Source of the DNA: Dehalococcoidia bacterium
Lineage (GTDB): Bacteria > Chloroflexota > Dehalococcoidia > Lucifugimonadales > UBA3495
Direction: 5' to 3'
Assembly: GCA_965205495.1 (NCBI GenBank)
Contig: CBDBHA010000002.1
Location: forward strand, 1,782,326-1,846,325
Length of the DNA stretch: 64,000 nucleotides
The translations under genes and the position numbers were made by a program. The notes beneath the pieces are model-generated. The model searched no databases. It had not been told where the DNA came from and saw only the letters and a program-made list of their open reading frames with translations. Positions within the stretch are counted from its first letter, which is position 1. Each line of letters opens with the position of its first letter. Shown here one piece after another: positions 1 to 64,000 of the stretch.

Positions 1-139
1 TTTCCGGCTGAGGAACAAAACTTTCGGCCCCAAAAATGGCGGAACCGATCGCGCCCCGGACCAAGCCGACCACCAAGAGGACCGCCAGAACCAGACCGAC
101 CACCAAAAGCAGCCTTTTAGCCGCGGGGTTCGCCAGCAC
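1..139 (-). CDS. N-terminal fragment of a membrane protein that continues past the window start. By position it is the next gene of the ATP-synthase operon (atpI/atpB-like).
   Basis: GTG at 139-137 overlaps the TAG of the upstream atpZ-like ORF (TAGTG). It reads VLANPAAKRLLLVVGLVLAVLLVVGLVRGAIGS with one clear hydrophobic helix. It is absent from the ORF track because it is open-ended. Confidence 0.35.
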   Translation of the reverse strand, partial: MLANPAAKRLLLVVGLVLAVLLVVGLVRGAIGSAIFGAESFVPQPE

Positions 140-390
140 TAGGGGTCCCTCCTCTTTCCGCTCGTTTCCTGCCGGTTAGTTCCGTAGAGGACCGGCAGTA
201 CCATTTTATATACGCCCCAAAAGGCCGCGACGCTGCCCAAAACCGTACCCAGCAGGGTAAACAAGGCTTTGGATCCGAAGAGCCGGTCGAGCCATACACC
301 TCCGGCCACTCCGATAACCACGCAGGCGGCCACGTACCAGCCCAGGCCGGTGAGACGCAGGGCAACCGACCACCAGGGGGCGCCCTTCAC
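139..390 (-). CDS. AtpZ/AtpI-like small membrane protein of the kind that opens F1Fo ATPase operons
   Basis: 83 aa with two hydrophobic helices (LGWYVAACVVIGVAGGVWL and LFTLLGTVLGSVAAFWGVY). GTG start lies 4 nt after GAGG. Size, topology and position fit AtpZ-type ORFs, from family recall only. Confidence 0.55.
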   Translation of the reverse strand: MKGAPWWSVALRLTGLGWYVAACVVIGVAGGVWLDRLFGSKALFTLLGTVLGSVAAFWGVYKMVLPVLYGTNRQETSGKRRDP

Positions 391-402
391 GAAACCTCGT
401 GA

Positions 403-431
403 ATATTATCACCAGCGTTTTTAAAAGTCAA
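403..431 (-). promoter_or_regulatory. sigma70-like promoter for the atpZ-like operon
   Basis: Minus strand TTGACT (431-426), 17-nt spacer, TAATAT (408-403) with a TGn extended -10, just upstream of the RBS and GTG at 390. Confidence 0.5.
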
Positions 432-533
432 TTTAACCCTTGGTGGCCGGAAACTAACAATGCGTTTACGAAAACACCCCAGCCGGTAGGGGGCTGGGGC
501 GCGGAATAGAGACAAAACCTGGTGGGCGATGGG

Positions 534-1088
534 TCATGCCCCTTCGGTCTGCTGCTTGCCGAAGTCCTCCAAGTCCAGGTCGTTGATGAAGTCGGTGAAA
601 GCGGACATTCGGCGGAGTTCTTCCTCGTCGACGGGGGCGGCTTCGGGCCGGCCTGGGCGCTCGGGGACGATGGGCTTTCCGGTGTCCTTATCCAGCAAGA
701 TGCCGGCTTTTTCCATGACGGCTTCTTCGGCGAAGATAGGGACTTGGGAGCGGACGGCCAGGGCCATGGCGTCGCTGGGGCGCGAGTCAATTTCCTTGTC
801 GTCGCCGTTAAGCTGGATGACGATTTTGGCGTAGAAAGTATCGTTTTGGAGGTCGTTGACCAGGATGTGTTTGACCTGGCCACCGAGGGTATCTATGACG
901 GTGCGGAGCAGGTCGTGGGTCAGGGGGCGGGGAACGCTGAGGTCCTGAAGTTTAACGGCGATGGCGTCGGCTTCCGCCGGGCCGATCCAGATTGGGAGGT
1001 ACCGGTCGGAGTCCTTCTCTTTGAGGATAACCACGCGTTGGTAGTTCATCGGACTGACCCGTATGCTGTCGACGTTCATTTCCAGCAT
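534..1088 (-). CDS. bifunctional nuclease (BFN/DUF151) domain protein
   Basis: 184 aa. The N-terminal 130 aa read as a BFN domain (RVVILKEKDSDRYLPIWIGPAEADAI..RPLTHDLL..SRPSDAMALAVR). GGGAGG lies 7 nt before the ATG, and the C-terminal tail is acidic. Confidence 0.8.
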   Translation of the reverse strand: MLEMNVDSIRVSPMNYQRVVILKEKDSDRYLPIWIGPAEADAIAVKLQDLSVPRPLTHDLLRTVIDTLGGQVKHILVNDLQNDTFYAKIVIQLNGDDKEIDSRPSDAMALAVRSQVPIFAEEAVMEKAGILLDKDTGKPIVPERPGRPEAAPVDEEELRRMSAFTDFINDLDLEDFGKQQTEGA

Positions 1089-1384
1089 CTGACTACCTCC
1101 CTTCGCTTCGTGACGGCATCCGAAAGTGTATGCTCAGAGGAAAACCTGTGTCAACCCAAAACAGGGGTTTTTTGGGAGACGTGGAGGGGACAGAACTTAC
1201 TGAAAAGAAGGCTTGCTTGGGGAACCAACGGCGGTGGGCGCTGTGCCGCGCAGGTGTACGACGAAGGGTCCCCCACGGCGGGCCAACGGGGCGTCTTCGC
1301 GGGGTGGGGAGCCGGGGGTGGAAGAGGAGGCAGCCCAACCCCAGGGGGGAGAGCGTTGGGCTGCCTCCTTGCGGGGGGGGATGG

Positions 1385-1870
1385 TTAGTCGTCTTCGGAG
1401 CCTAGGAGGGCCATGGAGGAGCTGCTGACCAAGGCGTTGCCGGCCAGCATATCAATGCCCTTGCGGACGGAGCCGTTAAGGCTTTGGAGTTCGCGTTCGA
1501 AGGCCCGCAGGGACCGGAGAGCGTAGGCGTCGGCTTCCATGCGCTTGGATTCGCACTCGGCATCGGCCTGTTCGATCAGGCGGGCGGCCCGGCGCTCGGC
1601 TTCCTTGAGCATATCGTCAGCGCGTTTGTGGAGCTCGCTCTGGTTGAGCCTTTCGCGGAACTCGTCCTCGGCCTTGGCCTTGGCGCGTCTGGCCTCGACC
1701 ATGGCGTTGTTAATGATTTGGTCTTTCTGGACTAATACTTCTTCGGCGTTCTTCACTTCCTGGGGGATATGGAGCCGGAGCTGATCGACCAGTTCCATGA
1801 CCTTGGTTTTATCCAGCATGAGGGCGCCGGTCACGGGCATGGTCTTGCTGGTTTTGACCAGGGTCTCCAA
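1385..1870 (-). CDS. coiled-coil protein of unknown function (DivIVA/ATPase-b-like heptads). The true start is probably upstream at a non-canonical codon near 1897.
   Basis: 161 aa from TTG 1870 with a charged helical sequence. The in-frame upstream codons DIIDIINVVDR look coding and follow a GGGAGG (1908-1903). See the finding on this start. Confidence 0.6.
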   Translation of the reverse strand: METLVKTSKTMPVTGALMLDKTKVMELVDQLRLHIPQEVKNAEEVLVQKDQIINNAMVEARRAKAKAEDEFRERLNQSELHKRADDMLKEAERRAARLIEQADAECESKRMEADAYALRSLRAFERELQSLNGSVRKGIDMLAGNALVSSSSMALLGSEDD

Positions 1871-1919
1871 ACGGTCAACAACGTTAATAATATCGATGAT
1901 GTCCTCCCTTTCCGGTTAG

Positions 1920-2414
1920 TCAGTTATTGGGGACCGGTAAGCCAAATTTGGAATATAACGCGTCCCTGACGTGGGGAGGCACCATGCCGGTGACGTCCCC
2001 ACATAAACGGGCAACTTCTTTAAGCAGGGTGGAGCTTACGAACATATAGTCCTGGGAGGTCATGAAAGAGACCATGTCGACGCCGGGGTCCAGATGGCGG
2101 TTCATGGAGGCCATCTCGAACTCGTACTCGAAGTCGGAGCCGCTGCGGAGGCCCCGGACGATGACGGCGGCATCGACTTCCTGGGCGAACCGGACCACCA
2201 AGCCGTTGAACTCTTGCACTTCGACGTTGGGCAGGTGTTGGATGGAATTCCGGAAGAGGTCGAGACGCTCTTCGGTAGTGAACAAAAGGTTCTTGGACGG
2301 GGTCGCGTAGACTGCCACGATGACCCGTTCAAAGAGGGCCGATGCCCTGGTGGTGATGTCCAGGTGACCCATGGTCACGGGATCGAAAGTCCCTGGGTAA
2401 ATGGCGGTTACCAC
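1920..2414 (-). CDS. coaD: phosphopantetheine adenylyltransferase
   Basis: 164 aa. YPGTFDPVTMGHLDI (the T/HxGH nucleotidyltransferase motif) and full-length CoaD-like sequence. Overlaps the rsmD stop. Confidence 0.95.
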   Translation of the reverse strand: MVTAIYPGTFDPVTMGHLDITTRASALFERVIVAVYATPSKNLLFTTEERLDLFRNSIQHLPNVEVQEFNGLVVRFAQEVDAAVIVRGLRSGSDFEYEFEMASMNRHLDPGVDMVSFMTSQDYMFVSSTLLKEVARLCGDVTGMVPPHVRDALYSKFGLPVPNN

Positions 2415-2983
2415 CCTTGCCTCCTGACGTAAAACTCCACCACGTTATCCCCGTAACGGCGGTGAGATTCAAGGAACAGAGGACCATAACTGGGAAGGAG
2501 GTCCTGGTGTCTGGAGTGTCCAATCACCACGATTCCTTCGTCGTCTACCAACCCTGGGGCCAAGGCTATCATTTCGAGAATCTCTCCCAAGTTCTGCAAC
2601 CGATAGGGCGGGTCCAACATAACCAACTGGTAGGGACCGGGCAAAGAGCTAACGATCCTGGCCGCGTCCGCGTGGTGGACTTTGGCTTGGTTTGTGAAAC
2701 CGGTGTTTTCCAGGTTGGAGCGAATTACGCCGCATTGCTGCCGGTCCCGTTCCACAAAATCGGCCCACGCCGCACCTCGACTCAAGGCTTCGATCCCCAG
2801 GCTGCCGGAGCCGGCGAAAAGGTCCAACGACTTCTTATCCAGGTAGGAGTTGGGAAGGAGGATATTGAAGATCGCCGCCCGCACCCGCTCGGTGGTGGGA
2901 CGCGCTCCGGGAGCGATGGCACCTTGTAATCGTCTTCCTTTCACCTGACCGCCGACCACCCGCATTGAGGATTTGGGGCGCAT
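2408..2983 (-). CDS. rsmD: 16S rRNA (guanine966-N2)-methyltransferase
   Basis: 191 aa. RVVGGQVKGRRL, DLFAGSGSLGIEALSRGA (SAM motif I) and MLDPPY (motif IV). AGGAG lies 4 nt before the ATG, and there is the classic rsmD-coaD pairing. Confidence 0.9.
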   Translation of the reverse strand: MRPKSSMRVVGGQVKGRRLQGAIAPGARPTTERVRAAIFNILLPNSYLDKKSLDLFAGSGSLGIEALSRGAAWADFVERDRQQCGVIRSNLENTGFTNQAKVHHADAARIVSSLPGPYQLVMLDPPYRLQNLGEILEMIALAPGLVDDEGIVVIGHSRHQDLLPSYGPLFLESHRRYGDNVVEFYVRRQGW

Positions 2984-3124
2984 TATACTCCTGGGGCTGC
3001 AACCGAGTTCTAGCGGAAACGGTGGTGGATTTTGGGCAATTTGGGCGCAGGGCCAGTAGGCCGGCGCCGGTACACCGGGTTGCCGGTCTCAATATACTAG
3101 GGCGGGGATGGGGATGTCCAAAAT

Positions 3125-3200
3125 GGAAGCGGCGATTTGGGCAACCTGGGGGGTGAAGTTTAGATTCCTCCCTACGGTTCGGAATGACAGGTTAGGGGCG
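3125..3200. repeat. interspersed repeat family F2 (core TTTAGATTCCTCCCTACGGTTCGGAATGACAGG), partial copy
   Basis: The same core recurs at 18014, 21895, 29016, 45264 and 47327. Confidence 0.8.
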
Positions 3201-3235
3201 GGGGACAACCAAAAGGCCGCACTCCCCAACAACAA

Positions 3236-3350
3236 TCAAAAAACCCCATACCGTGCAATTCAATCGCCGGCTTCTCCTCAACCCTTCTGGGTTCCGGCTC
3301 AAGGCCGGAATGACGGTTTAATGTCAGGATCACTCATCAATTCCGAACAC
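3236..3350 (+). repeat. interspersed repeat family F3 (hairpin ATTCCGGC-N5-GCCGGAAT, end motif ACTCATCAATTCYGAACAC), 5'-truncated copy
   Basis: Aligns by eye to 43690-43801 and to the reverse complement of 7860-7975. Confidence 0.8.
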
Positions 3351-3434
3351 CTACGGGGGCGAGGGTCAACTTCCCTATTGAAGGGCCAGCTATTACAATA
3401 ACGCCAGAATTTTGCGACGAGGAACGACGTCAGG

Positions 3435-4373
3435 ATGAACCTTCGCCAGCAGTTGGCTGAAGCCGCACCGGAGCGGGGAACCGTGTTGACCATTGGCGTT
3501 TTTGACGGTGTCCACCGGGGACATTGCCACCTGCTCCGGCGATTGATTGACGCGGCCCAACCGGAGTGGATGCCGGCGGCCATCACTTTCAGGAATCACC
3601 CCGCGACGGTCCTGCGGCCCGATTTTCAGGTCAACTACATCACCACGCCGGAAGCCAAGGTGGACCTGCTAAAGGCCCAGGGCGTGGAGTTGGTGATACC
3701 CCTGGAGTTCACCCGGGACCTTTCGCAAATGGACGCCGGAGACTTCACCCGAGCGTTGGTGGATGTTTTGCAATTGAAGGGGCTGGTCATTGGGCCGGAC
3801 TTTGCCCTTGGGAAAGACCGGCAGGGGAATGAAGAGTTCTTGCGCCGGACTGGTGAGGAGCTGGGGTTCTGGGTGGAAACGGTGGAGCCGTTGATCATCG
3901 ACGGAGCGGCGGTGCGCAGCCGCCGGATCAGGCAGACCATAACCGACGGAGACCTGACGGCGGGGAACAAGCTGCTGGGGCGCGAGTTTCACCTGTCGGG
4001 AGAAGTGGTGCAGGGCGACCAGCGAGGGCGGGAATTGGGATTCCCCACGGCCAATCTTGCGGTCAAAGAAGGGATGGTGGTGCCGGGGGACGGGATTTAC
4101 GCGACCTGGGCCATAGTAAACGGGCAACGGCTTCCGTCGGCCACGAGCATTGGGATACGTCCCACATTTGGGCTGACCCAGCGGTTGGTGGAAACGTACA
4201 TATTTGAGTTCAACGAAGACTTGTACGGAAAGACGCTGGGGGTGGAGTTCGTGGAGAAGCTGCGGGACCAGGAGGCTTTCGCGAGCGTGGAGGCCCTGAT
4301 AGACCAGGTAAACCAGGACGTGGCCGACGCCCGCAAGTCCTTGGCCGAAGATCAGGGGGTCCGAATTGGTTAG
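3435..4373 (+). CDS. ribF: bifunctional riboflavin kinase / FMN adenylyltransferase
   Basis: 312 aa. GVFDGVHRGH (FAD synthetase) and the C-terminal GFPTANL riboflavin-kinase motif. Confidence 0.95.
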   Translation: MNLRQQLAEAAPERGTVLTIGVFDGVHRGHCHLLRRLIDAAQPEWMPAAITFRNHPATVLRPDFQVNYITTPEAKVDLLKAQGVELVIPLEFTRDLSQMDAGDFTRALVDVLQLKGLVIGPDFALGKDRQGNEEFLRRTGEELGFWVETVEPLIIDGAAVRSRRIRQTITDGDLTAGNKLLGREFHLSGEVVQGDQRGRELGFPTANLAVKEGMVVPGDGIYATWAIVNGQRLPSATSIGIRPTFGLTQRLVETYIFEFNEDLYGKTLGVEFVEKLRDQEAFASVEALIDQVNQDVADARKSLAEDQGVRIG

Positions 4374-5586
4374 CCAGGCTGTCATCGACCAGGTCACGCG
4401 CCGGGGAGTGAAGGAGATCATCTCTCACGCCGAGTTTGTGGAGATGCTGCAAGGGGGGAAACCGCTCCGCTTGAAGATGGGGTTTGACCCCAGCCGGCCG
4501 GATATTCACCTGGGGCATGTGGTCGGGCTGCGGAAGCTGCGCCAGTTGCAGGACCTGGGACACCAGGTCATTCTCATCGTGGGGGACTGGACGGCGCAGA
4601 TTGGGGACCCCAGCGGCCGGTCGGCCACGCGGCCGATGCTGACCCACGAAGAAGTGGTGTCCAACGCCGAGTCCTACCTGCGGCAGTTCTTCAAGGTGGT
4701 GGACCGGGATCGGACTCAGGTTGAGTGGCAGAGCCAGTGGTTTGGCAAGTTTACCCTGGCGGACGTAATCCGGTTGACCAGCAAATTCACCGTGGCCCAA
4801 TTTTTGGAACGGGACGATTTTGCGCTACGGTTCCGGGAACACCGGCCCATCGCCATAACGGAGTTGTTGTACCCGTTGCTGCAAGCTTACGATTCGGTGG
4901 CGATAGAGTCGGACGTGGAGTTTGGGGGCACGGACCAGATGTTCAACCTCCTGGTGGGGCGGGAGTTACAGGGAATTATGGGGCAAAAACCCCAGCAATG
5001 CTTCCTGATGCCGATATTGGTCGGGACCGACGGCGTCCAAAAGATGAGCAAGAGCCTGGGAAACTATGTGGCGTTGGAAGAAGAGCCCAACGACATGTAC
5101 GGGAAGCTCATGTCTTTGCCGGACACGTTGATAGTTTCCTACTTTGATTACTTGACGGACGCTCCGGAGCAGGAATTGGCGGAGATGGCCCAGGCCATCG
5201 AATCGGAAGCGGTCAACCCGATGGAACTCAAAAAACGGTTGGCCAGCGAAGTTACGGCAACCTTCCACGATCCGGAAGCGGCGCGCGGGGCGCAAGCCCA
5301 CTTTGAGCGGGTTATTCAGCAACGAAGTGTGCCGGAAGAGATCCCGGAGTTCGCCTGGGACCCAGATACCATCGAGGGCGGGGTAACTTTAAGCCGCTTG
5401 TTGGTATCGGCGGGGATGGCTTCCAGCAACGGCGAGGCCAAGCGGCTGATCAACCAGCGGGCGGTACAGCTTATCCGGGAGTCGGGCGAAAGCGACGTGT
5501 TGATCAACGAAGGCGCTGCCAGGGAACTGCAACCCGGGGACGTCCTGCGGGTAGGGCGGCGGCGCTTCGTCAGGCTGACCAACTAG
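4366..5586 (+). CDS. tyrS: tyrosine--tRNA ligase
   Basis: 406 aa. HLGH (DIHLGHVVG) and KMSKS motifs, with a C-terminal S4-like domain. The TTG start overlaps the ribF stop. Confidence 0.95.
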
Positions 5587-5599
5587 GACGGAGGCAGTT

Positions 5600-7258
5600 T
5601 TGCCGGCATATCCACCGGAACCCGAGAGGAATTTTTCCCGGGAAGCGAAACGTTGGCGGGAGCGGGCCGAGGCTGCGCCGCAACGGAAAGGCGCGTATAA
5701 GACCCCTTCCCAAATCCAGGTGGAGCCGCTTTACAATCCGACGCATTTGGCGGGGCAGGAGCAGGGCTATCCGGGGGAGTATCCGTATCTGAGGGGGGTC
5801 CACCCCACCGGCTACCGGGGTCGGCTTTGGACCATGCGGATGTTTGCCGGTTACGGGCTGCCGGAAGAGACCAACGCCCGGTTCAAGTTCCTGTTGGGCA
5901 ACGGGCAGGACGGGTTGAGCGTGGCTTTCGACATGCCCACCCTCTACGGCTACGATACCGACGCGCCCCAGGCGGCCGGGGAGTTTGGGAAGTGCGGGGT
6001 GGCAGTCTCGTCTCTGGCGGATATGGAAACGTTGTTCGACGGGATTCCGCTGGGGGAAGTCACGACCTCCATGACCATCAACAGCCCGGCGGCCATCATC
6101 TGGGCCATGTATATCGCGGTGGCGGAGAAGCAGGGAGTCCCTTTGGCCCGGATGGGCGGGACTCTGCAAAACGACATCCTGAAAGAGTACCTGGCGCAAA
6201 ACGAGTACATTTTTCCGCCGGAGCCGTCGATGCGGTTGGTGGTGGACACGGTGGAGTTCGCGGCGCGGCACATGCCGCTTTGGAACCCCATCAGCATCAG
6301 CGGGTACCACATACGGGAGGCGGGGGCCACCGGAGTCCAAGAGCTGGCGTTCACCCTGGACGACGGGTTTGAATACGTGCGGCATTGCCTGGACCGGGGG
6401 TTGGCGATGGACGACTTCGCGCCGCGCTTGAGCTTCTTTTTCAACGTGGACAACAACTTTTTTGAAGAGATTGCCAAGTTCCGGGCGGCGCGGCGGATTT
6501 GGGCCCGGGAGATGAAGGAGACGTTTCACGCCGAGAACCCGCGGTCGATGTGGATGCGTTGCCATGCCCAGACTTCGGGAGCGGCGTTGACAGCCCAACA
6601 GCCGGACAACAACGTAATGCGGGTGGCCCTCCAGGCGTTGGCGGCGGTGTTGGGGGGTTGCCAGTCGCTGCACACGAACTCCAAGGACGAGGCGTGGGCC
6701 TTGCCTTCGGAGGAGGCGGCGTTGCAGGCGCTGCGCAGCCAACAAATCATCGCCCATGAAACCGGGGTGGCCGACATAGTCGACCCGTTGGGGGGCAGCT
6801 ACTTCCTGGAGACATTGACCAACCAGGTGGAAGCCGGGGCTTACGAGTATTTCCGGCGCGTAGAGGACATTGGCGGGGTAATACCGGCATTGAAGACCGG
6901 ATTTTTCCAATCGGAGATTGCCGACGCCGCCTACCGGTGCCAGCAGGAGGAAGACCGGGGGGAGCGCATCACCGTTGGGGTAAACCAGTTCGGCAGCGAC
7001 GAGGCGGTGGAGATTCCGTTGCTGCGGGTGGACGTGGAAGGGGAACGGCGGCACATAGAAAAGTTGAACGAGGTGCGGCGCACACGGGACAACCGGGAGG
7101 TGGCCCAACGGCTGCGGGACCTGGAGACGGCGGCGCGGGGGTCGGAAAACCTGATGCCGCCGCTGCTCGAAGCGGTGAAGGAGTACGCCACCCTGGGGGA
7201 GATGATGGGGGTGTTTCGGGAAGTGTTCGGAGAGTACAGCCCCAGTTGGGGGTTTTAG
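5600..7258 (+). CDS. methylmalonyl-CoA mutase family, catalytic (TIM-barrel) subunit without a B12-binding domain
   Basis: 552 aa. RMFAGYG, FKFLL..GQ.GLSVAFD and HTNS..EA..LP are motifs typical of the MCM large-subunit N-domain. GGAGG lies 5 nt before the TTG. Confidence 0.9.
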
Positions 7259-7293
7259 GAAAGGAATATATACAATTCTACCCTGAAAGGAAG

Positions 7294-7318
7294 GGCGGGC
7301 ATAAAGCCCGCCTTTTTT
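7294..7318. terminator. Rho-independent terminator, probably bidirectional
   Basis: GGCGGGC-ATAAA-GCCCGCC followed by T6, with an A-rich 5' flank. It lies between the convergent mutase gene (+) and the 7331 ORF (-). Confidence 0.75.
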
Positions 7319-7330
7319 ACTGTTACTACC

Positions 7331-7633
7331 TTATATCTGCCTGCCCATATCCCGAACTTCCTCGGCAGACCGGTACTGCCCTTTCTCCAACCTCTGAAAA
7401 CGACGCTTTTCCAATTCGGCCATCTCCAAATTAATCCGCCTTGCATTGATTCGCTCTTGCATTACTCTAACGGCCAACTTCATGTCACGATTGGCCGTCA
7501 ACAGTAAACTGGTTGCCCGTGGAACAACTCGGTCGAACTGCTCTATCGTATCGGCAACATCATCTGGAACATTGCTATCCAGCAAGCAATCCAAAGGTGT
7601 TTCAACTTCTTCTATCTCTCCCAAATATTCCAA
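7331..7633 (-). CDS. hypothetical small helical protein
   Basis: 100-aa ORF from a TTG in an A/T-richer islet. Overlaps the upstream 68-aa ORF by 22 nt. No recognisable family. Confidence 0.3.
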   Translation of the reverse strand: MEYLGEIEEVETPLDCLLDSNVPDDVADTIEQFDRVVPRATSLLLTANRDMKLAVRVMQERINARRINLEMAELEKRRFQRLEKGQYRSAEEVRDMGRQI

Positions 7634-7818
7634 GGCTTCCTGTGCCCACGCATAAAATCCTCGACTACCATCTGCCGGTCTGGCGGGCGGATCCGGTCAT
7701 ATACTGTTAAGGTTATTTGGACAACATCTGCCCGTACACTCTGCAACTCAATAAGGCGGACAACAAAACGGTCCACCGGCTTGAAGGCAGATTCAAAGTC
7801 CTGTTGCTCTTTCCTCAA
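7612..7818 (-). CDS. hypothetical small protein
   Basis: 68-aa ORF, first of an overlapping pair. No recognisable family. Confidence 0.25.
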   Translation of the reverse strand: MRKEQQDFESAFKPVDRFVVRLIELQSVRADVVQITLTVYDRIRPPDRQMVVEDFMRGHRKPWNIWER

Positions 7819-7859
7819 CCAATAATGGCAGCTTGGCCTCTTGTTCCTTCCCTGTGTAA

Positions 7860-8030
7860 GTGTTCAGACTTGGGGAGTCATCCCAACATTAAACCGTCAT
7901 TCCGGCCTTGAGCCGGAATCCAGAATGGTCAGGGAGAGACCAGCGTTCGAATTGCGCGGGGTTTCCTGGATTCCGGCTCGGGGGCCGGAATGACGGTTCC
8001 TGGGTTGAACTAACCCATTAATTCTGAATA
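7860..8030 (-). repeat. repeat family F3, full-length double-hairpin copy in inverted orientation
   Basis: Ends are GTGTTCAGA.. and ..ATTCTGAATA. The two hairpins are CATTCCGGCcttgaGCCGGAAT (about 7897-7918) and ATTCCGGCtcgggGGCCGGAAT (about 7970-7991). Confidence 0.85.
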
Positions 8031-8140
8031 GTTACTACTCCAACCGTTACTTGACAATAGGGACAAAACATTCCAACGTCCATAACCTCTCTTACCTACC
8101 CGGCTCTGGGGCTGGGGTAGAATTACATTTAATTCCCTTT

Positions 8141-8177
8141 AGAAAAGCGAGAGGGCCCCGATTGGATCGGGGCCCTC
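8141..8177 (-). terminator. Rho-independent terminator of the EF-G paralog
   Basis: Minus strand GAGGGCCCCGAT-cca-ATCGGGGCCCTC followed by TCGCTTTTCT, 29 nt after the stop codon. Confidence 0.75.
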
Positions 8178-8205
8178 TTGGATTCCTGGCTGGTTACCGG
8201 GTGGG

Positions 8206-10254
8206 TTAGGCGCGTTCCTCTTCCTTGGCCCGCTTGGTTTCCTGGACCACGCGCTGTTCGATGTTTTGGGGTACAGGTTCGTAGTGGTCGAACTGGAACA
8301 TATAGCTGCCGCGTCCCTGGGTCAGGGAGCGCAGGTCCTGAGCGTAGCGTTGGACTTCGGAGTGGGGCACTTCGGCTTCAATGGTGGTGAACCGCTCTTC
8401 GGGGGTCATGCCCAGAATGCGGCCCCGCTTGGTGTTGAGGTCGCTCATGACGTCGCCGGTGTAGGCGTCGGGGACCAGCACGGTGAGCTTGACGATGGGT
8501 TCCAAAAGGATGGGGTTGGCGTCGGTCATGCCCTTCCTGAAGGCCTGGGAACTGGCGATTTCGAAGGAGACTCCAGAGGAGTCAACATCGTGGTAGCTGC
8601 CGTCGTAGATGACCGCCTTCATGTCGACCACGGGAAATCCGGCGACGATACCTTCTTCCATAGTCTTGACGATGCCCTTTTCCACCGAGGGGATGTACTC
8701 CCGCGGCACCCGGCCGCCGACAATTTCCGAACCGAACTGGAAGCCCTGGTCGCGGTCCATGGGCTCAAGACGGAGGAGGACGTGGCCGTATTGGCCGTGG
8801 CCGCCGCTCTGCTTTTTGTGACGGTACTCGGACTGGGTGACCTTGGTGATGGTCTCCCGGTAGGGGACGCGAGGCAACTTGGTCTCCAGTTCGGCGCCGA
8901 ATTTGCGCTTAATCTTGTCGATGGCGACATCGATTTGGGCTTCCCCGAAACCGGTTAGGACCATTTCGCTGGTCTCGATCTGGCGGGAGAGGCGGAGGGT
9001 GGGGTCTTCTTCGACGATGCGGCTGAGGGAGGTGGACATCTTATCCAGGTCGGCCTTGGTAGCGGGGGAAACGGCAACGCTGTAGAAGCCCCGGGGGAAC
9101 TCGATGGGCTCGAAGGAGACCTGGTGGTCGCGGGTGCAGAGGGTGTCGCCGGTGACGGTGGCGGCCAACTTTCCGATGGCGCCGATGTCGCCGGCGGAGA
9201 CTTCAGTGATGTTTTCCTGGGACTTGCCCCGGGGGAGGTAGAGCTGGCCGATGCGCTCCGACTGGTTGCGGGCGCTGTTCCAGACTTCGGAGTTGCTGTT
9301 GATGGCACCGCGGAAGACTCGGAACACGGACAGCTTGCCGACGAAGGGGTCGGCGGTGGTCTTGAAGACGAAGGCCGCCAGCGGAGCGGAGGGATCGACA
9401 TCGAACTCGGCGTCGTTGCCGGAGGCGTCCCGCATGGCGGGCTTAACGCCGTCTCCGGGAGAGGGCAGAAATTCGTACATCATCTCCAGGAACTCTTCCA
9501 CACCCACGTTCTGGGTGGCGGAGCTGGCGAGGATGGGAATCAAGTCGCCGCTGGCGATGGCGGCGGAAGCACCGGCCACCACTTCGGCGTCGGTCAAGTC
9601 CTCGCCTTCCAGGAACTTGTCGGCCAGGACTTCGTCGGCCTCGGCGACGGCTTCGATCAGCCGTTCGCGGGCGAGTTCAAACTCATCGGCAATCTCGGCG
9701 GGGATTTCCGCGGGGGGATGGACCACGCTGATGACGCCCTTGAATTCCTGGGCGTCGCCCAAGGGGAGTTGGAAGGGAACGCACTGACTGCCGAAGGTGC
9801 CTTGGATGTCGGCGACGGTGCGGGAGAAGCTGGCGTTTTCGCGGTCCATCTTGTTGACCAGGAAGACGCGGGGAAGTCCGGCGTTGCCCGACAGTTCCCA
9901 GGACCGCTCGGTTCCCACGTCGACGCCGGAAGGGGCCGGGACGACGATAACGGCGGATTCGGCTACGCGAAGACCGGCGACAACTTCGCCGACGAAGTCA
10001 TCGTAGCCCGGGGTATCGAGGAAGTTAACCTTGCGGTTGCCAGTGGCGCAGGCGACGAGGGTGGTCTGGATGCTGCCGCGGCGCTTAATCTCTTCGGGTT
10101 CGTAGTCGGAGACGGTGTTGCCGTCCTCGATGGCGCCGATGCGGGTGGTAGCTTTAGCGTTGAAGAGCAGGGCCTCACACAGCGAAGTTTTGCCGGCCCC
10201 GCTGTGGGACAAGAGGGCCACGTTGCGAATGTTCTTGGGGTCGATGCTGGGCAT
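8206..10254 (-). CDS. elongation factor G family GTPase (stand-alone paralog, not in an str operon context)
   Basis: 682 aa from the ATG at 10254 (GGAGGGG 9 nt upstream). G1 SHSGAGKTS, DTPGYDDF and NKMD motifs, and full five-domain EF-G length. Confidence 0.9.
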   Translation of the reverse strand: MPSIDPKNIRNVALLSHSGAGKTSLCEALLFNAKATTRIGAIEDGNTVSDYEPEEIKRRGSIQTTLVACATGNRKVNFLDTPGYDDFVGEVVAGLRVAESAVIVVPAPSGVDVGTERSWELSGNAGLPRVFLVNKMDRENASFSRTVADIQGTFGSQCVPFQLPLGDAQEFKGVISVVHPPAEIPAEIADEFELARERLIEAVAEADEVLADKFLEGEDLTDAEVVAGASAAIASGDLIPILASSATQNVGVEEFLEMMYEFLPSPGDGVKPAMRDASGNDAEFDVDPSAPLAAFVFKTTADPFVGKLSVFRVFRGAINSNSEVWNSARNQSERIGQLYLPRGKSQENITEVSAGDIGAIGKLAATVTGDTLCTRDHQVSFEPIEFPRGFYSVAVSPATKADLDKMSTSLSRIVEEDPTLRLSRQIETSEMVLTGFGEAQIDVAIDKIKRKFGAELETKLPRVPYRETITKVTQSEYRHKKQSGGHGQYGHVLLRLEPMDRDQGFQFGSEIVGGRVPREYIPSVEKGIVKTMEEGIVAGFPVVDMKAVIYDGSYHDVDSSGVSFEIASSQAFRKGMTDANPILLEPIVKLTVLVPDAYTGDVMSDLNTKRGRILGMTPEERFTTIEAEVPHSEVQRYAQDLRSLTQGRGSYMFQFDHYEPVPQNIEQRVVQETKRAKEEERA

Positions 10255-10460
10255 AGCTAATTTCCCCTCCCAAAGCAGGATATTCGTTGCCGCAAAAGGG
10301 CCGCGAACCGGGGGCACCCGTTGGCGGTTCCCAGCGGGACCGGTCCGAACTGGGTATTCTTGGAATCATTCTATATAGGAAGGCCTGCCAGTGCAACTTG
10401 GATAACGGCGGGGGGTGCCGAACAAGAAGCGGGCCGTTGGGCGTCCGGGGATTCTCCAAT

Positions 10461-10488
10461 TTGACAGGGGTGCGTCAGCGGTTATAAT
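10461..10488 (+). promoter_or_regulatory. near-consensus sigma70 promoter upstream of the RidA-family gene
   Basis: TTGACA (10461-66), 16 nt, TATAAT (10483-88). It leaves a leader of about 80 nt. Confidence 0.6.
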
Positions 10489-10575
10489 TCAGCCACTAAA
10501 AAACTGGGCGGCGTCTGGCCGGTCCGGTAGGAGGCGGCCCCGTTTTTGATGTAATCCAACGTCAAAAGGACGATA

Positions 10576-10962
10576 ATGGCACGAAAAGAAGCGATAAACT
10601 CGGCGGCCCTATCCCCGGGGAGGGGCCTTCTTTCGCAAGCGACCCGGTTCGGGAATATGGTCTTTGTCCAAGGCTGCACCGGCAGGCATCCCACCACCGG
10701 AGAGGTGGGGGTGGGGATTGAAGAGCAGACCCGTTTCACGCTGGAGCGGATCAAGACCATTTTGGAGGAGTGCGGGACGTCGATAGACAACGTGCTGACC
10801 AACACCTGTTACCTGGCCCGCAAGGAAGACCTGGCGGGGTTTAACGAGGTCTATGCCGAGTATTTCCCGGACAACCGGCCCGCCCGGACCGCGATAATCG
10901 TTGAGTTTGGGGCGGAGGACAACCTGGTGGAGGTTACTTCCACCGCGGGGATACCGGACTAG
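10576..10962 (+). CDS. RidA/YjgF/endoribonuclease L-PSP family protein
   Basis: 128 aa. GNMVFVQGCTG..., NTCYL.. and PARTAI..VEV are typical YjgF family blocks. Confidence 0.88.
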   Translation: MARKEAINSAALSPGRGLLSQATRFGNMVFVQGCTGRHPTTGEVGVGIEEQTRFTLERIKTILEECGTSIDNVLTNTCYLARKEDLAGFNEVYAEYFPDNRPARTAIIVEFGAEDNLVEVTSTAGIPD

Positions 10963-10992
10963 GGAAAAGCGGCGGTTTAGGGAGGGACGACG

Positions 10993-11226
10993 GTGGCAGC
11001 CAAAGCCTTCATCCTGATTGAGGTCCAGGTGGGCCGGACAACCCAGGTGGCGGAAGCGCTGCGGGGGATACCCGGGGTCCGGTTCGCCGATGTCATAACC
11101 GGGCCCCACGACGTTATCGCCTGCGTTGAAGCCGCCGACATGACTACGGTAGCCGAAACGGTTACCGGGCAGGTGCAGGGTGTACGCGGGGTCTTGAAGA
11201 CCATCACCTGCGTGGCAGCCGGTTAG
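10993..11226 (+). CDS. stand-alone Lrp/AsnC-type ligand-binding (RAM) domain protein
   Basis: 77 aa. AFILIEVQVGRTTQVAEALRGIPGVRFADVITGPHDVIACVEA matches the AsnC C-terminal domain pattern. GGGAGG precedes the GTG. Confidence 0.7.
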   Translation: MAAKAFILIEVQVGRTTQVAEALRGIPGVRFADVITGPHDVIACVEAADMTTVAETVTGQVQGVRGVLKTITCVAAG

Positions 11227-11267
11227 TTTTTAGGAAGGCACCGGATCCAACCCCGGGCCGGGGGATT

Positions 11268-11355
11268 CAGGACGCTTGCCAGGCCGGGTACGACCTGGAT
11301 TGCCGCCTTCGCGGGAATGACGATAGGTGTTCGTAGGGATTTTGCAATTGGCCTG
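11268..11355 (+). repeat. repeat family F1 (MITE-like), copy with an internal deletion
   Basis: CAGGACG|CTTGCCAGG..GGATTGCCGCCTTCGCGGGAATGACG..TTTGCAATTGGCCTG. It lacks the ATTGCAAAGTG..GGGA segment found in full copies. Confidence 0.8.
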
Positions 11356-11367
11356 GGGTAATGGCGG

Positions 11368-11679
11368 TTAAGGGGTCTTCTTGAATACGATGTGGGTGCG
11401 GTTGGTGGTGTGGGGCCTGATTTCGCCGGGCCAGTCCCCTTTTTCCGACTCGGCTAGCCAACCTTCGCTAAAGGGGATGTCCGGCGAGTCAACCTCGTAG
11501 ATGGCGGCGTAGCGGGCCACGCCTTCCACGTCGGCGGACACCAGCTTGTAGCGAGTGCAGGAATGGACGCCGGGGGCGTTGCAGATATTTGGGACGTGCT
11601 GGGTGTCGTAGACCCGGTTGAACTCTTCCTCTTTGTCGGCGGGGATATCCATCTGAACCAGGTAGATATAGTCTGCCAT
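11368..11679 (-). CDS. small alpha+beta protein (EthD/dimeric alpha-beta-barrel-like by eye), paralogous to both halves of the 22279 gene
   Basis: 103 aa from the ATG at 11679 (GGGAGGG 7 nt upstream). YLVQMDIPADKEEEFNRVYDTQHVP resembles MVWVDVPADKDEEFNRWYNEEHIP at 22279. Confidence 0.6.
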   Translation of the reverse strand: MADYIYLVQMDIPADKEEEFNRVYDTQHVPNICNAPGVHSCTRYKLVSADVEGVARYAAIYEVDSPDIPFSEGWLAESEKGDWPGEIRPHTTNRTHIVFKKTP

Positions 11680-11753
11680 TTTTACCCTCCCTAAGATTGG
11701 TCCCAAGTTGTTCCGCCATCAATTCCCAGCGGAGGGGGCCTCGGTTCACCGGG

Positions 11754-11857
11754 CAGGACGATTGCAAAGTGATGTTTTTGTGAGGAAAAGGGACACTTGC
11801 CAGCCATGGTCCAACCTGGATTCCCGCCTGCGCGGGAATGACGGCAGGTGTTCGTCC
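11754..11857 (+). repeat. repeat family F1, 3'-truncated copy
   Basis: CAGGACGATTGCAAAGTG...GGATTCCCGCCTGCGCGGGAATGACGG, with the right terminal inverted repeat missing. Confidence 0.8.
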
Positions 11858-12000
11858 TGATTCGCCGGGAACTCCGGTTGACCTGGTGGATGGCGTTGGA
11901 GTAAAATCGGGGCATCAGCGACCGGCAGTGGGACGCTCCCTCAGCGACCCCCCTCTTCGGAGGCCGGCCGCTCCTTTTTTGCCTAAAACCTTCGCCCGGC

Positions 12001-12549
12001 CTAGTAGGTCAGGGCGTCGGCTACGCCGTCGGGAAGCTCGACATCCAGGGCTTGGAGTGTATGGGCCAGGCCGTGGTAGTAGGCCACCACCACCAGGACG
12101 TCGACAATGGCGGCGTCGCCAATCTGGGCGCGCAGGGCATCGAAGCTGGCGTCGGAAACCCGGTGCTGCCGGAGGAGTTCCAGGACGAATTGGACCACCG
12201 CGCCATCGGAGGGTGACAACCCGGCGGGAGCGCGGTACTCGTGGATGGCGGCGATAACGTCGTCCTCCAGATTCGCTTCCTTGGAGGCCCGCTGGTTAAC
12301 GGTCCAGACGTAGTGCCCACAGGCTTCGCGGGCTGCGGTGAGGATGGCCAGGGCCTTGACCCGGGGGTCCAAGGGGGTCTCGAACCGGACGTAACCACCG
12401 AAAGCGGCAAAGTTGCGGGCGGCTTCCGGGTTGTTGAGGATGGCGGAATAGTTGCGGGCTACCCCGCCCCGGGTGCTTTCGATTTCGTCCCAGGCGGCCT
12501 GACCATCCGGGCCGATGGTTTCGCGGGTCATTAAGGGTACACGGGCCAT
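12001..12549 (-). CDS. carboxymuconolactone decarboxylase (AhpD-like) family protein
   Basis: 182 aa from the ATG at 12549 (GGAGGAATTGTC upstream). Full-length paralog of the 30708 gene, both ending in LD/FEVxLPDGV. Confidence 0.8.
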   Translation of the reverse strand: MARVPLMTRETIGPDGQAAWDEIESTRGGVARNYSAILNNPEAARNFAAFGGYVRFETPLDPRVKALAILTAAREACGHYVWTVNQRASKEANLEDDVIAAIHEYRAPAGLSPSDGAVVQFVLELLRQHRVSDASFDALRAQIGDAAIVDVLVVVAYYHGLAHTLQALDVELPDGVADALTY

Positions 12550-12610
12550 GACAATTCCTCCAACGTAGAGTGGATTTAGGGGACATTCCGGGTACAAGAG
12601 AAATCCTCAC

Positions 12611-12733
12611 CAGGACGATTGCGATGTGATGTAATTCTGAGGGAAATGGACGCTTGCCAGGAAGGGTAGGACCTGGATTCCCGCCTGCACGGGAATGACG
12701 ATGGGTGTTTGGAGGGGCTTTGCAATTGTCCTG
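12611..12733 (+). repeat. repeat family F1, complete MITE-like copy
   Basis: Terminal inverted repeats CAGGACGATTGC.. and ..GCAATTGTCCTG, central hairpin ATTCCCGC-ctgc-aCGGGAAT, flanked by AAATCCTCAC and AAACCCTCAC direct repeats. Confidence 0.85.
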
Positions 12734-12797
12734 AAACCCTCACCCCCACCGCTTGAGTCCGGTCCAGGGGTGAGGGTTTAAAGCGCGGGTTTACGGG

Positions 12798-15086
12798 TTA
12801 ATTATCGGCGGCTTGGAGTTGAGAGGAGCCGCCGTCCTTCTCCCACAAAGCTTCCAGGATGGCGCCCGGGGACATGGGGAGACGCTCCATGCGGGTGCCG
12901 ATAGCGTCGTGAATGGCGTTGGCAACCGCTGCCATTGGGGGAACTATGGGCACCTCGCCGACGCCTCGGACGCCGAAGGGATGGCCGGGGTTGGCCACTT
13001 CGACGATGACGGTCTCAATCATGGGCAGGTCCAGGCTGGTGGGCATCCGGTAGTCCAGGAAGCTGGAGTTGACCATGGTGCCCTGATCGTTCATGAAATA
13101 CTCTTCGTTGAGGGCCCAGCCGATACCTTGGACGACGCCGCCCTGCATCTGGCCTTCCACGTAGCTGGGGTGGACTGCCTTGCCCGCGTCCTGGACGGCG
13201 GAGAAGCGAAGGACGGTGACCTTGCCGGTGTCGGGGTCGACCTCTACATCGGCGATATGGGTGCTGAAGGCACCGCCGGCGCCCTTGGGGTCGACGCTGA
13301 CCTGGCTGGAAACGGGTCCGCCGGTGCGGTTGAGTTGGCCGGCCAGTTCCTTGAAGGAAATGCGGAGTTCGGGTTCGGACTTGTGCTGGAAAACGCCGTC
13401 GACCAGTTCCACGTCGTCAGCGGAGACGTCCCAGATGGTGGAGGCCCGGTCAATCATCTTCTGCTTGATGTCCTGGGCACATTCGTAGGCGGCCCAGCCG
13501 CTGGCGAAGGTGACCCGGCTGCCGCCGGTGAGGAAAGTGTAGCCCACGGAGTCGGTGTCGGCGACGCTGGGGTGGACATCTTCGGCGGGGATGCCCAGGA
13601 CCTCGGCGGCCTGCATGGCGATGGAGGCGCGGGTGCCGCCGATGTCGGTGGAACCCTCCACCAAGATGATGGTCCCGTCGGGGTTGACGCCGATGCTGCA
13701 ACTGGAGGGCATACCGATGTTGAACCAGAAGCCGGAAGCGACGCCCCGTCCCCGGTTGGGGCCGGTCAGGGGGGTGTTGTAATGGTCGGTGTTGCGGGCG
13801 GCTTCGACGACTTCAACGTTGCCGATGCGGGGGTAGACCGGGCCGTCGACGCGGCGGGTGCCTTCCTTAGCGGCGTTGCGGAGGCGGAATTCCAGCGGGT
13901 CGATTCCCAGGCGGCGGCTTAGTTCGTCGACCACCTGCTCGCCGCCGAAGGCAGCGATGGGGGCGCCGGGGGCGCGGTAAGGCGCGACCTTGGCCTTGTT
14001 GTCGACCACGTCGTAACCCTGGGAGCGGACGTTTTCAACGTCGTAGGGCGCGAAGATACACTGGGCGCCCATGGTGACGGGAGAACCGGGGAAGGCGCCG
14101 GCCTCCATGGCCAGGGTGGCTTCGGCGGCGGTAATCTTGCCGTCGTTGGTGGCGCCCATCTTAATCTTCATCCAGGAACCGGAGGTGGGGCCGGTGCTTT
14201 CGAAAACGTCGATGCGGGACATGAGCAGTTTGACGGCTTGTCCCGACTTCTTGGAGAGAACGGCGGCCAGGGGTTCCAGGTATATGGGAATTTTCCCGCC
14301 GAAACCGCCGCCAATTTCCATGGGGACAACGGTGATCTTGGAAACCGGCATGTCCAGAACCTTGGCGAGGGACTCGCGGGCGGAGAAGGAACCCTGGGTG
14401 CTGGTCCAGACCTTCAGTTGGCCGTCGGCGTTCCAGAGAGCGGAAGCGTTTTGGGGCTCGATGTAGCCCTGGTGAACGGTGGTGGTATTGAACTCGCGTT
14501 CGACGATTACGTCGGCGGCGGCAAAACCGGCTTCCAGGTCGCCCAACTCATAGCTGAAATGGGTGGCGATATTGCTGTGCTTGTCGCTGTCTTCGCCCAG
14601 CTCGTTGGTGGTCATTTCTTCGTGAAGCAGGGGAGCGCCGCCGGCCATGGCGGCCTGGACCGTGGTAACCGACGGGAGGACCTCGTATTCCACTTCGATC
14701 AGGGCCACCGCAGCTTCGGCGACGTGGGGATTGGCGGCGGCGACGGCAGCGACGGGATGGCCTCTATAGAGGACTTTGTCCCGGGCCAGCACGTTGTCGC
14801 TGGCGAAGCGCATACCCTGGTCGGGGTTTTCCATCTGGGAGATGGGCAGGTCTTTGACGGTGACCACCGCCTTGACCCCGGGATAGCCTTCGGCCTTGCC
14901 GGTGTCGATGGACTTGATGCGGGCGTGGGCGTGGGGACTGCGGAGGACCGAGCCGTGAAGGAGGCCGGTCATCTGGAAGTCGCCGCCGTATTTGGCCCGG
15001 CCGGTAACCTTGTCCGCGCCGTCGTGACGGATGGGACGGGTGCCGACCACGTTATATTCAGTGTTGGACAAAACGATATTGGCCAT
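12798..15086 (-). CDS. xanthine dehydrogenase / aldehyde oxidase / CO-dehydrogenase family molybdopterin-binding large subunit
   Basis: About 762 aa from the ATG at 15086 (GAGGTG 7 nt upstream). N-terminal a/b-hammerhead (RHDGADKVTGRAKYGGD) and Mo-binding blocks (GGGFGGK, PYRAPG, GxxE near the C-terminus). Confidence 0.9.
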   Translation of the reverse strand: MANIVLSNTEYNVVGTRPIRHDGADKVTGRAKYGGDFQMTGLLHGSVLRSPHAHARIKSIDTGKAEGYPGVKAVVTVKDLPISQMENPDQGMRFASDNVLARDKVLYRGHPVAAVAAANPHVAEAAVALIEVEYEVLPSVTTVQAAMAGGAPLLHEEMTTNELGEDSDKHSNIATHFSYELGDLEAGFAAADVIVEREFNTTTVHQGYIEPQNASALWNADGQLKVWTSTQGSFSARESLAKVLDMPVSKITVVPMEIGGGFGGKIPIYLEPLAAVLSKKSGQAVKLLMSRIDVFESTGPTSGSWMKIKMGATNDGKITAAEATLAMEAGAFPGSPVTMGAQCIFAPYDVENVRSQGYDVVDNKAKVAPYRAPGAPIAAFGGEQVVDELSRRLGIDPLEFRLRNAAKEGTRRVDGPVYPRIGNVEVVEAARNTDHYNTPLTGPNRGRGVASGFWFNIGMPSSCSIGVNPDGTIILVEGSTDIGGTRASIAMQAAEVLGIPAEDVHPSVADTDSVGYTFLTGGSRVTFASGWAAYECAQDIKQKMIDRASTIWDVSADDVELVDGVFQHKSEPELRISFKELAGQLNRTGGPVSSQVSVDPKGAGGAFSTHIADVEVDPDTGKVTVLRFSAVQDAGKAVHPSYVEGQMQGGVVQGIGWALNEEYFMNDQGTMVNSSFLDYRMPTSLDLPMIETVIVEVANPGHPFGVRGVGEVPIVPPMAAVANAIHDAIGTRMERLPMSPGAILEALWEKDGGSSQLQAADN

Positions 15087-15319
15087 AACCAATCACCTCG
15101 TTTTTGGGTGTGGGATGCTGTTGGAGGGAATCACTGGGATTTGGAGGGGATTGTAACACAAGGGCAGGAAATCAATCTAACCGGGAGTTGGGTGAAGGTG
15201 AAGAACCTAACCTTCATCGCCACCAGGCGGTTTGCCCCCCGGTTTCCCCACTTTACGGATGGACAACCGAAAGGCCCTGCGAGTGTACCGGCCTTTAGGG
15301 CTGACGCCGAAGGATTGAA

Positions 15320-16534
15320 TCAGAAAAACGAAGTGCCAATGGCTATCACGGCCACTGTCAGGCTCGCCAACGCGAGAGCAACAAGCCAAGTGGGGCGCCG
15401 ACGGTCTTTCCTCGGGGCGCCGCTGGTTACATCCCACGCAAACTTGGTTTTGCAGTCGGTATCTTTGCAGAAAAAAAGACGGTACTCGTCAAGAGGCAGG
15501 TCCCATTTGGCAGCCTTGATTAGGCGATAGGCGACTGTGCCACCCATCAGCACTATACCCGCGCCGGCAAGTACGGGTCCCGCAGGTCCTAAAGCCGGAG
15601 GAATCCCGACCAAAGCCGCACCCTTCGCCACGCCCGCCACCGCAACAGTGGTACCAACGCCAACAGCACCCGCGCCCGCTGTATTCTTAGCTGCATCTCC
15701 TGCCGCCTGCCGACCAGACTTGCGCCCACGCCTCCAGTGAAAGAAGTTTTCCAGCCCTGAGACAGGGGCTTCCATGGCAGCGGCAACAACTCCACCTTTA
15801 GCAGCGCCTTTGGCAGCGGCAACAACTCCACCTTTAGTAGCGCCTTTGGCAGCGGCACCAAATGCCGCGCGTCGGTTAACGGACTTAACGGCGGCGAGTT
15901 CAGTGGAGGTCATGTTGCTGCCGCGTCGGGCCCGGTTCTTTTTGATGCTCTCCCAGACGACATTGTCTGACGTCTTGGCCATGTCGGGCATCTTGGAAAC
16001 GGAGCATACGTGACTGGCGTCCTTGCCTTTAATGAATTTCAGAATGGCCTTCTCGCCCTGATTTTGGACGGCGACCGGTACACTGGTCTGGTAGAATTGC
16101 TGCGCCTGTGCAGCGGTACGGGTTCCGAGGCCGCGACCTAGCCCGGCACGTTGAAAACGTCGCTGTGTTTCATGGTTGAGATTGTGCCATGCGCCAGTCT
16201 GCACCCGCTTGACAACGTCAGCCCCTGGTATCCCGAGTCCGGGCGTCCTAACCCGGCTAAAAACACCACCTCTATCGGCCGTTACCCTTTCATCTTCTGA
16301 CCCTGTTAAGGGTGCAGGCCATGCATAGAACTCCTGGATTGTGGTACGCGTGCCTTTGGGTATACATTCGCCACAATAAGCACAGCTTGTTGCCTCTTTA
16401 ACCTCCGTCGGCGTGACCCCATGGGCAAGCCACCTGATATAACATGGCGGGCCGCACGCGGCACATTGGGCACAATTGATACAGAAATTTTCGTATTTTC
16501 CCCGACGAAAATGCTCCGGCATGATTTCGGGCAT
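15320..16534 (-). CDS. Cys-rich, Gly/Ala-zipper membrane protein of unknown family
   Basis: 404 aa. N-terminal CINCAQCAACGPPC and CAYCGEC, central basic region with AWHNLNHE, tandem AAKGAxKGGVVAAA, a Gly/Ala-rich hydrophobic stretch and a C-terminal TM (WLVALALASLTVAVIAIG). The locus is A/T-richer. Coding may extend upstream to 16618 across a TAA. Confidence 0.55.
   Translation of the reverse strand: MPEIMPEHFRRGKYENFCINCAQCAACGPPCYIRWLAHGVTPTEVKEATSCAYCGECIPKGTRTTIQEFYAWPAPLTGSEDERVTADRGGVFSRVRTPGLGIPGADVVKRVQTGAWHNLNHETQRRFQRAGLGRGLGTRTAAQAQQFYQTSVPVAVQNQGEKAILKFIKGKDASHVCSVSKMPDMAKTSDNVVWESIKKNRARRGSNMTSTELAAVKSVNRRAAFGAAAKGATKGGVVAAAKGAAKGGVVAAAMEAPVSGLENFFHWRRGRKSGRQAAGDAAKNTAGAGAVGVGTTVAVAGVAKGAALVGIPPALGPAGPVLAGAGIVLMGGTVAYRLIKAAKWDLPLDEYRLFFCKDTDCKTKFAWDVTSGAPRKDRRRPTWLVALALASLTVAVIAIGTSFF
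15776..15858. repeat. 36-bp in-frame tandem repeat, 2.3 units
   Basis: GGCAGCGGCAACAACTCCACCTTTAG(C/T)AGCGCCTTT occurs twice (15776-15811 and 15812-15847, 1 mismatch), followed by 11 nt of a third unit. It lies inside the 15320 gene. Confidence 0.9.
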
Positions 16535-16702
16535 TTGCGACAGGCAATCCGTCCCGGCGTTTATTTCGTGGCCGCACTCCGTACAGCGAAAATCTTCCTC
16601 GGCTACTACTTACCACATACTTTGCCCTCCCGAATTTGTTGACTGCGGCTTATTCTACAGCCCAGCGCTTTAACGAACACCGGCCCGGGGTTCGGCTGAC
16701 GC

Positions 16703-17137
16703 CTAGCTTGGCTCTTCACCCAAGAAGCGCCTGATTTCCTCACGGGCGTTCCTGATCAATTGGGAATGCTCTTGTATCTTCTCGAACAACTCGGCCCTTA
16801 CCTTGATTCCTTCAGCAATGAGAAACGCCGCGGCTTCCGACCTGCTGTTAACCAACCCACAGTCCACGAGGTCATCCAGCCTCTGTAAGTCCTCTTTGCT
16901 AACCCTGGCCATTACGACCGAACTGCGGGTGTTCCGGATTGCCTTGATGGCTTCGAAGATTGACAACCCAACAATACCCGGGGGTCCTAAACCCGCTGCC
17001 ACGATGCCTTTTGCGGCAACGTCGCTAACGGCCCGGCCAACATCCCCGAGGGTTTCCCTTGCCCCGGGCTTATCTCCAGCCTGAGTAGATTCCGGTTGGT
17101 CCTTGACACTAATGTCATCCGTCGCCATACATATCAC
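16703..17137 (-). CDS. ribbon-helix-helix (CopG/Arc-type) domain protein with an N-terminal Gly-rich extension
   Basis: 144 aa. The C-terminal half, VVMARVSKEDLQRLDDLV..SRSEAAAFLIAEG, has the RHH beta-strand plus two helices pattern. The N-terminal AAKGIVAAGLGPPGIVG echoes the neighbouring gene. Confidence 0.6.
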   Translation of the reverse strand: MICMATDDISVKDQPESTQAGDKPGARETLGDVGRAVSDVAAKGIVAAGLGPPGIVGLSIFEAIKAIRNTRSSVVMARVSKEDLQRLDDLVDCGLVNSRSEAAAFLIAEGIKVRAELFEKIQEHSQLIRNAREEIRRFLGEEPS

Positions 17138-17153
17138 CGTACTCTCGCCTCGG

Positions 17154-17194
17154 CATTACATGTAATGTAATCATGTTGATATCTACATATCAAC
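17154..17194. promoter_or_regulatory. two palindromes (candidate operators) overlapping a candidate promoter of the RHH gene
   Basis: CATTACATGTAATG (17154-67, a perfect 14-bp palindrome) and GTTGATATctacATATCAAC (17175-94). On the minus strand, TTGATA-17-TTACAT overlaps them, 17-57 nt upstream of the start at 17137. Confidence 0.45.
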
Positions 17195-17263
17195 CCCAAA
17201 ACTATGCGGGGAAGGGCTTCGTTCGTTTTGGTGTTCCCCGGTTGTGAGCAATCTCATCCAGAG

Positions 17264-17335
17264 TAGTCCGTTCACGGTTTGACGGGCTCACTAGGCATGG
17301 ACTGGAGTGGTCGTAACTGTTCAGGGTTAAAGGGT
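17264..17335. repeat. repeat family F4 (..TTCGACGGGCTCAGG..GGACTGGAG..), diverged copy
   Basis: Aligns by eye with 47480-47540 and 45337-45421. Confidence 0.55.
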
Positions 17336-17348
17336 TATCCCGATACAA

Positions 17349-17381
17349 CATCCGTCATTCCGGCTTTGAGCCGGAACGACG
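17349..17381. repeat. repeat family F3 hairpin fragment
   Basis: CCGTCATTCCGGCtttgaGCCGGAACGACG. Confidence 0.7.
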
Positions 17382-17424
17382 ATTGGGGGTTTTTAGTTTT
17401 CGAGGTGCTGGGACATTTCTTGGG

Positions 17425-17886
17425 TTAGTAAATGCAGGGGCTTTCAAGCCAGGGGAGTAGGGCGTCCAGGAGGGGCTTGTGTTCTGGCTCTTCTTTCCGT
17501 AGGCGGCAGAAGTCCAGGTAGCTGAAGGCGGCGGTGAAGTAGAGATGGTGGAGGCTGGCGTCGGTTACCCTTTGGATGAAGGCGTGGGCGTCGGGGAGGG
17601 GCTTATGTTGGTGTTTGGCGTCGGCCCATTCCTCACAGAGTTGGTTTACCTCTCGGGCAGCGAAATATTCGGTGTAGCGGCGGTGCAGTTTGCGTTTCGG
17701 GGCGCGGACGCGGTTGGGATGGCGGGGAATCCGGTCATTTTCGGGGTTCCTCCGGGTTTTGGGTGGATAGGCGGAGTGAGAATTGTTGCTTGTTGGGACA
17801 GTTTGGGACATTGGGTTGGTTGTTTCGGTTTTTGGGTTTTGTTCAGGGTTTTGGGCGGGAGACCCGCTTTTGGGAAAGCTGCGCAA
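17425..17886 (-). CDS. hypothetical protein
   Basis: 153-aa ORF. The N-terminal third is low-complexity and the C-terminal 90 aa are helical (EYFAAREVNQLCEEWADAKH..). No family recognised and the start is uncertain (alternative Met at 17811). Confidence 0.3.
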   Translation of the reverse strand: MRSFPKSGSPAQNPEQNPKTETTNPMSQTVPTSNNSHSAYPPKTRRNPENDRIPRHPNRVRAPKRKLHRRYTEYFAAREVNQLCEEWADAKHQHKPLPDAHAFIQRVTDASLHHLYFTAAFSYLDFCRLRKEEPEHKPLLDALLPWLESPCIY

Positions 17887-17943
17887 AACTTTTTGGTTGG
17901 GATGGTTGATAGATATTATGGTAGGGTGTTGTCACCGGAAGTG

Positions 17944-18060
17944 GCAAGGGGGAAGTGTCAGTGAATTTTGGGGGTGGGGTCACCGTGAAGGGTTGGGGGT
18001 GGTTTTGGGCAGGGATTTTGAGATTCCTCCCTGCGGTTCGGAATGACCGGTAGGGGCGGT
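17944..18060 (+). repeat. repeat family F2 copy
   Basis: GGCAAGGGGGAAGTGTCAGT (shared with 45199) ... GATTTTGAGATTCCTCCCTGCGGTTCGGAATGACCGG. Confidence 0.75.
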
Positions 18061-18160
18061 CGGAACGACCTAGAGCGGGGGGTGGAGTGGGCATTGTATA
18101 CTGGGGGCGGCGTTCGGGATTATGGGCGTTACTTGTTTAGAACGGAAGGCGAGGGATGCC

Positions 18161-19390
18161 ATGCAACCTTTGGAAGACGTGCGAGTACTGGCGGTAACGG
18201 TTTTTCTGGCGGGCCCCTACCTGAGCATGAACCTGGCCAGAATGGGGGCGGAGGTTATCAAGGTGGAACTGCCCGGCAAGGGTGACCCGGTGCGGGGCAA
18301 CGGCCCATTTGCCGGGCCCAAGGGCATTAACACCACGCCCCAGACCGACCAGGACCTGGCGACCCGTTTCTTGAAGCGGACCCAGGGTGTGAAGAGCGTT
18401 ACGTTGAATTTAAGGCATCCCCAGGGCAAGGAGATGTTTCTGGAGATGGCGAAGCAGTCGGACATTGTATTGGAGAACCTGGCCCCAGGGTCGCTGCGGA
18501 GGCTGGGGTTGGGCTATGACGACGTTGCGGCGGTGAACCCGAAAATCATCTACTGCTCCATTGCCGGTTACGGCCAGACCGGTCCCTACGCCGCCAAGCC
18601 GGCCCATGATCCCCAAATTCAGGGGATGAGCGGGTTGATGGACATTAACGGAGACGCCGAGGGGCCGCCGACCAAGGTGGGGTTTTACATCGGGGACCTG
18701 GTGACGCCGCTGTTCGCCGCATATTCCATAATGGGGGCTCTGCGGCACCGGGACCGGACCGGAAAAGGGCAGTACCTGGACGTTTCGATGATGGATACGC
18801 TGGCGGCGCTGATGTTCATGGAGAACCTGGAAGAGGACGTGGCGGCGGGAACACCGCTGCGGACGGGCAACATCAGCCGGGGCGGGCCCACGGGTTTGTA
18901 CCACACCCAGGACGCGGACATCATTCTAACGGCGGCCAGCGACGACCAATGGCGGCGGCTGTGCGTGGCCTTGGACGCTACCGAACTGATGGAGGACCCC
19001 CGGTTTGACAGCTACACCGGCCGGGCGCGGAACGTGGTGGAGGCCAGGAAGGAAATCCAGCTAAGGGTGGGCAAGCTGACCCGGTCGGAGGCGTTGCGGA
19101 AGCTGGAGGAGGGGGACGTGCCCTGCGGACCGGTGCGGGCCGTTCCAGAGATTCTGGCCGACGAGCATTTCTATAAACGGGGAACGTTACTGCCGATGCG
19201 GCACAGTGGGATGGAAGAGCCGGTGCCGGGGGGAATAGCCTCAGGCTGGCCGGTGGTGTTTTCCGATGGGCCGCTGCCGGAGATGGCGGGAGCGCCGACG
19301 TTGGGGATGCACAACGAAGAGATTTACGGGAAGCTGCTCAACTTCGACTCGGGGAAGGTGGGTCAACTGCGGGCGGACGAGGTCATCTAA
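18161..19390 (+). CDS. family III CoA-transferase (CaiB/BaiF/Frc type)
   Basis: 409 aa from the ATG at 18161. The start VRVLAVTVFLAGPYLSMNLARMGAEVIKVE is typical for this family, and the catalytic-Asp region is GYGQTGPY..HD. Confidence 0.9.
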   Translation: MQPLEDVRVLAVTVFLAGPYLSMNLARMGAEVIKVELPGKGDPVRGNGPFAGPKGINTTPQTDQDLATRFLKRTQGVKSVTLNLRHPQGKEMFLEMAKQSDIVLENLAPGSLRRLGLGYDDVAAVNPKIIYCSIAGYGQTGPYAAKPAHDPQIQGMSGLMDINGDAEGPPTKVGFYIGDLVTPLFAAYSIMGALRHRDRTGKGQYLDVSMMDTLAALMFMENLEEDVAAGTPLRTGNISRGGPTGLYHTQDADIILTAASDDQWRRLCVALDATELMEDPRFDSYTGRARNVVEARKEIQLRVGKLTRSEALRKLEEGDVPCGPVRAVPEILADEHFYKRGTLLPMRHSGMEEPVPGGIASGWPVVFSDGPLPEMAGAPTLGMHNEEIYGKLLNFDSGKVGQLRADEVI

Positions 19391-19415
19391 AGACGGCGAG
19401 GGGCGAGGGCGGTTC

Positions 19416-20036
19416 ATGTCTGAGGTCAATTGGTGGGCCGAAGGAGACCTTTTCGAGGGGTGCAACTGCGCTATCGTCTGCCCCTGCCACCTGAATTTCC
19501 GGCAAAAGAGCACCAACGAGACCTGCGAAAACGCCTGGGGAATCCACATTGAAACGGGCGAAATTGGGGGTCTTTCCCTGGCTGGGTTGAACGGGATGGT
19601 CTTGGTTTCGTGTCCCGGTCCGAGCATGTTTGACGGGAATTGGACCGCGTTGGTCTACCTGGACGACCAAGCTGCACCGGAGCAGTTGGTTGGGCTCCGG
19701 CAAATCCTGACCGGGGAAGTTGGCGGGCCGTGGAGCAAGATCGCGCAGTTCTATACCGGCGGGAAGGTTGCCAGGGTGCAAACGGCGGCATTCCGGTTTG
19801 AGAAGAGCGAACGGCGGAGGGAGTTGGAAGCGCGGGGGCTGGCGTCGCTGTAGGTGGAGGCGGTCCGGGGAGCGGACCGGGAGGGGGAGGTTACCATCAG
19901 CAACCTTTTCAACCTGCTCCACGGGCCGGAGCACATAATCGCCAGTTCCCAGGTCAAGTTGGACGACCACGGGATGAAGTGGAACAGCAGCGGCACCCAC
20001 GGGTTGTACAGCCGTTTCCGGTGGTCCGATGGGTAA
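19416..20036 (+). pseudogene. DUF1326-family gene interrupted by one in-frame TAG (19851-19853)
   Basis: ATG 19416 gives MSEVNWWAEGDLFEGCNCAIVCPCH.. (DUF1326 N-terminal Cys motif). After ..RGLASL-TAG the same frame continues VEAVRGADREGEVTISN..DHGMKWNSSGTHGLYSRFRWSDG, which reads as the family C-terminus. Confidence 0.65.
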
Positions 20037-20074
20037 CGAAGGATGCTGGGCGAAGTTTTTCCGGAGATTGGGTT

Positions 20075-20992
20075 ATGAGGTTTAGAGCCAAACCGTTGCG
20101 GTCGGTGATGTTCGTGCCGGGGAACCGGGAAGACATGATGCGGAAAGCCCCGCAGTATGGCGCCGACGCTTTGATCCTGGACCTGGAGGACTCGGTGCCG
20201 GAACGCGAGAAAACCGAGGCCCGGGGGCTGGTCAAGAAGATGGTGGAGGAGCTGGGGGCGGCGGGAGTTACGCTTTTTGTGCGGGTGAACCGGCTGGAGA
20301 CGGGACTGACCGGGTTTGACCTGGAAGCGGTCACCAACCCAAACCTGTATGGAATCCTGCTGCCCAAGGTGGAAAAGCCGGAGGACGTGGTGGAAGTGGA
20401 CATCCTGCTGAAGTTTTTCGAGGCCAAGGCGGGGATGGAGACGGGGAGCATCTGCATCGACCCTTCGTTGGAAACGGCCCAGGGGATACGGCAGGCTTAC
20501 GAAATCGCCATGGCGTCGGAGCGGGTGGCCCACATGGGAGGAAGCGGCGGTAAGGGCGGCGACACGGCCCGGTCCATTGGGTTCCAGTGGACGCCGGAAG
20601 GAATGGAGACGCTGTTCATCAAGTCCAAGGTGCTGGTCGATTCCCGGTCGGCGGGGATTCAGTTCCCCGTCAGCGGGGGCTGGTTCGATATTCGGGACCT
20701 GGACGGACTGCGGGACCTGGCAAACCAGTTGAAGCAACTGGGGTACACCGGAATGAACCTGATTCACCCATCCCACGTTCCCATAGTCAACGATGTTTTC
20801 ACGCCCAGCCCGGAGCAAATCGCTCACTGGCAGGGACTATTGCGGGCAATGGAGGAACAACGGGCGGCGGGGAGCGCGGTGGTGCCCTACAACGGCGACA
20901 TGGTGGACATTGCCCACGAAGAAACGGCCAAGGCGATGCTGGAGATGGTCAAGGAATGGGGATTGGTGGCCGCCGGGGCGGTAGGGGAATAG
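20075..20992 (+). CDS. HpcH/HpaI aldolase / citrate-lyase beta-subunit (CitE)-like acyl-CoA lyase
   Basis: 305 aa from the ATG at 20075. SVMFVPGNREDMMRKAPQYGADALILDLEDSV is the CitE/malyl-CoA-lyase N-terminal signature. Confidence 0.88.
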   Translation: MRFRAKPLRSVMFVPGNREDMMRKAPQYGADALILDLEDSVPEREKTEARGLVKKMVEELGAAGVTLFVRVNRLETGLTGFDLEAVTNPNLYGILLPKVEKPEDVVEVDILLKFFEAKAGMETGSICIDPSLETAQGIRQAYEIAMASERVAHMGGSGGKGGDTARSIGFQWTPEGMETLFIKSKVLVDSRSAGIQFPVSGGWFDIRDLDGLRDLANQLKQLGYTGMNLIHPSHVPIVNDVFTPSPEQIAHWQGLLRAMEEQRAAGSAVVPYNGDMVDIAHEETAKAMLEMVKEWGLVAAGAVGE

Positions 20993-20996
20993 GGGG

Positions 20997-21797
20997 ATGG
21001 CCGGTTACGAGAATTACCAGCACCTGCGGGTGGAGGTGGCCGACGGGATTGCCCTGCTGACGATGGACAGGCCGGAAGTGTTGAACGCCACCAACGCGCA
21101 ACTGCATTACGAACTGAGCCGCATCTGGGTGGACCTGGGAGAAGACCCGGCGGTGCGGGTTGCGGTGATAACCGGGGCCGGCAACGCCTTCTCCGCCGGC
21201 GGCGACTTCGACATGATCGAGGAGTCCCTGGGCAACGCCGAGATAATCAGCCGGACCATCAAAGAGGCGGGGGATATTGTCTATAACCTGCTTAACCTGG
21301 ACAAGCCGGTGATTTCGGCCATCAACGGGGTGGCGGTGGGAGCCGGGTTGGCGGTGGCGCTCTTGGCGGACATATCCATTGCGGCGGAGAACGCGCGGAT
21401 CACCGACGGGCACGTGCGGTTGGGAGTGGCTGCGGGGGACCACGCGGCCATAATCTGGCCGTTGCTTTGCGGAATGGCCAAGGCCAAGTATTACCTGTTG
21501 ACCTGCGATTTTCTGGATGGCCGGGAAGCGGAACGCATTGGGCTGGTCAGCCTGGCGGTACCGGGAGAAGAATTGATGCCCAAGGCCCTGGCGGTTGCCC
21601 GGCAGTTGGCAGATGGGCCGCAACCGGCCATCCGGTTTACCAAACGGGCGTTGAACCAATGGCTGCGGCAAGCGGGGCACACATCTTTTGACTATTCGCT
21701 GTTGGCCGAAGCGTTGGGATTTTTCGGAGAAGACGTGCGGGAAGGGCTGCAAGCACTCCGGGAAAGAAGGCCGCCGAAATTTCCGTCGGCGGGTTAG
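20997..21797 (+). CDS. enoyl-CoA hydratase/isomerase (crotonase) family protein
   Basis: 266 aa. [25 protein letters not shown] and [11 protein letters not shown] crotonase-fold motifs. Confidence 0.9.
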
Positions 21798-21829
21798 GCG
21801 AAGGGGGTTGGATGTGTGGTGGGGGGCAC

Positions 21830-21983
21830 TTTTCATTTCGTTTTGGGGAGGTTGCGACGGCGAATCCGGGGACAAACCGGCTGGCGGCGATGGATTTTAG
21901 ATTCCTCCCTACGGTTCGGAATGACAGGTGGGGGGGTCAGGATGAAGGGGGGGTTGGAAGCGGCATTTGGGGAGAATTGAGAG
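21830..21983 (+). repeat. repeat family F2, long copy
   Basis: TTTTCATTTCGTTTTGGGGAGGTTGCGACGGCGAATCCGGGGACAAACCGGCTGGCGGCGATGGATTTTAGATTCCTCCCTACGGTTCGGAATGACAGG..GGAAGCGGCATTTGGGGAGAATTGAGAG. Nearly the same string occurs at 28952-29108. Confidence 0.85.
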
Positions 21984-21997
21984 GCCTGGGATGACGG

Positions 21998-22139
21998 CAG
22001 GGCGGTTGCGAAGTGATGGAATTGTGAGGGGAAGGGAAGCTTGTTGGCCTAGGTGCAACCTGGATTCCCGCCTACGCGGGAAAGACGGTAGGTGGCGGGA
22101 ATGACGATAGGTGTTCGTTGGGACTTTGCAATTGTCCTG
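21998..22139 (+). repeat. repeat family F1, complete copy with a duplicated GGGAA(T/A)GACG segment
   Basis: CAGGGCGGTTGCGAAGTG..GGATTCCCGCCTACGCGGGAAAGACGGTAGGTGGCGGGAATGACG..CTTTGCAATTGTCCTG. Confidence 0.85.
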
Positions 22140-22278
22140 GCGGTGTGACGAGGGCAAGTTGACACCGTGAACGGGGGACACCTAGACTTCTAGCCGCAGC
22201 GGGGGCCGCAATTTCGCCGTCTGCCGCAACCTTCAATCGCGTGATACAAACCCGGTGGACGGGAAATTAGGAGGGGAC

Positions 22279-22938
22279 ATGCCTAACAAGAAGGGCAACG
22301 GCCTGTTGATGGTTTGGGTGGATGTGCCCGCGGACAAGGACGAGGAGTTCAACCGCTGGTATAACGAGGAGCACATTCCAGAGCTGACGGCCATACCAGG
22401 CGTTCTCAACGCCGCCCGCTACGAAGCGGTGCGGAGCGGCCCGAAGCACCTGGCCGTTTACGAGTTGGAATCGCCGGCGGTGATTGACAGCCCGGGTTGG
22501 GCCAACCGCACTCCCTCGGAGTGGGCACAAAGGATTGGCCCGCGAATCATCGGCTCGAACATGATTAACAACATTTACGAGATGATTCACCCGGCGGCAT
22601 TGACCGACGACATAGCGCAGTCGGACATGGCGCCCGCGCTGCAAATCGGGCGGATGGACCCGGTGGAGGGGCACGAGGACGAGTGGAACCGTTGGTACAG
22701 CGGGGTTTACGTGCCGAACTACGAAAAGGTGCCGGGGTGCATTCGGGGGCGGCGTTGGAAGTGCGTTCGGGGCGCGCCGTCGTACTCAGTGGTCTACGAG
22801 TTCGAGCACGAAGGGGTGTCGGACACGCCGGAGTGGGAAGCCCAGCGGGACATCAACCCGGACAACCCTCGGATGCGGGGACTGATGGTCCACGCCGGGG
22901 GGTCGCCGGGCATCTGGAAAAAGACGTTTCAGCTTTAA
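22279..22938 (+). CDS. tandem two-domain version of the 11368-type small alpha+beta protein
   Basis: 219 aa from the ATG at 22279 (AGGAGGGG 2 nt upstream). Repeat 1 is VDVPADKDEEFNRWYNEEHIP and repeat 2 is MDPVEGHEDEWNRWYSGVYVP. Confidence 0.6.
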   Translation: MPNKKGNGLLMVWVDVPADKDEEFNRWYNEEHIPELTAIPGVLNAARYEAVRSGPKHLAVYELESPAVIDSPGWANRTPSEWAQRIGPRIIGSNMINNIYEMIHPAALTDDIAQSDMAPALQIGRMDPVEGHEDEWNRWYSGVYVPNYEKVPGCIRGRRWKCVRGAPSYSVVYEFEHEGVSDTPEWEAQRDINPDNPRMRGLMVHAGGSPGIWKKTFQL

Positions 22939-23053
22939 CGCCGGGTTGAAACACGACCAGATTGACTAGCCGTGCACCGCCATCATAACGGCAGGAACCC
23001 AACGGCCGCTTTTCCTCCGGCCCCACCGGGCCCGGGGCAGTAGAAGCCTTCGG

Positions 23054-24016
23054 ATGGCGCGGCACAGCCACGGCTCCGGATTGGAAACGGCGGGGGCCAA
23101 CCATGTTCGGTCGGCCAGCCGCCGGAGTCTGACGTTGGCACTGGGGTTGACCCTCGGTTACATGGTGGCCCAGATTGTTGGTGGAATACTCTCCCAGAGT
23201 TTGGCCCTCTTGGCCGACGCCGGGCACATGGCCACCGACGGCGCGGCGATTTTGCTGGCCATCCTGGCGTTGTGGGTAGCGGGAAGGCCGCCGTCGATCA
23301 CCCGGACCTTTGGATTTCAACGGACCGAAGTGCTGGCGGCGTTCATCAACGCCCTGAGCTTGTGGGCCATCGTCGGCTGGATAATGGTTGAGGCGTACCG
23401 GCGCTTTACCGACCCGCCGGAAATCCAGGTTGGAATCATGTTGGGGGTGGGAATTGGAGGGTTGCTGGTAAACTTGGCGGTGGCGGCGGTGCTGCGCCGG
23501 TCCGCCCACGACAGCCTGAACGTGCAAGGGGCTTTCCTGCACGTAATGGGCGACCTGCTGAGTTCGTTGGGCGTGGTGGCAGCAGGGTTCGTAATTTTGG
23601 TGTTCGGCTGGAACATGGCCGACCCGATTCTCAGCGTCGTCATCGGGGTCTTGATCCTAATTAGCTCTGGGCGGTTGCTCTGGAAGGCGTCGCACGTATT
23701 GATGGAAGGGACGCCGGCCCACCTTAACCTGCATCAGTTATGCCAACGTCTGGAAGGGGTAGAGGGAGTTACCGGAGTGCATGACATTCACGCCTGGTCG
23801 ATTACCACCGGGTACGACGCGCTGAGCGCCCATGTTACCGCCGACCGGACGGGGGAGCGGACCTCGGACCAGGTGCTGCGAAATTTGCGGGAAATCGCGT
23901 CCCGTGAGTTTGGAATATCCCACGTCACGATTCAATTGGAGGACTCCTTGGGCGGGTGCCCCGAAGACCACCATGTGCCCCATCCGGCACCCGAGCCCGG
24001 GGCCGCTGGGCCATGA
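23054..24016 (+). CDS. cation diffusion facilitator (CzcD/ZitB-type) divalent-metal efflux transporter
   Basis: 320 aa. Six TM helices, LLADAGHMATD (TM2 HxxxD) and HVMGDLLSSLGV (TM5 HxxxD), a C-terminal cytoplasmic domain and a His-rich end. Confidence 0.9.
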   Translation: MARHSHGSGLETAGANHVRSASRRSLTLALGLTLGYMVAQIVGGILSQSLALLADAGHMATDGAAILLAILALWVAGRPPSITRTFGFQRTEVLAAFINALSLWAIVGWIMVEAYRRFTDPPEIQVGIMLGVGIGGLLVNLAVAAVLRRSAHDSLNVQGAFLHVMGDLLSSLGVVAAGFVILVFGWNMADPILSVVIGVLILISSGRLLWKASHVLMEGTPAHLNLHQLCQRLEGVEGVTGVHDIHAWSITTGYDALSAHVTADRTGERTSDQVLRNLREIASREFGISHVTIQLEDSLGGCPEDHHVPHPAPEPGAAGP

Positions 24017-24627
24017 AATTTATCCCCAGAAGAGCAAGAAGTTTAGTGCGGAGCGGCAGGATACCCGGGTTCGGGTTGGCCCGTTGGGTGGCCGTCGGGG
24101 CGATGGTCGGGCTTCTGGCCCTGTTGTTGGTTTTGACTCCCACCCAAGCCGACGCCCAGCAGACGGGGCCGCGCCCCTACCGGGCTATCGCCGGGCCCTA
24201 CCTCATTGGGGTGTTTTCCAAGGCTTCCCAACTGTCCCTGGGGACGGTGGATTATGTGGTGACGGTGAACGAACCTGTTACCGAGGCTCCCATTGGCGAT
24301 GCGAAAGTCAGGATCAAAGCCGTAGCCGCCGCTGATGGACATGAGGGTTGGGCGTTGGCCTTGAACACGCCCGACAACCCAGACCGGTACACGGCCCGGG
24401 TGGATTTGGAGGATCCGGGGGTTTGGAAAATGAGCGTGGAAGTGGACAGCCACCGGGGAAAGGTGGAGATAAACACGCCGTCACATGTGGTCCAAAAACC
24501 GCGCCTGTCGGCTTCCGGGGGGTTCGTTTTCGTTGGGGTTTTCATTGTTCTGCTCATGGGGTTGGGGTACGTGGTCTGGAGCGTAAGGCGGGCGCAACGG
24601 GCGCGGGATGCAGCCGTTGAACAATAA
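24013..24627 (+). CDS. bitopic membrane protein of unknown function (N- and C-terminal TM helices, exported beta-rich middle; YtkA/FixH-like by eye only)
   Basis: 204 aa from the ATG at 24013, which overlaps the CDF stop (ATGA). The 3' end overlaps the ctaG-like start by 20 nt. Confidence 0.5.
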   Translation: MKFIPRRARSLVRSGRIPGFGLARWVAVGAMVGLLALLLVLTPTQADAQQTGPRPYRAIAGPYLIGVFSKASQLSLGTVDYVVTVNEPVTEAPIGDAKVRIKAVAAADGHEGWALALNTPDNPDRYTARVDLEDPGVWKMSVEVDSHRGKVEINTPSHVVQKPRLSASGGFVFVGVFIVLLMGLGYVVWSVRRAQRARDAAVEQ

Positions 24628-25561
24628 GAGGTGGGGATTCCTGGCGGCAGTAGCGGGTGGCGGGTTGCTGTGGCTGGCCGCCGGCGGTACCGCGTATGCC
24701 CACGGGGGAGTGGAACCGGGGGAGAACATCTGGGCGGCCTGGAACTCCAACCCACTGCCCAGCCTAGCCCTCTTTTTGGTGGCGTTCCTTTACATCAACG
24801 GGTTGAACAAGTGGCAGCAGCCCAGCCACCCCATCGCCCCCTGGCAGAAGATATGTTTTTTCGCGGGGTTGCTGGCCATTTTCCTAGCGTTGCAGTCGCC
24901 CATCGACCCGTTGGCGGAACACCAGCTTTCCATTCACCAGGTACAACACCTGCTGCTGCGGATGATTGGACCGCTCTTGGTGCTGGCCGGAGCGCCGTTG
25001 ACTCCCATGCTGCGGGGGCTGCCTCTGTGGGTGCGGCAGGGGTTTGTGCGCCCCTTGGTGCGGACCTGGATCGCCCATCGGGTTTACGGAATAATCACCA
25101 ACCCGATAGTCACCACGGTGGCCTTTTTGGGAACGCTTTACCTGTGGCAGGTGCCAAACCTGCACAACCTGGCGGTGCGGAACGACCTGGTCCACGAGTT
25201 TATGCACATCACCATGCTGACCTCCGGGTTCCTATTCTGGTGGCTGGTAATCGACCCCAAGCCTCACCGGTCCCGGCTGCACCACGGGCTGCGGGTGCTG
25301 TACCTGGGCCTCATCGTGATTCCCAACACTCTGCTGGGAGCGGGGATCACGTTTAACTCGGAGCTGATTTACGAAGCCTATTACGAGTACCCCCAGCCCT
25401 TTGGGATGGCGCCTTTGACCGACCAGCAATTGGGCGGGTTGCTGTTGTGGGTAGTTGGCGACATGATGAGCATTATCACCGCAGGAGTGGTGATGATCAT
25501 GTGGTACCAGAAAGACCCGGGGGCGCACCAAGAAGACCAGTGGGACCCCACGTCGAGCTAA
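24608..25561 (+). CDS. ctaG: cytochrome c oxidase assembly factor CtaG (Caa3_CtaG family) membrane protein
   Basis: 317 aa, polytopic. HQVQHLLLRMIGPLLVLAG and HEFMHITMLTSGFLFWW are blocks typical of the Caa3_CtaG family. Confidence 0.75.
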   Translation: MQPLNNKRWGFLAAVAGGGLLWLAAGGTAYAHGGVEPGENIWAAWNSNPLPSLALFLVAFLYINGLNKWQQPSHPIAPWQKICFFAGLLAIFLALQSPIDPLAEHQLSIHQVQHLLLRMIGPLLVLAGAPLTPMLRGLPLWVRQGFVRPLVRTWIAHRVYGIITNPIVTTVAFLGTLYLWQVPNLHNLAVRNDLVHEFMHITMLTSGFLFWWLVIDPKPHRSRLHHGLRVLYLGLIVIPNTLLGAGITFNSELIYEAYYEYPQPFGMAPLTDQQLGGLLLWVVGDMMSIITAGVVMIMWYQKDPGAHQEDQWDPTSS

Positions 25562-25657
25562 AGGGAAGCGGGGGGGCAAAAGGCCGCTTGACCCGGCTTA
25601 TCGACGAATCTAGGATATTTCGGAACATCGACCATTCCAGATTTTAGGAGGAACGGT

Positions 25658-26773
25658 TTGGAGAGCACGGGGGAGCGTCCCGAACCCAAATTTGACTGGT
25701 TCATCCCCATTGACGGCGACGGTGAACACGCGGGAACGATGGAGGCGCAACGGCCGCCCACCTTTGAATACCTGCGGCAAGTGGTGCAGACGGCAGAGGA
25801 CCTGGGATTTTACTCGCTGTTGATACCCACCCGCTTCGCCAACGGGTTGTTTTCGGAAGAAGCTCCGCTGGCGGAGACCTGGACCACGGCGACGGCCCTG
25901 GCGGCGGTGACGCAGCGCATCCGGTTTTTGGTGGCGGTCAGGCCGGGGTTCATTACCCTGGGGCTGTTCGCCCAGATGGCGGCGGCGTTTCACCAGATTT
26001 CCGGCGGGCGGCTGGACTTGAACATCGTCCCCGGTGGTATCCAGAACGACTTGGAGCGGCTGGGGGAGGTCAGCGACCAGGCCACCCGGTACGAGCGGGC
26101 CGAAGAATTCATAGACGCTTGCCGGACCCTATGGGAAGGGCCGGGGCCAGCCCACTATGAAGGACGATTTTACCGGTTGCAGGGGGCGTACTGTTCGCCA
26201 TCGCCGCAGGATGGGGGTCCCAAGTTCTACCTGGGAGGAGTGTCGGAGCGGGCCATGGGGCTGTCGGCGCGGCAGGCGGACGTTCACCTGGGCTGGATTG
26301 AGCCGTTGGAACAAACGGCCGGCAGGTTGGAGTCTTTGCGGGAGCAATTCCAGCAGACCGGGCGGACGCCTTTTTTCGGGATTCGCACCCATCTGGTGGT
26401 GCGGGACACGGAAGAAGAAGCGTGGCGGGCAGCGGATGAACTGATCGCCCAAGCGGACCCTCGGGTGAAGGCCCAACGGCGGTCGGCGACGGAAGGGGCG
26501 CCGATGGTGGGAGTGCAGGCCCAATCCCGCAAGGCTCCCGACCACCGGCTGGGACCCCGGCTGTGGAACGGGTTGTCGGAAGTGCGGGTCAACTGCGGCA
26601 GCGCGTTGGTGGGCACCCCGGAGCAGGTCGCGGACGAGTTGCTGGAGTATTGGAAGCTGGGGCTGGACGAGTTCATCCTGTCCGGGTTTCCCCACGTTGA
26701 GGAATGCCACCGGACGGCGGCCCAGGTCCTGCCTTTGTTGAAGGAAAAGGTGGCGGCGGAGCGGGACAAGTAG
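25658..26773 (+). CDS. LLM-class flavin-dependent oxidoreductase (SsuD/alkanesulfonate monooxygenase-like)
   Basis: 371 aa. TTG start 6 nt after AGGAGG. Luciferase-like TIM-barrel pattern (FDWFIPIDGD.., LGFYSLLIPT, LNIVPGG). Confidence 0.85.
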   Translation: MESTGERPEPKFDWFIPIDGDGEHAGTMEAQRPPTFEYLRQVVQTAEDLGFYSLLIPTRFANGLFSEEAPLAETWTTATALAAVTQRIRFLVAVRPGFITLGLFAQMAAAFHQISGGRLDLNIVPGGIQNDLERLGEVSDQATRYERAEEFIDACRTLWEGPGPAHYEGRFYRLQGAYCSPSPQDGGPKFYLGGVSERAMGLSARQADVHLGWIEPLEQTAGRLESLREQFQQTGRTPFFGIRTHLVVRDTEEEAWRAADELIAQADPRVKAQRRSATEGAPMVGVQAQSRKAPDHRLGPRLWNGLSEVRVNCGSALVGTPEQVADELLEYWKLGLDEFILSGFPHVEECHRTAAQVLPLLKEKVAAERDK

Positions 26774-26891
26774 TCAAAACGCCGAGGCAGGGGCTATTTG
26801 CCTGCGCCGTTGGCGTGTGGTAAATTGACTCCAAGCTAGGATGCGACTGAACGTAGACCCCCGGAAAGGGTTAGGCCGCAAGGAGAGTTGA

Positions 26892-27077
26892 ATGGCATAC
26901 GTAACGCCTAGAGAGGGAGAGAGCCCGGAGAGCCTGGTTAACCGTTTTCGGGCATCAGTACAGCACGCAGGGATCTTGCGGGAACTGAAGGACCGGCGGT
27001 TTTTCCGGTCCAAGGCGCAAAAGGAGCGGTTGGCCGCGCAACGTGCCGCTAGGCGCCGCCGCCGGCAGCGCCGGTAG
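26892..27077 (+). CDS. rpsU: 30S ribosomal protein S21
   Basis: 61 aa. ESLVNRFRASVQHAGILRELKDRRFF.SK.QKERL with an Arg-rich tail. AAGGAGAG precedes the ATG. Confidence 0.9.
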   Translation: MAYVTPREGESPESLVNRFRASVQHAGILRELKDRRFFRSKAQKERLAAQRAARRRRRQRR

Positions 27078-27102
27078 GCTGCAAAACCCAGGCAAATAAT
27101 TA

Positions 27103-27131
27103 GGGGCCCTCACCAGGGCCCTTTTTCTTTT
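27103..27131. terminator. Rho-independent terminator after rpsU, possibly bidirectional
   Basis: GGGGCCCT-cacc-AGGGCCCT followed by TTTTCTTTT. The convergent MBL-fold gene ends at 27159. Confidence 0.8.
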
Positions 27132-27158
27132 GGGACTTGAAACGAAGAGGGCGCGAGA

Positions 27159-28034
27159 TTAAACCGGGATACGCATCAGCTCTTCGGAAAAGACCACTTG
27201 GCCGTCGTAGACGCGGCTGATGTCACCAATTCCTTTTTCCATGGGGCCGTGTCCGGCCAGGTGGGGGCCGACGTGGACCAGGACCAGTTTTTTGACTCCG
27301 GCATCTTGCGCCAGTTGGGCGGCGCCCAGCGTGCCGCATTGGCCGTTGGACTCCCCATTTTGGTCCATCACTTCCTGGTCATCCCAGCACATGCAGAGCA
27401 TGGTATCGGCTCCCTGGGCCAGCGCGGCCACCGAAGCGCAGGGTTGGGTATCGCCGGTGACCACCACGCTGCCTTCGGAGGAGTCCAGGCGGTAAGCCAG
27501 GGAATCCAGATAAGGCTGGACGTGCTCCGCGGGGGCGGCGGTTACCTGCCAATCGTTGCCGCTGAACACGAGACCCGGCCCGACGTCCCGGGCGGAAACC
27601 GACGGCGCCGGGCGGGGCAGGGAACCGCCCCGGTTCACGTGGACCCGCTGGCTCAGGGGATGGTTGACCCGGGCCTTCCAGTCGTGGGAGAAGAGGCCGT
27701 CCTCACCCAGGATGCCCTCGGTAATTTTCTCGGTCAGGTCTGGTCCGAAGACCTGGAGCCGGTTTTCCTTGCCGATGCTCTGGTCCCAACGGCAGAGGAG
27801 GAAGCAGGGATAGTCGATGTCGTGGTCAAAGTGGTGGTGGGTGAAGAAAAGATAATCGACCTGGGTGGGGAAGAAGCCAGCTTGGACCAGCTTGTGGGTG
27901 GCGGCGGGGCCGCAGTCGAACATTACCAGGTCTTGGCCCACCTTGAGGACGTGGGAACTACCGAACCGGGTTGGCGTGGGGGTGGGGGTACCGGCGCCGA
28001 GGGTGATTATCTCAGCCATGATCCAAGAACTCAC
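27159..28034 (-). CDS. MBL-fold metallo-hydrolase (RNase Z/arylsulfatase-like)
   Basis: 291 aa. FTHHHFDH metal motif. An alternative start MAEIITLGAG at 28019 overlaps the upstream hydrolase stop. Confidence 0.8.
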   Translation of the reverse strand: MSSWIMAEIITLGAGTPTPTPTRFGSSHVLKVGQDLVMFDCGPAATHKLVQAGFFPTQVDYLFFTHHHFDHDIDYPCFLLCRWDQSIGKENRLQVFGPDLTEKITEGILGEDGLFSHDWKARVNHPLSQRVHVNRGGSLPRPAPSVSARDVGPGLVFSGNDWQVTAAPAEHVQPYLDSLAYRLDSSEGSVVVTGDTQPCASVAALAQGADTMLCMCWDDQEVMDQNGESNGQCGTLGAAQLAQDAGVKKLVLVHVGPHLAGHGPMEKGIGDISRVYDGQVVFSEELMRIPV

Positions 28035-28866
28035 GAATCTCGGCCAGGACCAGGCCGGGGTGTTCCATGGGTACGAAATGGGAACCCCGGGGCAGGGGTT
28101 TGAGCTGAAAGGAGGGAGTCTCGCGGATTAGGTGCTGCACGGCGGCGTCCTGCTCGGTTTGGGCGCCGTCGTAGTTCCCGACCAAGAGACGATAACGGCC
28201 TTTGAGCCCGCGAAGGATAGCGGCGGGGTCCAAATCCACACGGCTCTCGTAGAAGGCGGCTTCGGCGTCGTTGGGGCATTTCAACTCGGCGCGTCCGTCT
28301 TCGAGGAGGCGGGTACCCCCTTGGATGTAGTCGTTAAAGACCTCGTCGGTCCAGGGTTGGAAGACGCGGCGGCCCCGGTAGGCTTGGTACATGGCCTCGC
28401 GGCTGTCCCAAATGAGCCGTTTTTGGGCCGTGCGCTCCATGCGCTGCACCCGTTCTTCGGGAGAGAGCATCATCATGGGGCTGGCGCCCACGCGGGTGTC
28501 GACCAGGACCACCTTGTCGACGAGGCCGGGGAACATGCTGTCGGCGATGAGCAGGGACATGCCGCCGGCGGAGTGGCCGATGCCCCAGGGACGGTCGAGT
28601 TCGAGCGCCTGAATTAGCGCGGCGGTGTCGGAGCCAATCTGGTGAAAGGTATAGCCCTGGCCGGGGTTATCAGTGTCGCCGTGGGCACGCAGGTCGGGGC
28701 AGAGGACGTAGTAGTCCCGGGCTAAGTCCCGGGCCATGACGTTCCAGACCTGTGCGCAAAAACCGATGGCGTGAACCATTACCACCGGCTGGTTTTCAGG
28801 GCTGCCCCAAGCGAGATAGTGGTGGCGGATGCCGTTGGCCGCGACAAACTTGCTTTCCGGTTCCAA
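28012..28866 (-). CDS. alpha/beta-fold hydrolase
   Basis: 284 aa. HG-type oxyanion region (VVMVHAIGF), nucleophile elbow GHSAGG and a C-terminal His (GSHFVPMEHP). Confidence 0.85.
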   Translation of the reverse strand: MEPESKFVAANGIRHHYLAWGSPENQPVVMVHAIGFCAQVWNVMARDLARDYYVLCPDLRAHGDTDNPGQGYTFHQIGSDTAALIQALELDRPWGIGHSAGGMSLLIADSMFPGLVDKVVLVDTRVGASPMMMLSPEERVQRMERTAQKRLIWDSREAMYQAYRGRRVFQPWTDEVFNDYIQGGTRLLEDGRAELKCPNDAEAAFYESRVDLDPAAILRGLKGRYRLLVGNYDGAQTEQDAAVQHLIRETPSFQLKPLPRGSHFVPMEHPGLVLAEIREFLDHG

Positions 28867-28951
28867 TTAGACCTCCCGGCTTTTGGGTTGGCCGAAACAG
28901 TCTAGGATTAGCGGTTATCGCTGTCAAACGGAGGGTTGGCGGAGCGGGGTC

Positions 28952-29108
28952 TTTTAATTGTTGTTGTGGGGAGTTTGGGCCGACTAGTCCAGGGCAAACC
29001 GGCTGGCGGCGATGGATTTTAGATTCCTCCCTACGGTCGGAATGACAGGTGAGGGGGTTGGGGTGACATTGGGCAGGGGGCTGGAAGCGGCATTTGGGGA
29101 GAATTAAA
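28952..29108 (+). repeat. repeat family F2, long copy, followed by a 15-nt F1 left-end fragment at 29125-29139
   Basis: Near-identical to 21830-21983 by eye, then CAGGACGATGGGTGC. Confidence 0.85.
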
Positions 29109-29145
29109 AGACGGTGCCGGTGGGCAGGACGATGGGTGCATTGCG

Positions 29146-29174
29146 TTGACACTGCCTGGGGGCTTTGGTAAATT
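29146..29174 (+). promoter_or_regulatory. sigma70-like promoter of the FmdB-family gene
   Basis: TTGACA (29146-51), 17 nt, TAAATT (29169-74). Confidence 0.5.
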
Positions 29175-29240
29175 TATGATCGAACTTATTGGGAACGAAA
29201 ATAGGCCGTTTCCAGCCATGAGCGCCATAGGAGGCCTGGA

Positions 29241-29549
29241 TTGCCACGATACGATTACCAGTGTGTTAGCTGTGGGCACGAGTTTGAACTGAGGCAAAGT
29301 TTCAAGGAAGCCGGAGCGGGGACCTGCCCCTCTTGCTCCGGTGAAGGGCGGCGGGTCTTTCACGCCGTTCCGGTGATTTACAAGGGTTCCGGGTTCTACA
29401 CCACCGACTACGGCCGGCCGAAGACGCCGGCCGAAAACGGGAAAGAGAACAAGGAAGCTAAGGAATCTTCGGAAAGCAAGTCTTCGACGAAGACGGACAC
29501 CAAGAGCGACACCGCCACAACCCCCACGCCCAGCGAGGCCAAGAACTAA
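29241..29549 (+). CDS. FmdB-family zinc-ribbon protein (CxxC..CxxC) with a low-complexity K/E/S/T tail
   Basis: 102 aa. MPRYDYQCVSCGHEFE...CPSC..V.R.F is the FmdB/CxxC_CxxC_SSSS pattern. GGAGG lies 6 nt before the TTG. Confidence 0.8.
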   Translation: MPRYDYQCVSCGHEFELRQSFKEAGAGTCPSCSGEGRRVFHAVPVIYKGSGFYTTDYGRPKTPAENGKENKEAKESSESKSSTKTDTKSDTATTPTPSEAKN

Positions 29550-29667
29550 TTTCCAGTCGGAACACTGGAACCCTGACGCAGCGGGCGGTTGGAAAATCAC
29601 CCGCTGTTTTCATGTTTGCGCCAACCCTGATTCCCACGGCCAAATCCTTTTCGCGGGGGGAGTAACG

Positions 29668-30129
29668 TTGCGGGCGCTGGTGCAACGGGTTTCCAACGCT
29701 TCGGTTTTGGTTGACGGCCAGGAAATCGGGGCCATCGGGGCCGGATTGGTGGTGCTGTTGGGAGTGGCCGAGGGGGACACCGAGGACGATGCCCGTTACC
29801 TGGTGGAAAAGATTTCCAACCTGAGAATCTTCGCCGACCAGAGCAATCGTTTCAACCTATCGGCCCTGGACACCGGCGGGGAGTTGTTGGTGGTGAGCCA
29901 GTTCACTCTTTATGCCGATACCAGAAAGGGCAGGCGGCCCAACTTCAGCCGGGCCGCCGGTCCCGAAGATGCGGAAAGGCTCTACGAGAAGACGGTGCAC
30001 CTCTTGCGGGAAACTCCGTTGAAAGTGGAAACGGGCCGGTTCCAGGAGTACATGCAAGTGCGGCTGGAGAACGACGGCCCGGTTACGATTATGCTGGACA
30101 GCGCCGACCGGCAGCGGCCCCGGCGTTAG
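29668..30129 (+). CDS. dtd: D-aminoacyl-tRNA deacylase
   Basis: 153 aa. MRALVQRVSNASV..., VVSQFTLYADTRKGRRP and GPVTIMLDS are the Dtd signature. Confidence 0.93.
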   Translation: MRALVQRVSNASVLVDGQEIGAIGAGLVVLLGVAEGDTEDDARYLVEKISNLRIFADQSNRFNLSALDTGGELLVVSQFTLYADTRKGRRPNFSRAAGPEDAERLYEKTVHLLRETPLKVETGRFQEYMQVRLENDGPVTIMLDSADRQRPRR

Positions 30130-30660
30130 CTAACGGTGCCAGCCCATGCCTAGGAATAGGCCCCGCAAATAGGCGATTTGCCCGCCATGGGCCACAGCGT
30201 CCCAGGTCATCTGGCCCAGGGCGGCGGCCACGGTGCGGGGTTCTTCGACGGGCGGGATAACCTTGGTGACCGCCAGGTCGTCCAGAGACAGGCCGGACAT
30301 ATATGCCCGGGCGGCGGCCTTCACCGCCTGGTAATAGCCAAGTTGGACGTCCTTCGAGGGCGGAGTCCAGGCGGCGACCTGACCGGCGGTCCAGCCCACG
30401 CCCCGGTCCGCCGGGTTGTCGGCCATGCCGTATTTTTCGTGCCAGCCGTCCCGGTCCCAGACTTGCTGGACATCCTGCAGGCGGGTGTGGATGAAGGTAT
30501 CAACCACGCGATTCATGTGCCACATAATCCAGGCGACCGAGTTGCATTGGTCGGCCGGGAGGCGGGCCATCAGCGCGTCGTCCATGTCTACCAAGGCGGC
30601 GTCAATCATGTCCCAATTGCGGATGTGGGCGGTCAAAAGGCCTTCGGCGGGAGCCGGCAT
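30130..30660 (-). CDS. DinB-family (four-helix-bundle metal-dependent) protein
   Basis: 176 aa. WIMWHMNRVVD and AHGGQIAYLRG are the His-triad pattern of the DinB_2-like family. Confidence 0.75.
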   Translation of the reverse strand: MPAPAEGLLTAHIRNWDMIDAALVDMDDALMARLPADQCNSVAWIMWHMNRVVDTFIHTRLQDVQQVWDRDGWHEKYGMADNPADRGVGWTAGQVAAWTPPSKDVQLGYYQAVKAAARAYMSGLSLDDLAVTKVIPPVEEPRTVAAALGQMTWDAVAHGGQIAYLRGLFLGMGWHR

Positions 30661-30707
30661 TTTCTTTCTCCTGGGAGTTGGGTTGGTTTAAGACCATAAC
30701 CGGCCCG

Positions 30708-31256
30708 TTAGTCGGAGATTTCGGGAGAGACGCCATCCGGCAGGTCGACCTCGAAGGCGGCCAGGATTTGGCCTACCAGCAGATAGTGGCCGATCAGGGC
30801 AGTTATTTCCACGGTCTTGGATACCCCGTACTTGTCCTTGACGGCGGCGTAGGTAGCATCGCTGACCTTGCGATTCTGGAGCAGTTCCTTGGCGTAGGTT
30901 ACCAAGAGGGCCTCTTCGCCGGTGAGTCCGTCGGGGGCGGTGCCGTTGGCGATGCGGGAGATGGTGTCGTCGGAAACGCCGGCCTGACGGGCCAATCGGG
31001 CGTGGGCCGAGAACTCGTATTGGTTCTTAATCTCCCGGGCGGTGGTGATGATGACGGTTTCCTTGAGGGACTCGGGGAGGTCGAGGTTGAAACGGACGTA
31101 ACTGCCGGTGTGGGCAACCCGGGCCGCCAGGTCGGGACTGTGGAGCAGCACGCCATAGGGGCCGCGAACGCTGCCCCGGCTGTCGGCGATAGAGTCGTAG
31201 AATTGTTGCTCGTGGGGTTGCAGTTCTTCGCGGGCAACGTTGTTCAATCGGGCCAT
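30708..31256 (-). CDS. carboxymuconolactone decarboxylase (AhpD-like) family protein
   Basis: 182 aa. Paralog of the 12001 gene, with the same length and the same C-terminal ..FEVDLPDGV. Confidence 0.8.
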   Translation of the reverse strand: MARLNNVAREELQPHEQQFYDSIADSRGSVRGPYGVLLHSPDLAARVAHTGSYVRFNLDLPESLKETVIITTAREIKNQYEFSAHARLARQAGVSDDTISRIANGTAPDGLTGEEALLVTYAKELLQNRKVSDATYAAVKDKYGVSKTVEITALIGHYLLVGQILAAFEVDLPDGVSPEISD

Positions 31257-31416
31257 GGGTCAGCCTCCTGTGTTGGCTTGTTGTTGGTGATGAAAACGCG
31301 GGAAAGTCCAGAGATTCCGGCCTAATGATAGCGGGTGGGAACAAAGCTGTCGAATAAAAGACTGGGTTCGTAGAAGCCGCAGGTTGGGTCGCAGAGGTTA
31401 GAGAATACGGTTGGGG

Positions 31417-32277
31417 TCAGTCGAACTCCAAGTCCAAGCTGATGTCCAGGGCTTGGACCGAATGGGTGAGGGCGCCGATGGAAATTAGGTCAACGCCGGT
31501 TTCGGCGACGGCGCGAACTGTTTCCAGGTTGATGCCTCCGGAAGCCTCCACCACGGCGCGGCCATCGACGATATTCATCGCCTCCTGCATCGTGGGGACG
31601 GGCATGTTATCCAGCATGATGATATGGGCCCCGGCGTCGAGGACTTCCCGCAACTGGTCCAGGGATTCGACCTCAACTTCAACTTTGATGGTGTGGGAGG
31701 CGCGTTGGAGAGCCAGCCGCACCACGTCGCCCAACCCCATCTCCTTAGACCGGAGGGCTTCGATGTGATTGTCCTTGATTAAAATTCCGTCGGCCAGGTT
31801 GAGGCGGTGGTTGTAGCCGCCGCCCATGCGGACGGAGTATTTGTCCAGGAAGCGGTGACCCGGAGCGGTCTTCCGGGTGTCCACTATACGGGCCGGGCAA
31901 CCCTGGACCGCCTGGACATAGCGGTTGGTGTCGCTGGCGATGCCACTCATGCGCTGAAGGAAATTAAGGGCGACCCGCTCGGCCCGCAGGATGCTGGCGG
32001 CGCTGCCCCGCACCTGGGCAATATCGACCCCGGGGGAAAGGGGCGAGCCGTCTTCCAGCAGGATTACGGAGTCCAAGGCGGGGTCGATTCGTTGAAAGAC
32101 CGATTGGGCAACCGCTCCACCGGCCAAAACACCCACGGCCTTGGCGCGAAGCATACCCACGGCGGTGACTTCCGGGGGAACGAGGGTGGCGGTGGTGGGG
32201 TCGTTGAAGGTCTGGTCTTCCGACAAAGCGGCATCGATCAACCTGTAGACTTCGGGGGGCAGTTGATTAACCATCAA
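31417..32277 (-). CDS. nadC: nicotinate-nucleotide pyrophosphorylase (carboxylating)
   Basis: 286 aa. RVALNFLQRMSGIA, DTRKT.PG.R and IMLDNM motifs. Confidence 0.95.
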   Translation of the reverse strand: MMVNQLPPEVYRLIDAALSEDQTFNDPTTATLVPPEVTAVGMLRAKAVGVLAGGAVAQSVFQRIDPALDSVILLEDGSPLSPGVDIAQVRGSAASILRAERVALNFLQRMSGIASDTNRYVQAVQGCPARIVDTRKTAPGHRFLDKYSVRMGGGYNHRLNLADGILIKDNHIEALRSKEMGLGDVVRLALQRASHTIKVEVEVESLDQLREVLDAGAHIIMLDNMPVPTMQEAMNIVDGRAVVEASGGINLETVRAVAETGVDLISIGALTHSVQALDISLDLEFD

Positions 32278-33827
32278 TCTCCCTCTTGGCGAATTAAGAT
32301 GTGCTTTTCCCAGTCCGGGGAGGGTTCGGGGAAGTCCTCCCGGAAATGGGAGCCCCGGCTTTCCTTACGCAACAAGGCGGCCTCGACCATCAGCCTTCCA
32401 AGCAGGACCATGTTGCAGAGTTCGTAGTCGTCCCGGGCTTCGGTGGCAGGGAGGGTCCGCTGCCAGGCCTGAAGGATGCGGGCGGACAACAGGAGGCGGG
32501 TACCCCGGCGGTTGATGCCGACGTTACGCCACATAAGGTCTTGAAGAGCTTCGCGGCTGACAGTGGGGAGGTTGTTGCAGACCAGTTGGCGGGACTGCAA
32601 CCCGGCCTGAACATCCGCCGCGCGGCCCTCCGGTCCGGCCGGAGCTTGGCCCAGGGTGCTGGCCACCAAGCGTTGAGCGAATACCAAGGTGTCGAGGAGG
32701 GAGTTGCTGGCCAGGCGGTTGGCGCCGTGGACGGCGGAGCAAGCGGCCTCGCCACAAGCGTAGAGGCCAGGAACGTTGGAACGGCCCCAGGTGTCGATTT
32801 TGATGCCGCCCATCATGTAGTGGGCGGCGGGAGCCACCGGGACCGGTTCCTTGGTAATGTCCAATCCATAGTCCAGGCAGAACTTATAGATGGTGGGGAA
32901 CCGGCTTTGGACATTTTCGGAGGGAAGATGGGATATGTCCAGGAAGACCGGATCGCCCTGGTTGCGTTCAATCTCTGCGGCGACAGCCCGGGAGACCACA
33001 TCCCGGGGAGCCAGGTCGGCCAAGGGATGATAGGCGTCCATGAATGCCTGTCCCGCCGGATTCCGCAAAATTGCGCCTTCGCCGCGCATGGCCTCGGAGA
33101 GCAAGAAGGTGGGCGCGCCTTCCAACCACAAGGCGGTGGGGTGAAACTGGTAAAACTCCAGGTCCATGACCCGGGCTCCAGCGGAGAAGGCCAGGGAAAC
33201 CCCGTCGCCGGTAGCCACCAAGGGGTTGGTGGTGAACCGGTAGAGTTGGCCGGCGCCGCCAGTGGCGATGACCACGAACCGGGCAGTAAAGGAACGGTTT
33301 TGGCCGGTATTGCCGTCGAGGGTTTCCACTCCGGCGACTTGCCCGTCCACCGTGAGGAGGCGGGTTGCCAGGGTGAAATCGCGGACCTCAATGTTGGACT
33401 CGGCCACCAGGGCGGCGAGGGTCAACTCGATATGCTGGCCGGTGGCGTCACCGCCCGCGTGAAGGATGCGGGGGAGGCTGTGGGCACCTTCCCGCCCCAG
33501 GGACACCTGACCCTGGCTGGTGTCGAAAGGGATGCCCCATTGGATCAGGTTGGCAACCCGCTGGGGGCCTTCTCCGGTGAGAACCTCCACCGCTTCGGGG
33601 TCACAAAGACCGGCGCCGGCAACCAGGGTGTCGCGTTGGTGCAGCAGGGGGGAGTCGCCCGGGCCAACGGCGGCGGCGATTCCGCCCTGGGCGTAACGGG
33701 TGTTGCAGTCGTCCACCGCCCCTTTGGTTAGAATCAGCACCGAGCCGTGCTCCCGAGCCAAGAGGGCGGTGTTGAGGCCCGCAATGCCGCTGCCAATGAT
33801 TATGTAATCGTAATCTGGGCTGATCAT
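32274..33827 (-). CDS. nadB: L-aspartate oxidase
   Basis: 517 aa. IIIGSGIAGL FAD motif, YAQGGIAA, FHPT and RGEG blocks. Overlaps nadC by 4 nt. Confidence 0.95.
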   Translation of the reverse strand: MISPDYDYIIIGSGIAGLNTALLAREHGSVLILTKGAVDDCNTRYAQGGIAAAVGPGDSPLLHQRDTLVAGAGLCDPEAVEVLTGEGPQRVANLIQWGIPFDTSQGQVSLGREGAHSLPRILHAGGDATGQHIELTLAALVAESNIEVRDFTLATRLLTVDGQVAGVETLDGNTGQNRSFTARFVVIATGGAGQLYRFTTNPLVATGDGVSLAFSAGARVMDLEFYQFHPTALWLEGAPTFLLSEAMRGEGAILRNPAGQAFMDAYHPLADLAPRDVVSRAVAAEIERNQGDPVFLDISHLPSENVQSRFPTIYKFCLDYGLDITKEPVPVAPAAHYMMGGIKIDTWGRSNVPGLYACGEAACSAVHGANRLASNSLLDTLVFAQRLVASTLGQAPAGPEGRAADVQAGLQSRQLVCNNLPTVSREALQDLMWRNVGINRRGTRLLLSARILQAWQRTLPATEARDDYELCNMVLLGRLMVEAALLRKESRGSHFREDFPEPSPDWEKHILIRQEGD

Positions 33828-33968
33828 GGGCCGGATAACCCCGCTTGAAGGGCAGAGACCCGTTAAGTTGGGGGCATTATATACGAATCCCCCGGCGTCT
33901 TCCTGACCTGGCCCGGGGGATAATTTAAGAACGGGTTGACGGACGGGGACGGCGAAGCGCCCGGATTT

Positions 33969-35177
33969 CTACCGCAGCTCCAACATCCGTTGCAGGGCCA
34001 CCAGGGACTCCTGCTTGATGTCGGCAGGAACGGTGATTTCGTTGACCACCGTGCCGTCCAACATGGTTTCCAGGGTCCAGAGCAAATAGGCCGGGTGGAT
34101 GCGGTACATGGTGGAGCAGGGGCAGCTTACCGGGTCCAGGCAGAAGACGGTCTTGTCCGGGTTATTCAGGGCCAGGCGGTTGACCAGGCTGATTTCGGTG
34201 CCCACGGCCCATACGCTGCCTGCGGGGGCTTCGTTGATGGTCTTGCGGATGAACTCGGTGGAACCGTTCAGGTCGGCAGCCTGCACGGTTTCCATGGGAC
34301 ATTCGGGGTGGACCAGGACGGTTACCTCGGGGAAGCGTTGGCGGGCGGACTCAATCTGGGAGGCGGTAAACCTGGTGTGGACCGAACAGTGACCCTGCCA
34401 GAGGACCATCTTGGCGTTGATCAGCTGCTCCGGGGTGTTGCCACCCAGGGGCTTGAAGGGGTTCCAGACGACCATTTGCTCCAAGGGAACGCCCAGTTTG
34501 AGGGCGGTATTGCGTCCCAGGTGCTGGTCGGGCAGGAAGAGGACCCGCTGGGCGTTTTCGAAGGCCCATTCCACGACCCGGGTGGCGTTGGAGGAGGTGC
34601 AGACCGCGCCGTTGTTGCGGCCGCAGAGGGCCTTGATCCCGGCGATGGAGTTCATGTAGGTGACTGGAACGATGCCGCCCTTATCGCCCAAAACGTCCTG
34701 GAGGTCGTCCCAAGCGTCTTCCACATCTTCCATCGGAGCCATGTCGGCCATGGAGCAGCCGGCGGTGATGTTGGGCAGGACAACCTTCTGGTGGGGGGCG
34801 CAAAGGATGCAAGCGGTCTCCGCCATGAAATGAACGCCGCAAAAGACGATGTATTCCGCCTCGGGCTTGGAGGCGGCTTCCTGGGACAGCAGGAAGGAGT
34901 CGCCCTGGAAATCGGCGTACTTGATAACCTCTTCGCGCTGGTAGTGGTGGCCCAGGACGGTGACGGTGGAGCCCAGCTTTTGGCGGGCGTCGTGAATCCG
35001 CCGGTCCAACTCCTGGGGGCTGCAACGGAGGTACTCCTGGGGGATCTTCTGCCACCGGATATTGATGGCGAGTTCTTCGGCCAGGGACTTTGAGGGGAGT
35101 TCGTCACCCGGCTTGCAGAAAGCGGCGTGCTCAATTTCGGTTATGGGCACGAAGGGTTGGCGGGGTTTCGTAGTCAT
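33969..35177 (-). CDS. nadA: quinolinate synthase (long type with N-terminal extension)
   Basis: 402 aa. ILGHHYQ, FCGVHFMAET, C..M and HPEC blocks. Confidence 0.9.
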   Translation of the reverse strand: MTTKPRQPFVPITEIEHAAFCKPGDELPSKSLAEELAINIRWQKIPQEYLRCSPQELDRRIHDARQKLGSTVTVLGHHYQREEVIKYADFQGDSFLLSQEAASKPEAEYIVFCGVHFMAETACILCAPHQKVVLPNITAGCSMADMAPMEDVEDAWDDLQDVLGDKGGIVPVTYMNSIAGIKALCGRNNGAVCTSSNATRVVEWAFENAQRVLFLPDQHLGRNTALKLGVPLEQMVVWNPFKPLGGNTPEQLINAKMVLWQGHCSVHTRFTASQIESARQRFPEVTVLVHPECPMETVQAADLNGSTEFIRKTINEAPAGSVWAVGTEISLVNRLALNNPDKTVFCLDPVSCPCSTMYRIHPAYLLWTLETMLDGTVVNEITVPADIKQESLVALQRMLELR

Positions 35178-35181
35178 TTCA

Positions 35182-36489
35182 CTACCTCAAGGGTTCCACG
35201 GTTCCAGCATACTCCTCAACGCAAGCGCCTTGAAGCGACCAAGGGCTGGAGCCGTCGATTTTGACGTCCACTAATCGGCCCAGGTAGTCGTCATCGCCTT
35301 GGAAAAACACCAACTTGTCGGTCCGCGTCCGCCCCCGCCACTTGCCCTTATGGAAGCCGTCCACCAAGACCTGCATGGTCTGGCCCAGGAGGGAAGCGTT
35401 GATTTCCCGCTGGATGGTCTCTTGCTGCAGATCGATGGCCTTCAAACGGCGGGTCTTTTCCTCTGGTGGCACGTCGTCGGGGAGGTTGCGGTGGGCGACG
35501 GTCCCGGGCCGGGTGGAGTAGGCGGCAGAATGGACCTTGTCGAAACGGAGGTCGGTCATTAGCTCGGCGGACCGCTGATATTGGTCTTGGTTTTCTCCGG
35601 GGAACCCGACTATCAGGTCGGTACTCATGGCGACGCCGGGGACGGTCTCCCTAATCCGGCTCACCAACTGCCGGTATTCACCGCTGGTGTAGGGGCGGCG
35701 CATCCGGGCGAGGACTTCATCGTCGCCCGCTTGGACCGGCAGGTTAATGTGCTCACATACCTTGGGGAGTCCGGCCACGGCCTCGATAATGCGCTGGCTC
35801 ATAAACGAGGGATGGGAGGTAAGGAAACGGATTCGCTCAAGGCCGGAAATATTGTTGAGTTCAGCCAGCAGGTCGGCTAAATCGGGGCGTTCCGGAAGAT
35901 CGTTGCCATAGGCGTCGACGGTCTGGCCCAGGACGGTCACTTCTTTCACTCCGCGCTGCACCAGAAGTCCGACTTCGTGGACAACTTCCGCCACCGGGCG
36001 GCTGACCTGGCGGCCTCGGCGGTAGGGGATGATGCAGAAGGTACACATGAGGTCGCAGCCCTGTATGATGGGCACGAAGGCGGTGACGTCGGGGTGGTTG
36101 GGGGCCAGGGAACCGACGCAACCTTCCCAGTCGACGCCCTTGCGTTGGCCCACCACGTCCAGCAGGGGTCCGTATTGTTGGGGACGCAGGAACAAGTCTA
36201 CCCAGGGGAACTGACGCTGCAATCCTTCGGATTTGGGGCCGACCATGCAGCCCATGAGCGCGATGAGTTGGCCGGGGCGGTGTTTCTTGACCGGGCGCAT
36301 CAGGGAGAGGTTGTTGGCCACCTTGTCTTCGGCGTTTTGGCGGACCACGCAGGAATTGAAAACCACGACGTCGGCGTCCTGAGGGCGTTCAACTTCGTTC
36401 AGGCCGAGTTGCTCTAGGGCCGACCCCAAACGCTGGGAATCGGCTTTGTTCATCTGACAGCCTATGGTCCAAATATAAAACGTATCCAT
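35182..36489 (-). CDS. miaB: tRNA-2-methylthio-N6-dimethylallyladenosine synthase (MiaB-type radical SAM methylthiotransferase)
   Basis: 435 aa. The N-terminal UPF0004 Cys residues (TIGCQMN..FNSCVVR..GCM), radical-SAM CDLMCTFC and a C-terminal TRAM domain. The stop is 4 nt from the nadA start. Confidence 0.88.
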   Translation of the reverse strand: MDTFYIWTIGCQMNKADSQRLGSALEQLGLNEVERPQDADVVVFNSCVVRQNAEDKVANNLSLMRPVKKHRPGQLIALMGCMVGPKSEGLQRQFPWVDLFLRPQQYGPLLDVVGQRKGVDWEGCVGSLAPNHPDVTAFVPIIQGCDLMCTFCIIPYRRGRQVSRPVAEVVHEVGLLVQRGVKEVTVLGQTVDAYGNDLPERPDLADLLAELNNISGLERIRFLTSHPSFMSQRIIEAVAGLPKVCEHINLPVQAGDDEVLARMRRPYTSGEYRQLVSRIRETVPGVAMSTDLIVGFPGENQDQYQRSAELMTDLRFDKVHSAAYSTRPGTVAHRNLPDDVPPEEKTRRLKAIDLQQETIQREINASLLGQTMQVLVDGFHKGKWRGRTRTDKLVFFQGDDDYLGRLVDVKIDGSSPWSLQGACVEEYAGTVEPLR

Positions 36490-36512
36490 AGGGGTTTAAA
36501 ACAAGAGGAACC

Positions 36513-36604
36513 TGGCGGAGGGAGTGGGATTCGAACCCACGATCCCAATTTCTCAGGATAAGCGCTTAGCAGGCGCCCGCACTAGACCACTATGCGATCC
36601 CTCC
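36513..36604 (-). tRNA. tRNA-Ser (anticodon GCT), CCA encoded
   Basis: Manual fold: acceptor GGAGGGA/TCCCTCC, anticodon stem GGCGC/GCGCT with loop CTGCTAA, long variable arm, T-arm GTGGG-TTCGAAT-CCCAC, discriminator G. Confidence 0.9.
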
Positions 36605-36618
36605 CGCTCGTTTGAACC

Positions 36619-36647
36619 AATATAACAAACCGGGCCACAGCCTACAA
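36619..36647 (-). promoter_or_regulatory. candidate promoter for tRNA-Ser / miaB-nad operon
   Basis: Minus strand TTGTAG-17-TATATT, 15 nt upstream of the tRNA 5' end. Confidence 0.35.
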
Positions 36648-36826
36648 TAAGCAAGGCGTCAGTTACACCCGAAGCGGACCGGGTGGTCCGGCATGGTTGG
36701 GGGCGTTTGGGAGGGGGGTCAATCAACGGGAACGGTGACGAAATCGATAGCTTGGATGGCCCTCTAAACTCAACGGTGACGCGGGAAAACTGAGAAAAAC
36801 GCCATCCGCTTTAAATGGGTCATGAG

Positions 36827-36855
36827 TTGACACACATTAGACGCTCCCATAATAT
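36827..36855 (+). promoter_or_regulatory. near-consensus sigma70 promoter of the Lrp/AsnC regulator gene
   Basis: TTGACA (36827-32), 17 nt, TAATAT (36850-55). Confidence 0.6.
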
Positions 36856-36898
36856 GGCTGGTGGGAAATCGGCAAGTACATAACGGAGCACAGCAATA

Positions 36899-37339
36899 AT
36901 GGACGAACTCGACCGCAGAATAATCGCCCTTCTTCAGATGGACGGACGGGCTTCAAATGCGAAAATCGCCCGCGAAGTCGGAGTAAGCGAGGGAACGGTA
37001 CGCCGGCGGCTGCGCCGGTTAATCCAAGACGACGTAGTGAACGTTGTGGCGGTCCCAAACCTGGAAAAGCTGGGTTATGCCACCACGGCGCTCATTGGCT
37101 TGCAAACCGGGCCGGGCAAGTCGGACTCGGTGGCGGAAGCCATCGCCGGGTTGCAGGAAGCCCATTACGTGGCAGTGACGACGGGAGCCTACGACGTTTT
37201 CGTCTGGGCGGGCCTGGAATCTGCGGAAGGGTTGGGTGACTTTCTCCGGACGAAAATCGGCATCATCGACGGAGTGCAACGCACGGAAACCTTCGTAAAC
37301 CTGTCCATCAAGAAGCGGACTTATGGGCTGGTATTGTAA
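36899..37339 (+). CDS. Lrp/AsnC family transcriptional regulator
   Basis: 146 aa. LDRRIIALLQMDGRASNAKIAREVGVSEGTVRRRL (HTH) plus a C-terminal RAM domain. Confidence 0.9.
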   Translation: MDELDRRIIALLQMDGRASNAKIAREVGVSEGTVRRRLRRLIQDDVVNVVAVPNLEKLGYATTALIGLQTGPGKSDSVAEAIAGLQEAHYVAVTTGAYDVFVWAGLESAEGLGDFLRTKIGIIDGVQRTETFVNLSIKKRTYGLVL

Positions 37340-37367
37340 GACGGGCTGCCAGGTAAGGCGCTCATTA

Positions 37368-37395
37368 TTGCAAACAAAACCCCCTATGATATAAT
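37368..37395 (+). promoter_or_regulatory. near-consensus sigma70 promoter of the ferredoxin gene
   Basis: TTGCAA (37368-73), 16 nt, TATAAT (37390-95) with TGa upstream. Confidence 0.6.
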
Positions 37396-37486
37396 TTTGG
37401 TGGTTAAATCCTTTCCGGCGGGGTGGCCGGGGCGCGAGAGGCGGTCCCGCGCTGTTACGCAGATAATTCAGAGGAGCAACTAAAGA

Positions 37487-37756
37487 ATGACCTACATTAT
37501 TACTGAGCCATGCGTAGGGGTCAAAGATGGGGCGTGTGTGGACGTTTGCCCGGTGGACTGCATCTACACCCGGGACGATGACGACATGTTCTACATCAAC
37601 CCGGATGAGTGCATCGACTGCGCCGCCTGCGAGCCGGTGTGCCCGGTTACGGCCATCTTCGCCGAGGACGCCGTGCCGAATACCTGGAACGAGTACGTCT
37701 CCAAGAACTACGACTACTTCAAAGGCACCGACCTATCGACGCTCCAGCGGAAGTAG
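37487..37756 (+). CDS. ferredoxin (Fe-S, FdxA-like)
   Basis: 89 aa. CVGVKDGACVDVCPVDCIY and CIDCAACEPVCPVTAIF cluster motifs. GAGGAG RBS. Confidence 0.9.
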   Translation: MTYIITEPCVGVKDGACVDVCPVDCIYTRDDDDMFYINPDECIDCAACEPVCPVTAIFAEDAVPNTWNEYVSKNYDYFKGTDLSTLQRK

Positions 37757-37796
37757 GGCGTCTCAACCAGCCCGGTAACCCATCCCGGTCAACCAC

Positions 37797-37836
37797 AAAC
37801 CTCCAGGGGGTTTCCCCCCCTAGAGGTTTTTATTTT
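37797..37836. terminator. bidirectional hairpin terminator between the ferredoxin gene and the hemQ-like gene
   Basis: AAACCTCCAGGGGG-ttt-CCCCCCCTAGAGGTTT (1 mismatch) followed by TTATTTT. Confidence 0.75.
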
Positions 37837-37864
37837 GTGCCGAATACTGAAGCGGGATTTGGGG

Positions 37865-38560
37865 TCACCCCAGATCGTCCAGGCAGGCTTCCAGGGGCTT
37901 ATGGATGCAGGTGAAGATGGGAGTGTCGCGGAGGGTAAAGGGGCGGGCTTTGGACTCCCGAAGTTCCATGACCAGGTCGAGGAAGGCGCCGGGGTCGTCG
38001 GTCTCAAAACCGAGGACAAATTCCTGGTCGTCCAGCCCGAAGGAGTAGGACGTGGTTATTTTCACCTGGGGGTACTTGTGACCAATCTGGAAATGCTCGT
38101 TCATCATCTGCTGACGGTCGGGCTGGGGAAGTTGGTACCACTCGTTGGTCTTGACGAAGGGGTAAACGAAGAGGTACTTGCGGCCAACCATGCGGAGGGA
38201 TGAGGCGGAGCCTTCCTGGCCTTCGTGCCGGTGATCGTCGATGTAGGGGGACCGGCGGGTCATGGCCAGGTAGGAGTGGGTGGTGTGGAGGAACCGGGCC
38301 AGCCTGGTCCGGTTGAGCTGGGCCATTAGTTCGTTGATGGGTTCCAGGGTGGGGCTAACCTTCCAAAGCATAAGGTCGGCGTCGCCGCGGGTGCCCACCA
38401 AGCTATAGCTGGACAGGGAAACTTCCTGAGAACACTCGGCCAGTACCTCGGCAAACTGGGCCTTGGCCTGGGCGCGTTCTTGGGCGGGAAGGTCCCGCCA
38501 TCCTGGGGAGACTTGGTAGAAGGTGTACTTGACGAAGTCCCTTTGGGTTTCCTGGGCCAT
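37865..38560 (-). CDS. chlorite dismutase family protein (HemQ/coproheme decarboxylase-like)
   Basis: 231 aa from the ATG at 38560 (AGGGAG upstream). KYTFYQV..., YLFVYPFVKTNEWYQLP and DLVMELR blocks. The longer ORF-track start lies inside an F1 repeat. Confidence 0.8.
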   Translation of the reverse strand: MAQETQRDFVKYTFYQVSPGWRDLPAQERAQAKAQFAEVLAECSQEVSLSSYSLVGTRGDADLMLWKVSPTLEPINELMAQLNRTRLARFLHTTHSYLAMTRRSPYIDDHRHEGQEGSASSLRMVGRKYLFVYPFVKTNEWYQLPQPDRQQMMNEHFQIGHKYPQVKITTSYSFGLDDQEFVLGFETDDPGAFLDLVMELRESKARPFTLRDTPIFTCIHKPLEACLDDLG

Positions 38561-38651
38561 TTGAGGCTCCCTTTGTTTTGGTGTGGTGTTTGGGTCTGGC
38601 AATGGATGATAACAACAGGGGGCACGGTCTGACAACGGTGGACTGTTGGGG

Positions 38652-38775
38652 GTAGGACGATTGCAAAGTGGTGCAATTCGGGGCAAAAGGGAGGCTTGCC
38701 AGGCCAGGTACGACCTGGATTCCCGCCTTCTCGGGAATGACGATAGGTGTTCGTAGGGACTTTGCAGTTGTACTG
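38652..38775 (+). repeat. repeat family F1, complete copy
   Basis: TAGGACGATTGCAAAGTG..GGATTCCCGCCTTCTCGGGAATGACG..CTTTGCAGTTGTACTG, flanked by the direct repeat CTGTTGGGG (38643-51 and 38776-84). Confidence 0.85.
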
Positions 38776-38874
38776 CTGTTGGGGCGATAAGGCGTTACAT
38801 CGGGTTGGCGGAGTGCTAAAATCGGCCATGGACTCACCCAACCAGCGAGAAGGCCAGCATAACGAGGTGAAAAG

Positions 38875-39822
38875 ATGGTCCTGCTAGGCGCGGAGCAATA
38901 CACATACGAAGTAGCCGAGGGATGGGGACAACTTCCCGACGGCTGGAAGTTCAAAGAGGTTGCGGCGGTGGGCGTAGACTCCAGCGACAACGTCTACGCC
39001 TTCAACCGGGGCGAACACCCCATGATTATTTTCGACAAGCAGGGGCATTTCCTGCGCTCCTGGGGCGAGGGGGTATTCCCTCGGGCCCACGGGATAACCA
39101 TGAGCCCGGACGACACCATCTTTTGCACCGACGACGGAGACCATACCGTGCGGAAATGCACCTTGGACGGCAAGGTGTTGTTCACCCTGGGAATCAGCGG
39201 TCAGCCGGCCCCCTTCATGAGCGGCGATCCCTTCAACCGCTGCACCCACGTCGCCATCGACCCCCGCAACGGGGACTTCTACGTGACTGACGGGTACGGC
39301 AACGCCCGGGTGCATAAATACTCGCCCGACGGGAACCATCTGTTTTCCTGGGGAGAGTCGGGGACGGAACCGGGGCAGTTCAACATTGCTCATAACGTCT
39401 GCACCGACAAAGACGGCTGGGTTTACGTGGCGGACCGGGAGAACCACCGGGTCCAGATTTTCGACGCCAACGGCAAGTTCGAGACCCAGTGGGTAAACAT
39501 GGCGCGGCCCTGCGGCCTCTATATCGACCAGGAAGCGGAGTTGGTCTACATCGGCGAATTGGGCGCGGCCATCGGAGCCAACATCGCGGCTACCGGACTG
39601 GGGCCACGGGTTAGCATTTACGACACATCGGGGAACGTTCTGGCCCGGTTGGGCAACCAGGGAGAAGGGGAAGATCCAGGCAAGTTCATCGCCCCCCACG
39701 GCGTTTGCATCGACTCCCGCTCCGATATTTACGTCGGGGAAGTGTCCTGGACCCACACCCGCAGTTATCCCAACCCCAAGGACGAATGGAGGACTCTGCA
39801 AAAGCTGGTGAAGAAGAGCTAG
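38875..39822 (+). CDS. NHL-repeat six-bladed beta-propeller protein (peptidyl-alpha-hydroxyglycine lyase-like)
   Basis: 315 aa. Repeated blades of the form ..P.G+a+D..g.+YV.D..NhR+..F.. Confidence 0.75.
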   Translation: MVLLGAEQYTYEVAEGWGQLPDGWKFKEVAAVGVDSSDNVYAFNRGEHPMIIFDKQGHFLRSWGEGVFPRAHGITMSPDDTIFCTDDGDHTVRKCTLDGKVLFTLGISGQPAPFMSGDPFNRCTHVAIDPRNGDFYVTDGYGNARVHKYSPDGNHLFSWGESGTEPGQFNIAHNVCTDKDGWVYVADRENHRVQIFDANGKFETQWVNMARPCGLYIDQEAELVYIGELGAAIGANIAATGLGPRVSIYDTSGNVLARLGNQGEGEDPGKFIAPHGVCIDSRSDIYVGEVSWTHTRSYPNPKDEWRTLQKLVKKS

Positions 39823-39881
39823 GCGGATCATTGGCGGAGTTGAGCGCCCGGTTGTGGTCCGGCGGGGTTAGCTAACCGATA

Positions 39882-40757
39882 ATGGCCCAGGACGTCATCG
39901 CCATCATCTGCGACTGCGACGATACCCTTTGCCCTGACACGACGGACAAGCTGGTCCAAGATCTGGGCATCGACTCCGCCGATTTCTGGACCAACCAGGT
40001 CAACCCCATGGTCCGGGACGGGTGGGACCCGCCGCTGGCCTACCTGAACAAGCTGCTGGAGGTCACCGCCGGTCCCCACGTAACCAGCCTGACCAAGTCC
40101 GAGCTTCGGAAAGCCGGCGCGGGAGTTGAATTTTTCCCGGGCGCGTTGGACTTCGTGGACCGTATCCGGAAAGGGTTGTCGGCAAACACCGAGTACCGGC
40201 AGGCCGGCATCACCGTAGAGTGGTACATCGTTAGCTCCGGCATCGAGGAGGTGCTGCGGGCCACGCCGCTCGAGGGGACGGCGACGGAAATATTCGCCTG
40301 CGCCTTTGGCTACAGCGGCGATGAACAGGCCGTGGCGGTAAAACGGGGAGTCACCTTTACCGAGAAGACCAAGTTCATCTACGCCATCAACAAGGGAATC
40401 TCCGGCGAAGAACTGCGGAAGAACCCCTACCGGGTAAACTACGCCATGACACCGGAAGACCGCCGCATCCCCTTTGAGCACATGGTTTACGTGGGAGACG
40501 GCCCCAGCGACATTCCGTGCTTCTCCATGATCCGGCAACTGGGCGGGCGGGGCATTGGCGTGATGCCGCCGGACGATAAGGAGCTGCGGAAACCTTATGA
40601 ACTGGCGGAGGGCAACCGGCTGACGGTGGGCCCCTATACCGCCGACTACCGGGAAGGCACCGACCTCTTTAAGATGATGTCGCGGATCGTCACCGGTATC
40701 GCCGATTCGATACTGGAAAAGCGGGCGCAGCGGATTAAGTCTTCCCCGTCCCATTAG
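39882..40757 (+). CDS. HAD-superfamily hydrolase-like protein
   Basis: 291 aa. N-terminal IICDCDDTL (DxDxT), SSG.. and YVGDGPSD (motif IV). Confidence 0.6.
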   Translation: MAQDVIAIICDCDDTLCPDTTDKLVQDLGIDSADFWTNQVNPMVRDGWDPPLAYLNKLLEVTAGPHVTSLTKSELRKAGAGVEFFPGALDFVDRIRKGLSANTEYRQAGITVEWYIVSSGIEEVLRATPLEGTATEIFACAFGYSGDEQAVAVKRGVTFTEKTKFIYAINKGISGEELRKNPYRVNYAMTPEDRRIPFEHMVYVGDGPSDIPCFSMIRQLGGRGIGVMPPDDKELRKPYELAEGNRLTVGPYTADYREGTDLFKMMSRIVTGIADSILEKRAQRIKSSPSH

Positions 40758-40790
40758 GGGCGGCGGCAAATCGGAGACCGAGGACAGGGA

Positions 40791-41480
40791 ATGGAAATCA
40801 GGGTAGGGAGCTTGGTGCGGGACGCCAGGGAAGCCGAAGGAACGGCAATAATAATCGACGTGTTCCGGGCGTTTACCACGGCGGCCATCGCCTTCGACCA
40901 CGGAGCGGCGAAGATCACCCTGGTGGCCGAAGTGGAAGAGGCGTTGGAACTCCAAAAGCAGGGCGGAGTGGACGTACTTATGGGGGAAGTGGACGGAAAG
41001 CGTCCCGACGGGTTCGATTTCGGCAACTCCCCCTACGAAGTCTCTCAAGCGGACTTCAGCGGCAAGGCAATCGTGCAGTCCACCCGGGCGGGCACGGTGG
41101 GGGTGGCGGCGGCATCGCAGGCGGACAGCATATACCTGGGATCCCTGGCGGTGGCCGAAGCCACGGTCAAGGCGGTACTGGCCGACGACCCCGCTGTTGT
41201 TTCCATCATCGCCATGGGGGACCGGGGCCGGTCCCGGTCGGACGAAGACGAACATTGCGCCCTGTACCTGCGGAACCTGCTGGAAGGACGGAAGCCGGAC
41301 CCGGAAGCGGTCCGCTCGCTGGTATTGGCGGGCGGGGATACGGTGAAGTTCTTTGATGAAAACCAGCCCCAGTACCACCCCAACGACGTGGAATTGGCAT
41401 TGCAAGTGAGCCGGTATCCCTTTGCCATGAAGGTAACCCGGGAGAACGGGCTGCCGGTGGCCCGCAAGCTTCCGGTTTGA
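40791..41480 (+). CDS. 2-phosphosulfolactate phosphatase (ComB) family protein
   Basis: 229 aa. IIIDVFRAFTTAAIAF and QSTRAGT are ComB-family blocks. Confidence 0.75.
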   Translation: MEIRVGSLVRDAREAEGTAIIIDVFRAFTTAAIAFDHGAAKITLVAEVEEALELQKQGGVDVLMGEVDGKRPDGFDFGNSPYEVSQADFSGKAIVQSTRAGTVGVAAASQADSIYLGSLAVAEATVKAVLADDPAVVSIIAMGDRGRSRSDEDEHCALYLRNLLEGRKPDPEAVRSLVLAGGDTVKFFDENQPQYHPNDVELALQVSRYPFAMKVTRENGLPVARKLPV

Positions 41481-41625
41481 GGCTTGTCAAACCGGGTCCG
41501 GAGCCAAGGGGTGTGACGGTGGGCCGGTAGTGGCGCGTTATTCCTGTTTGGTCTTGGGAATTGTGATGGCAACGTTGGTCTTGCTGGTTATCGTAACGTG
41601 CCGGATAACCGGCTTGGGGATTTAA

Positions 41626-42506
41626 GAGCTTGTGTTCAAAGTGTCGAAATCTGGCGAGCTGAAGTAGGAACGCCAAATTTCCCGATTTGATAAGTTGGAG
41701 GCATGAATAGGGAATCATATCCAAGCGACCTTACCGATGCCCAATGGGAGGAACTAGCCCCTTTGATTCCGCCAGCCAGGCGAGGAGGCCATCCCCGCAC
41801 CGTCAACATGCGCGAGGTCATAAACGGCATATTGTACGTGCTGCGTAGTGGCTGCACTTGGCGCATGATGCCCCATGATCTGCCTCCTTGGAGTACCCCG
41901 TGGGGATACTTTCGCCGGTGGAGAAAAGACGGCACTTGGGAAGGTATCCATGATACTTTGCGTCCCAAAGTGCGGGAGTTGGAAGGGAGAGAGCCGACGC
42001 CCTCAGCAGCCATCATCGACAGCCAGAGTGTGAAGACCACCGAAAAAGGGGGCCTCGTGGCTATGACGCTGGTAAGAAGGTGAAGGGCCGCAAGCGTCAC
42101 ATTGTGGTTGACACCATGGGGTTGCTGCTGGCCGTGGTGGTGCATCCGGCGGACATTCAAGACCGGGACGGGGCTAAGCTGGTGTTGAGCAAGCTTCTGG
42201 GACGATTCCCCAGGCTCCACTTGATTTGGGCTGATGGCGCCTATGCCGGACAATTGGTGAATTGGGCTTTCGCCTTGGGAGGCTGGCTGGTTGAGGTGGT
42301 CAGGCGTGCCAAGAACAGCCACAGCTTTGAGGTGTTGCCTCGTCGGTGGGTTGTAGAGCGCACCCTTGGCTGGCTGGGCCGAAACAGGAGACTCAGCAAA
42401 GACTACGAGGAACTGCCGGAAACTTCTGAGGCTTGGGTTTATATAGCTATGATTCATCTCATGCTCAAAAGGCTCGCCCGCTTGATTCTACTTTAAACAC
42501 AGGCTC
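41626..42506 (+). mobile_element. IS5-family insertion sequence (881 bp; IS1031/IS427-like subgroup from memory), apparently intact
   Basis: Inverted repeats GAGCTTGTGTTCAAAGT and ACTTTAAACACAGGCTC (15/17). Perfect 3-bp direct repeat TAA at 41623-25 and 42507-09. Two-frame transposase. Confidence 0.9.
41703..42496 (+). CDS. IS5-family DDE transposase, orfA (41703-42083) plus orfB in the -1 frame
   Basis: orfA is [18 protein letters not shown] (DUF4096-type). Reading ..TEKGG then [24 protein letters not shown] across the A5G5 run at 42043-52 gives the usual fused DDE protein. Confidence 0.85.
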
Positions 42507-42551
42507 TAAGCGCCGGCGCATCGGGGTTGGCTTTTGTAGAATGGGCCTCCT

Positions 42552-42920
42552 TTAAACCTCAACCACGTTTTCCAGGTGCCGGACGCTTTCCAGCCGGCGC
42601 CCGCTGCTCACGCGGACGGAGACCAGGTCGATTCGCCAATCGGCGGGCGCGGCTTCCAGGGATTGAAGGTAGGTTTCCGCCGTGGCAATTAGGCGGCGGG
42701 CCTTGGCCGCGGTCAAGGACTCTTCCGGCGTACCCAAGGCGGGGCCGGAACGGGTGCGGACTTCCACGAAGACCAACTCACCGTTCTGTTGCGCGATTAT
42801 GTCGACCTCGCCCCACCGGCAGCGGTAGTTGGTCGTCAGGATGGCGTAACCCTTGGCCCGCAGCATCCGGCAGGCCAGAGCCTCGCCCCACGAACCCAAC
42901 TTGGCCCTGGGAGAGGGCAT
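42552..42920 (-). CDS. yraN: YraN-family (UPF0102) endonuclease-like protein
   Basis: 122 aa. GE.LA...L...GY.IL..N.R...GE+DIIA...LVFVEVR pattern. Confidence 0.85.
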   Translation of the reverse strand: MPSPRAKLGSWGEALACRMLRAKGYAILTTNYRCRWGEVDIIAQQNGELVFVEVRTRSGPALGTPEESLTAAKARRLIATAETYLQSLEAAPADWRIDLVSVRVSSGRRLESVRHLENVVEV

Positions 42921-42921
42921 A

Positions 42922-43626
42922 TCAGCCCGAGCCTGGCCAGTGGGAGGTCAACCCGGCTCCTGCCCGGGGGATGGCCATGGCCCTGACCGGGCCGAAGGAG
43001 CGGCGGTGGATGAGGCAGGGGCCCAACTTCCGGAGGCGTTCGATGTGCTCCTTGGTGGGGTAACCCTTGTGGCGGGAGAAACCGTAGCCGGGGAAGCGGC
43101 CCTCGGCCCGCTGCATCCAGCGGTCGCGGGTGACCTTGGCCACGATGGAAGCGGCGGCGATGGAGTAGCTGAGGCTGTCACCTTTGACGATTACTTGGTA
43201 GGGGAAGGCACACTTCTTCAGGGGAATGTAGTCGAAGAGGACATGGTCCGGCTGAACCGGCAAGCCGGCCAGGGCGTTCATCATGGCCTGGATGGTCGCG
43301 GGTAGGATTCCCACGGCGTCGATGTCGTCGGAGTCCTGCTGACCGACGGCCACGGCGACGGCGTTAGCCTTGATGAGCTCCAAGGCTGCTTCGCGGCGGC
43401 GGTGGGAGAGCTTCTTGCTGTCGTTGATGTACCGGAGCCAGGGCTCGGAACCGGAGAGTTCGGCGGGGAGGATAACCGCCGCCGCGACCACCGGACCGGC
43501 CAAGGGGCCGCGGCCCGCTTCATCCACCCCGGCGATTAGCCGGCGTCCGGTTAAATGGACGCCCCGTTCCAGGTCCAGACCCGGCACATCCCCTCCCCTC
43601 GGTTGAAGCGGTTTAGCCAGCCACAT
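42922..43626 (-). CDS. rnhB: ribonuclease HII
   Basis: 234 aa. IAGVDEAGRGPLAGPVVAAAV and DSKKLS motifs. The exact start is uncertain. Confidence 0.9.
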   Translation of the reverse strand: MWLAKPLQPRGGDVPGLDLERGVHLTGRRLIAGVDEAGRGPLAGPVVAAAVILPAELSGSEPWLRYINDSKKLSHRRREAALELIKANAVAVAVGQQDSDDIDAVGILPATIQAMMNALAGLPVQPDHVLFDYIPLKKCAFPYQVIVKGDSLSYSIAAASIVAKVTRDRWMQRAEGRFPGYGFSRHKGYPTKEHIERLRKLGPCLIHRRSFGPVRAMAIPRAGAGLTSHWPGSG

Positions 43627-43632
43627 CTTAAC

Positions 43633-43801
43633 TATTCAAAATGAAGGAGTTGGCCCAACCCAAGATGCGTCGTTCCGGCCTCGAGCCGGAACCCAGGAAT
43701 CCCGGTCATTTAGAACGCTGGTCTCTCCCTGACCATTCTGGATTCCGGCTCAAGGCCGGAATGACGGTTTAATGGCAGGATTACTCATCAATTCTGAACA
43801 C
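43633..43801 (+). repeat. repeat family F3, full-length double-hairpin copy
   Basis: Fills the whole mnmA-rnhB intergenic gap. Its right end ..CAATTCTGAACAC abuts the mnmA stop codon (43802-04). Confidence 0.85.
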
Positions 43802-44875
43802 TTACGCCAAATCGTGTTCGATGACTCCGCCGCCCAATACGGTGTCGCTCTGGTAAAAGACCGCCGCCTGGCCCGGAGTGACCGCCCGTTGGGGTTGGTC
43901 GAACCGGACGACGGCGCTGCCAGCCGACGCGGAGAGGGTCGCGGGGGCCTCTTCAAACTTGTAGCGGATTTTGACTCCGATGCGGGTCGGTTGTTCCGGA
44001 GGCAGGCCGGAAACGTAGTTGACACGGGAAACGAGGAACTCCTGGCGGTAAAGTTCGGCTTCGGGCCCCACCACGACGGTGTTGGTCTCGGGTTCCAGGC
44101 GCACGACGTAACGGGGAGCGCCACCGGAGAGGCCGAGGCCCCGCCGTTGGCCCACGGTGAACATTTCGATACCTTCGTGGCCGCCGAGGACGTTGCCCGC
44201 CGAATCAACGATTTGACCCGGTTGAGTGGTGACCCGCTCTTTCAAAAAAGCTTTGTAGTCGCCGAAGGGGATGAAGCATATATCCTGGCTGTCAGGCTTT
44301 TCGGCGTTGGGAAAGCCGGCATCCAGGGCAAATTGGCGGATTTGCGGCTTAGAATAAGCACCGACGGGCATCAGGGTGTGGGCCAGTTCGTCTTGACCCA
44401 TGCCGTAGAGGACGTAGGACTGGTCCTTGCCGCCGTCCAGGCCCTTTTTCAAGGACCAACTGCCGGGGGATTGCTCGATGCGGGCGTAGTGCCCGGTGGC
44501 CACCAGGTCCGCGCCCAGCACCTGGGCCCGGTGGGCCAGGAAGTTGAACTTAATCTTGTCGTTGCAGGCGATGCAGGGGTGGGGGGTGCGGCCCTTCTGG
44601 TACTCGGAGCAGAAGTAGTCGATGACGAAGTCCTGAAACTCCCGTTGGACGTTCATCACGTAATGGGGGACGCCGAGGCGGTGGCAGACCATGCGGGCGT
44701 CATCGACATCATCGACGGTGCAGCAACCGCGGTAGTAATCGGGGAGGTCGGCGTGATCTAGGCTGTAGAGCTTCATGGTGACGCCCACGACGTCGTAACC
44801 CTGCTGCTGCAACAAGAGGGCCGCCACCGAGGAGTCAACGCCGCCGCTCATGGCGACCACGACACGTTCTTTCAT
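43802..44875 (-). CDS. mnmA: tRNA-specific 2-thiouridylase
   Basis: 357 aa. VVAMSGGVDSSVAA PP-loop, C..C.. and the full MnmA pattern. Confidence 0.95.
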   Translation of the reverse strand: MKERVVVAMSGGVDSSVAALLLQQQGYDVVGVTMKLYSLDHADLPDYYRGCCTVDDVDDARMVCHRLGVPHYVMNVQREFQDFVIDYFCSEYQKGRTPHPCIACNDKIKFNFLAHRAQVLGADLVATGHYARIEQSPGSWSLKKGLDGGKDQSYVLYGMGQDELAHTLMPVGAYSKPQIRQFALDAGFPNAEKPDSQDICFIPFGDYKAFLKERVTTQPGQIVDSAGNVLGGHEGIEMFTVGQRRGLGLSGGAPRYVVRLEPETNTVVVGPEAELYRQEFLVSRVNYVSGLPPEQPTRIGVKIRYKFEEAPATLSASAGSAVVRFDQPQRAVTPGQAAVFYQSDTVLGGGVIEHDLA

Positions 44876-45198
44876 ATCAACACAACCTTGGATTCCAGCC
44901 TAGCACAGGTAGGAACGGCGGTTCAACAACGGGCTAGAGCCGGGGCCGGGGCAAATTATTTCTCCTGGGACATTTTGCGACAAATGGGGACATTTGTGCT
45001 TGGCTCCCGCAGGATGAGGGCGGAGCCGGAGGGTCAAAGTTCTCAAATATGGATGGTTTTGGAACATTTTTGGGGGATATCAAGGCCGTTTTGGTACAGT
45101 TTTACGGCTGGATTGAATTGGGGTTGGGCCGACGCCGGGGAATAACTCGCCGGTGGAATACCGGGCCGTTACCAGCATGACGGAGGGACGCCGGAGTT

Positions 45199-45318
45199 GG
45201 CAAGGGGGAAGTGTCAGTAGAGCAGGGCGTTTTCATTGTCGTTGGAGGGTTGGCGGCGATGGATTTTAGATTCCTCCCTGCGGTCGGAATAACAGGTAGG
45301 GGTGGGCGAATGACAGGC
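45199..45318 (+). repeat. repeat family F2 copy
   Basis: GGCAAGGGGGAAGTGTCAGT..TTTTCATTGTCGTTGGAGGG..GATGGATTTTAGATTCCTCCCTGCGGTCGGAATAACAGG..GCGAATGACAGG. Confidence 0.8.
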
Positions 45319-45336
45319 GGAGCGGGGGCGGAGTGA

Positions 45337-45421
45337 CCCCCCTTCGACAAGCTCAGGGCGAACCTTCGATGGGTGGTCCGTGGTTCGACGGGGCTCAGGA
45401 TGATAGGGCTCACTATGATGG
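45337..45421. repeat. repeat family F4 copy (two TTCGAC(A/G)(A/G)GCTCAGG units)
   Basis: CCCCCTTCGACAAGCTCAGGGCGAACCTTCGATGGGTGGTCCGTGGTTCGACGGGGCTCAGGATGATAGGGCTCAC. Confidence 0.7.
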
Positions 45422-45565
45422 CGCGGGATGAAAGGGGCCGGTTTCGGCAGGGGCCGCCAATTGGCGGAAGAGCAGGGCAAGGCAGGTTTAGGTGGTTGGG
45501 GCGAATGTTTATAATGGCGGGCATAGCGTTCCACAATAAGAGTTGAAGGGTTACGGGAGAAGGCC

Positions 45566-45925
45566 ATGCTGGAACCGGCGGGGCAGAAAAGGACCGACCA
45601 CATCAAGTACCGCAATATGTTTGTTCAGGTGTTGTTGTTTATCATCACCCTGGGGATTTACGGGATTTATTGGTTTTATGTGACGTTTGGCGAATTCGCG
45701 TTGGGGAACGGTGAGGAAGAGAACCCCGGCTGTTTGTGGACTATTTTGACCCTCATTCCCATCGCCAACCTCTTCGCTTATTGGAAGTGGTCCCATGAAT
45801 ACGCTGAGTTTATTGAACAGAAGTACTCGGGGATAGTGATTTTCATCTTGTGGCTGGTGTTTGCGCCGGTGGTGTGGTTCCTGGCGCAGTCGGACTTGAA
45901 CCGGGCGGCGCGGGGGAATTCTTAG
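45566..45925 (+). CDS. DUF4234-like small membrane protein
   Basis: 119 aa. FVQVLLFIITLGIYGIYWFY.. is a motif typical of DUF4234. It has three TM helices. Confidence 0.65.
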   Translation: MLEPAGQKRTDHIKYRNMFVQVLLFIITLGIYGIYWFYVTFGEFALGNGEEENPGCLWTILTLIPIANLFAYWKWSHEYAEFIEQKYSGIVIFILWLVFAPVVWFLAQSDLNRAARGNS

Positions 45926-45952
45926 GCGGGGGAGAAGCCGTGGCGGAAGAAT

Positions 45953-45976
45953 GGTCCTTCGACGGGCTCAGGAACA
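45953..45976. repeat. repeat family F4 fragment, interrupted by the adjacent F1 copy
   Basis: GGTCCTTCGACGGGCTCAGGAAC. The F4-like sequence resumes after the F1 element (CAGGATGAAGGGG at 46120). Confidence 0.6.
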
Positions 45977-45978
45977 AG

Positions 45979-46119
45979 GGGGACGATTGCAAAGTGATGC
46001 AATTCTGAGGGAAAGGGACGCTTGCCAGGCCACGTGCATCCTGGATTCCCGCCTACGCGGGAATGACGGTAGGTGCGGGAATGACGGTAGGTGTTCGTCG
46101 GGACTTTGCAATTGTCCTG
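45979..46119 (+). repeat. repeat family F1, complete copy with a duplicated GGGAATGACGGTAGGTG segment
   Basis: GGGGACGATTGCAAAGTG...CTTTGCAATTGTCCTG, flanked by CAGGAACAAGG and CAGGATGAAGG. Confidence 0.85.
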
Positions 46120-46191
46120 CAGGATGAAGGGGGGTTGGGGGTAGTTGCAATACCCTGCGCTTTGATCGGAACGTTAGACTAACAGGAGAGG

Positions 46192-47151
46192 ATGGAGATG
46201 GCTATTACTTTTGGATGTTCTTTGCCCAGCCGGGGGCCGATGGCCAGCCCGGAGGCGCTGCGGTCGTTGGCGCAGCGGGCGGAGGACTTGAGCTTTGATT
46301 CGGTTTGGGTCAGCGACCATATCATTCTGCCCCGGGAGGTCGAGTCATTTTACCCCTACTCGGCGGACGGAGTGGCGACGTTCAACGCCGAGCAACCTTA
46401 TTACGATGCCATCGCCGCGTTGAACTTCCTGGCGGGCTGCACGCACAGGGTGCGGCTGGGCACCCATGTTTTGATACTGCCTTACCGCAACCCGGTCGTG
46501 ACGGCCAAGATGCTGGCGACGTTGGACGTTTTGTCGGCGGGAAGGTTAATCCTAGGGGCCGGGGTGGGCTGGATGGAAGAGGAGTTCCAGGCGCTGGGGC
46601 TGGACACCTTTGCCCAACGGGGCGCGGTGACCAACGAATACATCCGGCTGTTCAAGGAGCTTTGGACGGCGGAGCAGCCGGAATTCCACGGCGAATTCTA
46701 CAACGTCTCCGGCGCGGGGTTCCTGCCCAAGCCGGTGCAGAAGCCCCACCCGCCGGTCTGGGTGGGCGGCCATACCGGCCCGGCCATCCGCCGGGCGGCG
46801 GAACTGGGGGACGGATGGATGCCTATTGGGTTGCGTCCCCCGGCGATTTTGGAGCCGGAAGAGCTGGCGGAAAAGATCGCGCGGTTGAAGCGGTTGACGG
46901 TGCGCGCAGGAAGGCCGGAGGACGCGGTTGAGCTTTGCTTCAGCACCGACATAACGTTTGAGCCAGCCGCGGGAATGGACCGGCGGATGATGACCGGGCG
47001 GCCCGAACAGATTGCCTCCGACCTGCGGTTGTACCAGGACTTGGGAGTGGTCAACTTCATCTTCAGCTTCCCGGCAGACAGCGTTGACGGGCAGCGGGAG
47101 GCGATGGAGCAGTTTTCCCGGGAAGTGATGCCGTTGATTCCGGAGGAATAG
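46192..47151 (+). CDS. LLM-class (F420-dependent-type) oxidoreductase
   Basis: 319 aa. FDSVWVSDH, GRLILGAGVGW and PPVWVGG blocks. The ATG at 46198 has better SD spacing (AGGAGAGG-6 nt). Confidence 0.85.
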   Translation: MEMAITFGCSLPSRGPMASPEALRSLAQRAEDLSFDSVWVSDHIILPREVESFYPYSADGVATFNAEQPYYDAIAALNFLAGCTHRVRLGTHVLILPYRNPVVTAKMLATLDVLSAGRLILGAGVGWMEEEFQALGLDTFAQRGAVTNEYIRLFKELWTAEQPEFHGEFYNVSGAGFLPKPVQKPHPPVWVGGHTGPAIRRAAELGDGWMPIGLRPPAILEPEELAEKIARLKRLTVRAGRPEDAVELCFSTDITFEPAAGMDRRMMTGRPEQIASDLRLYQDLGVVNFIFSFPADSVDGQREAMEQFSREVMPLIPEE

Positions 47152-47161
47152 GTTCGTAAGG

Positions 47162-47258
47162 GTTCAGAATTGATGAGTTAGTCCAACCCAAGATCCGTCA
47201 TTCCGGCTCGAGGCCGGAATGACGGTTTAATGTTGGGATGATTCCTTGACTCTGAACG
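47162..47258 (+). repeat. repeat family F3, short single-hairpin copy
   Basis: GTTCAGAATTGATGAGT..CCGTCATTCCGGCtcgagGCCGGAATGACGG..CTCTGAACG. Confidence 0.85.
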
Positions 47259-47263
47259 CTTGC

Positions 47264-47373
47264 TTTTAATTGTCGTTGTGGGGGGTTTGCGACGACGAAT
47301 CCGGGGCAAACCGGCTGGGGGCGTTGGATTTTAGATTCCTCCCTGCGGTCGGAATGACAGGTTAGGGGGTTGG
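47264..47373 (+). repeat. repeat family F2 copy
   Basis: TTTTAATTGTCGTTGTGGGGGGTTTGCGACGACGAATCCGGGGCAAACCGGCTGGGGGCGTTGGATTTTAGATTCCTCCCTGCGGTCGGAATGACAGG. Confidence 0.85.
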
Positions 47374-47479
47374 AATTGCGGGTGGCCCTGGCTAGGCCAC
47401 GTATGAGGAATGAAAATGGAATTGCACTGGAACCCTTCGCAACTTGTTATTTTCATGCCAATGGGGGTGTTTAGTGCGA

Positions 47480-47580
47480 CCGTCCGTTGGCCCTTCGACG
47501 GGGCTCAGGACGAACGGACTGGAGGGTTGTGCGGTTGTTCGTGGTTCGGCGGGCTTACCATGATGGCTCAGGGTGATGGG
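47480..47580. repeat. repeat family F4 copy
   Basis: GTCCGTTGGCCCTTCGACGGGGCTCAGGACGAACGGACTGGAGGG..GGTTCGGCGGGCTTACCATGATGGCTCAGGGTGATGG. Confidence 0.7.
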
Positions 47581-47638
47581 GTGATTGAAAGATGTTGCCC
47601 CCGGCGGGGGGCCGGGGGCTTTTTTTGAGCGCCGGGGT

Positions 47639-48496
47639 TTAGGAAACGGGGGTTTCGGTTAGGCCGTACTTGCGTTCCAACTCGTAGATCTGGTCCAGGC
47701 CCAGGAGGCCGGCTACGTCCCAACGGGTGCCGAAGCGGTTGGGGTCGACGCGGCCTTCGTTTTTCAGTTCTTCAAAGGCATCGCGGACCTGCTTGTAGAC
47801 CAGCCAGATGGTGCTGCCGCAAATCATCAGTTTGTAGCCCAGGGAATCGACTTCCTGGGTGGTGGTCAGGTCGCCGTTGTACATGCGGGGCAGGTCGGGA
47901 AGGTCGGCGGCATAGGCGCGGAGGTCGTCCAGGGTCTTGATGCCGTCGACGAAAACCAGGTCGGCCCCGGCGTCGCGGTAGGCCCGGCAGCGGCGGACGG
48001 TGTCTTCCCAGCCGGTGACGGCGTAGGCGTCGCAGCGGGCGATAATCACGAAGTCCGGGTCGCTGCGGGCGTCCAGCGCGGCCTTGATTTTCTGGACGTG
48101 CTCTTCCAGAGGGACCACCTGCTTACCCTCGAAAAAGCCGCACTTCTTGGGGAAGACCTGGTCTTCGATGTGGATGCCGGCAACGCCGGCGGACTCGTAC
48201 TCGCGGACGGTACGCTGAACGTTGAGGGCGTTGCCGTAGCCGGTATCGGCGTCGCAAACGACGGGAATGTCCACGGCGTTGGCGATATACTTGGCGTTGG
48301 TAACCATTTCGGTCATGGTAAGGAGGCCGACATCGGGGAAACCGCGCTCGGCGGCGGTGCCCGCGCCGGTCATATAGACGGCGTCGAACCCGACGGATTC
48401 GGCGATGCGGGCGTGAAGGCCATTCACAACGAAAGGGGCCACGATGAGGCCGTCGGAGTTGAGCATTTGCCGGAGTTTGGTGGTAGCTTTCATCAA
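47639..48496 (-). CDS. isocitrate lyase / PEP mutase superfamily enzyme (2-methylisocitrate lyase or carboxyvinyl-carboxyphosphonate phosphorylmutase-like)
   Basis: 285 aa. YMTGAGTAA, DADTGYGNA, GIHIEDQ and IIARCDA blocks. Confidence 0.85.
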   Translation of the reverse strand: MMKATTKLRQMLNSDGLIVAPFVVNGLHARIAESVGFDAVYMTGAGTAAERGFPDVGLLTMTEMVTNAKYIANAVDIPVVCDADTGYGNALNVQRTVREYESAGVAGIHIEDQVFPKKCGFFEGKQVVPLEEHVQKIKAALDARSDPDFVIIARCDAYAVTGWEDTVRRCRAYRDAGADLVFVDGIKTLDDLRAYAADLPDLPRMYNGDLTTTQEVDSLGYKLMICGSTIWLVYKQVRDAFEELKNEGRVDPNRFGTRWDVAGLLGLDQIYELERKYGLTETPVS

Positions 48497-48532
48497 CTTT
48501 CTCCTTGGGAAGATTATTTAACGGAGGCGGGG

Positions 48533-49177
48533 TTAGAGGGGGTAGGCATCCAGCCATTGCCAGCGGAGGTCGGCGGCCCAGGAACCGTCGTTCCAGTCGC
48601 CGACGGCGGCATCCGACTCGAAACACACCAGGACCAACTGCCCGGCGCGGGTGGAGTTGGGGATTTCCAAATCGCGGGCGACGGCAGTGGCAAACTCCAC
48701 CGCGCTGTTGAACACCGAAGGAGGGAGGGGAGCGTACTGCATCAAGGGGATGTGGGGGCGGTAATCCGGGGAGAGTTGGTTAGGGTTGGGGATGACGCCC
48801 TGGGTCTGCTGCAACAGAGCGGTGATTTGCTGGCGGACACTGTCCAACTGCCTTTGGCGGCGGTCCAGGGGATTATCGGCCACGGTGAAGTCCAGGTGGA
48901 TGTGGCCGATGGTGTCAGGAAAGGTGGAAATGCCCCGGTTCACCATGGGGAACCGTAGGGCTTGGCGGCGGGAATGCCCGGCGATGGCGGCCAGGCCGGC
49001 GGAGATGGGGGGCAGGGCTTCGTCGGAGCATTGGAAGTAGTCGGCCAGAGACAGGTGGAGCATGTGCATTTCGGCGGCCCACGCGCCGAACTGTCCGCAA
49101 ATTAGCTGGCGGGCCCGGTAAACCCGGGCGGTGAAGCTGGGGTCGGGAATTAGGGAGATACCGTAGCGGAGGGACAA
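48533..49177 (-). CDS. hypothetical protein, possibly a 2H phosphoesterase (LigT-like) fold
   Basis: 214 aa. Two H-x-(S/P)-x motifs (HLSL, HIPL) about 100 aa apart. Weak assignment, TTG start. Confidence 0.4.
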   Translation of the reverse strand: MSLRYGISLIPDPSFTARVYRARQLICGQFGAWAAEMHMLHLSLADYFQCSDEALPPISAGLAAIAGHSRRQALRFPMVNRGISTFPDTIGHIHLDFTVADNPLDRRQRQLDSVRQQITALLQQTQGVIPNPNQLSPDYRPHIPLMQYAPLPPSVFNSAVEFATAVARDLEIPNSTRAGQLVLVCFESDAAVGDWNDGSWAADLRWQWLDAYPL

Positions 49178-49211
49178 TTTTTCACCCGTGGGAGAGTTTA
49201 CCTGAGTTGAT

Positions 49212-49589
49212 TTACTGAAAGACGCGGGTCCAAACGGGAGAGGTGGCTATCAAGAGCAGGGCCGCGGCGACTCCCAAGACGAGGGGCCAACCCCAAATCT
49301 TGGTTGACCCGAAGGAAGCTCCATCATAGCCCTGCCCCGGAGATCCTTCATCGGCGCCAAGGTTGAGGATTTCGCGGGAGCGGGCTTCATCGCTTTGGAA
49401 GACGTAGAGGGCGTGGGGAAGGTTATAGGCGGAACCCCACAGCCCGGGCCCTCCTTGCAGGCTTTTGACCAGCGATGGGACTCCGGCCAATTCCAGGCGC
49501 TGAGCGGCCAGGCGGGCCAGGGGTTCGTTGGGGAACATGGACAGCGGTACTTGGTTCCCCCGGTTTTCGGTTGGGGGTGGTGGTGCCAT
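49212..49589 (-). CDS. hypothetical protein with a DUF2007-like N-domain and a C-terminal TM helix
   Basis: 125 aa. GGGAGG lies 4 nt before the ATG. EPLARLAAQRLELAGVPS pattern and a C-terminal WPLVLGVAAALLLIATSPVW helix. Confidence 0.45.
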   Translation of the reverse strand: MAPPPPTENRGNQVPLSMFPNEPLARLAAQRLELAGVPSLVKSLQGGPGLWGSAYNLPHALYVFQSDEARSREILNLGADEGSPGQGYDGASFGSTKIWGWPLVLGVAAALLLIATSPVWTRVFQ

Positions 49590-49679
49590 TGCGCCTCCCT
49601 TTGCCGGTGGAGCCCATTATAGCAGAGGGGATTGAAGGGCCGAGGCCGCGATTTCCAGGTGCCGAGGCCGGAGGGGTTG

Positions 49680-49688
49680 TGGTATAAT
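49680..49688 (+). promoter_or_regulatory. extended -10 promoter element upstream of tRNA-Leu
   Basis: TGG-TATAAT (TATAAT at 49683-88), 16 nt before the tRNA 5' end. No good -35. Confidence 0.4.
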
Positions 49689-49704
49689 TTCTGCCGACCT
49701 ACAG

Positions 49705-49791
49705 GCCGAGGTGGTGGAATAGGTAGACACGCGGTCTTGAGGGGGCCGTGGGCGTAAGCCCGTGTGGGTTCAAGTCCCGCCCTCGGCACCA
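49705..49791 (+). tRNA. tRNA-Leu (anticodon GAG), CCA encoded
   Basis: Manual fold: acceptor GCCGAGG/CCTCGGC, anticodon stem CGGTC/GGCCG with loop TTGAGGG, long variable arm, T-arm GTGGG-TTCAAGT-CCCGC. Confidence 0.88.
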
Positions 49792-49820
49792 ACGCCCGCC
49801 GTTAAGGGCGTTGTGGGAAG

Positions 49821-49897
49821 GGCGACGTAGCCAAGTGGACTAAGGCGGAGGTCTGCAAAACCTCTATTCGGCGGTTCGAATCCGCCCGTCGCCTCCA
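49821..49897 (+). tRNA. tRNA-Cys (anticodon GCA), CCA encoded
   Basis: Manual fold: acceptor GGCGACG/CGTCGCC, anticodon stem GAGGT/ACCTC with loop CTGCAAA, T-arm GGCGG-TTCGAAT-CCGCC. Confidence 0.9.
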
Positions 49898-49998
49898 AAA
49901 ACCTCGAAACACCGGAAGCAAGGTCAATAGCAGCCCGGATTGCGGAACGTCGGACTTATAACCCGTATTTTTCGCAAAGTTTTTCTAAAATAGCCTCT

Positions 49999-50037
49999 AA
50001 ATTTGACCCTATCCGGTCGCCAGGTAGGGTCAAATTT
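49999..50037. terminator. 13-bp-arm inverted repeat in an A/T-rich spacer, a possible bidirectional terminator
   Basis: AAATTTGACCCTA-tccggtcgccagg-TAGGGTCAAATTT, lying between the tRNA pair (+) and the convergent SMP-30-like gene (-). Confidence 0.4.
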
Positions 50038-50091
50038 TGGGCCGGACTCGAATGGGCTCTTATTAGTTTCAATTTTTGACCGACTAGAAAC

Positions 50092-51012
50092 TTAATGGCT
50101 TGATGCCGCTGGCACCGGCAGACCGGGTATCTTTAACTGAATACGGGCGAGGGTCTCAAAGGTGGTAATAAACAGGGTCCTCCAGTCATCGCCGCCCCAC
50201 GCCATGTTGGTCGTATGCTCCACCTCGGTCAGGATTGTGCCCAGGTGGTTGCCGGCCGCGTTCATGATCCACACCCCGCCGGGGCCGGTGCAATAGACGT
50301 TTCCCTCCACGTCAACCTTCATGCCGTCGGGTATCCCGGATTGTTCTCCTCTCAGCTCGCAGAAGACTCGCCGGTTGGCCAGCATCCCGTTGGGCCGCAC
50401 GTCAAAGGCATCAATGCGGCCGATGCTGCGGAACATGTCATTGTTATCAACGAACACACCCTGGGAATCGTTGATGTAGAGGATGCTTTCATCGGTCGAA
50501 AAAGCGAGGCCGTTGGGGAGGACATAGTCGCGGACCAGCAGGTTGATCACGCTGAGGTCCGGCGAGACCCGGTAGACTCCGGAAAAGTCCAGGTCGGTGT
50601 CAGGGGCGGGGCCGCCCGGATCGGTAAAATAGATGCTGCCATCGGACTTCACCACCACGTCGTTGGGGCGGTTCAACGGCCTGCCATGATAGCTGCCGGC
50701 AACCACGGTCACGCTTCCGTCGGGTTCCACGCGCGTCACCCGCCGGGCCCCGCCCTCGCACATGACCAGCCTCCCCTGCGGGTCCCGGGTCAGTCCATTG
50801 GCATTATTGGTCGGGTCCTGGACCAGGGTCACACCCTCGTTGGCGGACCACTTCCTCCTGCGGTTGCCTCGGACCTCGCTGAAAAGCAGGCATTGGTCCT
50901 CGCTCCACCACAACGGCCCCTCCCCGACGGCGTAGCCGGTTCCCAGCACCTCGACGTCCTGGTCCAAAGACACGATGCGTTGCAACTCCGGTGAAATCTG
51001 CTCGAAGGGCAT
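50092..51012 (-). CDS. SMP-30/gluconolactonase/LRE-family beta-propeller protein
   Basis: 306 aa. EGPLWW, PNDVVV..DGSIYFTDP and PNGLAFS blocks. Confidence 0.85.
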   Translation of the reverse strand: MPFEQISPELQRIVSLDQDVEVLGTGYAVGEGPLWWSEDQCLLFSEVRGNRRRKWSANEGVTLVQDPTNNANGLTRDPQGRLVMCEGGARRVTRVEPDGSVTVVAGSYHGRPLNRPNDVVVKSDGSIYFTDPGGPAPDTDLDFSGVYRVSPDLSVINLLVRDYVLPNGLAFSTDESILYINDSQGVFVDNNDMFRSIGRIDAFDVRPNGMLANRRVFCELRGEQSGIPDGMKVDVEGNVYCTGPGGVWIMNAAGNHLGTILTEVEHTTNMAWGGDDWRTLFITTFETLARIQLKIPGLPVPAASSH

Positions 51013-51251
51013 GAGCGCCTCCTTAAAAAATCCGAGTCTGTTTTCATGATCGTTCGTGGTCCGATTTTAAGCGTCCTGGGACTATTTTCAAAGGCAGCAT
51101 CCCCCTTTAACCTTGGAAATACCTGATATTGCGGGTTTTACTGAGTACGAGTACTGTACTTTTCAAAGCCGTTGGACTGCTCGGAATGACGGTGGAAGCA
51201 GGCCTGATGGGGCATACAGCCATCACTTGACGGGAAGATTTGTGGACTGCT

Positions 51252-53096
51252 ATGAAGCTCATCAGCCGGAACATACTCTGGATCTTGCTTCCGTTCGGTT
51301 TAACGGCCGCCTGTTTCGGCAGCCAGCAGGTCAAGACGCCCGCCGATGGAATCGTTCAGCAAGATGCCGCTGCGGTTACCGAGACGGCCACGAAGGATGA
51401 TGTTAGCGTGAAGTCCAATGAGGATTCGGCCCCCTTCAGCGAGAGCGTCCGGCCCCACTTCTATGCTTTGGGTGATGACGGAAGCCCGCAGCCGGTGCAG
51501 GGAAAACCCGACCGCATCGTCACCTGGCGGGGCAAGGTGAAGGTGCGGTTAACCAACGGCGGTGAATATCAGTACCTAGACCCTTTGTCGCTCAACTCCG
51601 GGCTGATTGGCGAGCATCCGGCCCAACGGGCGCTGCGTCTACACGAGTCGGGTGTGGCGCTTGATGCTAAATTGGGAGATGAACTGCGATCACTAACCCC
51701 GCCCGACGACCTGTTTCATAGCCTGACCTTCCAGTACCTTCCCGGCAAGGAGACCAGCGGCATAATTTCGGACGTTTTCCCCGACGGCACTTTCCTGGTA
51801 ATTGTTCCGGATGTTCCGGCGGAATGGCGGAGCGAGCACCCGGAGGTTGCCAGTCCGACGCATTTGCACGTGAACCCACGAGCTTTGACAGCCGGGCAGT
51901 CGGAACTAGCCCAAGAGTTTGAGGAGGAGATTCTCTCCCTATCTTTTGAAGACCAGCGGTATCCCCCACCCGACTTGGCCAGGAAACAGTGTGGCGTCTA
52001 TTACGAGAGCCTGTCCGGGGCCGAGTACGCCGGCCTGCTCGATACAATCGGGTACCGGTTTACCTTGGGGCATGTGGTCGAGGGTGATACCGACGCATCC
52101 CAGCCCTTCGGAGAGCGGTTGCTGGCAATACTGCGAGGTGGCGCCGGCCAGGACACGAGCTATTTTGGGTACGGCCGCTACTGGTTGGCCGCCCGGTTGG
52201 CGGAGTTGCAGGCCGCCTGGATTGCGGAGTGCGACACGGCCGGGTCAGTACGGACTTACCGCAAGAAGGGGGCTGCCGCGGACAGTTATTACCTGGTCGT
52301 CCGGCGTTCCCTGGAGCCGGAGAAGACCTCCAGATACCGGGTGCTGGCATTGGATGATGATGGGTCGGCGCGGGAAATCTACATCGCGCCGGGAATCATA
52401 CTGATGGCAATGCCCCTGCCTTTCGACGACAACTACTGGCTTTTGAGCGCCGAAGGTTGGAAATCGCCCGACGACGGGGACCAGGCGGACCCCCGGTGGC
52501 AGACGGTCTACCTGGTAAACCTGCGGGACCCGGAGGAGTACCACAAAGTCCAGTACCCCATTCAGCAGTTTCCCGACGCGCCCGAGGCGGGCCTCTACGG
52601 GGTTTCCCCCAGGTTGAGCGCCGACGGCAGGTTCCTTTTCAATACCCTGTATGGCTTTAAGGACGAGGGCGGGGGCATCTGGGTGTCGGACCTGTCCGCG
52701 GACGACTACTACACCCATCCCGAACTGTTCGCCCGGGTTGTCGCTTGGGACCATACCCTGAGTTGGATGAAGCTGGAGCGTGATGATGACGGGCCATTGC
52801 CCCACTTCCACCTGTTTATGACCGGAAAGGAGGTGGCCGACGACTTCGCCATGACCGCCAACGTCCTGCGCGTAAAGGACGCCGGGCTGGAGTCGTCGAT
52901 CCTATACCAGGAGCGGCTTCTGCAAATGGTGGGCTGGAACCCCGTCCCATTTGCGGTGCAACGCTTGAGCGACACCCGATTTCGCGTTGCCGTCGAGACC
53001 CATTTCAACTACGAAAGCTCGCTGCTGCCGCGGGCCAAGGGCGTCTACATAGTGCCCGTGGACCTGGAGGCGATTGAGGCTAAAGCCAGTCCTTAA
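51252..53096 (+). CDS. predicted lipoprotein of unknown function
   Basis: 614 aa from MKLISRNILWILLPFGLTAAC (lipobox L-T-A-A-C). No recognisable domain. Confidence 0.6.
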   Translation: MKLISRNILWILLPFGLTAACFGSQQVKTPADGIVQQDAAAVTETATKDDVSVKSNEDSAPFSESVRPHFYALGDDGSPQPVQGKPDRIVTWRGKVKVRLTNGGEYQYLDPLSLNSGLIGEHPAQRALRLHESGVALDAKLGDELRSLTPPDDLFHSLTFQYLPGKETSGIISDVFPDGTFLVIVPDVPAEWRSEHPEVASPTHLHVNPRALTAGQSELAQEFEEEILSLSFEDQRYPPPDLARKQCGVYYESLSGAEYAGLLDTIGYRFTLGHVVEGDTDASQPFGERLLAILRGGAGQDTSYFGYGRYWLAARLAELQAAWIAECDTAGSVRTYRKKGAAADSYYLVVRRSLEPEKTSRYRVLALDDDGSAREIYIAPGIILMAMPLPFDDNYWLLSAEGWKSPDDGDQADPRWQTVYLVNLRDPEEYHKVQYPIQQFPDAPEAGLYGVSPRLSADGRFLFNTLYGFKDEGGGIWVSDLSADDYYTHPELFARVVAWDHTLSWMKLERDDDGPLPHFHLFMTGKEVADDFAMTANVLRVKDAGLESSILYQERLLQMVGWNPVPFAVQRLSDTRFRVAVETHFNYESSLLPRAKGVYIVPVDLEAIEAKASP

Positions 53097-53262
53097 AATA
53101 GCGGCCAAGAGTGATGCGCTTCAGGTCCACGGCGGCAGGGCAACCGCGTCTTAACTTTCAACATACCAAACAAGCCGAAATCGCCGGAAAACTCCGATGA
53201 TTCCCGCGAAAGAGGCAATCCACACTGTTTTGCACCGGCAAATTGGTCCTGGCCCGCGACTT

Positions 53263-53291
53263 CTGGATTCCCGCCTGCGCGGGAAAGACGG
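53263..53291. repeat. repeat family F1 hairpin core only
   Basis: CTGGATTCCCGCCTGCGCGGGAAAGACGG. Confidence 0.65.
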
Positions 53292-53407
53292 GTGAATGAA
53301 CTTGCGGGCCTTATGATGCGATTGCCCTGGCCACGGCAGTTGCCGGCGGGATTGGGGTAGATACAGCATGGTAAACTGGCGGCCAAAGGCGGCCGGGAGG
53401 TGATCAC

Positions 53408-55150
53408 ATGACGCCATCTGCGAAGGGACACATTTGGGCGGGGACCCTGGACCAGGTCAAGGAACGTGGATGCACTGTGGTTACGGGCGGGGGGCACTCC
53501 ATCGCCGTGTTCTACCACGAGGGCGAGGTCCACGCGGTGGACAACCGCTGTCCCCACATGGGCTTTCCGTTGGACCGGGGCAGCGTTCAGGACGGTATCC
53601 TCACCTGCCATTGGCACCACGCCCGGTTCGACCTCTCCAGCGGCGGCACCTTCAATCCCTTCGCCGATGATGTCCGCGGCTTCCCGGTAAACGTGGTAGA
53701 CGGCCAGGTGTGGATCGACCCGGAGCCGCCGCCGCGGGACGAAAGCCGCCACTGGCAGCGTCGTCTGGAAGACGGCCTAGAGCACAACCTGCGGCTGGTC
53801 ATCGCCAAGGCGGTGCTGGGCCTTTACTCGGCCGGCAGCGACTACCGTGAGCCACTGAGGATCGGGGCACAATTCGGCACCACTTACTCGGCCAACGGCT
53901 GGGGAGCGGCCATGAGCATCCTGACTTGCACCGCCAATATCCTTCCGCGCCTGCATGAAGAGGACCGCCCCAGGGCCCTGTACCACGGGCTTCTCCACGT
54001 CGCCAGGGAGTGCGCGGGCAAAGCCCCTCGTTTTGCCGTGGACCCCCTTCCCGGCGGCGAGACCCGCCCGGAGGTTTTCGCCGGCTGGTTCCGGAACTTC
54101 ATCGACGTCCGGGATGACGAAGGGGCCGAGCGGTGTCTGATAACCGCCATAGAGCTGGGCATCCCCAAGCGGAACATCGCAGACATGGTTTTCGCCGCCG
54201 CCACCGACCACATCTACCTGGATGCCGGGCACGTGGTGGACTTTGCCAACAAAGCCTTCGAGCTGCTGGACCACCTGGGCTGGGAGATGGCCGGTCAGGT
54301 GCTGCCCAGCTTGGTGCATGGGATGGCCCGGGCCCGCCGCAGCCAGGAACTCAGCGCTTGGCGCCATCCCATCGACATCTCCGCAATGGTATGGCAGGCA
54401 CGGGCGGAGCTGCCGGCCCTATTCGAGAAAGGCCAGGGCAGCCCTGGCGGCTGGGATGATGCCGACACCCTGGCGTCCCGGATGTTGGGCGACTCCCCAG
54501 TCGAAATCACGGAGTCGATCAAGGAAGCGATAGCAGGCGGGGCCACCGCCGAACAACTTGGAGCCGCCGTGGCCCACGCAGCCTTCCTGCGGATGGCCCA
54601 CTTCCACCTGTCCAACGAGTTCCGCGATTGGGACACGGTGCACAACACCCTGACCGCCGCCAACGCGCTGCATCAGGCACTGAAACGGTCGCCGACGATC
54701 GAGTTGCTGCGGGGCGTGTTCGACGTCGCGATGAGCATTTACCTGGCCCGGTTCCTTAATATGCCGGCCCAGCGCCTTCCGGACGGGGTAGGGAGTCCAG
54801 TCGAAGGCCCGGAGGTACTTACCCAGTTGCTGGAGTTGGTAAACGTGCGCCAGCAGGTGGAGGAATCTGCCCAGGCCGTGTCCGGATACCTGGCCGGTGG
54901 CGGCGCGCCGGAAGACCTGCTGGCAACCATGGGCCGGATGATGCTGCGGGAGGACGCCGGTTTTCACTCGTTCCAGATTGTCGACGCCGCCTTCAACCAG
55001 TTCGAGTCGCGCAACGCCTCGGAGTCCGGCCGCCACGTGATGATCGGACTCAGCCGCTTCCTGGCGGCCCACTCCCCCACACCCAGGGCCGAAGGCCAGA
55101 CCTACCAGATAGCCCTCCGCCTACAGCGCGGCGAAGAGATTTACCAGTGA
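53408..55150 (+). CDS. Rieske [2Fe-2S] domain fused to a ~470-aa all-helical domain of unknown function
   Basis: 580 aa. CPHMGFPL...CHWHHARF (the CxH..CxxH Rieske motif) in the first 105 aa. The remainder is not recognised. Confidence 0.8.
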   Translation: MTPSAKGHIWAGTLDQVKERGCTVVTGGGHSIAVFYHEGEVHAVDNRCPHMGFPLDRGSVQDGILTCHWHHARFDLSSGGTFNPFADDVRGFPVNVVDGQVWIDPEPPPRDESRHWQRRLEDGLEHNLRLVIAKAVLGLYSAGSDYREPLRIGAQFGTTYSANGWGAAMSILTCTANILPRLHEEDRPRALYHGLLHVARECAGKAPRFAVDPLPGGETRPEVFAGWFRNFIDVRDDEGAERCLITAIELGIPKRNIADMVFAAATDHIYLDAGHVVDFANKAFELLDHLGWEMAGQVLPSLVHGMARARRSQELSAWRHPIDISAMVWQARAELPALFEKGQGSPGGWDDADTLASRMLGDSPVEITESIKEAIAGGATAEQLGAAVAHAAFLRMAHFHLSNEFRDWDTVHNTLTAANALHQALKRSPTIELLRGVFDVAMSIYLARFLNMPAQRLPDGVGSPVEGPEVLTQLLELVNVRQQVEESAQAVSGYLAGGGAPEDLLATMGRMMLREDAGFHSFQIVDAAFNQFESRNASESGRHVMIGLSRFLAAHSPTPRAEGQTYQIALRLQRGEEIYQ

Positions 55151-55221
55151 CGTTCACTAACTCCCAGACGGCTTGCAACTACAGGTGGGGCCCACCTTCG
55201 GGTTGCGGTTTGCCAACGGGT

Positions 55222-58200
55222 TTACCGCCGCAGCCAGACCTCGGTTAACCATTGCGTGGGCGAACGACGCCTTCCCGGCAAACTTTCGAAAGTGGACCTT
55301 CTGGCGATCCGGGGATGGCGGTAGAGCTTGCCCTGGCCATTCGCGCGTAGGATGTTGTGGTCCCGGACTTTTACGAAATCGTAGAGCCTCAGGAAACCTT
55401 CAACCCGATGCTCCGGATACGGCTGCTGGTCATCGTTTAACATTCCGTTTAGATAGAGGGTGAAATTTTCGACGGTGAGGTAGCCGTGGGTAATTTCGGC
55501 CATTTCTAGGGCCAGCGCCCGATAAGGGACTGACGCCCGCCGGTCCGTTCTATATCGTATCTTTTGCTGCCCAAAATAAGTTGCGATTCCGATTGAACCT
55601 ACCAGTCCGACACCCGTTGCTACAAACCAAAAGGGCATCCACAAATGGGGCCAATAGTCGCCGGAGTCGAGGTGCCCGTCATCGTCGGTGTCGGGGGTAG
55701 TTGGGTCGGTATAAACGGTGTACGCGAGCCCCAGCAAAGACACCGTGAACCCCCCAACCTCTTCGCCATCAGTTTTGTCGTCGCCATCGCTGTCAACGTT
55801 TAACGGGTCGGTCCCCCAGGCCCGTTCGGCGCCATCCCGCAAGGAATCGCCATCGGTATCGGGCAGGTCGGGACGGGTTGGCCGGCGTTGGGCGGGGTCC
55901 CCGCCGCTAACCCGATTTACTTCTTCGCCGTCGTTGACTCCGTCGCCGTCGGTGTCGGCCATGCAAGGGTTGGCGGCTACCGGCTCATTGGCTCCCACGT
56001 CCAAACGGCCAAGGTACTCGTCACCATCCGTTAAGTTGTCCCCATCGGTGTCCGCGGCGGTGGGGTCGGTGCATCCGAGCTGCAACTCCAGAGCATCGGA
56101 GAGGCCATCTTGGTCGGTGTCGCTGCTGGTGCAACTCATCTTCCTGTCGTATTCCTGCGAATCACCGATGCTATCCTGGTCGGTGTCGCTTCGCTGCGGA
56201 TGACAGCCGTAGTCCACCTCCAGATTGTCGGCCAACCCATCATCGTCGGTATCCGTGCGGGTGGGGTCGGTCGGAACGGTTTCTCCGGATGGTTGGAAGA
56301 CCATGCCGTAAACTTCCTGCCCGTCGGACAGACCGTCCTGGTCGGTATCGGGATTCTTGGGGTCGGTTTTTACGAGGAGCGCCTGTCCGTTGATGAGCAA
56401 CGAATGCCCCTCGAACTCGTGACTGTCCCCAAGGCCATCACCGTCGGTGTCGTCAGATAAAGGATTCAACCCGTGGGTTAAGATCTCTTCACCGTCGGTC
56501 AGGCCATCCCCATCCGTGTCTCGGTTTATGGGGTGGGTGTTATGGGTAATCTCTTCGCCATCCGAAAGGCCGTCCCCATCGGTGTCCGGGTTGGTGGGGT
56601 CCGGGTTGACCACCACATCGGTGCCGCCGTAGGAGAGCGTGTAACCCTGGACCTCCTCGCTGTCGGACAGCCCGTCGCCGTCGGTGTCGAGGGCTTTGGG
56701 ATCGGTGGAATACTTGTTGACTTCCGCGCCATCGGTGAGCTTGTCGCCGTCGGAATCGGGACTGTTGGGGTTGGTGCCATGGGTTTCAAGTTCTTCCCAA
56801 TCGTTGAGGCCGTCGTCGTCAGTGTCGGCTTGGGTGGGATTGGTCCGGTGCTGTTCCAGTTCCTCCCGGTCGGGAAGTTGGTCTCCATCGGTGTCGATAT
56901 TTTTGGGGTCAGTCCCATGAATATGGACTTCATCTCCGTCGGAAAGACCATCGCCATCGGTGTCACTCAATTCGGGGTCGGTAAGGTAAGTGTTAACCTC
57001 GGCGCCGTCGAGGAGGCCGTCGCCGTCGGTATCCCCGCTGGTGGGGTTGGCGCCTGCGGCGATTTCCTGCCCATCACTTAACCCATCGCCGTCAGAGTCA
57101 AAATTCACCGGGTCGGTGCCGTGGATATGGACCTCGTCGCCGTCTTTGAGGCCGTCCTTGTCGGTGTCCGGCAAAAGGGGGTCCGTTGGGCCATTGACCT
57201 CATCCCGGTCCGATAGCTTGTCTCCGTCGGTATCCGCCTTTCTGGGGTCAGTCTTGTAGTTGATGACTTCGGCATAGTCCGACAGGGCGTCGTTGTCGGT
57301 GTCTTTCAATATGGGGTTGGTCTTCCAGGTCTTGACCTCGGCCCCGTCCAGCAAGCCATCCCCGTCGGTGTCCTGCTTGTGGGGGTCGGAGCCCTTGCTG
57401 ATTTCATCACCGTCCTTCAGTCCGTCCCGGTCGGTATCAGGTCTTACCGGGTCGGTCCCGTAACGGTTTACCTCGTCCCCATCATTCAGGCCATCGCGGT
57501 CAGTGTCGGGGTCGGTAGCGTTGGTAACGCCCCGCAGTTCATCGGGGTCGGACAGCCCATCCCTATCGGTATCTCCGCGTATCGGGCTGGTGCCGTGTTG
57601 ATTGACCTCCGCCGCGTCGGACAAGCCATCGCCATCGGTGTCCGATTTGCGGGGATCGGAGCCATGAGTTTTGGCCTCCCTGCCGTCGGAGAGGCCGTCA
57701 TCGTCGGAGTCCGAGTCCAGGGGGTCGGTCCGGTATTGTTTGATTTCTTCGCCGTCGGAGAGGCCGTCGCCGTCGGTGTCGCGGTTGGTTGGATCGGTGC
57801 CGTGGCGGTTGACTTCGTTCCCATCGGAAAGGCCGTCGCCGTCGGTGTCTTCCCGAAGGGGGTTGGACCCGTGCTTGTTGACTTCGTTCCCATCGGAAAG
57901 GCCGTCGCCGTCGCTGTCTTCCCGAAGGGGGTTGGACCGGTGTTTGTTGACCTCGTTCCCATCGGAGAGGCCATCGCCGTCGCTGTCCGGCTCAAGAGGA
58001 TTGGTCCCCAGGTTGACTTCCGCGCCATCGGAAAGCCCATCGTTATCAGTGTCCGAGTCCAGTGGGTCGGTGCGATGGGTGGATACCTCGTCACCGTCCC
58101 CCAGGCCGTCGCCGTCGGTGTCGGCCCGGACGGGATTAGTATGGTAATCATTTACCTCGGCGCCATCGGACAGGCCGTCGCCGTCGGTGTCGCGGTTGTT

Positions 58201-58395
58201 CGGGTCGGTGCCACGGGCCGATTCGGCCTCGTCGGAAAGCCCGTCGCCGTCGCTGTCCACCGGGGACTCTTGAAGGGGAAGGGCGGCGATCAGGGTGAAC
58301 GACAGCAAGCCAATGGCAACCAGGGCTGCCAGGCGGCCCAGGAACGCTGCCCTTTGGGGGAGAGAATCTCTCAACTGGTCCACGATTGTAACCAA
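55222..58395 (-). CDS. single-pass membrane protein with 36 thrombospondin type-3 (DxDxDGxxDxxE) Ca-binding repeats and a ~116-aa cytoplasmic C-terminal domain
   Basis: 1057 aa. TTG start abuts the upstream stop. Signal anchor LAALVAIGLLSFTLIAAL. I counted 36 D(T/S)D.D..-initiated units, mostly 22-23 aa. TM helix MPFWFVATGVGLVGSIGIATYF, followed by a basic tail. Confidence 0.85.
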   Translation of the reverse strand: MVTIVDQLRDSLPQRAAFLGRLAALVAIGLLSFTLIAALPLQESPVDSDGDGLSDEAESARGTDPNNRDTDGDGLSDGAEVNDYHTNPVRADTDGDGLGDGDEVSTHRTDPLDSDTDNDGLSDGAEVNLGTNPLEPDSDGDGLSDGNEVNKHRSNPLREDSDGDGLSDGNEVNKHGSNPLREDTDGDGLSDGNEVNRHGTDPTNRDTDGDGLSDGEEIKQYRTDPLDSDSDDDGLSDGREAKTHGSDPRKSDTDGDGLSDAAEVNQHGTSPIRGDTDRDGLSDPDELRGVTNATDPDTDRDGLNDGDEVNRYGTDPVRPDTDRDGLKDGDEISKGSDPHKQDTDGDGLLDGAEVKTWKTNPILKDTDNDALSDYAEVINYKTDPRKADTDGDKLSDRDEVNGPTDPLLPDTDKDGLKDGDEVHIHGTDPVNFDSDGDGLSDGQEIAAGANPTSGDTDGDGLLDGAEVNTYLTDPELSDTDGDGLSDGDEVHIHGTDPKNIDTDGDQLPDREELEQHRTNPTQADTDDDGLNDWEELETHGTNPNSPDSDGDKLTDGAEVNKYSTDPKALDTDGDGLSDSEEVQGYTLSYGGTDVVVNPDPTNPDTDGDGLSDGEEITHNTHPINRDTDGDGLTDGEEILTHGLNPLSDDTDGDGLGDSHEFEGHSLLINGQALLVKTDPKNPDTDQDGLSDGQEVYGMVFQPSGETVPTDPTRTDTDDDGLADNLEVDYGCHPQRSDTDQDSIGDSQEYDRKMSCTSSDTDQDGLSDALELQLGCTDPTAADTDGDNLTDGDEYLGRLDVGANEPVAANPCMADTDGDGVNDGEEVNRVSGGDPAQRRPTRPDLPDTDGDSLRDGAERAWGTDPLNVDSDGDDKTDGEEVGGFTVSLLGLAYTVYTDPTTPDTDDDGHLDSGDYWPHLWMPFWFVATGVGLVGSIGIATYFGQQKIRYRTDRRASVPYRALALEMAEITHGYLTVENFTLYLNGMLNDDQQPYPEHRVEGFLRLYDFVKVRDHNILRANGQGKLYRHPRIARRSTFESLPGRRRSPTQWLTEVWLRR

Positions 58396-58767
58396 CTATC
58401 GCCGGGGCAACCGTGGGAAGTACTGCCGGTAAACGGCCGCCAGGATGCCGTCGGTTACCTGCTGGGCGGCCCGCTGCTGGGGAGCAGTTTGCGCCTGCTG
58501 CAATACTTCACCGGCAACGTCTAGGAGGCCCAGGGGGAGCCTTCGGGCCACGGCGTCGTTGATCTCCCGGTTGCAAAGTTCCCTGGCGGCCTGGACTTGG
58601 CGCACGTAATCGGGGGTGGATCCGAGGGAAGTCCCCAACTGCTCGTTGAGTTCCTGGAGGGCGGCGAGGAGCAAATGCAAAACGGTGGCCGGGGTTCCCT
58701 CCAGGGCCCTTTTCAGGGCCGCGGTCTTCAGTCCCTCCCTTTCCAGGGACTCAACAAGTTGACCCAT
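58396..58767 (-). CDS. small helical cytoplasmic protein of unknown function, or the -1-frame continuation of the upstream gene's tail
   Basis: 123 aa. The ATG at 58767 overlaps the upstream ORF by 40 nt, and the stop abuts the next gene's start. Confidence 0.45.
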   Translation of the reverse strand: MGQLVESLEREGLKTAALKRALEGTPATVLHLLLAALQELNEQLGTSLGSTPDYVRQVQAARELCNREINDAVARRLPLGLLDVAGEVLQQAQTAPQQRAAQQVTDGILAAVYRQYFPRLPRR

Positions 58768-60299
58768 GGCAACCCGCCGTTCGCTGTGGGGCCAGCCAAA
58801 CCTTCGAGGGTTTGCACGGCGGAAAGGACTACCTGTTCCCGGTCTAAAAGCGCCGACATATCCCCATTAACGCTGGGAGGGTTGGCAAGGACCGCTTCAA
58901 GGAAGGATAGCTCGCGCAATTCTTGCGCCTGCTGACCGAGAATGGCGGACAAGTTCCGCAGTTCGGTTGCTTTGGTTTCCTTGCGGCGCTGCATGGCCCG
59001 CTGCGCTGACGGGTCGGGCGGCTGCTCTTGGAGACCCCCGCGTTTGGACCGCAACCAAATGAAAAGCGTCACCAGAGCCGCAACAATAGAGAAGGCGATA
59101 ACCCCCACCACGGCCCAAAGCACCCATTTCCATGGTCCATCGAGACCGAAAAACCCGAAGAGACCTTGTTTCTCCGGTTCGGTTGTCACACCTGGGCCGG
59201 GGGTTGTCACAAGTTCTTGCTGATTGGCTGGGGGGATTTTCGTCTCAGTATAGCCAGCCACAAGGATTGCCTCAGTATCGGTGAGTTTGGGCGAGTTAGG
59301 TTTCGGGGTTTCGGCAATTTCTGGAGTCTCTGGGGCTGGGGTTGCCTGGGGGACGGTTTCGCTGGTCCCAGCGGTGGGGTCGCTGGTCGGACCAGGAGTT
59401 TCAACGTTGTGGTCATCGGTGAAACCATCACCGTCGGTGTCACCCTTCTTCGGATGGGTTCCGTAAAGGTTAACCTCATCGCCATCCGAGAGGGTGTCAC
59501 CGTCCGTGTCCTTTTTCAAAGGGTAGGTAAAGTATTTTTTTACCTCATCGCCGTCCGAGAGGCCGTCCTCATCGGTATCTGCGAGATTTGGATCGGTCTT
59601 GTAAGTTTCCACCTCATCCCAATCGGTGAGGCCGTCGCCATCCGAATCCTTTTGGTTTGGGTTGGTTCCATGAAACATCTCGAGGTTGTCGGCAAGCCTG
59701 TCGCCATCGGTGTCCTTGTTGTTGGGATTGGTCCCGTGTTCGTTCACCTCATCCCCGTCGGAGAGGCCGTCATTGTCGGAATCGGCCTTGAGTGGATCGG
59801 TTTGGTGGGTGTTCACCTCAGCGCCGTCAAGGAGGCCATCGCCGTCGGTATCTGCCCATAGTGGTTTAGAGTTATTTTCGGCTATTTCAACGTAGTCGGT
59901 TAGCCCGTCGGCATCGCTATCCGGGTCAAGCGGGTTCGTTTTGTACCTCTGTAGCTCCTGACCGTCGGGTAGGCCGTCCTTATCGGTGTCCTCTTCCAAT
60001 GGATTAGTCCGGTGGGTGTTCACCTCTTCCCCATCGGTAAGACCGTCCTTGTCGGTATCGCGGCTTTTAGGATCGGTCTCGTAGGTGCACAACTCGTCCC
60101 AGTCGGTGAGTCCGTCACCGTCAGAATCCGCTTTTCCAGGAGAGGCATCACAAACCTCTTGGAGGTTGTCGGTGAGGCCGTCCTTATCGGTGTCTTGTTG
60201 GGGAGCCTGGATCGGGACGGCGGCCACCAGGGTAAGCGCCAACAGGAGCGCCACGCTGGTTAAACCGAGTCCCCGGAAAATGTTTGAGAAAAGGTTCAT
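58728..60299 (-). CDS. single-pass membrane protein with 12 thrombospondin type-3 repeats, a Pro/Thr/Glu linker and a ~107-aa helical cytoplasmic tail
   Basis: 523 aa from the ATG at 60299 (GGAG 8 nt upstream). Signal peptide MNLFSNIFRGLGLTSVALLLALTLVAAV, 12 DxDxDG units and TM helix VLWAVVGVIAFSIVAALVTLFIWL. The longer ORF-track start overlaps the upstream gene. Confidence 0.8.
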   Translation of the reverse strand: MNLFSNIFRGLGLTSVALLLALTLVAAVPIQAPQQDTDKDGLTDNLQEVCDASPGKADSDGDGLTDWDELCTYETDPKSRDTDKDGLTDGEEVNTHRTNPLEEDTDKDGLPDGQELQRYKTNPLDPDSDADGLTDYVEIAENNSKPLWADTDGDGLLDGAEVNTHQTDPLKADSDNDGLSDGDEVNEHGTNPNNKDTDGDRLADNLEMFHGTNPNQKDSDGDGLTDWDEVETYKTDPNLADTDEDGLSDGDEVKKYFTYPLKKDTDGDTLSDGDEVNLYGTHPKKGDTDGDGFTDDHNVETPGPTSDPTAGTSETVPQATPAPETPEIAETPKPNSPKLTDTEAILVAGYTETKIPPANQQELVTTPGPGVTTEPEKQGLFGFFGLDGPWKWVLWAVVGVIAFSIVAALVTLFIWLRSKRGGLQEQPPDPSAQRAMQRRKETKATELRNLSAILGQQAQELRELSFLEAVLANPPSVNGDMSALLDREQVVLSAVQTLEGLAGPTANGGLPWVNLLSPWKGRD

Positions 60300-61689
60300 G
60301 GGGATAACTCCGGTGAGTGGTCTCATTCGCGGGCGGAAAGCTAGGGTTGGGGGAAGGCGTCGATGCCCGCCATGTGCTCCAGGCCCCGGTTCAGGACCAA
60401 CTGCTCGGGAATCCGGCGGATGGCGTCGGCCAACGATTCGCCGTTCTGGGGGGCCCAATCCGGGTCCTGAAGCGCCAACCTGAGCCCGTCCTCCAGTTCC
60501 GGGAATTCGGGGCCGCAGAGCAACACGGTTAAACGGACGTCGGTCATTTGGGGAAAGCCGGCCATGAAAAAGCGGGCGAACCGCGACCTGTTGTTGGTTT
60601 CCGGCCCAGCCTCCGGGGCGCAGACCTCCCGGAGGAAGTCTTGGAAGCGGAGCAAGGCCAGGTTGTCGGGAATCATCCTTTCCAACGCCCAAGCGGGACC
60701 GGACAGCAGGGCCAAAATATTGCGGGAGGTGTAAGGGTCGCAATTGATGGTGGTGGCTTCGAACGCTTTGTCCAGCATATCCATGATGTCGGGAAGGCGG
60801 TTGGAATCCTTGGCGGCCACCAGGTTGGCCCGCATATTCTTGATGCGTTGGGGCGCGTTGGAAAGGGGAAATATTGAAAAGCCGGCGGCGATGAATTGGT
60901 GGGAAGCATCTCCGAGGGGCGCAACGGTAAGGCGGACGTTGGCCGGGTCCAGTTGAGTCCCGAAGGGGGCAAAGTGATAGGCAGCCTGGGCCGATAGGAA
61001 CACGGGCATGAGCACATCTTGCAAGTGCCGGTTAACTTCGGTTACCAGGTCTCGATGCCCCTGCTGGAGCAAAAGAAGGTTGTCGGCCAGGATTATGCCG
61101 TTGATGGCCGAGGTGGTGGCCAGGTAGTAAAGGGAAGTCAGCAGATTGCCCAACATGCGGGGGTCTCCGCGACCGGCGCCCTGGTCCCGCTCGGGGATGA
61201 TACAAACGCTGAAAGTTGCCACCGGCGCCGGTTCCATCACCTGCTGCATCCAGTCCACCACCACCGGCACCGACCCCGAACCGGTGCCGCCTCCCAGCCC
61301 GCTAAAGGTGGTCAAGTAACCGTTGTACACCCGGCTCAATACATTGGCCTCGTTAAGATGGCCAAGGTTGGCTTCCCGAGCGTCGGCGTTCGAGCGGAAA
61401 TTGTATAAGGCGGAGGCTCGGCCATTGAGGGTAAATCCGCCGGCCCCTCCAGTCCTTTCCACGCTGTACCCCTGCCCGGCCTGGCCCTCCTCATCCCCCG
61501 GCGCTGAAGGCAGGCCCAGGAGTTCGGGGATGTCTTCAGGCGGCGGCGGGGCGAAGGCGATTTGGACCCTGGGGTCGTGCCAACCGAAGAAATTGTCCAT
61601 TCTTTCCGGCAGGTCGGCCTGGGTGTCCATGGCGATGGCGCGGACCGGAAAGGTTCCCGGAAGAACCGCGGAAACAAAGTCGGGTTTCA

Positions 61690-62560
61690 GAACCTGTTTA
61701 CAATCTCTTCAGGATTAGCGCCGCGAAGGCAAGCACGACCATTTGCAGGCTGGTATCGAGCTTTCTTTCGCAGTTCTTCCAGAGTCGGCGGCACTTTTCC
61801 AGCCAGGCGAAAGACCGCTCCACCACCCATCGCTTCGGCAGTACTACGAAGGTGTGCATCTCATTGCGTTTCACCACCTCCACCGACGCTCCCAGCAGGC
61901 TCTGCACCCCAGCGGCAAAGGGCTCCCCAGTGTAACCCCCGTCCACCAGCACGTTCTGCACCAAGCTGAGGCCGTCCCGGTGCTGGTCAAACATCGCCAA
62001 AGCCCCAGCCCGGTCGGTGACGTTCGCCGTGGTCACGTGGATCGCATGGGGCAACCCCTGAGTATCCACCGCGATGTGGCGCTTGATTCCAGACACCTTC
62101 TTCCCCGCGTCATAGCCCTTCTGCTCGGCGCTGTCCGTGTTCTTGACGCTCTGGGAGTCCACGATGCAGAAGCTGCTCTGCTCTTTCCGACCATTGCTTC
62201 TCCGGGCCGCGCCAACCAATTTTTTTTAAGACTTGCTCCAGAATGGACTCTTGCTCTGGGTCAGGCCGCTCGCTCCATTGCTGGAAATACTGGTAGCAGG
62301 TGCCCCAATTGGGGAAGTCCGCAGGGAGCATCCGCCACTGGCACCCGCTTTTCAAAAGATAGAGCACCCCGCAGAAAACGTCGTACAAGTCCACGGTGCG
62401 GGGCTTGGTCCGGCGGCGGGCCGACTCCAAATCCGGCAGAATCCGGGTAAATTGCTCCCGGCTGATGTCGCTGGGATAGGAATGAGACATGATTGCCCCT
62501 CCCTCCGGTAATCGTCTCAACTTATCATATTTTAGAGATTGCAAACAGGTTCTTAGGCGG
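61690..62560 (-). mobile_element. IS5-family insertion sequence (871 bp), a different element from the one at 41626
   Basis: Inverted repeats GAACCTGTTTACAATCTCT and AGAGATTGCAAACAGGTTC (18/19). The flanks TCA and TTA (T-N-A) are imperfect. It lies inside the tubulin-like gene. Confidence 0.88.
61698..62490 (-). CDS. IS5-family DDE transposase in two frames (orfA from 62490; orfB in the +1 frame after an A8 run at 62227-62220)
   Basis: MSHSYPSDISREQFTRILP.. (DUF4096-type), then ..[38 protein letters not shown].. and a DDE core. orfA is also open upstream into the host gene. Confidence 0.85.
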
Positions 62561-62798
62561 AACACGCCAGCCAGCTTGCTGCCCGCCTCGCCACAGCCCA
62601 CCAAGCAAATGGAATGGAGTTCTTTTGAACGGATTTCCTGGTTAAAATAGTCCAGGACCGAGTCTCGGATGTCGAGGTTTTGCTGGGACTCGTTAACCTG
62701 TACCACTTACCACCTCGTCAGTCGTCTGGGGACCCCCAAGCAACGTTGGGCGACCCGCGGAAACCCTGGAAGACCGCAACCTGTGTGATATTGACGTA

Positions 62799-62827
62799 AT
62801 AATATTTTACACGATAAGATTAGTCAA
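62799..62827 (-). promoter_or_regulatory. near-consensus sigma70 promoter of the tubulin-like / TSP3 operon
   Basis: Minus strand TTGACT (62827-22), 17 nt, TATTAT (62804-799), in an A/T-rich divergent intergenic region about 90 nt upstream of the GTG at 62706. Confidence 0.6.
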
Positions 62828-62931
62828 CCTTGGGACCCTAGACGTTTCCTTTGGCCCGTAGCAATGGGTTAAGAATTGCTAAACATTGACTTGACCGTCG
62901 CGGGTGATTCCGGATTCCGGTAGAGGCCCGA

Positions 62932-64000
62932 TTGATAGAAATCTTCTTACAGGCAATTCATCCGCTGGTATTCGTCGTTTTGTTTTCGGCGGGGGTATGC
63001 GCGGCGGCGGCCGTTGGGGCGTTGGTGCTGCAACGTATTGCCGAGCAATTGGAAGGTCCCGGTCCCGCCTACACCCTGCCCGGTTGGGTGAAGTTCTTCT
63101 TGCCGCTTTTGGTGACCGCAACCGCGGCCTGCGGTTTGTTCTGGCTGCGCCCCATCTGGCAGGAACCCTTGGAATTCTGGGTCAATGTCACTTTTTGGCT
63201 ATTGCTTTGTGCCGGGTTGTTCCTTTCTCTGTCAGTGGCGGCGGGCGTCACTTATTGGAAAGACCACTGGAGACCTGGGAAGGTGGTGGCCGGTGGAATA
63301 CTTGGCATATTTTTGTTGGGAGTCATGTTAACGGAGGCCGTCGACGACAGGCCGGTTTCCGGCAACCCCCAACCGTTTGACCAGGCCGGCAGCAGGGTTG
63401 TTCTTGCCAAGGGGGTGGAGATAGAGGTCAAGCCTTGGCGGGAAGCGGTTAAGGTGGGAGAGATAGTCCCCCTGGGCGTGACCGTCAGGAACAGTTCGGG
63501 TGTTAACATCTCCGACCTGACCATTCAACCGGTCCAGGTATCCGAGTCCGTGATTGTAGATTGGCAGTCCCGCTCCCTCGGCAACCTTCAAGACACAGCC
63601 ACTTGGGGCCCCGAGCTTTTTGAGGCGCAATTGCTGAAACCGGGCGACCAGGAGGTTGAGTTCCGGTTGAGTTACATCGATGCGCCTACGCAGAGGCCCA
63701 GGCAAGTATCTCAGCGGTGGACCGGGACGGTTGGTGGTCCCAGTTTGGAGGTCCAACGTTACATTTACAGCGGGCCGGTCGTAACCAGCGGGCAAATCAT
63801 CGACGTCAGACTGTTAATCCGGAACGTGGGAGCAGGGCCGGTCTACCGGCTGCAAATGGAACCCAATCTAATGGAATTCTTCCAATCCTCCACAACATTG
63901 CGTTGGCCCGATATCCTTGAACCTGGCGAAGAGTTTCACGCCTCTTACACCGCAAGAGCGGACCGCGCGGGTGAGGGTCCCTTGGAGGACCCCAACGCCG
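62932..64000 (+). CDS. partial (3'-open) membrane protein: about 4 N-terminal TM helices followed by repeated CARDB/DUF11-like beta-sandwich modules
   Basis: Hand-translated frame with no stop from 62908 to the window end. The first start candidate is TTG 62932. Modules GEIVPLGVTVRNSSGVNISDLTI and GQIIDVRLLIRNVGAGPVYRLQM. Not in the ORF track because it is open-ended. Confidence 0.6.
   Translation, partial: MIEIFLQAIHPLVFVVLFSAGVCAAAAVGALVLQRIAEQLEGPGPAYTLPGWVKFFLPLLVTATAACGLFWLRPIWQEPLEFWVNVTFWLLLCAGLFLSLSVAAGVTYWKDHWRPGKVVAGGILGIFLLGVMLTEAVDDRPVSGNPQPFDQAGSRVVLAKGVEIEVKPWREAVKVGEIVPLGVTVRNSSGVNISDLTIQPVQVSESVIVDWQSRSLGNLQDTATWGPELFEAQLLKPGDQEVEFRLSYIDAPTQRPRQVSQRWTGTVGGPSLEVQRYIYSGPVVTSGQIIDVRLLIRNVGAGPVYRLQMEPNLMEFFQSSTTLRWPDILEPGEEFHASYTARADRAGEGPLEDPNA

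Follow-up and report, generated by a model that had tools for sequence, protein, structure and literature searches.

Hairpin repeats in a Dehalococcoidia genome that probably belong to the CGTC-tagged REP (dRS3/NTS) class and ride within small composite elements

Three repeat families (F1, F2 and F3) recur in a 64,000-nucleotide stretch of a Dehalococcoidia bacterium genome (hereafter, the window). The original prediction held that they share one hairpin core with compensatory stems and fixed flanks, read by a structure-specific protein. What is this core, and what carries it? The families proved real, and core counts in the window lie far above chance. F1 has seven cores, all on the + strand (at 11297, 11818, 12675, 22062, 38717, 46043 and 53265; chance expectation none), F3 has seven (3289+, 7894-, 7968+, 17352-, 43667-, 43740+ and a palindromic copy at 47195/47198) and F2 has six, all on the + strand (3162, 18021, 21899, 29021, 45268 and 47333). 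All 20 are intergenic, with about 80% of the window coding on a crude gene map. The hairpin form CTGG-ATTCCNGC-loop-GCN'GGAAT-GACGG accounts for 14 copies (seven each of F1 and F3), to which the six F2 cores are related; a covariance model built from unrelated genomes found exactly these 14 window sites and missed F2.

Within the window, the inner stems of F1 and F3 differ by a single base-pair swap (C:G to G:C), together with a loop of 4 versus 5 nt, and the predicted covariation is weak from the window alone; with other genomes added it is decisive. The same flanks recurred in many phyla in a scan of 185,579 species genomes, and pairing was kept in nearly every case in the inner stem, which the search left unconstrained. 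Among 130 matches to CTGGATTCC-N10-GGAATGACGG, stem pair 6 was C:G in 75, G:C in 37, T:A in 7, A:T in 8 and other in 3, with all four Watson-Crick pairs occurring; paired cells reached 99% across 39 distinct sequences, and the observed score was attained by 0/500 shuffles. The inner stem was paired in 188 of 208 relaxed cores, and covariation was found at two or three positions within the loop-5 class. Conservation of the hairpin through compensatory changes, as the original prediction proposed, is supported. The shared simple hairpin holds for F1 and F3 and does not extend to F2, which reads ATTCC-TC-(2 bp)-loop3-(2 bp)-TC-GGAAT. Its TC/TC internal loop is conserved, the two distal pairs show compensatory changes between genomes (CC/GG, GC/GC, AC/GT), and its core has no stable fold by itself.

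Sequence comparison makes it likely that the core common to F1, F3 and F2 is the CGTC-tagged REP hairpin, which would equate it with the neisserial dRS3/NTS and the 'Ssn-related motifs' (SRM). The 29-base hairpin motif has already been described and is not new; the Chloroflexota host and the small transposable carriers are local details. The superfamily was defined by Di Nocera, De Gregorio and Rocco (BMC Genomics 2013, PMC3733652), in whose scheme Neisseria CGTC-1 REPs are dRS3, and the window tag, 8-bp stem opening with AT, 4- or 5-nt loop and CCA tail fit their CGTC-1/CGTC-2 definitions. Read on the - strand, F1 is CGTCATTCCCGCG(C/A)AGGCGGGAATCCAG. Six of the seven F1 cores differ from the NTS consensus CGTCATTCCCGCGMAVGCGGGAATCYRG (PMC11893778) at no more than one position, and five fit the SRM pattern (0.6 expected in shuffles). 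The identity of one core to Neisseria lactamica copies (Table 1) bears out the likeness to dRS3 noted in the original prediction. The published SRM search pattern misses F3 and F2, and their recognition by an Ssn enzyme would be an extrapolation.

SsnA, a GIY-YIG nuclease of 94 aa, binds NTS as an ssDNA hairpin and cleaves it (Chenal et al., Nat Commun 2025, PMC11893778); Chloroflexota are not mentioned in that paper. Binding depends most strongly on the C directly 3' of the palindrome, cleavage depends most on the 3 nt directly before it, and RNA is neither bound nor cut (PMC11893778). These critical positions coincide exactly with the conserved flanks CCAG and CGTC, which supports the proposed protein specific for structure plus a fixed flank. 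As established in other systems, the cleavable strand as ssDNA (5'-CGTC-ATTCCNGC-loop-GCN'GGAAT-CCAG) folds into an 8-bp hairpin, and an Ssn-family nuclease, which has one GIY-YIG domain and a length of about 95 aa, binds it and cuts the same strand a few bases upstream, sparing dsDNA, RNA and the opposite strand. Recognition of both the unpaired flanks and the shape of the stem by the enzyme explains why the flanks are fixed and the inner stem is substituted only pairwise. All five distinct GIY-YIG (PF01541) genes of ~100 aa that were encountered have an NTS within about 90 bp (loci L090, L129, L210, L258 with the near-identical L259 and L260, and L261). Searches with phmmer (E<=10) of the window, of ~85 kb of sequence from its close relatives and of 26 Chloroflexota loci found no Ssn/GIY-YIG ORF. 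We infer that the genome probably has a gene for an Ssn enzyme.

In this genome the hairpin does not move by itself. Its carriers are composite elements of at least three unrelated, non-autonomous kinds (F1, the F3 doublet and a 194-nt element; Table 1), which end in inverted repeats and are flanked by target duplications of 8-12 bp. The core is the best-conserved part within the carriers. The 12-bp duplications of F1 agree at 9-11/12 positions in four copies, and a target duplication is not clear at two of six F1 copies or at the F3 doublet at 7.9 kb. A relative with ~95% nucleotide identity has clean empty sites for three F1 copies, the 43.6-kb F3 doublet, the 53.1-kb element and the 3.1-kb F2+F3 block, each with one copy of the duplicated target, and the F1, F3-doublet and 194-nt carriers were inserted recently. 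The F2 element at 45248-45332 is shared with the orthologous site in L249 and is therefore older than the F1 and F3 insertions. The 194-nt element holds a degenerate inverted hairpin (~53195) and the core at 53263. No autonomous element with F1, F3 or F4 ends was found. The carriers are probably mobilised in trans by transposases of the cut-and-paste (DDE) type. A 36-kb inversion polymorphism has an F3 doublet at each end, one of them the copy at 7856-8035, and the crossover lies within a 64-nt identical tract that contains a perfect F3 hairpin. A duplication of 8 bp is a feature of the IS66 family. The F3 ends (GTAAG..., 8-bp duplication) appear only to resemble IS66-family ends (PMC12888890).

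Table 1. Hairpin cores and repeat elements in the window
Feature	Positions	Strand	Remarks
F1 hairpin core	11295-11323	+	- strand reads as NTS CGTCATTCCCGCGAAGGCGGCAATCCAG; <=1 mismatch to NTS
F1 hairpin core	11816-11844	+	29/29 identical to N. lactamica dRS3/NTS
F1 hairpin core	12673-12701	+	core count, covariance model, NTS comparison
F1 hairpin core	22060-22088	+	followed by 19-nt tandem duplication of half-stem plus tag
F1 hairpin core	38715-38743	+	core count, covariance model, NTS comparison
F1 hairpin core	46041-46069	+	followed by 19-nt tandem duplication
F1-type hairpin core	53263-53291	+	inside fourth composite element
F1 composite element, 5'-truncated	11269-11354	+	missing at orthologous site of relative L128
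F1 composite element, internally deleted	11755-11858	+	12-bp target duplication GGTTCACCGGGC/GATTCGCCGGGA; empty site in L128
F1 composite element, MITE-like	12612-12732	+	inverted ends AGGACGATTGC.../...GCAATTGTCCT; 12-bp duplication GAAATCCTCACC/GAAACCCTCACC; L128 empty site with one copy
F1 composite element	21999-22138	+	decayed duplication
F1 composite element	38654-38774	+	duplication ACTGTTGGGGGT/GCTGTTGGGGCG; L249 empty site ACTGTTGGGGAG
F1 composite element	45980-46118	+	duplication TCAGGAACAAGG/GCAGGATGAAGG, 9/12 positions
Fourth composite element, 194-nt	53136-53329	+	inverted ends CAGGGCAAYCGC; ~10-bp duplication; missing in L249
F3 half-element (spacer, hairpin 3287-3316, arm)	3248-3355	+	part of ~207-bp F2+F3 block missing in L128
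F3 doublet	7856-8035	.	arm, hairpin(-) 7894-7923, spacer, hairpin(+) 7966-7996, arm; ends GTAAGTGTTCAGA.../...TCTGAATAGTTAC
F3 single long-palindrome copy	17316-17420	.	one side degenerate; hairpin 17352-17377
F3 doublet	43628-43805	.	opposite orientation to 7856-8035; hairpins 43667-43696(-), 43738-43767(+); 8-bp duplication GCCACATC/GCCAAATC; L249 empty site GCCAGATC
F3 collapsed single hairpin	47156-47261	.	arm, CCGTC-stem-loop-stem-GACGG, arm; DNA fold z-score -7.7
F2 element, short	3149-3198	+	core 3162-3191; TGTC tag, interrupted stem, CTA tail
F2 element	18008-18070	+	core 18021-18050
F2 element	21829-21963	+	core 21899-21928; F1 element directly downstream
F2 element	28951-29085	+	core 29021-29049
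F2 element	45248-45332	+	core 45268-45296; also at L249 orthologous site
F2 element	47263-47397	+	core 47333-47361; abuts F3 copy

The strand-bias check proposed with the original prediction gave no relation to transcription (69:63) and, within Chloroflexota, a clear polarity relative to GC skew (22:2, p = 3.6e-5), the cleavable strand being the C-rich strand; this polarity was not seen outside Chloroflexota (29:23). In the window, F1 plus F2 gave 13/13 (13:0), and strong strand polarity recurs over many Dehalococcoidia genomes. It probably reflects single-strand exposure at the replication fork, and the transcription-independent orientation together with the GC-skew polarity suggests action on the DNA rather than the RNA level.

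Several other explanations were weighed. Mobilisation as ssDNA hairpins by a RAYT (IS200/IS605-like), as in a classical REP/REPIN, was the leading original suggestion; the REP-like anatomy (unpaired 4-nt tag 5' of a GC-rich hairpin, inverted doublets) agrees with it, and the replication-strand polarity in Chloroflexota also fits transposition via ssDNA. However, the tag is CGTC/TGTC and not GTAG/GTGG, an HUH-Y1 motif ORF is absent from the window and 119 REP loci, and the insertions here are bracketed by target duplications of 8-12 bp and have inverted ends that lie outside the hairpin. To our knowledge, Y1 transposition produces neither. A RAYT partner is unsupported. Di Nocera et al. (PMC3733652) detected no CGTC-flanked RAYT in any species, and we regard this explanation as the most improbable of all. 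A role at the RNA level, whether in stabilising the 3' ends of transcripts of flanking genes, as RNase targets or as terminators, in the manner of E. coli REPs or neisserial Correia elements, would suit the intergenic setting of all copies, which agrees with the report of Di Nocera et al., and the excess of unidirectional/convergent settings across phyla (78+27 vs 18 divergent). Yet the sequence shows no T-run after the stem on either strand, an Rfam search gave no match at E<=1, the asymmetric flanks lack an orientation preference to transcription, divergent genes flank four window sites and SsnA is inactive on RNA (PMC11893778); an RNA role is improbable, and the suggested RNA-binding factor is likewise unlikely.

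The integrase named in the original prediction is not supported: IS110-type enzymes do use dRS3, though in these data the neisserial Nf prophages are the sole case. The hairpins could be attachment or target sites of an IS110-family (Piv/Irg-like) recombinase, as dRS3 is for the filamentous Nf prophages of Neisseria, and be conserved through that use. Bentley et al. (PMC1797815) proposed that dRS3 are recombinase sites; a viral-contig scan gave 12 Nf-type prophages (TspB, Zot, Rep_trans) with an IS110-family transposase adjoining a terminal hairpin, and the 36-kb inversion crossed over in a tract with a perfect F3 hairpin. Every such match is nevertheless a neisserial-type prophage, the window and 119 genome loci contain no IS110-type ORF, and ordinary homologous recombination suffices for a crossover in a 64-nt identical tract. 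Site use would also leave origin, spread and cross-phylum conservation unaccounted for, and we give this explanation little credence. There is a similarly small chance that the hairpins here are functionless passengers, an ancestral REP caught once or a few times by MITEs whose amplification the copies mirror. F1, the F3 doublet and the 53.1-kb element do transpose as units, F2 cores are decayed and older, and an Ssn gene was not seen locally. Against this, the same 29-nt module sits in at least three carriers with unrelated ends, the core is better conserved than the rest of the carrier, F1 cores stay close to the NTS consensus of other phyla (6/7 with <=1 mismatch), and strong polarity in many Dehalococcoidia genomes is hard to obtain by random MITE insertion.

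The preferred identification as a CGTC/NTS-type hairpin agrees with the published NTS/SRM and Ssn system in that the window repeats are intergenic, high-copy and oriented, and GIY-YIG genes adjoin such hairpins in the loci examined here. The host, an uncultured member of Chloroflexota, belongs in contrast to a phylum unmentioned in the Ssn paper (PMC11893778), and F3 (5-nt loop, GGC/GCC inner stem) and F2 (interrupted stem, TGTC tag) lie outside the published SRM pattern; the inverted-end, target-duplicating elements that contain the window hairpins and the GC-skew polarity are both undescribed for NTS. The CGTC superfamily (PMC3733652) shares the CGTC (or TGTC) tag, the 8-bp stem opening A and T, the CCA tail, inverted dimers and several families per genome without an adjacent transposase, CGTC-1 having a 4-nt loop as in F1 and CGTC-2 a 5-nt loop as in F3. 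It was reported from five phyla, Chloroflexi not among them (Chloroflexi had GTAG repeats only), and palindromic flanks were viewed as possible insertion targets, whereas here flanks plus hairpin insert together, as the empty sites indicate. Like dRS3/NIMEs, whose ATTCCC-N8-GGGAAT is contained in F1 (one core being identical to N. lactamica copies), the families cluster in shared intergenic regions (F2+F1 at 21.8-22.1 kb; F3+F2 at 47.2 kb) and mark a chromosomal rearrangement (the 36-kb inversion); unlike them, the window has no long dRS3-RS-dRS3 arrays, Nf prophage or IS110 integrase, and the genome has 60% G+C and is of another phylum. GTAG-tagged REPs/REPINs with RAYT share the short tagged hairpin, inverted doublets, extragenic high copy number and ssDNA recognition, but they have another tag and a RAYT, whereas the window motif lacks a RAYT and target duplications are made; the protein known to partner it belongs to the GIY-YIG nucleases and not to the HUH-Y1 enzymes. 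Bacterial MITEs (Correia/NEMIS, RUP, Nezha) resemble F1, the F3 doublet and the 53.1-kb element in being 100-200 nt long, non-coding, bounded by inverted ends and target-site duplications and polymorphic between close relatives; they differ in that here at least three unrelated families bear one and the same foreign hairpin module.

The repeats of the window are NTS/CGTC-REP hairpins in Chloroflexota, with the F3 and F2 families as variants that the published search pattern does not cover; neither the motif nor its mechanism is new, both having been published before. The three families of hairpin cores anticipated in the original prediction were all recovered: seven F1 cores, each on the + strand (0 expected from shuffles), seven F3 cores, and six F2 cores, again each on the + strand. 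According to the gene map, all 20 copies within the 64 kb (14 of F1 and F3, 6 of F2) are intergenic. Copies occur singly or in doublets, at irregular spacings of 521 to 16,655 nt (0.5-16 kb). The window is ordinary chromosomal sequence from an uncultured member of Chloroflexota whose nearest named relatives are Dehalococcoidia/SAR202-type MAGs, and its EF-G has a 100% identical counterpart encoded on metagenome-assembled contigs of 2.4-3.5 Mb; the genes examined with Pfam are housekeeping genes, and no transposase or integrase was found among them. Most direct-repeat families of the window originate from a pair of very long ORFs, of 1057 and 671 aa, that consist of 69-nt periodic repeats; TSP3_bac of Pfam (bacterial thrombospondin type-3 Ca-binding repeats) matches 19 stretches of the first and 5 of the second. 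A tRNA-Gln called by ARAGORN within a luciferase-like monooxygenase ORF was not called by Rfam, also at E ≤ 1, and probably represents a false positive.

On the opposite strand, F1 reads CCGTC-ATTCCCGC-GCAG-GCGGGAAT-CCAG. CGTC-tagged REPs are defined by a CGTC (or TGTC/CCTC) tag, an 8-9 bp stem opening with A and T and a CCA tail, with a loop of 4 nt in CGTC family 1 and of 5 nt in families 2-4, and CGTC-1 in Neisseria is dRS3 (PMC3733652). The unpaired tag is present in all three window families, as CGTC in F1 and F3 and as TGTC in F2. Stem, loop and tail also agree in F1 (ATTCCCGC, loop 4, CCAG) and F3 (ATTCCGGC, loop 5, CCAG), whereas F2 has an interrupted stem, a 3-nt loop and a CTA tail. 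The 28-nt NTS consensus, CGTCATTCCCGCGMAVGCGGGAATCYRG (Chenal et al. 2025, PMC11893778), was fitted at ≤1 mismatch, the search criterion of the NTS authors, by six of the seven F1 cores, all forward on the - strand, and not by F3 or F2. The degenerate pattern of the Ssn-related motif (SRM), HGTCWYN(0-2)YYVSBRHN(0-5)WNVSBRGN(0-2)RNCYNB, matched five F1 cores and one unrelated site (shuffles expect 0.6); no F3 or F2 core matched it, yet both keep the hairpin, with its GTC tag and the C that follows the palindrome. The likeness to dRS3 pointed out in the original prediction was borne out, in that ATTCCC-N8-GGGAAT is exact in 5/7 F1 cores (the core at 11295 has ATTGCC and that at 38715 has CGGGAAT) and one F1 core agrees with N. 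lactamica copies (locus L026) at 29/29 positions.

Within the window, F1 and F3 differ by one swapped base pair and by loop length, and the proposed compensatory stem changes are weak there. Species representatives (GTDB, one genome per species) were scanned for CTGGATTCC-N10/11-GGAATGACGG with the inner 10-11 bases unconstrained. At least 119 stretches matched, and by our arithmetic ~9 chance matches are expected in the whole collection; the same flanks recur in many phyla, as foreseen for a widely distributed motif. The matches listed came from Chloroflexota, Alpha-, Beta-, Gamma- and Deltaproteobacteria, Nitrospirota, Planctomycetota, Patescibacteria and others, and their Proteobacteria include Neisseria, Dyella, Cupriavidus and Agrobacterium. 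Among the matches listed, the unconstrained bases nearly always read NNN-loop-N'N'N'; stem pair 6 was C:G in 75, G:C in 37, T:A in 7, A:T in 8 and other in 3, and the two following pairs were nearly invariant as G:C and C:G. Over 39 distinct sequences among these matches, 99% of cells were paired, and none of 500 shuffles reached the observed covariation. The class with a 5-nt loop (TCAAG) had the inner stems GTG/CAC, GGA/TCC, GGG/CCC, GGC/GCC and GTA/TAC. Covariation is decisive once other genomes are included, and a covariance model built from foreign sequences recovered from the window the 14 F1 and F3 sites and nothing else.

F2 forms a separate class, RAG-ATTCC-TC-[2 bp]-loop3-[2 bp]-TC-GGAAT-GACA, in which an internal loop (TC/TC) is conserved and the distal stem covaries; the class was also found in other Chloroflexota, one Nitrospirota and one Gammaproteobacteria MAG, and as a naked fold it is not stable. 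Downstream of four F2 cores lie G-rich tracts such as GACAGGT(T/G)AGGGGG, which loosely resemble the FtsK-orienting KOPS (GGGNAGGG) in the same strand polarity; this may be coincidence.

The structure-specific protein proposed to read a hairpin with fixed flanks has a published counterpart in the GIY-YIG nuclease Ssn. SsnA is a 94-aa single-domain GIY-YIG nuclease that binds the NTS hairpin solely as ssDNA, cuts upstream of the hairpin, and is inactive on the opposite strand, duplex DNA and RNA; binding depends most on the C right after the palindrome and cleavage most on the three bases before it, and ssn genes (cd10448) are flanked by NTS-like motifs across phyla (PMC11893778). Ssn-type recognition of the hairpin would account for the fixed flanks and the compensated stem changes. 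An NTS was present within ~90 bp of all five distinct ~100-aa GIY-YIG genes met in loci from other genomes (L090, L129, L210, L258 with the near-identical L259 and L260, and L261), and the ssn-motif association was thus reproduced independently in other taxa. The Ssn-like protein family is very large, and its ~70% identity across phyla parallels the near-identity of the hairpin across phyla. Searches with phmmer (ORFs ≥50 aa) of the window, of ~85 kb from close relatives and of 26 loci from Chloroflexota returned no Ssn/GIY-YIG protein, and the best 120 of at least 7,999 protein-database matches included none on the contigs of this genome. A solved Ssn structure was looked for and none was found.

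Those best 120 of at least 7,999 (P0241-P0360) are Ssn-like GIY-YIG proteins of 96-98 aa from Nitrospirota, Nitrospinota, Armatimonadota, Beta- and Deltaproteobacteria; many lie on very short contigs, which together with the cross-phylum identity suggests frequent horizontal transfer and assembly breaks at the flanking repeats. On a Nitrospiraceae chromosome (OZ335950.1; L258/L259, 2165-6297), the Ssn-like gene overlaps an N6/N4 DNA methyltransferase gene at its end, in a defence-island-like context with toxin-antitoxin genes and a ResIII helicase, and an NTS is located 8 bp past its stop codon.

In the window, F1 and F3 hairpins are carried by longer elements (F1, the F3 doublet and the 53.1-kb element) that have inverted ends, are non-coding and fall within 70-300 bp, as MITEs do; the ends agree at 15/16 positions in F1 elements and at 11/12 in the 53.1-kb element. 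A relative at ~95% nucleotide identity (L128 and L249, same contig) has one core against nine in the window genome, and at each of its empty sites the target, duplicated around the window insertion, is present once. Duplications of 12 bp flank four F1 copies, and none is clear at F1 #1, F1 #4 or the F3 doublet at 7856. The F2 and F3 block near the start of the window is an insertion too, and one F2 copy is older, since the relative has it as well. No empty site was recognisable for F2/F3 at 17.3-18.1 kb, where L128 is too diverged, or for F1 at 45980, where L249 is not alignable. The combination of inverted ends and target duplications is the hallmark of DDE-type (cut-and-paste) insertion, as opposed to single-strand chemistry of the Y1 or Ssn type. 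Because of the empty sites and target duplications, we conclude that the hairpins here move as MITE-like cargo. Among all fetched loci, the F1 inverted end was found in this species only, and a 20-mer scan of JGI metagenomes for an F1 parent element gave seven chance hits with no similarity past the 20-mer.

Features of the window and of the elements that carry the hairpins
Feature	Position	Strand	Length	Ends, make-up or content	Target duplication (empty site in relative)
F1 element, general			~121-140 nt	AGGACGATTGCAAAGT / ACTTTGCAATTGTCCT; one hairpin, off-centre	
F1 insertions	12612, 11755, 38654				12 bp (yes)
F1 copies with 19-nt tandem duplication	22060-22107, 46041-46087			half-stem, tag and 8 nt: CGCGGGAA(T/A)GACGGTAGGTG	
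F3 doublet, general			~180 nt	GTAAGTGTTCAGA...; arm, hairpin(-), spacer, hairpin(+), arm	
F3 doublet insertion	43628-43805				8 bp (yes)
F3, other forms			106 nt (collapsed form)	collapsed single hairpin; half copy	
F3-type end				GTAAGTGTTCAGAAT	8 bp
F3 cores (pattern search)	3289, 7968, 43740	+			
F3 cores (pattern search)	7894, 17352, 43667	-			
F3 core, self-complementary copy (pattern search)	47195/47198				
F2 and F3 block	3149-3355				
F2 cores followed by G-rich tracts	3176-3198, 21913-21935, 29034-29057, 47346-47368	+			
F2 shared with relative	45248	+			
53.1-kb element	53136-53329		194 nt	CAGGGCAAYCGC; seemingly 'solo' F1 core at 53263 and degenerate inverted hairpin	~10 bp (yes)
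Block missing from L128	~7260-8130 (L001 ~12126-12996)		~880 bp	F3 doublet; ORF 7331-7633 (- strand)	
Gap with F3 and F2 repeats	47151-47596			extra gene in relative, L249 10954-11920	
TSP3_bac-type ORFs	55222-60743	-			
ARAGORN tRNA-Gln call	25892-25969			within ORF 25658-26773	

Doublets also occur in Proteobacteria (L088, L041, L086, L056 and L023), as hairpin(-), a ~60-nt spacer with its own small hairpin, and hairpin(+). These extend no further than the CGTC tags, where similarity between copies stops close to the predicted sites of Ssn cutting, whereas Chloroflexota doublets have ~40-nt arms past the tags. The 19-nt duplication in two F1 copies sits where Ssn would be expected to cut the opposite strand. 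Two further differences from the relatives were observed. The block 3' of EF-G that is missing from L128 holds a 100-aa ORF without a Pfam match and is bracketed by direct repeats like TTTCTAAAG / TTTCCTAAAA. Between the luciferase-like gene and the PEP-mutase gene that follows it, the relative and the more distant L250 carry one more gene of the PEP-mutase family; the window lacks this gene and has F3 and F2 repeats in the gap.

In two independent short-read metagenome assemblies (L005 and L006), window position 7887 (descending) is joined to 43713 (ascending), the junction that an inversion of ~35.8 kb between two F3 doublets of opposite orientation would produce. The crossover falls within a 64-nt identical tract (7887-7950 and 43713-43776) that holds a perfect F3 hairpin; the junction may instead be a repeat-induced mis-join of the short-read assemblies. 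As for the inversion, the window arrangement is probably the ancestral one, since the order in the relative matches it and GC skew is uniform.

All 13 F1 and F2 copies point in the same direction, the flanking genes run both ways, and GC skew is positive throughout the window. Of the two kinds of strand bias suggested for checking, that with transcription was absent, the hairpin orientation relative to the upstream gene being 69:63 across phyla. Bias with GC skew was detected in Chloroflexota loci with |GC skew| ≥ 0.03, where CTGG...GACGG lies on the G-rich strand in 22/24 copies (p = 3.6e-5), against 29:23 in other phyla; the Ssn-cleavable strand is therefore on the C-rich strand. The G-rich strand is generally the leading strand; if this applies here, the cleavable strand would belong to the leading-strand template, the one least exposed as single strand. 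The polarity fits an enzyme that acts on one single strand only, and it may reflect avoidance of self-cutting or a strand-specific insertion route. In a more far-reaching reading, which we regard as rather improbable, the Ssn hairpin in Dehalococcoidia-type Chloroflexota would be a selected module, repeatedly captured by different cut-and-paste MITEs and kept in one polarity, so that the chromosome would be spared at the fork and Ssn would cut single strands that enter the cell or are displaced; on this view, Ssn/NTS would be a replication-aware ssDNA restriction system that tells self from non-self. If this were true, the recent insertion burst in this lineage would offer a natural system for finding what spreads the hairpins.

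Other readings of the repeats were considered. The RAYT suggested in the original prediction as recogniser gives way to the GIY-YIG nuclease: a motif search that covered every ORF of the window and of 119 loci returned no HUH-Y1 candidate, and the GT[AG]G of RAYT-associated REP/REPIN sequences is absent 5' of the hairpin foot, with the CGTC or TGTC tag instead. All-vs-all ORF clustering of the 119 genome loci, which would have grouped a common transposase beside the repeats, gave housekeeping families only (SDR, luciferase-like, ABC and acyl-CoA dehydrogenase), and IS110 as a general partner was found only in neisserial Nf prophages. An Rfam family was not matched at gathering thresholds or at E ≤ 1. 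Intrinsic terminators are rejected by the lack of a T-run, since the stems run into GACGG on one strand and CCAGG on the other, and a CRISPR array by the irregular spacing and the position of copies inside longer repeated units.

At its core, the result rediscovers a published motif, whose protein partner is likewise published, and it opens no new field. CGTC repeats were reported in five phyla, Chloroflexi not among them, and 'apparently lack a dedicated transposase' (PMC3733652). The range of NTS/CGTC-REP hairpins is widened here to uncultured Chloroflexota, and two variants are added, F3 and the F2 class with its interrupted stem, both missed by the published pattern. MITE carriage, insertion polymorphisms and GC-skew polarity are modest but testable additions; to our knowledge, there was no earlier direct insertion evidence, in the form of empty sites and target duplications, for the spread of such hairpins. 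The dRS3/NIME arrays that alternate with RS elements are absent here, the window copies being single or in doublets. The transposase question for CGTC REPs was left open in PMC3733652, and in this genome ordinary MITE-like elements carry the hairpins as cargo.

Follow-up and report, generated by a model that had tools for sequence, protein, structure and literature searches.

Correia elements of Neisseria are small, non-autonomous, intergenic elements present in many copies, with terminal inverted repeats, internal protein-binding or structural motifs and a TA duplicated at the target, and they have no known autonomous partner. REP and BIME sequences are short intergenic hairpin repeats, often arranged in mosaics, which have a RAYT partner and carry neither long terminal repeats nor target duplications. 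The NTS/dRS3 repeats of Neisseria are found free-standing or in mosaic arrays. Insertion sequences of the ISAs1 family duplicate 8 to 10 bp of their target and have terminal repeats that start with CAGGAC or CAGGGC (ISfinder). The 28-nt Neisseria Transformation Sequence (NTS) contains the dRS3 palindrome ATTCCC-N8-GGGAAT. It serves as the target for SsnA, a GIY-YIG nuclease that acts specifically on single-stranded DNA, and both the GTC preceding the palindrome and the C following it are reported to be critical for cleavage and binding; how such repeats multiply was left open (PMC11893778).

The window analyzed here, a stretch of DNA of 64,000 nucleotides, comes from an uncultured soil Dehalococcoidia bacterium that hosts F1, a small repeat without a transposase of its own. 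Very probably, F1 is a non-autonomous MITE that depends on an ISAs1-family transposase acting in trans, makes 10-bp target duplications, and carries an NTS-type hairpin as cargo. It shares with ISAs1 insertion sequences and derived MITEs the CAGGAC/CAGGGC-type ends and the 10-bp duplication, its ends being identical to those of ~1.22-kb elements, but it has no coding capacity and its interior is unrelated to theirs; a literature search found no description of an ISAs1-derived MITE. Like Correia elements, F1 is an intergenic MITE with terminal inverted repeats and an internal motif, from which it differs by its 10-bp duplication and its ISAs1-type ends. The window also holds several hairpin families of the REP/BIME kind, whereas F1 has both terminal repeats and duplications, and no Y1 gene was seen. 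Its hairpin is an exact fit to the 28-nt NTS/dRS3 consensus, including GTC and C, but the window copies all lie inside MITEs with terminal repeats, and their host belongs to the Chloroflexota, a phylum unnamed in the main text of PMC11893778, in which MITEs are not mentioned either. As a MITE, F1 represents a new family within a well-known class and is routine on its own; a DDE-type MITE with a conserved NTS hairpin cargo appears to be unreported. With F1, a poorly studied phylum gains an ISAs1-derived family, one that also records recent genome change among strains ~95% identical.

That F1 is a true repeat family, as the earlier note on this DNA had claimed, was confirmed by a search for its ends, a search for its hairpin, and alignment. 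The window contains six terminally complete copies, all six on the plus strand:

11268-11355, plus strand: F1 copy of 88 bp that has lost 35 bp internally, close to the left end, both termini kept
11754-11859, plus strand: F1 copy of 106 bp with a 17-bp deletion within the right terminal repeat, both termini kept
12611-12733, plus strand: F1 copy of 123 bp, the copy of the original finding, with ends CAGGACGATTGCGATG and CTTTGCAATTGTCCTG
21998-22139, plus strand: F1 copy of 142 bp with a 19-bp tandem duplication
38653-38775, plus strand: F1 copy of 123 bp
45979-46119, plus strand: F1 copy of 141 bp, in which 19 bp of the 3' hairpin arm are duplicated in tandem

The four copies that had been listed as full (at 12611, 21998, 38652, and 45979) are all in this set, the third with its start at 38653. 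Those at 11268 and 11754 had been called truncated; both retain their two termini and are internally deleted instead, CAGGACG being fused directly to CTTGCCAGG at the deletion point of copy 11268. Two further supposed copies drop out, since the one at 29125 has only ~9 nt in common with F1 and was missed by both the end search and BLAST, and the one at 53263 is the hairpin only, set in a different MITE of 194 bp. Nor is there support for the nesting of copy 45979 in an F4 repeat, as had been thought: the identity is limited to 15 G-rich nucleotides on the right flank, and the left flank shares nothing with F4.

All complete copies have in common the terminal inverted repeats CAGGACGATTGCAAAGT, 16 to 17 bp long. 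In the window, the 16-mer end CAGGACGATTGCAAAG finds 11 matches with at most 3 mismatches, against 0.46 expected; every one of them is an F1 end, and they pair as plus and minus at six places. The left and right ends of the consensus are complementary at 15 of 16 positions, in agreement with the 15/16 matches first reported. Both the repeat finder and the multiple alignment place the copies in one family, with pairwise identities of 80 to 88%, and BLAST with the 123-nt consensus recovers them at 75 to 94% identity. At 88 to 142 bp, the copies are too short to encode a transposase, and they lie between called genes or candidate reading frames. A promoter and terminator scan of the region from 11 to 13 kb gave nothing within F1 above shuffled sequences. 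The alignment shows that copies 21998 and 45979 have the same 19 bp of the 3' hairpin arm duplicated in tandem, which indicates that copying of the short unit itself went on once this change had arisen. Given the 80 to 88% identity and the damaged ends of several copies, most of them are probably no longer mobile.

The boundaries of F1 were set by alignment before the 10-bp flanks were compared. Four of the six copies have flanks that agree over 10 bp in exact register, at 8 to 9 of 10 positions:

Copy 11754: 11744-11753 GTTCACCGGG and 11860-11869 ATTCGCCGGG, target-site duplication, 8/10
Copy 12611: 12601-12610 AAATCCTCAC and 12734-12743 AAACCCTCAC, target-site duplication, 9/10
Copy 38653: 38643-38652 CTGTTGGGGG and 38776-38785 CTGTTGGGGC, target-site duplication, 9/10
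Copy 45979: 45969-45978 CAGGAACAAG and 46120-46129 CAGGATGAAG, target-site duplication, 8/10

Random pairs of 10-mers taken from this window with the same spacing reach at least 8/10 at a frequency of 0.001 per site, and the chance of such a match at three or more of six sites is ~2e-8. Copies 11268 and 21998 have no 10-bp flank duplication (1/10 positions match for the former). The flanking direct repeats had originally been given as 9 to 11 bp long: the duplication stands for four of the six copies, but its length is not variable, being exactly 10 bp, and the range stems from uncertain element boundaries.

Insertion polymorphism between relatives, the comparison proposed at the outset, yielded a filled site in one relative, L131, and precise empty sites in two, L125 and L132, in which a single 10-mer is present and 133 bp (123 + 10) are absent. 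At the 12611 site, strain L131 (96-97% nucleotide identity) has AAACCCTCAC-F1-AAACCCTCAC, a perfect 10/10 duplication, and species L125 (an 87% relative) has one AAACCCTCAC and no element. At the 38653 site, strain L132 (~95.5% nucleotide identity) has one CTGCTGGGGA with exactly 133 bp missing, and both flanks align perfectly. These sites show the insertion of a short element with ISAs1-type ends, accompanied by a 10-bp duplication, where relatives have none. F1 is also missing from the intergenic site of copy 45979 in L132; this does not count as a third empty site, the L132 sequence being too diverged to define one. In three relatives (87-89% protein identity), the 22 kb of syntenic DNA that hold four F1 copies in the window contain none. 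These more distant relatives were reached through protein homologues, and homologues of the window's genes bear Dehalococcoidia names. A look-up with the neighboring xanthine-dehydrogenase-family protein led to the source contig (ERZ25068966 ctg565555, 2.44 Mb) and to two near-identical strains, in which the covered region has all four F1 copies; no polymorphism was seen at these four sites among L001-L003. At the site of copy 21998, the intergenic region of the 96-97% identical strain L131 has undergone fast turnover, the left half of F1 being replaced there by unrelated repeats of the GTTCGTCCTGAGCCCCGTCGAAGGG type (L131 1237-1560).

The F1 copies diverge from one another by 12 to 20%, compared with ~4.5% between strains distinguished by an insertion. 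Hence, either source copies that had already diverged were still mobile recently, or the strain without the element lost it precisely via the 10-bp repeats.

A scan with the 15-nt F1 end, covering one genome per species, gave many matches in Dehalococcoidia genomes. In sister Dehalococcoidia genomes, ends identical to those of F1 form plus/minus pairs 1.22 to 1.34 kb apart, and the long elements that they enclose encode a protein with PF13808 (E = 1e-17) and DDE_Tnp_1. The assignment to the ISAs1 transposases was made on the L055 element, not on the window sequence: its frame-fused protein matches NF033564, the NCBIfam model of the ISAs1 family, with 146.9 bits (cut-off, 70) over positions 1 to 313 of 314. 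Among 20 elements with F1-type ends, the duplication is perfect (10/10) in 9 and 8-9/10 in a further two; in three, 9-bp duplications were seen by eye. The transposase of these elements forms more than 800 clusters in the protein collection, nearly all from ENA assemblies. Within the window or ~8 kb to each side of it, no ISAs1 transposase was found, which agrees with the earlier statement that the window has no autonomous partner. The gene sought at that time, a transposase flanked by the same terminal repeats, does exist in sister genomes, not in the window or its ~8-kb flanks, and the matching insertion sequences are known from other species only. From this identity of ends, we infer that the transposase of the sister-genome insertion sequences is what would move F1.

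Other plus/minus pairs of the same end lie 100 to 145 bp apart and correspond to other MITE families with different interiors. One of them, a 133-bp family with the same ISAs1-type ends, was seen in the Dehalococcoidia L021, L037, L087, L095, and L103; its interior differs from that of F1, consisting of a long hairpin of the CTCATCCTGAGCTTGTCGAAGGATG type, and most of its copies have perfect 9- to 10-bp duplications. The shared ends imply that this group of insertion sequences yielded several unrelated MITE families. The ISAs1 elements with F1 ends are themselves split into 230-aa and 153-aa frames at a conserved GAAAAAAAG run, located at 3884-3892 in L055 and at element positions 745-754 in L012, L066, L070, and L101, where the adjoining bases vary. 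A -1 shift joins the two frames into a full-length ISAs1 transposase, the 230-aa form accounts for most of the listed transposase clusters, and in L090, a relative with six A's, the transposase lies in a single frame. The pattern resembles programmed frameshifting or transcriptional slippage, which is not known to have been described for the ISAs1 family; a homopolymer sequencing error is less likely, because the name of the L055 contig (ptg...) suggests a hifiasm HiFi assembly.

We propose that an ISAs1-family DDE transposase supplied in trans would recognize the 16- to 17-bp terminal repeats (CAGGACGATTGCAAAGT) and insert F1 at staggered cuts 10 bp apart, the repair of which would leave the 10-bp target duplication. 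The unit carries a single hairpin as cargo, which on the minus strand is the Neisseria-type NTS/dRS3 motif, and the copies would decay after insertion. The 10-bp duplications, the two empty sites, and the ISAs1 ends support the view, already put forward in the earlier note, of a MITE spread by transposition. Points against it include the two of six copies without a duplication, a partner found only in other species, and the uniform orientation of all six copies.

The identity of the hairpin had not been recognized in the earlier note. The arrangement GGATTCCCGC-N4-GCGGGAATGACG has seven matches in the window, all on the plus strand, against none expected. The minus-strand sequence of the F1 hairpin, CGTCATTCCCGCGCAGGCGGGAATCCAG, fits the 28-nt NTS consensus CGTCATTCCCGCGMAVGCGGGAATCYRG. 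Seven NTS modules, all on the minus strand, have 0 to 2 mismatches to CGTCATTCCCGCGMAVGCGGGAATCYRG, and the consensus found no match in 30 simulated windows. They are located as follows, together with the second MITE that contains one of them:

12673-12700, minus strand: NTS-type hairpin within the F1 copy of the original finding, 8-bp stem and 4-nt loop
11295-11322, minus strand: NTS module
11816-11843, minus strand: NTS module of copy 11754, an exact 28/28 match
22060-22087, minus strand: NTS module
38715-38742, minus strand: NTS module
46041-46068, minus strand: NTS module
53263-53290, minus strand: NTS module
53136-53329, plus strand: different MITE of 194 bp with CAGGGC-type terminal repeats, holding the 53263 hairpin

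The degenerate SRM pattern (PMC11893778) fits five of the seven hairpins and has 6 matches in the window against 0.8 expected, and the invariant positions of the F1 hairpins include the GTC and the C on either side of the palindrome. The 194-bp MITE has terminal repeats CAGGGCAACCGCGTCTTAA and TTATGATGCGATTGCCCTG, complementary at 16 of 19 positions, and 10-bp flanks TCCACGGCGG and GCCACGGCAG that match at 8/10. With six hairpins in F1 and one in this element, all NTS-type hairpins of the window are inside ISAs1-type MITEs. Across the six F1 copies, the 28-nt module has a pairwise identity of 93.8%, compared with 78.9% for the rest and 82 to 91% for the terminal repeats, and 25 of its 28 columns are invariant (hypergeometric P = 5e-4). 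This conservation above the rest of F1 suggests that the hairpin may be kept because a host protein uses it, most plausibly an Ssn-family single-strand nuclease. A six-frame motif search of the window and all fetched loci, covering ~79 kb of this genome, showed no Ssn/GIY-YIG gene (cd10448), a gene often flanked by the motif, and Pfam gave no Ssn/GIY-YIG match for ten small reading frames near the hairpins.

Beyond the window, the NTS motif occurs 20 times in 264 kb of the Dehalococcoidia loci fetched, versus none in 632 kb from other taxa, and one hit, in L088, lies within a MITE of 145 bp whose 10-bp duplication is perfect. When 119 genome loci were searched by BLAST with the F1 consensus, the hairpin module alone was returned, never the whole element. 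Within the fetched genome loci and the JGI metagenomes searched, F1 was met only in this strain group; one JGI metagenome match to the F1-specific pattern was discarded as a chance match in unrelated DNA.

The six F1 copies run in the same direction (6/6, two-sided P of ~0.03), a uniformity that a DDE transposon does not predict. The plus strand has a positive GC skew across the whole window. Taking the window with ten other Dehalococcoidia loci, 21 of 27 motifs are on the locally C-rich strand (P = 0.006), a tendency that is not significant (14/20) once the window, which was the source of the idea, is left out. In the usual reading of GC skew, the C-rich strand is the leading-strand template, the least exposed in replication. 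As a hypothesis only, the strand carrying the recognizable hairpin could mostly be the leading-strand template, the one that replication exposes least, and the strand bias thus suggests a testable link to replication.

More broadly, and only tentatively, NTS-type hairpins of these soil Dehalococcoidia may have spread around the chromosome as cargo of ISAs1-type MITEs, after which the hairpin rather than the ends would be kept by selection, mostly on the leading-strand template. The 28-nt Ssn target defined in Neisseria is unchanged in Chloroflexota, where it is better conserved than the transposon ends, and hitch-hiking on a transposon provides a testable answer to how such repeats multiply. 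If true, this would offer a concrete mechanism for unexplained repeat expansions and tie a single-strand nuclease system to a DDE transposon.

The same hairpin could argue for a different origin, in which F1 is a REP/BIME- or NIME-like hairpin repeat spread by a RAYT Y1 transposase or an Ssn nuclease and not by a DDE enzyme. Its best-conserved part is a hairpin identical to NTS/dRS3, its single orientation and the tendency toward the C-rich strand are a bias typical of single-strand mechanisms, and several other hairpin families of the window have a GTCATTCC core. However, single-strand mechanisms need no 17-bp terminal repeats and make no 10-bp duplications, whereas F1 has both, matching those of ISAs1 elements; moreover, empty sites differ from filled ones by exactly the element plus 10 bp, and the window showed neither a Y1 nor a GIY-YIG gene. 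This origin, which we consider highly unlikely, is largely refuted by the duplications and empty sites.

We give still less credence to the idea that the F1 copies are independent remnants of full-length ISAs1 elements, each left by loss of the interior, rather than a family of short units. They do have the same ends as the full-length elements, and the first ~30 nt of F1 show a faint similarity to the left end of the element in L070, but all copies share the same ~90-bp interior, which is present in none of the full-length elements, and the derived 19-bp duplication in two of them means that a short unit was copied. Least credible of all is a cis-regulatory or small-RNA element kept for the expression of neighboring genes: the copies lie between genes, single-strand folding of the consensus is good (z = -6.6), and one copy adjoins the terminator hairpin of a xanthine-dehydrogenase-family gene, but individual copies fold weakly (z of -1 to -3), an Rfam search found no family for F1, orientation to the flanking genes varies (minus-strand genes at 11.7 and 12.6 kb, candidate plus-strand frames at 22 and 46 kb), and close relatives are without the element.

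Besides F1, which we continue to regard as an ISAs1-type MITE, the window contains at least three more families of intergenic hairpin repeats, with a core GTCATTCC...GGAAT, differing stems, and an often mosaic arrangement:

3149-3355, 17311-17384, 18008-18057, and 21829-21963: other hairpin-repeat families
28951-29085, 43626-43806, 45248-45332, and 47154-47397: other hairpin-repeat families

They include F4 (core AGATTCCTCCCTACGGTTCGGAATGACAGG) and ATTCCGGCTCAAGGCCGGAATGACGG. In the window, GGAATGAC occurs 17 times on the plus strand and 3 times on the minus strand, and the published SRM pattern fits one non-F1 site only.

Three other features were noted along the window:

7263-8137: 875-bp insertion, present in the window strain and missing from strain L002
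11917-11972, minus strand: motif of ~56 nt between a carboxymuconolactone-decarboxylase-family gene and a DUF4286 gene
55222-60743, minus strand: long arrays of 66- to 69-bp repeats within two large reading frames

The 875-bp insertion has terminal inverted repeats of ~21 bp (GGAATATATACAATTCTACCC and GGGTAGAATTACATTTAATTCC) with flanks TTTAGGAAA and TTTAGAAAA, a 100-aa reading frame for which Pfam has no match, and a pair of oppositely oriented GTCATTCCGGC-type hairpins. The ~56-nt motif is conserved in four species while the remaining spacer has diverged; its three-stem fold shows two base pairs changed on both sides, Rfam has no match for it, and it is possibly an undescribed cis-regulatory RNA. 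The 66- to 69-bp repeats encode aspartate-rich units of the calcium-binding type, a gene product near these arrays matches bacterial thrombospondin type 3 repeats (PF18884), and the arrays make up most of the families reported by the repeat finder.

Follow-up and report, generated by a model that had tools for sequence, protein, structure and literature searches.

The gene at 62706..60341 (minus strand) of the window, by which is meant the whole 64-kb stretch of DNA analysed, encodes, as judged from its sequence, a divergent CetZ-like member of the tubulin/FtsZ superfamily in which the catalytic position of the T7 loop is occupied by asparagine (N301) and the acidic position of the T2 loop apparently by glutamine (Q74). 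By analogy with engineered mutants of related proteins, this natural T7-Asn, T2-Gln protein would form a slow-hydrolysing, long-lived filament linked to TSP3-repeat membrane proteins, a reading to which we assign a probability of roughly 55%.

The interrupted gene and its operon

In the sequence of the window the tubulin-like gene, which is the first of a conserved operon with two TSP3-repeat membrane proteins, is split in codon 51 by an insertion sequence. In silico excision of positions 61689-62554 (866 bp) yields a single ORF of 499 aa. The features concerned are as follows:

62555..62706, minus strand: 5' fragment of the tubulin-like gene, running from the GTG start through codons 1-50 and two bases into codon 51
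61689..62554, minus strand: IS5-family insertion sequence of 866 bp, the removal of which restores the frame
60341..61688, minus strand: 3' fragment of the tubulin-like gene, resuming at the last base of codon 51 and running through codons 52-499 to the stop
58396..60299, minus strand: operon gene 2, encoding an N-terminal TM/signal segment, TSP3 repeats, a TM segment and a helical cytoplasmic domain
55222..58395, minus strand: operon gene 3, encoding 1057 aa, its start abutting the stop of gene 2
62932..64000, plus strand: divergent upstream gene, encoding a polytopic membrane protein and running off the window

The inserted element is a member of the IS5 family on the evidence of its DDE_Tnp_1 transposase carried in two frames, its DUF4096 domain and its terminal inverted repeats. 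Its orfA (62490-62110) matches DUF4096 (Pfam, E=1.2e-20) and its orfB (62219-61698) DDE_Tnp_1 (Pfam, E=1.3e-29), an A8 slippery run begins at 62216, and the arms of the 20-nt inverted repeats (61689-61708 and 62534-62553) agree at 19/20 nt. The 866 bp comprise an 863-bp element (61690-62552), which is present as a single copy within the window, and one copy of a 3-bp TNA target duplication, which is imperfect (TAA versus TGA); the uninterrupted target site in locus L001 reads CGC TTG AAA CCC.

The restored ORF matches its uninterrupted homologs in length and shares 97% identity with P0001, a metagenomic ortholog that is intact, the N-terminus being in identical register. Furthermore, comparison of the restored gene with that of L001 revealed zero indels, the DNA of the 3' fragment being 96.2% identical, and 42 synonymous as against 14 non-synonymous codon differences, which together suggest that the insertion is recent. 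Gene 2 is also split in the window, into ORFs 60299-58728 and 58767-58396, by a frameshift, one nucleotide near 58785 being missing in comparison with L001. Given the IS in the tubulin-like gene and the frameshift in gene 2, the locus appears to be inactivated in the present genome, although either lesion might instead be peculiar to the strain or stem from the assembly. The pseudogene state of the tubulin-like gene here was underplayed in the preliminary description of this DNA.

The product of gene 3 carries an N-terminal TM segment, 28 DxDxDGxxD (TSP3) motifs, a C-terminal TM segment and a conserved cytoplasmic tail of ~120 aa, a homology search with which returned no matches; the TM helix and the cytoplasmic tail are the conserved portions of the products of both genes 2 and 3. 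The divergent upstream gene, the product of which has no Pfam match, adjoins the tubulin-like gene in several loci. Synteny is kept in 13 loci, and the same holds for three loci of sister families (L016, L019 and L020). A second tubulin-like gene was found neither in the 10-kb surroundings of 20 loci nor anywhere in the window, and a tandem heterodimer partner was rejected on this ground.

Fold and family placement

The AF2 model (pLDDT 83.7, pTM 0.85) displays a full two-domain tubulin fold, with a Rossmann-like GTPase domain, the core helix H7 and a C-terminal activation domain. Foldseek matched this model to tubulins, BtubA, TubZ and CetZ1 (E ~1e-14, probability 1.00, ~440-520 alignment columns), with CetZ1 giving the top target-length-normalised TM-score (0.77), while identity to FtsZ and tubulins was only 11-16%. 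Similarly, the family profile ranks CetZ1 (1.8e-17) ahead of BtubA (6e-12) and tubulins (~1e-9), the CetZ1 alignment forming one stretch from T4 to the C-terminus (profile 153-451 versus CetZ1 residues 97-394). The window protein reaches 20.7 bits with Pfam PF00091 (Tubulin), under the gathering cut-off of 33, and PF00091 matches 38/38 homologs at E<=0.01 (best 9.7e-9). Membership of FtsZ was rejected since the FtsZ equivalog model TIGR00065 scored 15.4 bits versus a cut-off of 295, no match to the FtsZ_C domain was found among 38 family members, and the neighbouring genes encode TSP3 membrane proteins in place of a division cluster. FtsZl1 (PF13809, Tubulin_2) was likewise rejected, the score being 11.5 bits versus a cut-off of 27 and the protein having 499 aa and a canonical C-terminal domain.

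CetZ1 of Haloferax volcanii, an archaeal cell-shape protein (PDB 4b46), is the best sequence match of solved structure, spanning T4, H7, T7, the C-terminal domain and the tail, and resembles the present protein in its T1 (GxGQAG-like) and T6 (DND-like) motifs. Two marks of CetZ are nevertheless lacking, namely a euryarchaeal distribution, the present family being bacterial, and the catalytic Glu of T7, N301 lying at E218; additionally, the T1-T4 segment is 45 aa longer than in CetZ1 and the operon partners are TSP3-repeat membrane proteins. A relationship to the canonical CetZ clade is proposed here from sequence and fold similarity. Santana-Molina et al. (2023; PMC9871819) described 'CetZ-like' groups in Chloroflexota-Dehalococcoidia with C-termini that fit the CetZ_C model, classing these Dehalococcoidia sequences, among which the present family may be included, as paraphyletic 'CetZ-like' and not as canonical. 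Homologs occur in 13 species-representative genomes, each of them a Dehalococcoidia MAG, and a GTDB scan produced 14 matching stretches, corresponding to 13 distinct loci in one genome each. The family is rare, with 48 cluster representatives at <1e-10 among 1.84 billion, and appears to be restricted, where the organism is named, to uncultured Dehalococcoidia (Chloroflexota). In an unsystematic look at the housekeeping-like ORFs of the window and at the MAG-chromosome synteny, nothing that would suggest a phage or plasmid, and with it a TubZ-type system, came to notice.

Among other bacterial relatives, FtsZl1 and FtsZl2 (Makarova and Koonin 2010, PMC2875224) are similarly divergent, with T1-T4 inserts and a proposed membrane-associated context. 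However, the FtsZl1 proteins, of ~1000 aa, contain a coiled coil but lack a recognisable T6-H7/T7, FtsZl2 occurs in Proteobacteria and has a C-terminal region of 300 aa that is unrelated (PMC2875224), and the operon partners are vWA, GTPase and OmpA proteins in place of the TSP3 proteins found here. BtubA shares a similar T3 (GAGGN) and comparable spacing (T1-T3, 90 versus 95 here; T1-T4, 134 versus 146), whereas BtubA/B is a heterodimer, is found in Prosthecobacter only, lacks similarity in the C-terminal domain and has another gene context.

Nucleotide-binding loops and the T7 position

The T1 box GCGEAG corresponds to residues 37-42 of the restored protein (DNA 62598-62581), and the remaining elements of the active site and interface map as follows:

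61619..61627, minus strand: T2 loop D72-T73-Q74, with Q74 in place of the FtsZ acid (N43-T44-D45)
61451..61552, minus strand: insert between strand S3 and T3 (aa 97-130), with a Pro/Gly/Glu-rich stretch inside
61418..61450, minus strand: T3 loop GGAGGFTLNGR (aa 131-141), tubulin/BtubA-like, with G131, G132, G140 and R141 invariant
61274..61294, minus strand: T4 signature GGGTGSG (aa 183-189)
60929..60964, minus strand: T7 loop and start of helix H8, FGTQLDPANVRL (aa 293-304), with the D298 codon at 60949-60947

Of the loops that bind GTP, T1, T3, T4 and T6 are preserved, GGGTGSG and GCGEAG being invariant or near-invariant across the 38 homologs, and T3 aligns to BtubA GAGGNFAVGY and to FtsZ GLGAGANPEVGR. 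The T1 and T4 boxes are separated by 140 aa, not the ~120 aa of the preliminary description, which was right that the segment is longer than in FtsZ, the excess being 58 aa over M. jannaschii FtsZ and 12 aa over BtubA. With medians of 142 aa (clade) and 138 aa (sister groups), the long spacer is, by sequence comparison, a family-wide trait that comes near to tubulin length and is less special than had been implied. The Pro/Gly/Glu-rich stretch, APPPPEDIPELLGLPSAPGDEEGQAGQG (residues 97-124), is a variable, poorly conserved and, as modelled, disordered loop directly before T3: the insert (aa 97-130) consists of a short helix at 101-107 followed by a disordered segment, pLDDT falls below 50 at residues 114-133, ~33 residues are without an FtsZ counterpart in hhalign, and the length varies from 27 to 78 aa across the clade with low column identity.

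The T7 register, which had been proposed from a by-eye alignment to FtsZ, was reproduced by profile methods. Alignment to E. coli FtsZ by hhalign (local probability 93.6%, E=2e-7; global probability 96.9%) pairs Q296/N207, D298/D209 and N301/D212, the profile comparison with CetZ1 pairs D298/D215 and N301/E218, and an hmmsearch comparison with S. aureus FtsZ gives the same register over a weakly matching stretch. The segment Q296-L-D298-P-A-N301 thus stands opposite N207-V-D209-F-A-D212 of FtsZ and D215-S-S-E218 of CetZ1, and the alpha-tubulin counterpart of N301 is E254. Since these three independent profile comparisons agree, misalignment of T7 was rejected; the region is truly the T7 loop, and the motif N-x-D-x-x-(D/E) reads Q-L-D-P-A-N, with the first acid (D298) retained and Asn (codon AAC, 60940-60938) in place of the second at the catalytic position.

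This asparagine is kept in 32 of the 38 homologs, the others having Asp (five) or Arg (one), while Q296 and D298 are essentially invariant. The sister families retain the catalytic Asp (xLDxADxR), and clearly aligned CetZ-like distant matches have D or E at position 301. In a within-family neighbour-joining tree, Asp-301 is scattered over four separate lineages, and the five homologs that naturally carry it have the same operon. Every Asn-301 codon is AAC, so that codon usage provides no independent test of selection. The homologs are 41-97% identical and under strong purifying selection, including the T7/H8 interface elements and the C-terminal domain, and in one of them (P0036) the T3 and T7 loops are degenerate.

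The FtsZ D45-equivalent in T2 is a second active-site acid. Its pairing with Q74 derives from global hhalign, at low confidence in the T2 region, and from motif similarity. Q74 is present in all clade members and D in most outgroups (FDTD in most sister families), and in an independent lineage, formed by P0056 and P0060, the T2 and T7 sites alike carry amides. A literature search on natural T7 amide variants yielded no relevant papers, and one on FtsZ D45A retrieved only MinE papers.

A putative long-lived filament at the cell envelope

Filaments of tubulin, FtsZ and CetZ owe their dynamics to the hydrolysis of GTP at the T7 interface. Hydrolysis-dead homopolymers of the superfamily have, to our knowledge, mainly been studied as laboratory mutants. 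FtsZ D212N is GTPase-defective but retains polymerisation (PMC3573117), alpha-tubulin E254N does not hydrolyse GTP and forms catastrophe-free microtubules (PMC8764682), and CetZ1 E218A forms hyperstable polymers (bioRxiv 10.1101/2024.04.08.588506). These mutants, as well as alpha-tubulin E254A, are altered at the position of N301 and bind GTP and polymerise stably; the present amide differs in being natural and clade-conserved, with a second amide at T2. By this analogy a static filament would be the best reading of the T7 variant, and Q74 at the T2 acid would point toward slow hydrolysis too. As its homology suggests, the protein would bind GTP and polymerise head-to-tail like its relatives, but the upper subunit would be inefficient at activating the water for its attack on the gamma-phosphate, and hydrolysis would thus be very slow and the filaments long-lived, serving as a scaffold and not as a dynamic polymer that treadmills. 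Of the two changes, that at T2 was probably the earlier to be fixed, which would have relaxed the need for charge at T7, and position 301 would now toggle only between the isosteric Asp and Asn.

It is conceivable, albeit unlikely, that the asparagine is near-neutral and that the protein forms an ordinary dynamic, GTP-hydrolysing CetZ-like filament, with catalysis supplied by D298 or by a GAP-like partner. Position 301 switches between Asp and Asn in at least four lineages that have one operon in common, D298 is invariant and the GTP-binding loops are all conserved; since Asn can hydrogen-bond water, D298 is kept and Asp homologs occupy the same operon, hydrolysis may be changed only modestly or have no bearing on function. 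However, equivalent single substitutions kill hydrolysis in FtsZ and tubulin, the T2 acid is likewise an amide clade-wide, and tolerance of only D, N or E at the T7 site argues for structural constraint there.

Beta-tubulin is a natural member of the superfamily that has Lys in place of the catalytic T7 residue and keeps its nucleotide site intact, and the same combination of a non-catalytic T7 and an intact nucleotide pocket would suit a non-catalytic regulatory or capping subunit, as the preliminary description had also entertained, co-assembling with a tubulin/FtsZ homolog encoded elsewhere. This is distinctly improbable: unlike beta-tubulin, an obligate heterodimer with catalytic alpha, the protein has no partner paralog at its loci (the 10-kb surroundings of 20 loci and the window itself having none), each of the loci from the GTDB scan lies in a different genome, and the low identity to FtsZ and tubulins makes co-polymerisation with FtsZ unlikely. 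Equally remote is the possibility of a GTP-binding pseudo-GTPase that is degenerating or does not polymerise and acts outside the cytoskeleton, the T7 variant marking the loss of an ancestral function; the sub-threshold Pfam Tubulin score, the degenerate loops of P0036 and the IS-disrupted window copy would fit this, but the strong purifying selection (T7/H8 and the C-terminal domain included), the preponderance of synonymous differences between the window and L001 and the conserved synteny speak against it.

In the case of a long-lived filament, synteny points to the two co-operonic bitopic membrane proteins, with their outer arrays of calcium-binding TSP3 repeats, as its putative partners. 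With the TM helices and cytoplasmic tails conserved and the TSP3 arrays outside, such a system would tie the cell envelope to a static cytoskeleton in the cytoplasm. A more far-reaching version, which is possible but has the odds against it, is that a static homopolymer with T2 and T7 amides anchors trans-envelope giant TSP3 proteins, with Asp/Asn switching tuning filament lifetime, and that it represents a CetZ-derived bacterial scaffold of an undescribed kind.

For annotation, the family illustrates that a protein under the Pfam tubulin threshold may yet have a full tubulin fold. The natural Asn clade and its close relatives that keep Asp would constitute an evolutionary experiment on the use of static tubulin-like filaments. 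Dehalococcoidia in culture are not known to have peptidoglycan. The operon with TSP3 transmembrane proteins points to an uncharacterised link between cytoskeleton and envelope in Dehalococcoidia, which would echo the role of CetZ in the cell shape of wall-less, S-layer-bearing archaea.

The interrupted gene and its restored product

The gene encoding the tubulin-like GTPase was found to be interrupted by an insertion element that splits it after codon 51. Between the inverted repeats of this element, the arms of which match at 19 of 20 nt, lie two overlapping transposase frames with Pfam matches to DUF4096 (E=1.2e-20) and DDE_Tnp_1 (E=1.3e-29), with an A8 slippery run (frameshift site) starting at 62216 between them. 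The element at 61689-62554 belongs to the IS5 family, and it is present as a single copy in the window.

62706..60341, minus strand: tubulin-like gene, first gene of a conserved operon
61689-61708 and 62534-62553: 20-nt inverted repeats of the element
61627-61619 (aa 72-74): T2 loop D72-T73-Q74, with Gln at the FtsZ D45 position

Removal of 866 bp (61689-62554), i.e. the 863-bp element together with a single TNA target triplet, restores a single ORF of 499 aa; the element is flanked by the triplets TAA and TGA, which resemble an imperfect TNA target duplication. The protein junction reads ...AGVFRL/KPDFV..., where the ortholog in the closest intact locus (L001) carries CGC TTG AAA CCC, and a metagenomic protein of 499 aa (P0001) shares 97% identity with the restored product. 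Both gene fragments share 95-96% DNA identity with L001 and have no indels, while codon differences amount to 42 synonymous and 14 non-synonymous changes, indicating a recent insertion into a gene that had been kept under purifying selection up to that point. In the genome under study the tubulin-like locus is a pseudogene. Upstream of the cluster at L001, positions 1-5135 contain several transposase genes (DDE_Tnp_1, IstB_IS21 and DDE_3) and an integrase; this neighbourhood looks rich in mobile elements.

The T7 loop and the T1-T4 spacer

All motifs named in the preliminary description were recovered in the restored protein: GCGEAG (37-42), the Pro/Gly/Glu-rich stretch (97-124), GGGTGSG (183-189) and FGTQLDPANVRL (293-304). 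Its manual placement of FGTQLDPANVRL opposite the FtsZ T7 loop was borne out by an AlphaFold2 model built from 38 homologs (pLDDT 83.7, pTM 0.85), in which core helix H7 (265-282) is followed by a loop and a helix from residue 299, i.e. the H7-T7-H8 arrangement. Foldseek matched the whole chain to tubulins, BtubA, TubZ and CetZ1 at E about 1e-14. Furthermore, a profile of the family and its sister groups aligned with CetZ1 (PDB 4b46), the closest solved relative, in a single stretch from T4 to the C-terminus (E=1.8e-17), pairing D298 with D215 and N301 with E218. Comparison by hhalign with E. coli FtsZ (sequence checked against PDB entries) paired Q296/N207, D298/D209 and N301/D212 (local probability 93.6%, E=2e-7; global probability 96.9%), and a weak hmmsearch stretch of S. 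aureus FtsZ gave the identical T7 register. Neither profile nor structure alignment placed an acid at the catalytic site or assigned the region to another element; FGTQLDPANVRL is the T7 loop, the first acidic residue being kept (D298) and the catalytic position being non-acidic (N301). The earlier observation is confirmed with small corrections.

One such correction concerns the segment between T1 and T4, which does exceed that of FtsZ, as had been proposed, although its length is not about 120 aa: the true spacer between the boxes is 140 aa.

Table. T1-to-T4 distances, derived from alignments by one procedure for every protein
Present protein: G37 to G183, 146 aa
M. jannaschii FtsZ: G44 to G132, 88 aa
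CetZ1: G7 to G108, 101 aa
BtubA: S10 to G144, 134 aa

With median spacers of 142 aa for the clade and 138 aa for its sister groups, the long spacer is an ordinary family-wide trait of tubulin-like length, not peculiar to the window gene. Relative to FtsZ, the global hhalign alignment has extra residues at three spots: about 9 following H1, in the conserved motif LKPDFVxAxLPxxYP, about 33 from S3 to T3 (the Pro/Gly/Glu stretch) and about 15 in the region of H3. The S3-T3 segment is modelled as a short helix (101-107) followed by residues at pLDDT <50, and its length ranges between 27 and 78 aa among clade members, with low column identity except at its PP...LL positions. Its place immediately ahead of T3, the loop that senses the gamma-phosphate, makes it likely to be surface-exposed near longitudinal or lateral interfaces.

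Family relationships and the amide positions

The family is rare: a word-indexed search returned 44 proteins, and HMMER, run over all 1.84 billion cluster representatives, found only 48 at E<1e-10. Homologs occur in 13 species-representative genomes, every one a Dehalococcoidia MAG. The window protein scores below the gathering cut-off of the Pfam Tubulin model, which all 38 homologs match weakly. FtsZ was ruled out (TIGR00065, 15.4 bits where the cut-off is 295; no FtsZ_C match), as was FtsZl1 (PF13809, 11.5 bits where it is 27); canonical CetZ was also rejected, the present family being bacterial, lacking the catalytic Glu and having a different gene context. Paraphyletic 'CetZ-like' sequences from Chloroflexota-Dehalococcoidia, with C-termini matching the CetZ_C model, were reported by Santana-Molina et al. 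2023 (PMC9871819) and may belong to the present family. Among the papers in the library searched, none described the family's T7 variant or operon.

The 38 aligned homologs, at 26-97% identity, all have Q296, and 37 of them have D298. The Asn noted at position 301 is retained in 32, with Asp in five and Arg in one; the Arg-bearing homolog also has a degenerate T3 loop. In the sister families (20-24% identity) T7 reads xLDxADxR, with Asp at the catalytic site in most, and in more distant matches, where these align clearly through T7, the residue is Asp or Glu. In a neighbour-joining tree the Asp-type members form four separate lineages within an otherwise Asn clade, and, given the Asp outside it, Asp is concluded to be ancestral, with Asn marking the clade and the site having toggled several times between isosteric residues. 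Q74 occurs in every clade member, and the clade's D-T-Q differs from FtsZ T2 (NTD), which the FDTD of most sister families resembles. An independent sister lineage (P0056 and P0060) carries an amide at each of the two sites, T2 and T7. The remaining nucleotide-binding elements are conserved: T1, T3 (GGAGGF..GR), T4 and T6 (D253-N254).

In weak alignments of five distant, long tubulin-superfamily proteins of 545-1209 aa, possibly FtsZl1-like (P0091, P0105, P0119, P0113 and P0102), the catalytic site of T7 is taken by Gln, Ser or Ala (e.g. LDWTQI, LDWSQL). Loss of the T7 acid may recur in other divergent bacterial families.

The operon and the proposed function

60299-58396: gene 2, N-terminal TM or signal sequence, TSP3 repeats, TM helix and helical cytoplasmic domain of ~220 aa
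58395-55222: gene 3, 1057 aa, 28 DxDxDGxxD motifs, C-terminal TM helix and conserved cytoplasmic tail
62932-64000 (window end), plus strand: divergent upstream polytopic membrane protein, running past the window end

Gene 3 matches Pfam TSP3_bac at E=1.7e-147, and in some loci gene 2 has a short ectodomain while retaining its TM helix and cytoplasmic domain. Synteny with these bitopic proteins, whose ectodomains are long arrays of calcium-binding TSP3 repeats and whose cytoplasmic tails are conserved, is maintained: the arrangement is found in 13/13 Dehalococcoidia loci (L002-L014), including the Asp-type locus L012, and despite only about 20% identity the sister-family genes at L016, L019 and L020 are also flanked by TSP3-repeat membrane proteins. 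This gene order suggests that a cytoskeleton-envelope gene cluster has been conserved. The divergent polytopic membrane protein, of about 655 aa and with no Pfam match, recurs upstream in several loci (e.g. L001 7808-9775 and L019 5605-7590; 28% identity between these two copies, E=9e-58). In the window, gene 2 (90.8% identical to its L001 counterpart) carries a 1-nt deletion near 58785 relative to L001 (CCCCAC-AGCG versus CCCCACTAGCG), and the coding sequence of this TSP3/TM/coiled-coil protein falls into two ORFs. The deletion is either an assembly error or a further inactivating lesion in the operon; counting the IS insertion, two of its three genes are broken here. Additionally, the homologs P0011 (811 aa) and P0015 (827 aa), of about 56% identity, have N-terminal extensions of ~320 aa for which Pfam gives a weak match of protein-kinase type, below the cut-off (E about 3e-4), and a Pkinase gene lies about 2.5 kb upstream at L019, recalling kinase fusions reported for FtsZl1 in Planctomycetes.

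The protein combines a tubulin fold and an intact nucleotide pocket with amides in place of the T7 catalytic and T2 acids. In related proteins, FtsZ D212N is GTPase-defective and retains polymerisation (PMC3573117), alpha-tubulin E254N hydrolyses no GTP and yields catastrophe-free microtubules (PMC8764682), and alteration of the CetZ1 catalytic residue (E218A) leads to hyperstable polymers or assemblies (bioRxiv 10.1101/2024.04.08.588506). By analogy, the stable filament proposed in the preliminary description is plausible and stands on firmer ground than before. With position 301 confined to Asp or Asn, the constraint there seems to act on the shape of the side chain and not on its charge, as fits catalysis already weakened through the T2 change; a rival reading of the same site is that Asn is near-neutral. 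Another takes the protein to be a non-polymerising pseudo-GTPase. The suggestion that it is a regulatory subunit of another polymer is not supported, as none of the loci has a second tubulin-like gene inside 10 kb and the whole window has none either.

Under the stable-filament reading, GTP-bound filaments would form and turn over slowly, and would constitute a static scaffold held by the cytoplasmic tails of the gene 2 and gene 3 membrane proteins. Such a scaffold would join the cytoplasm to a calcium-dependent surface array.
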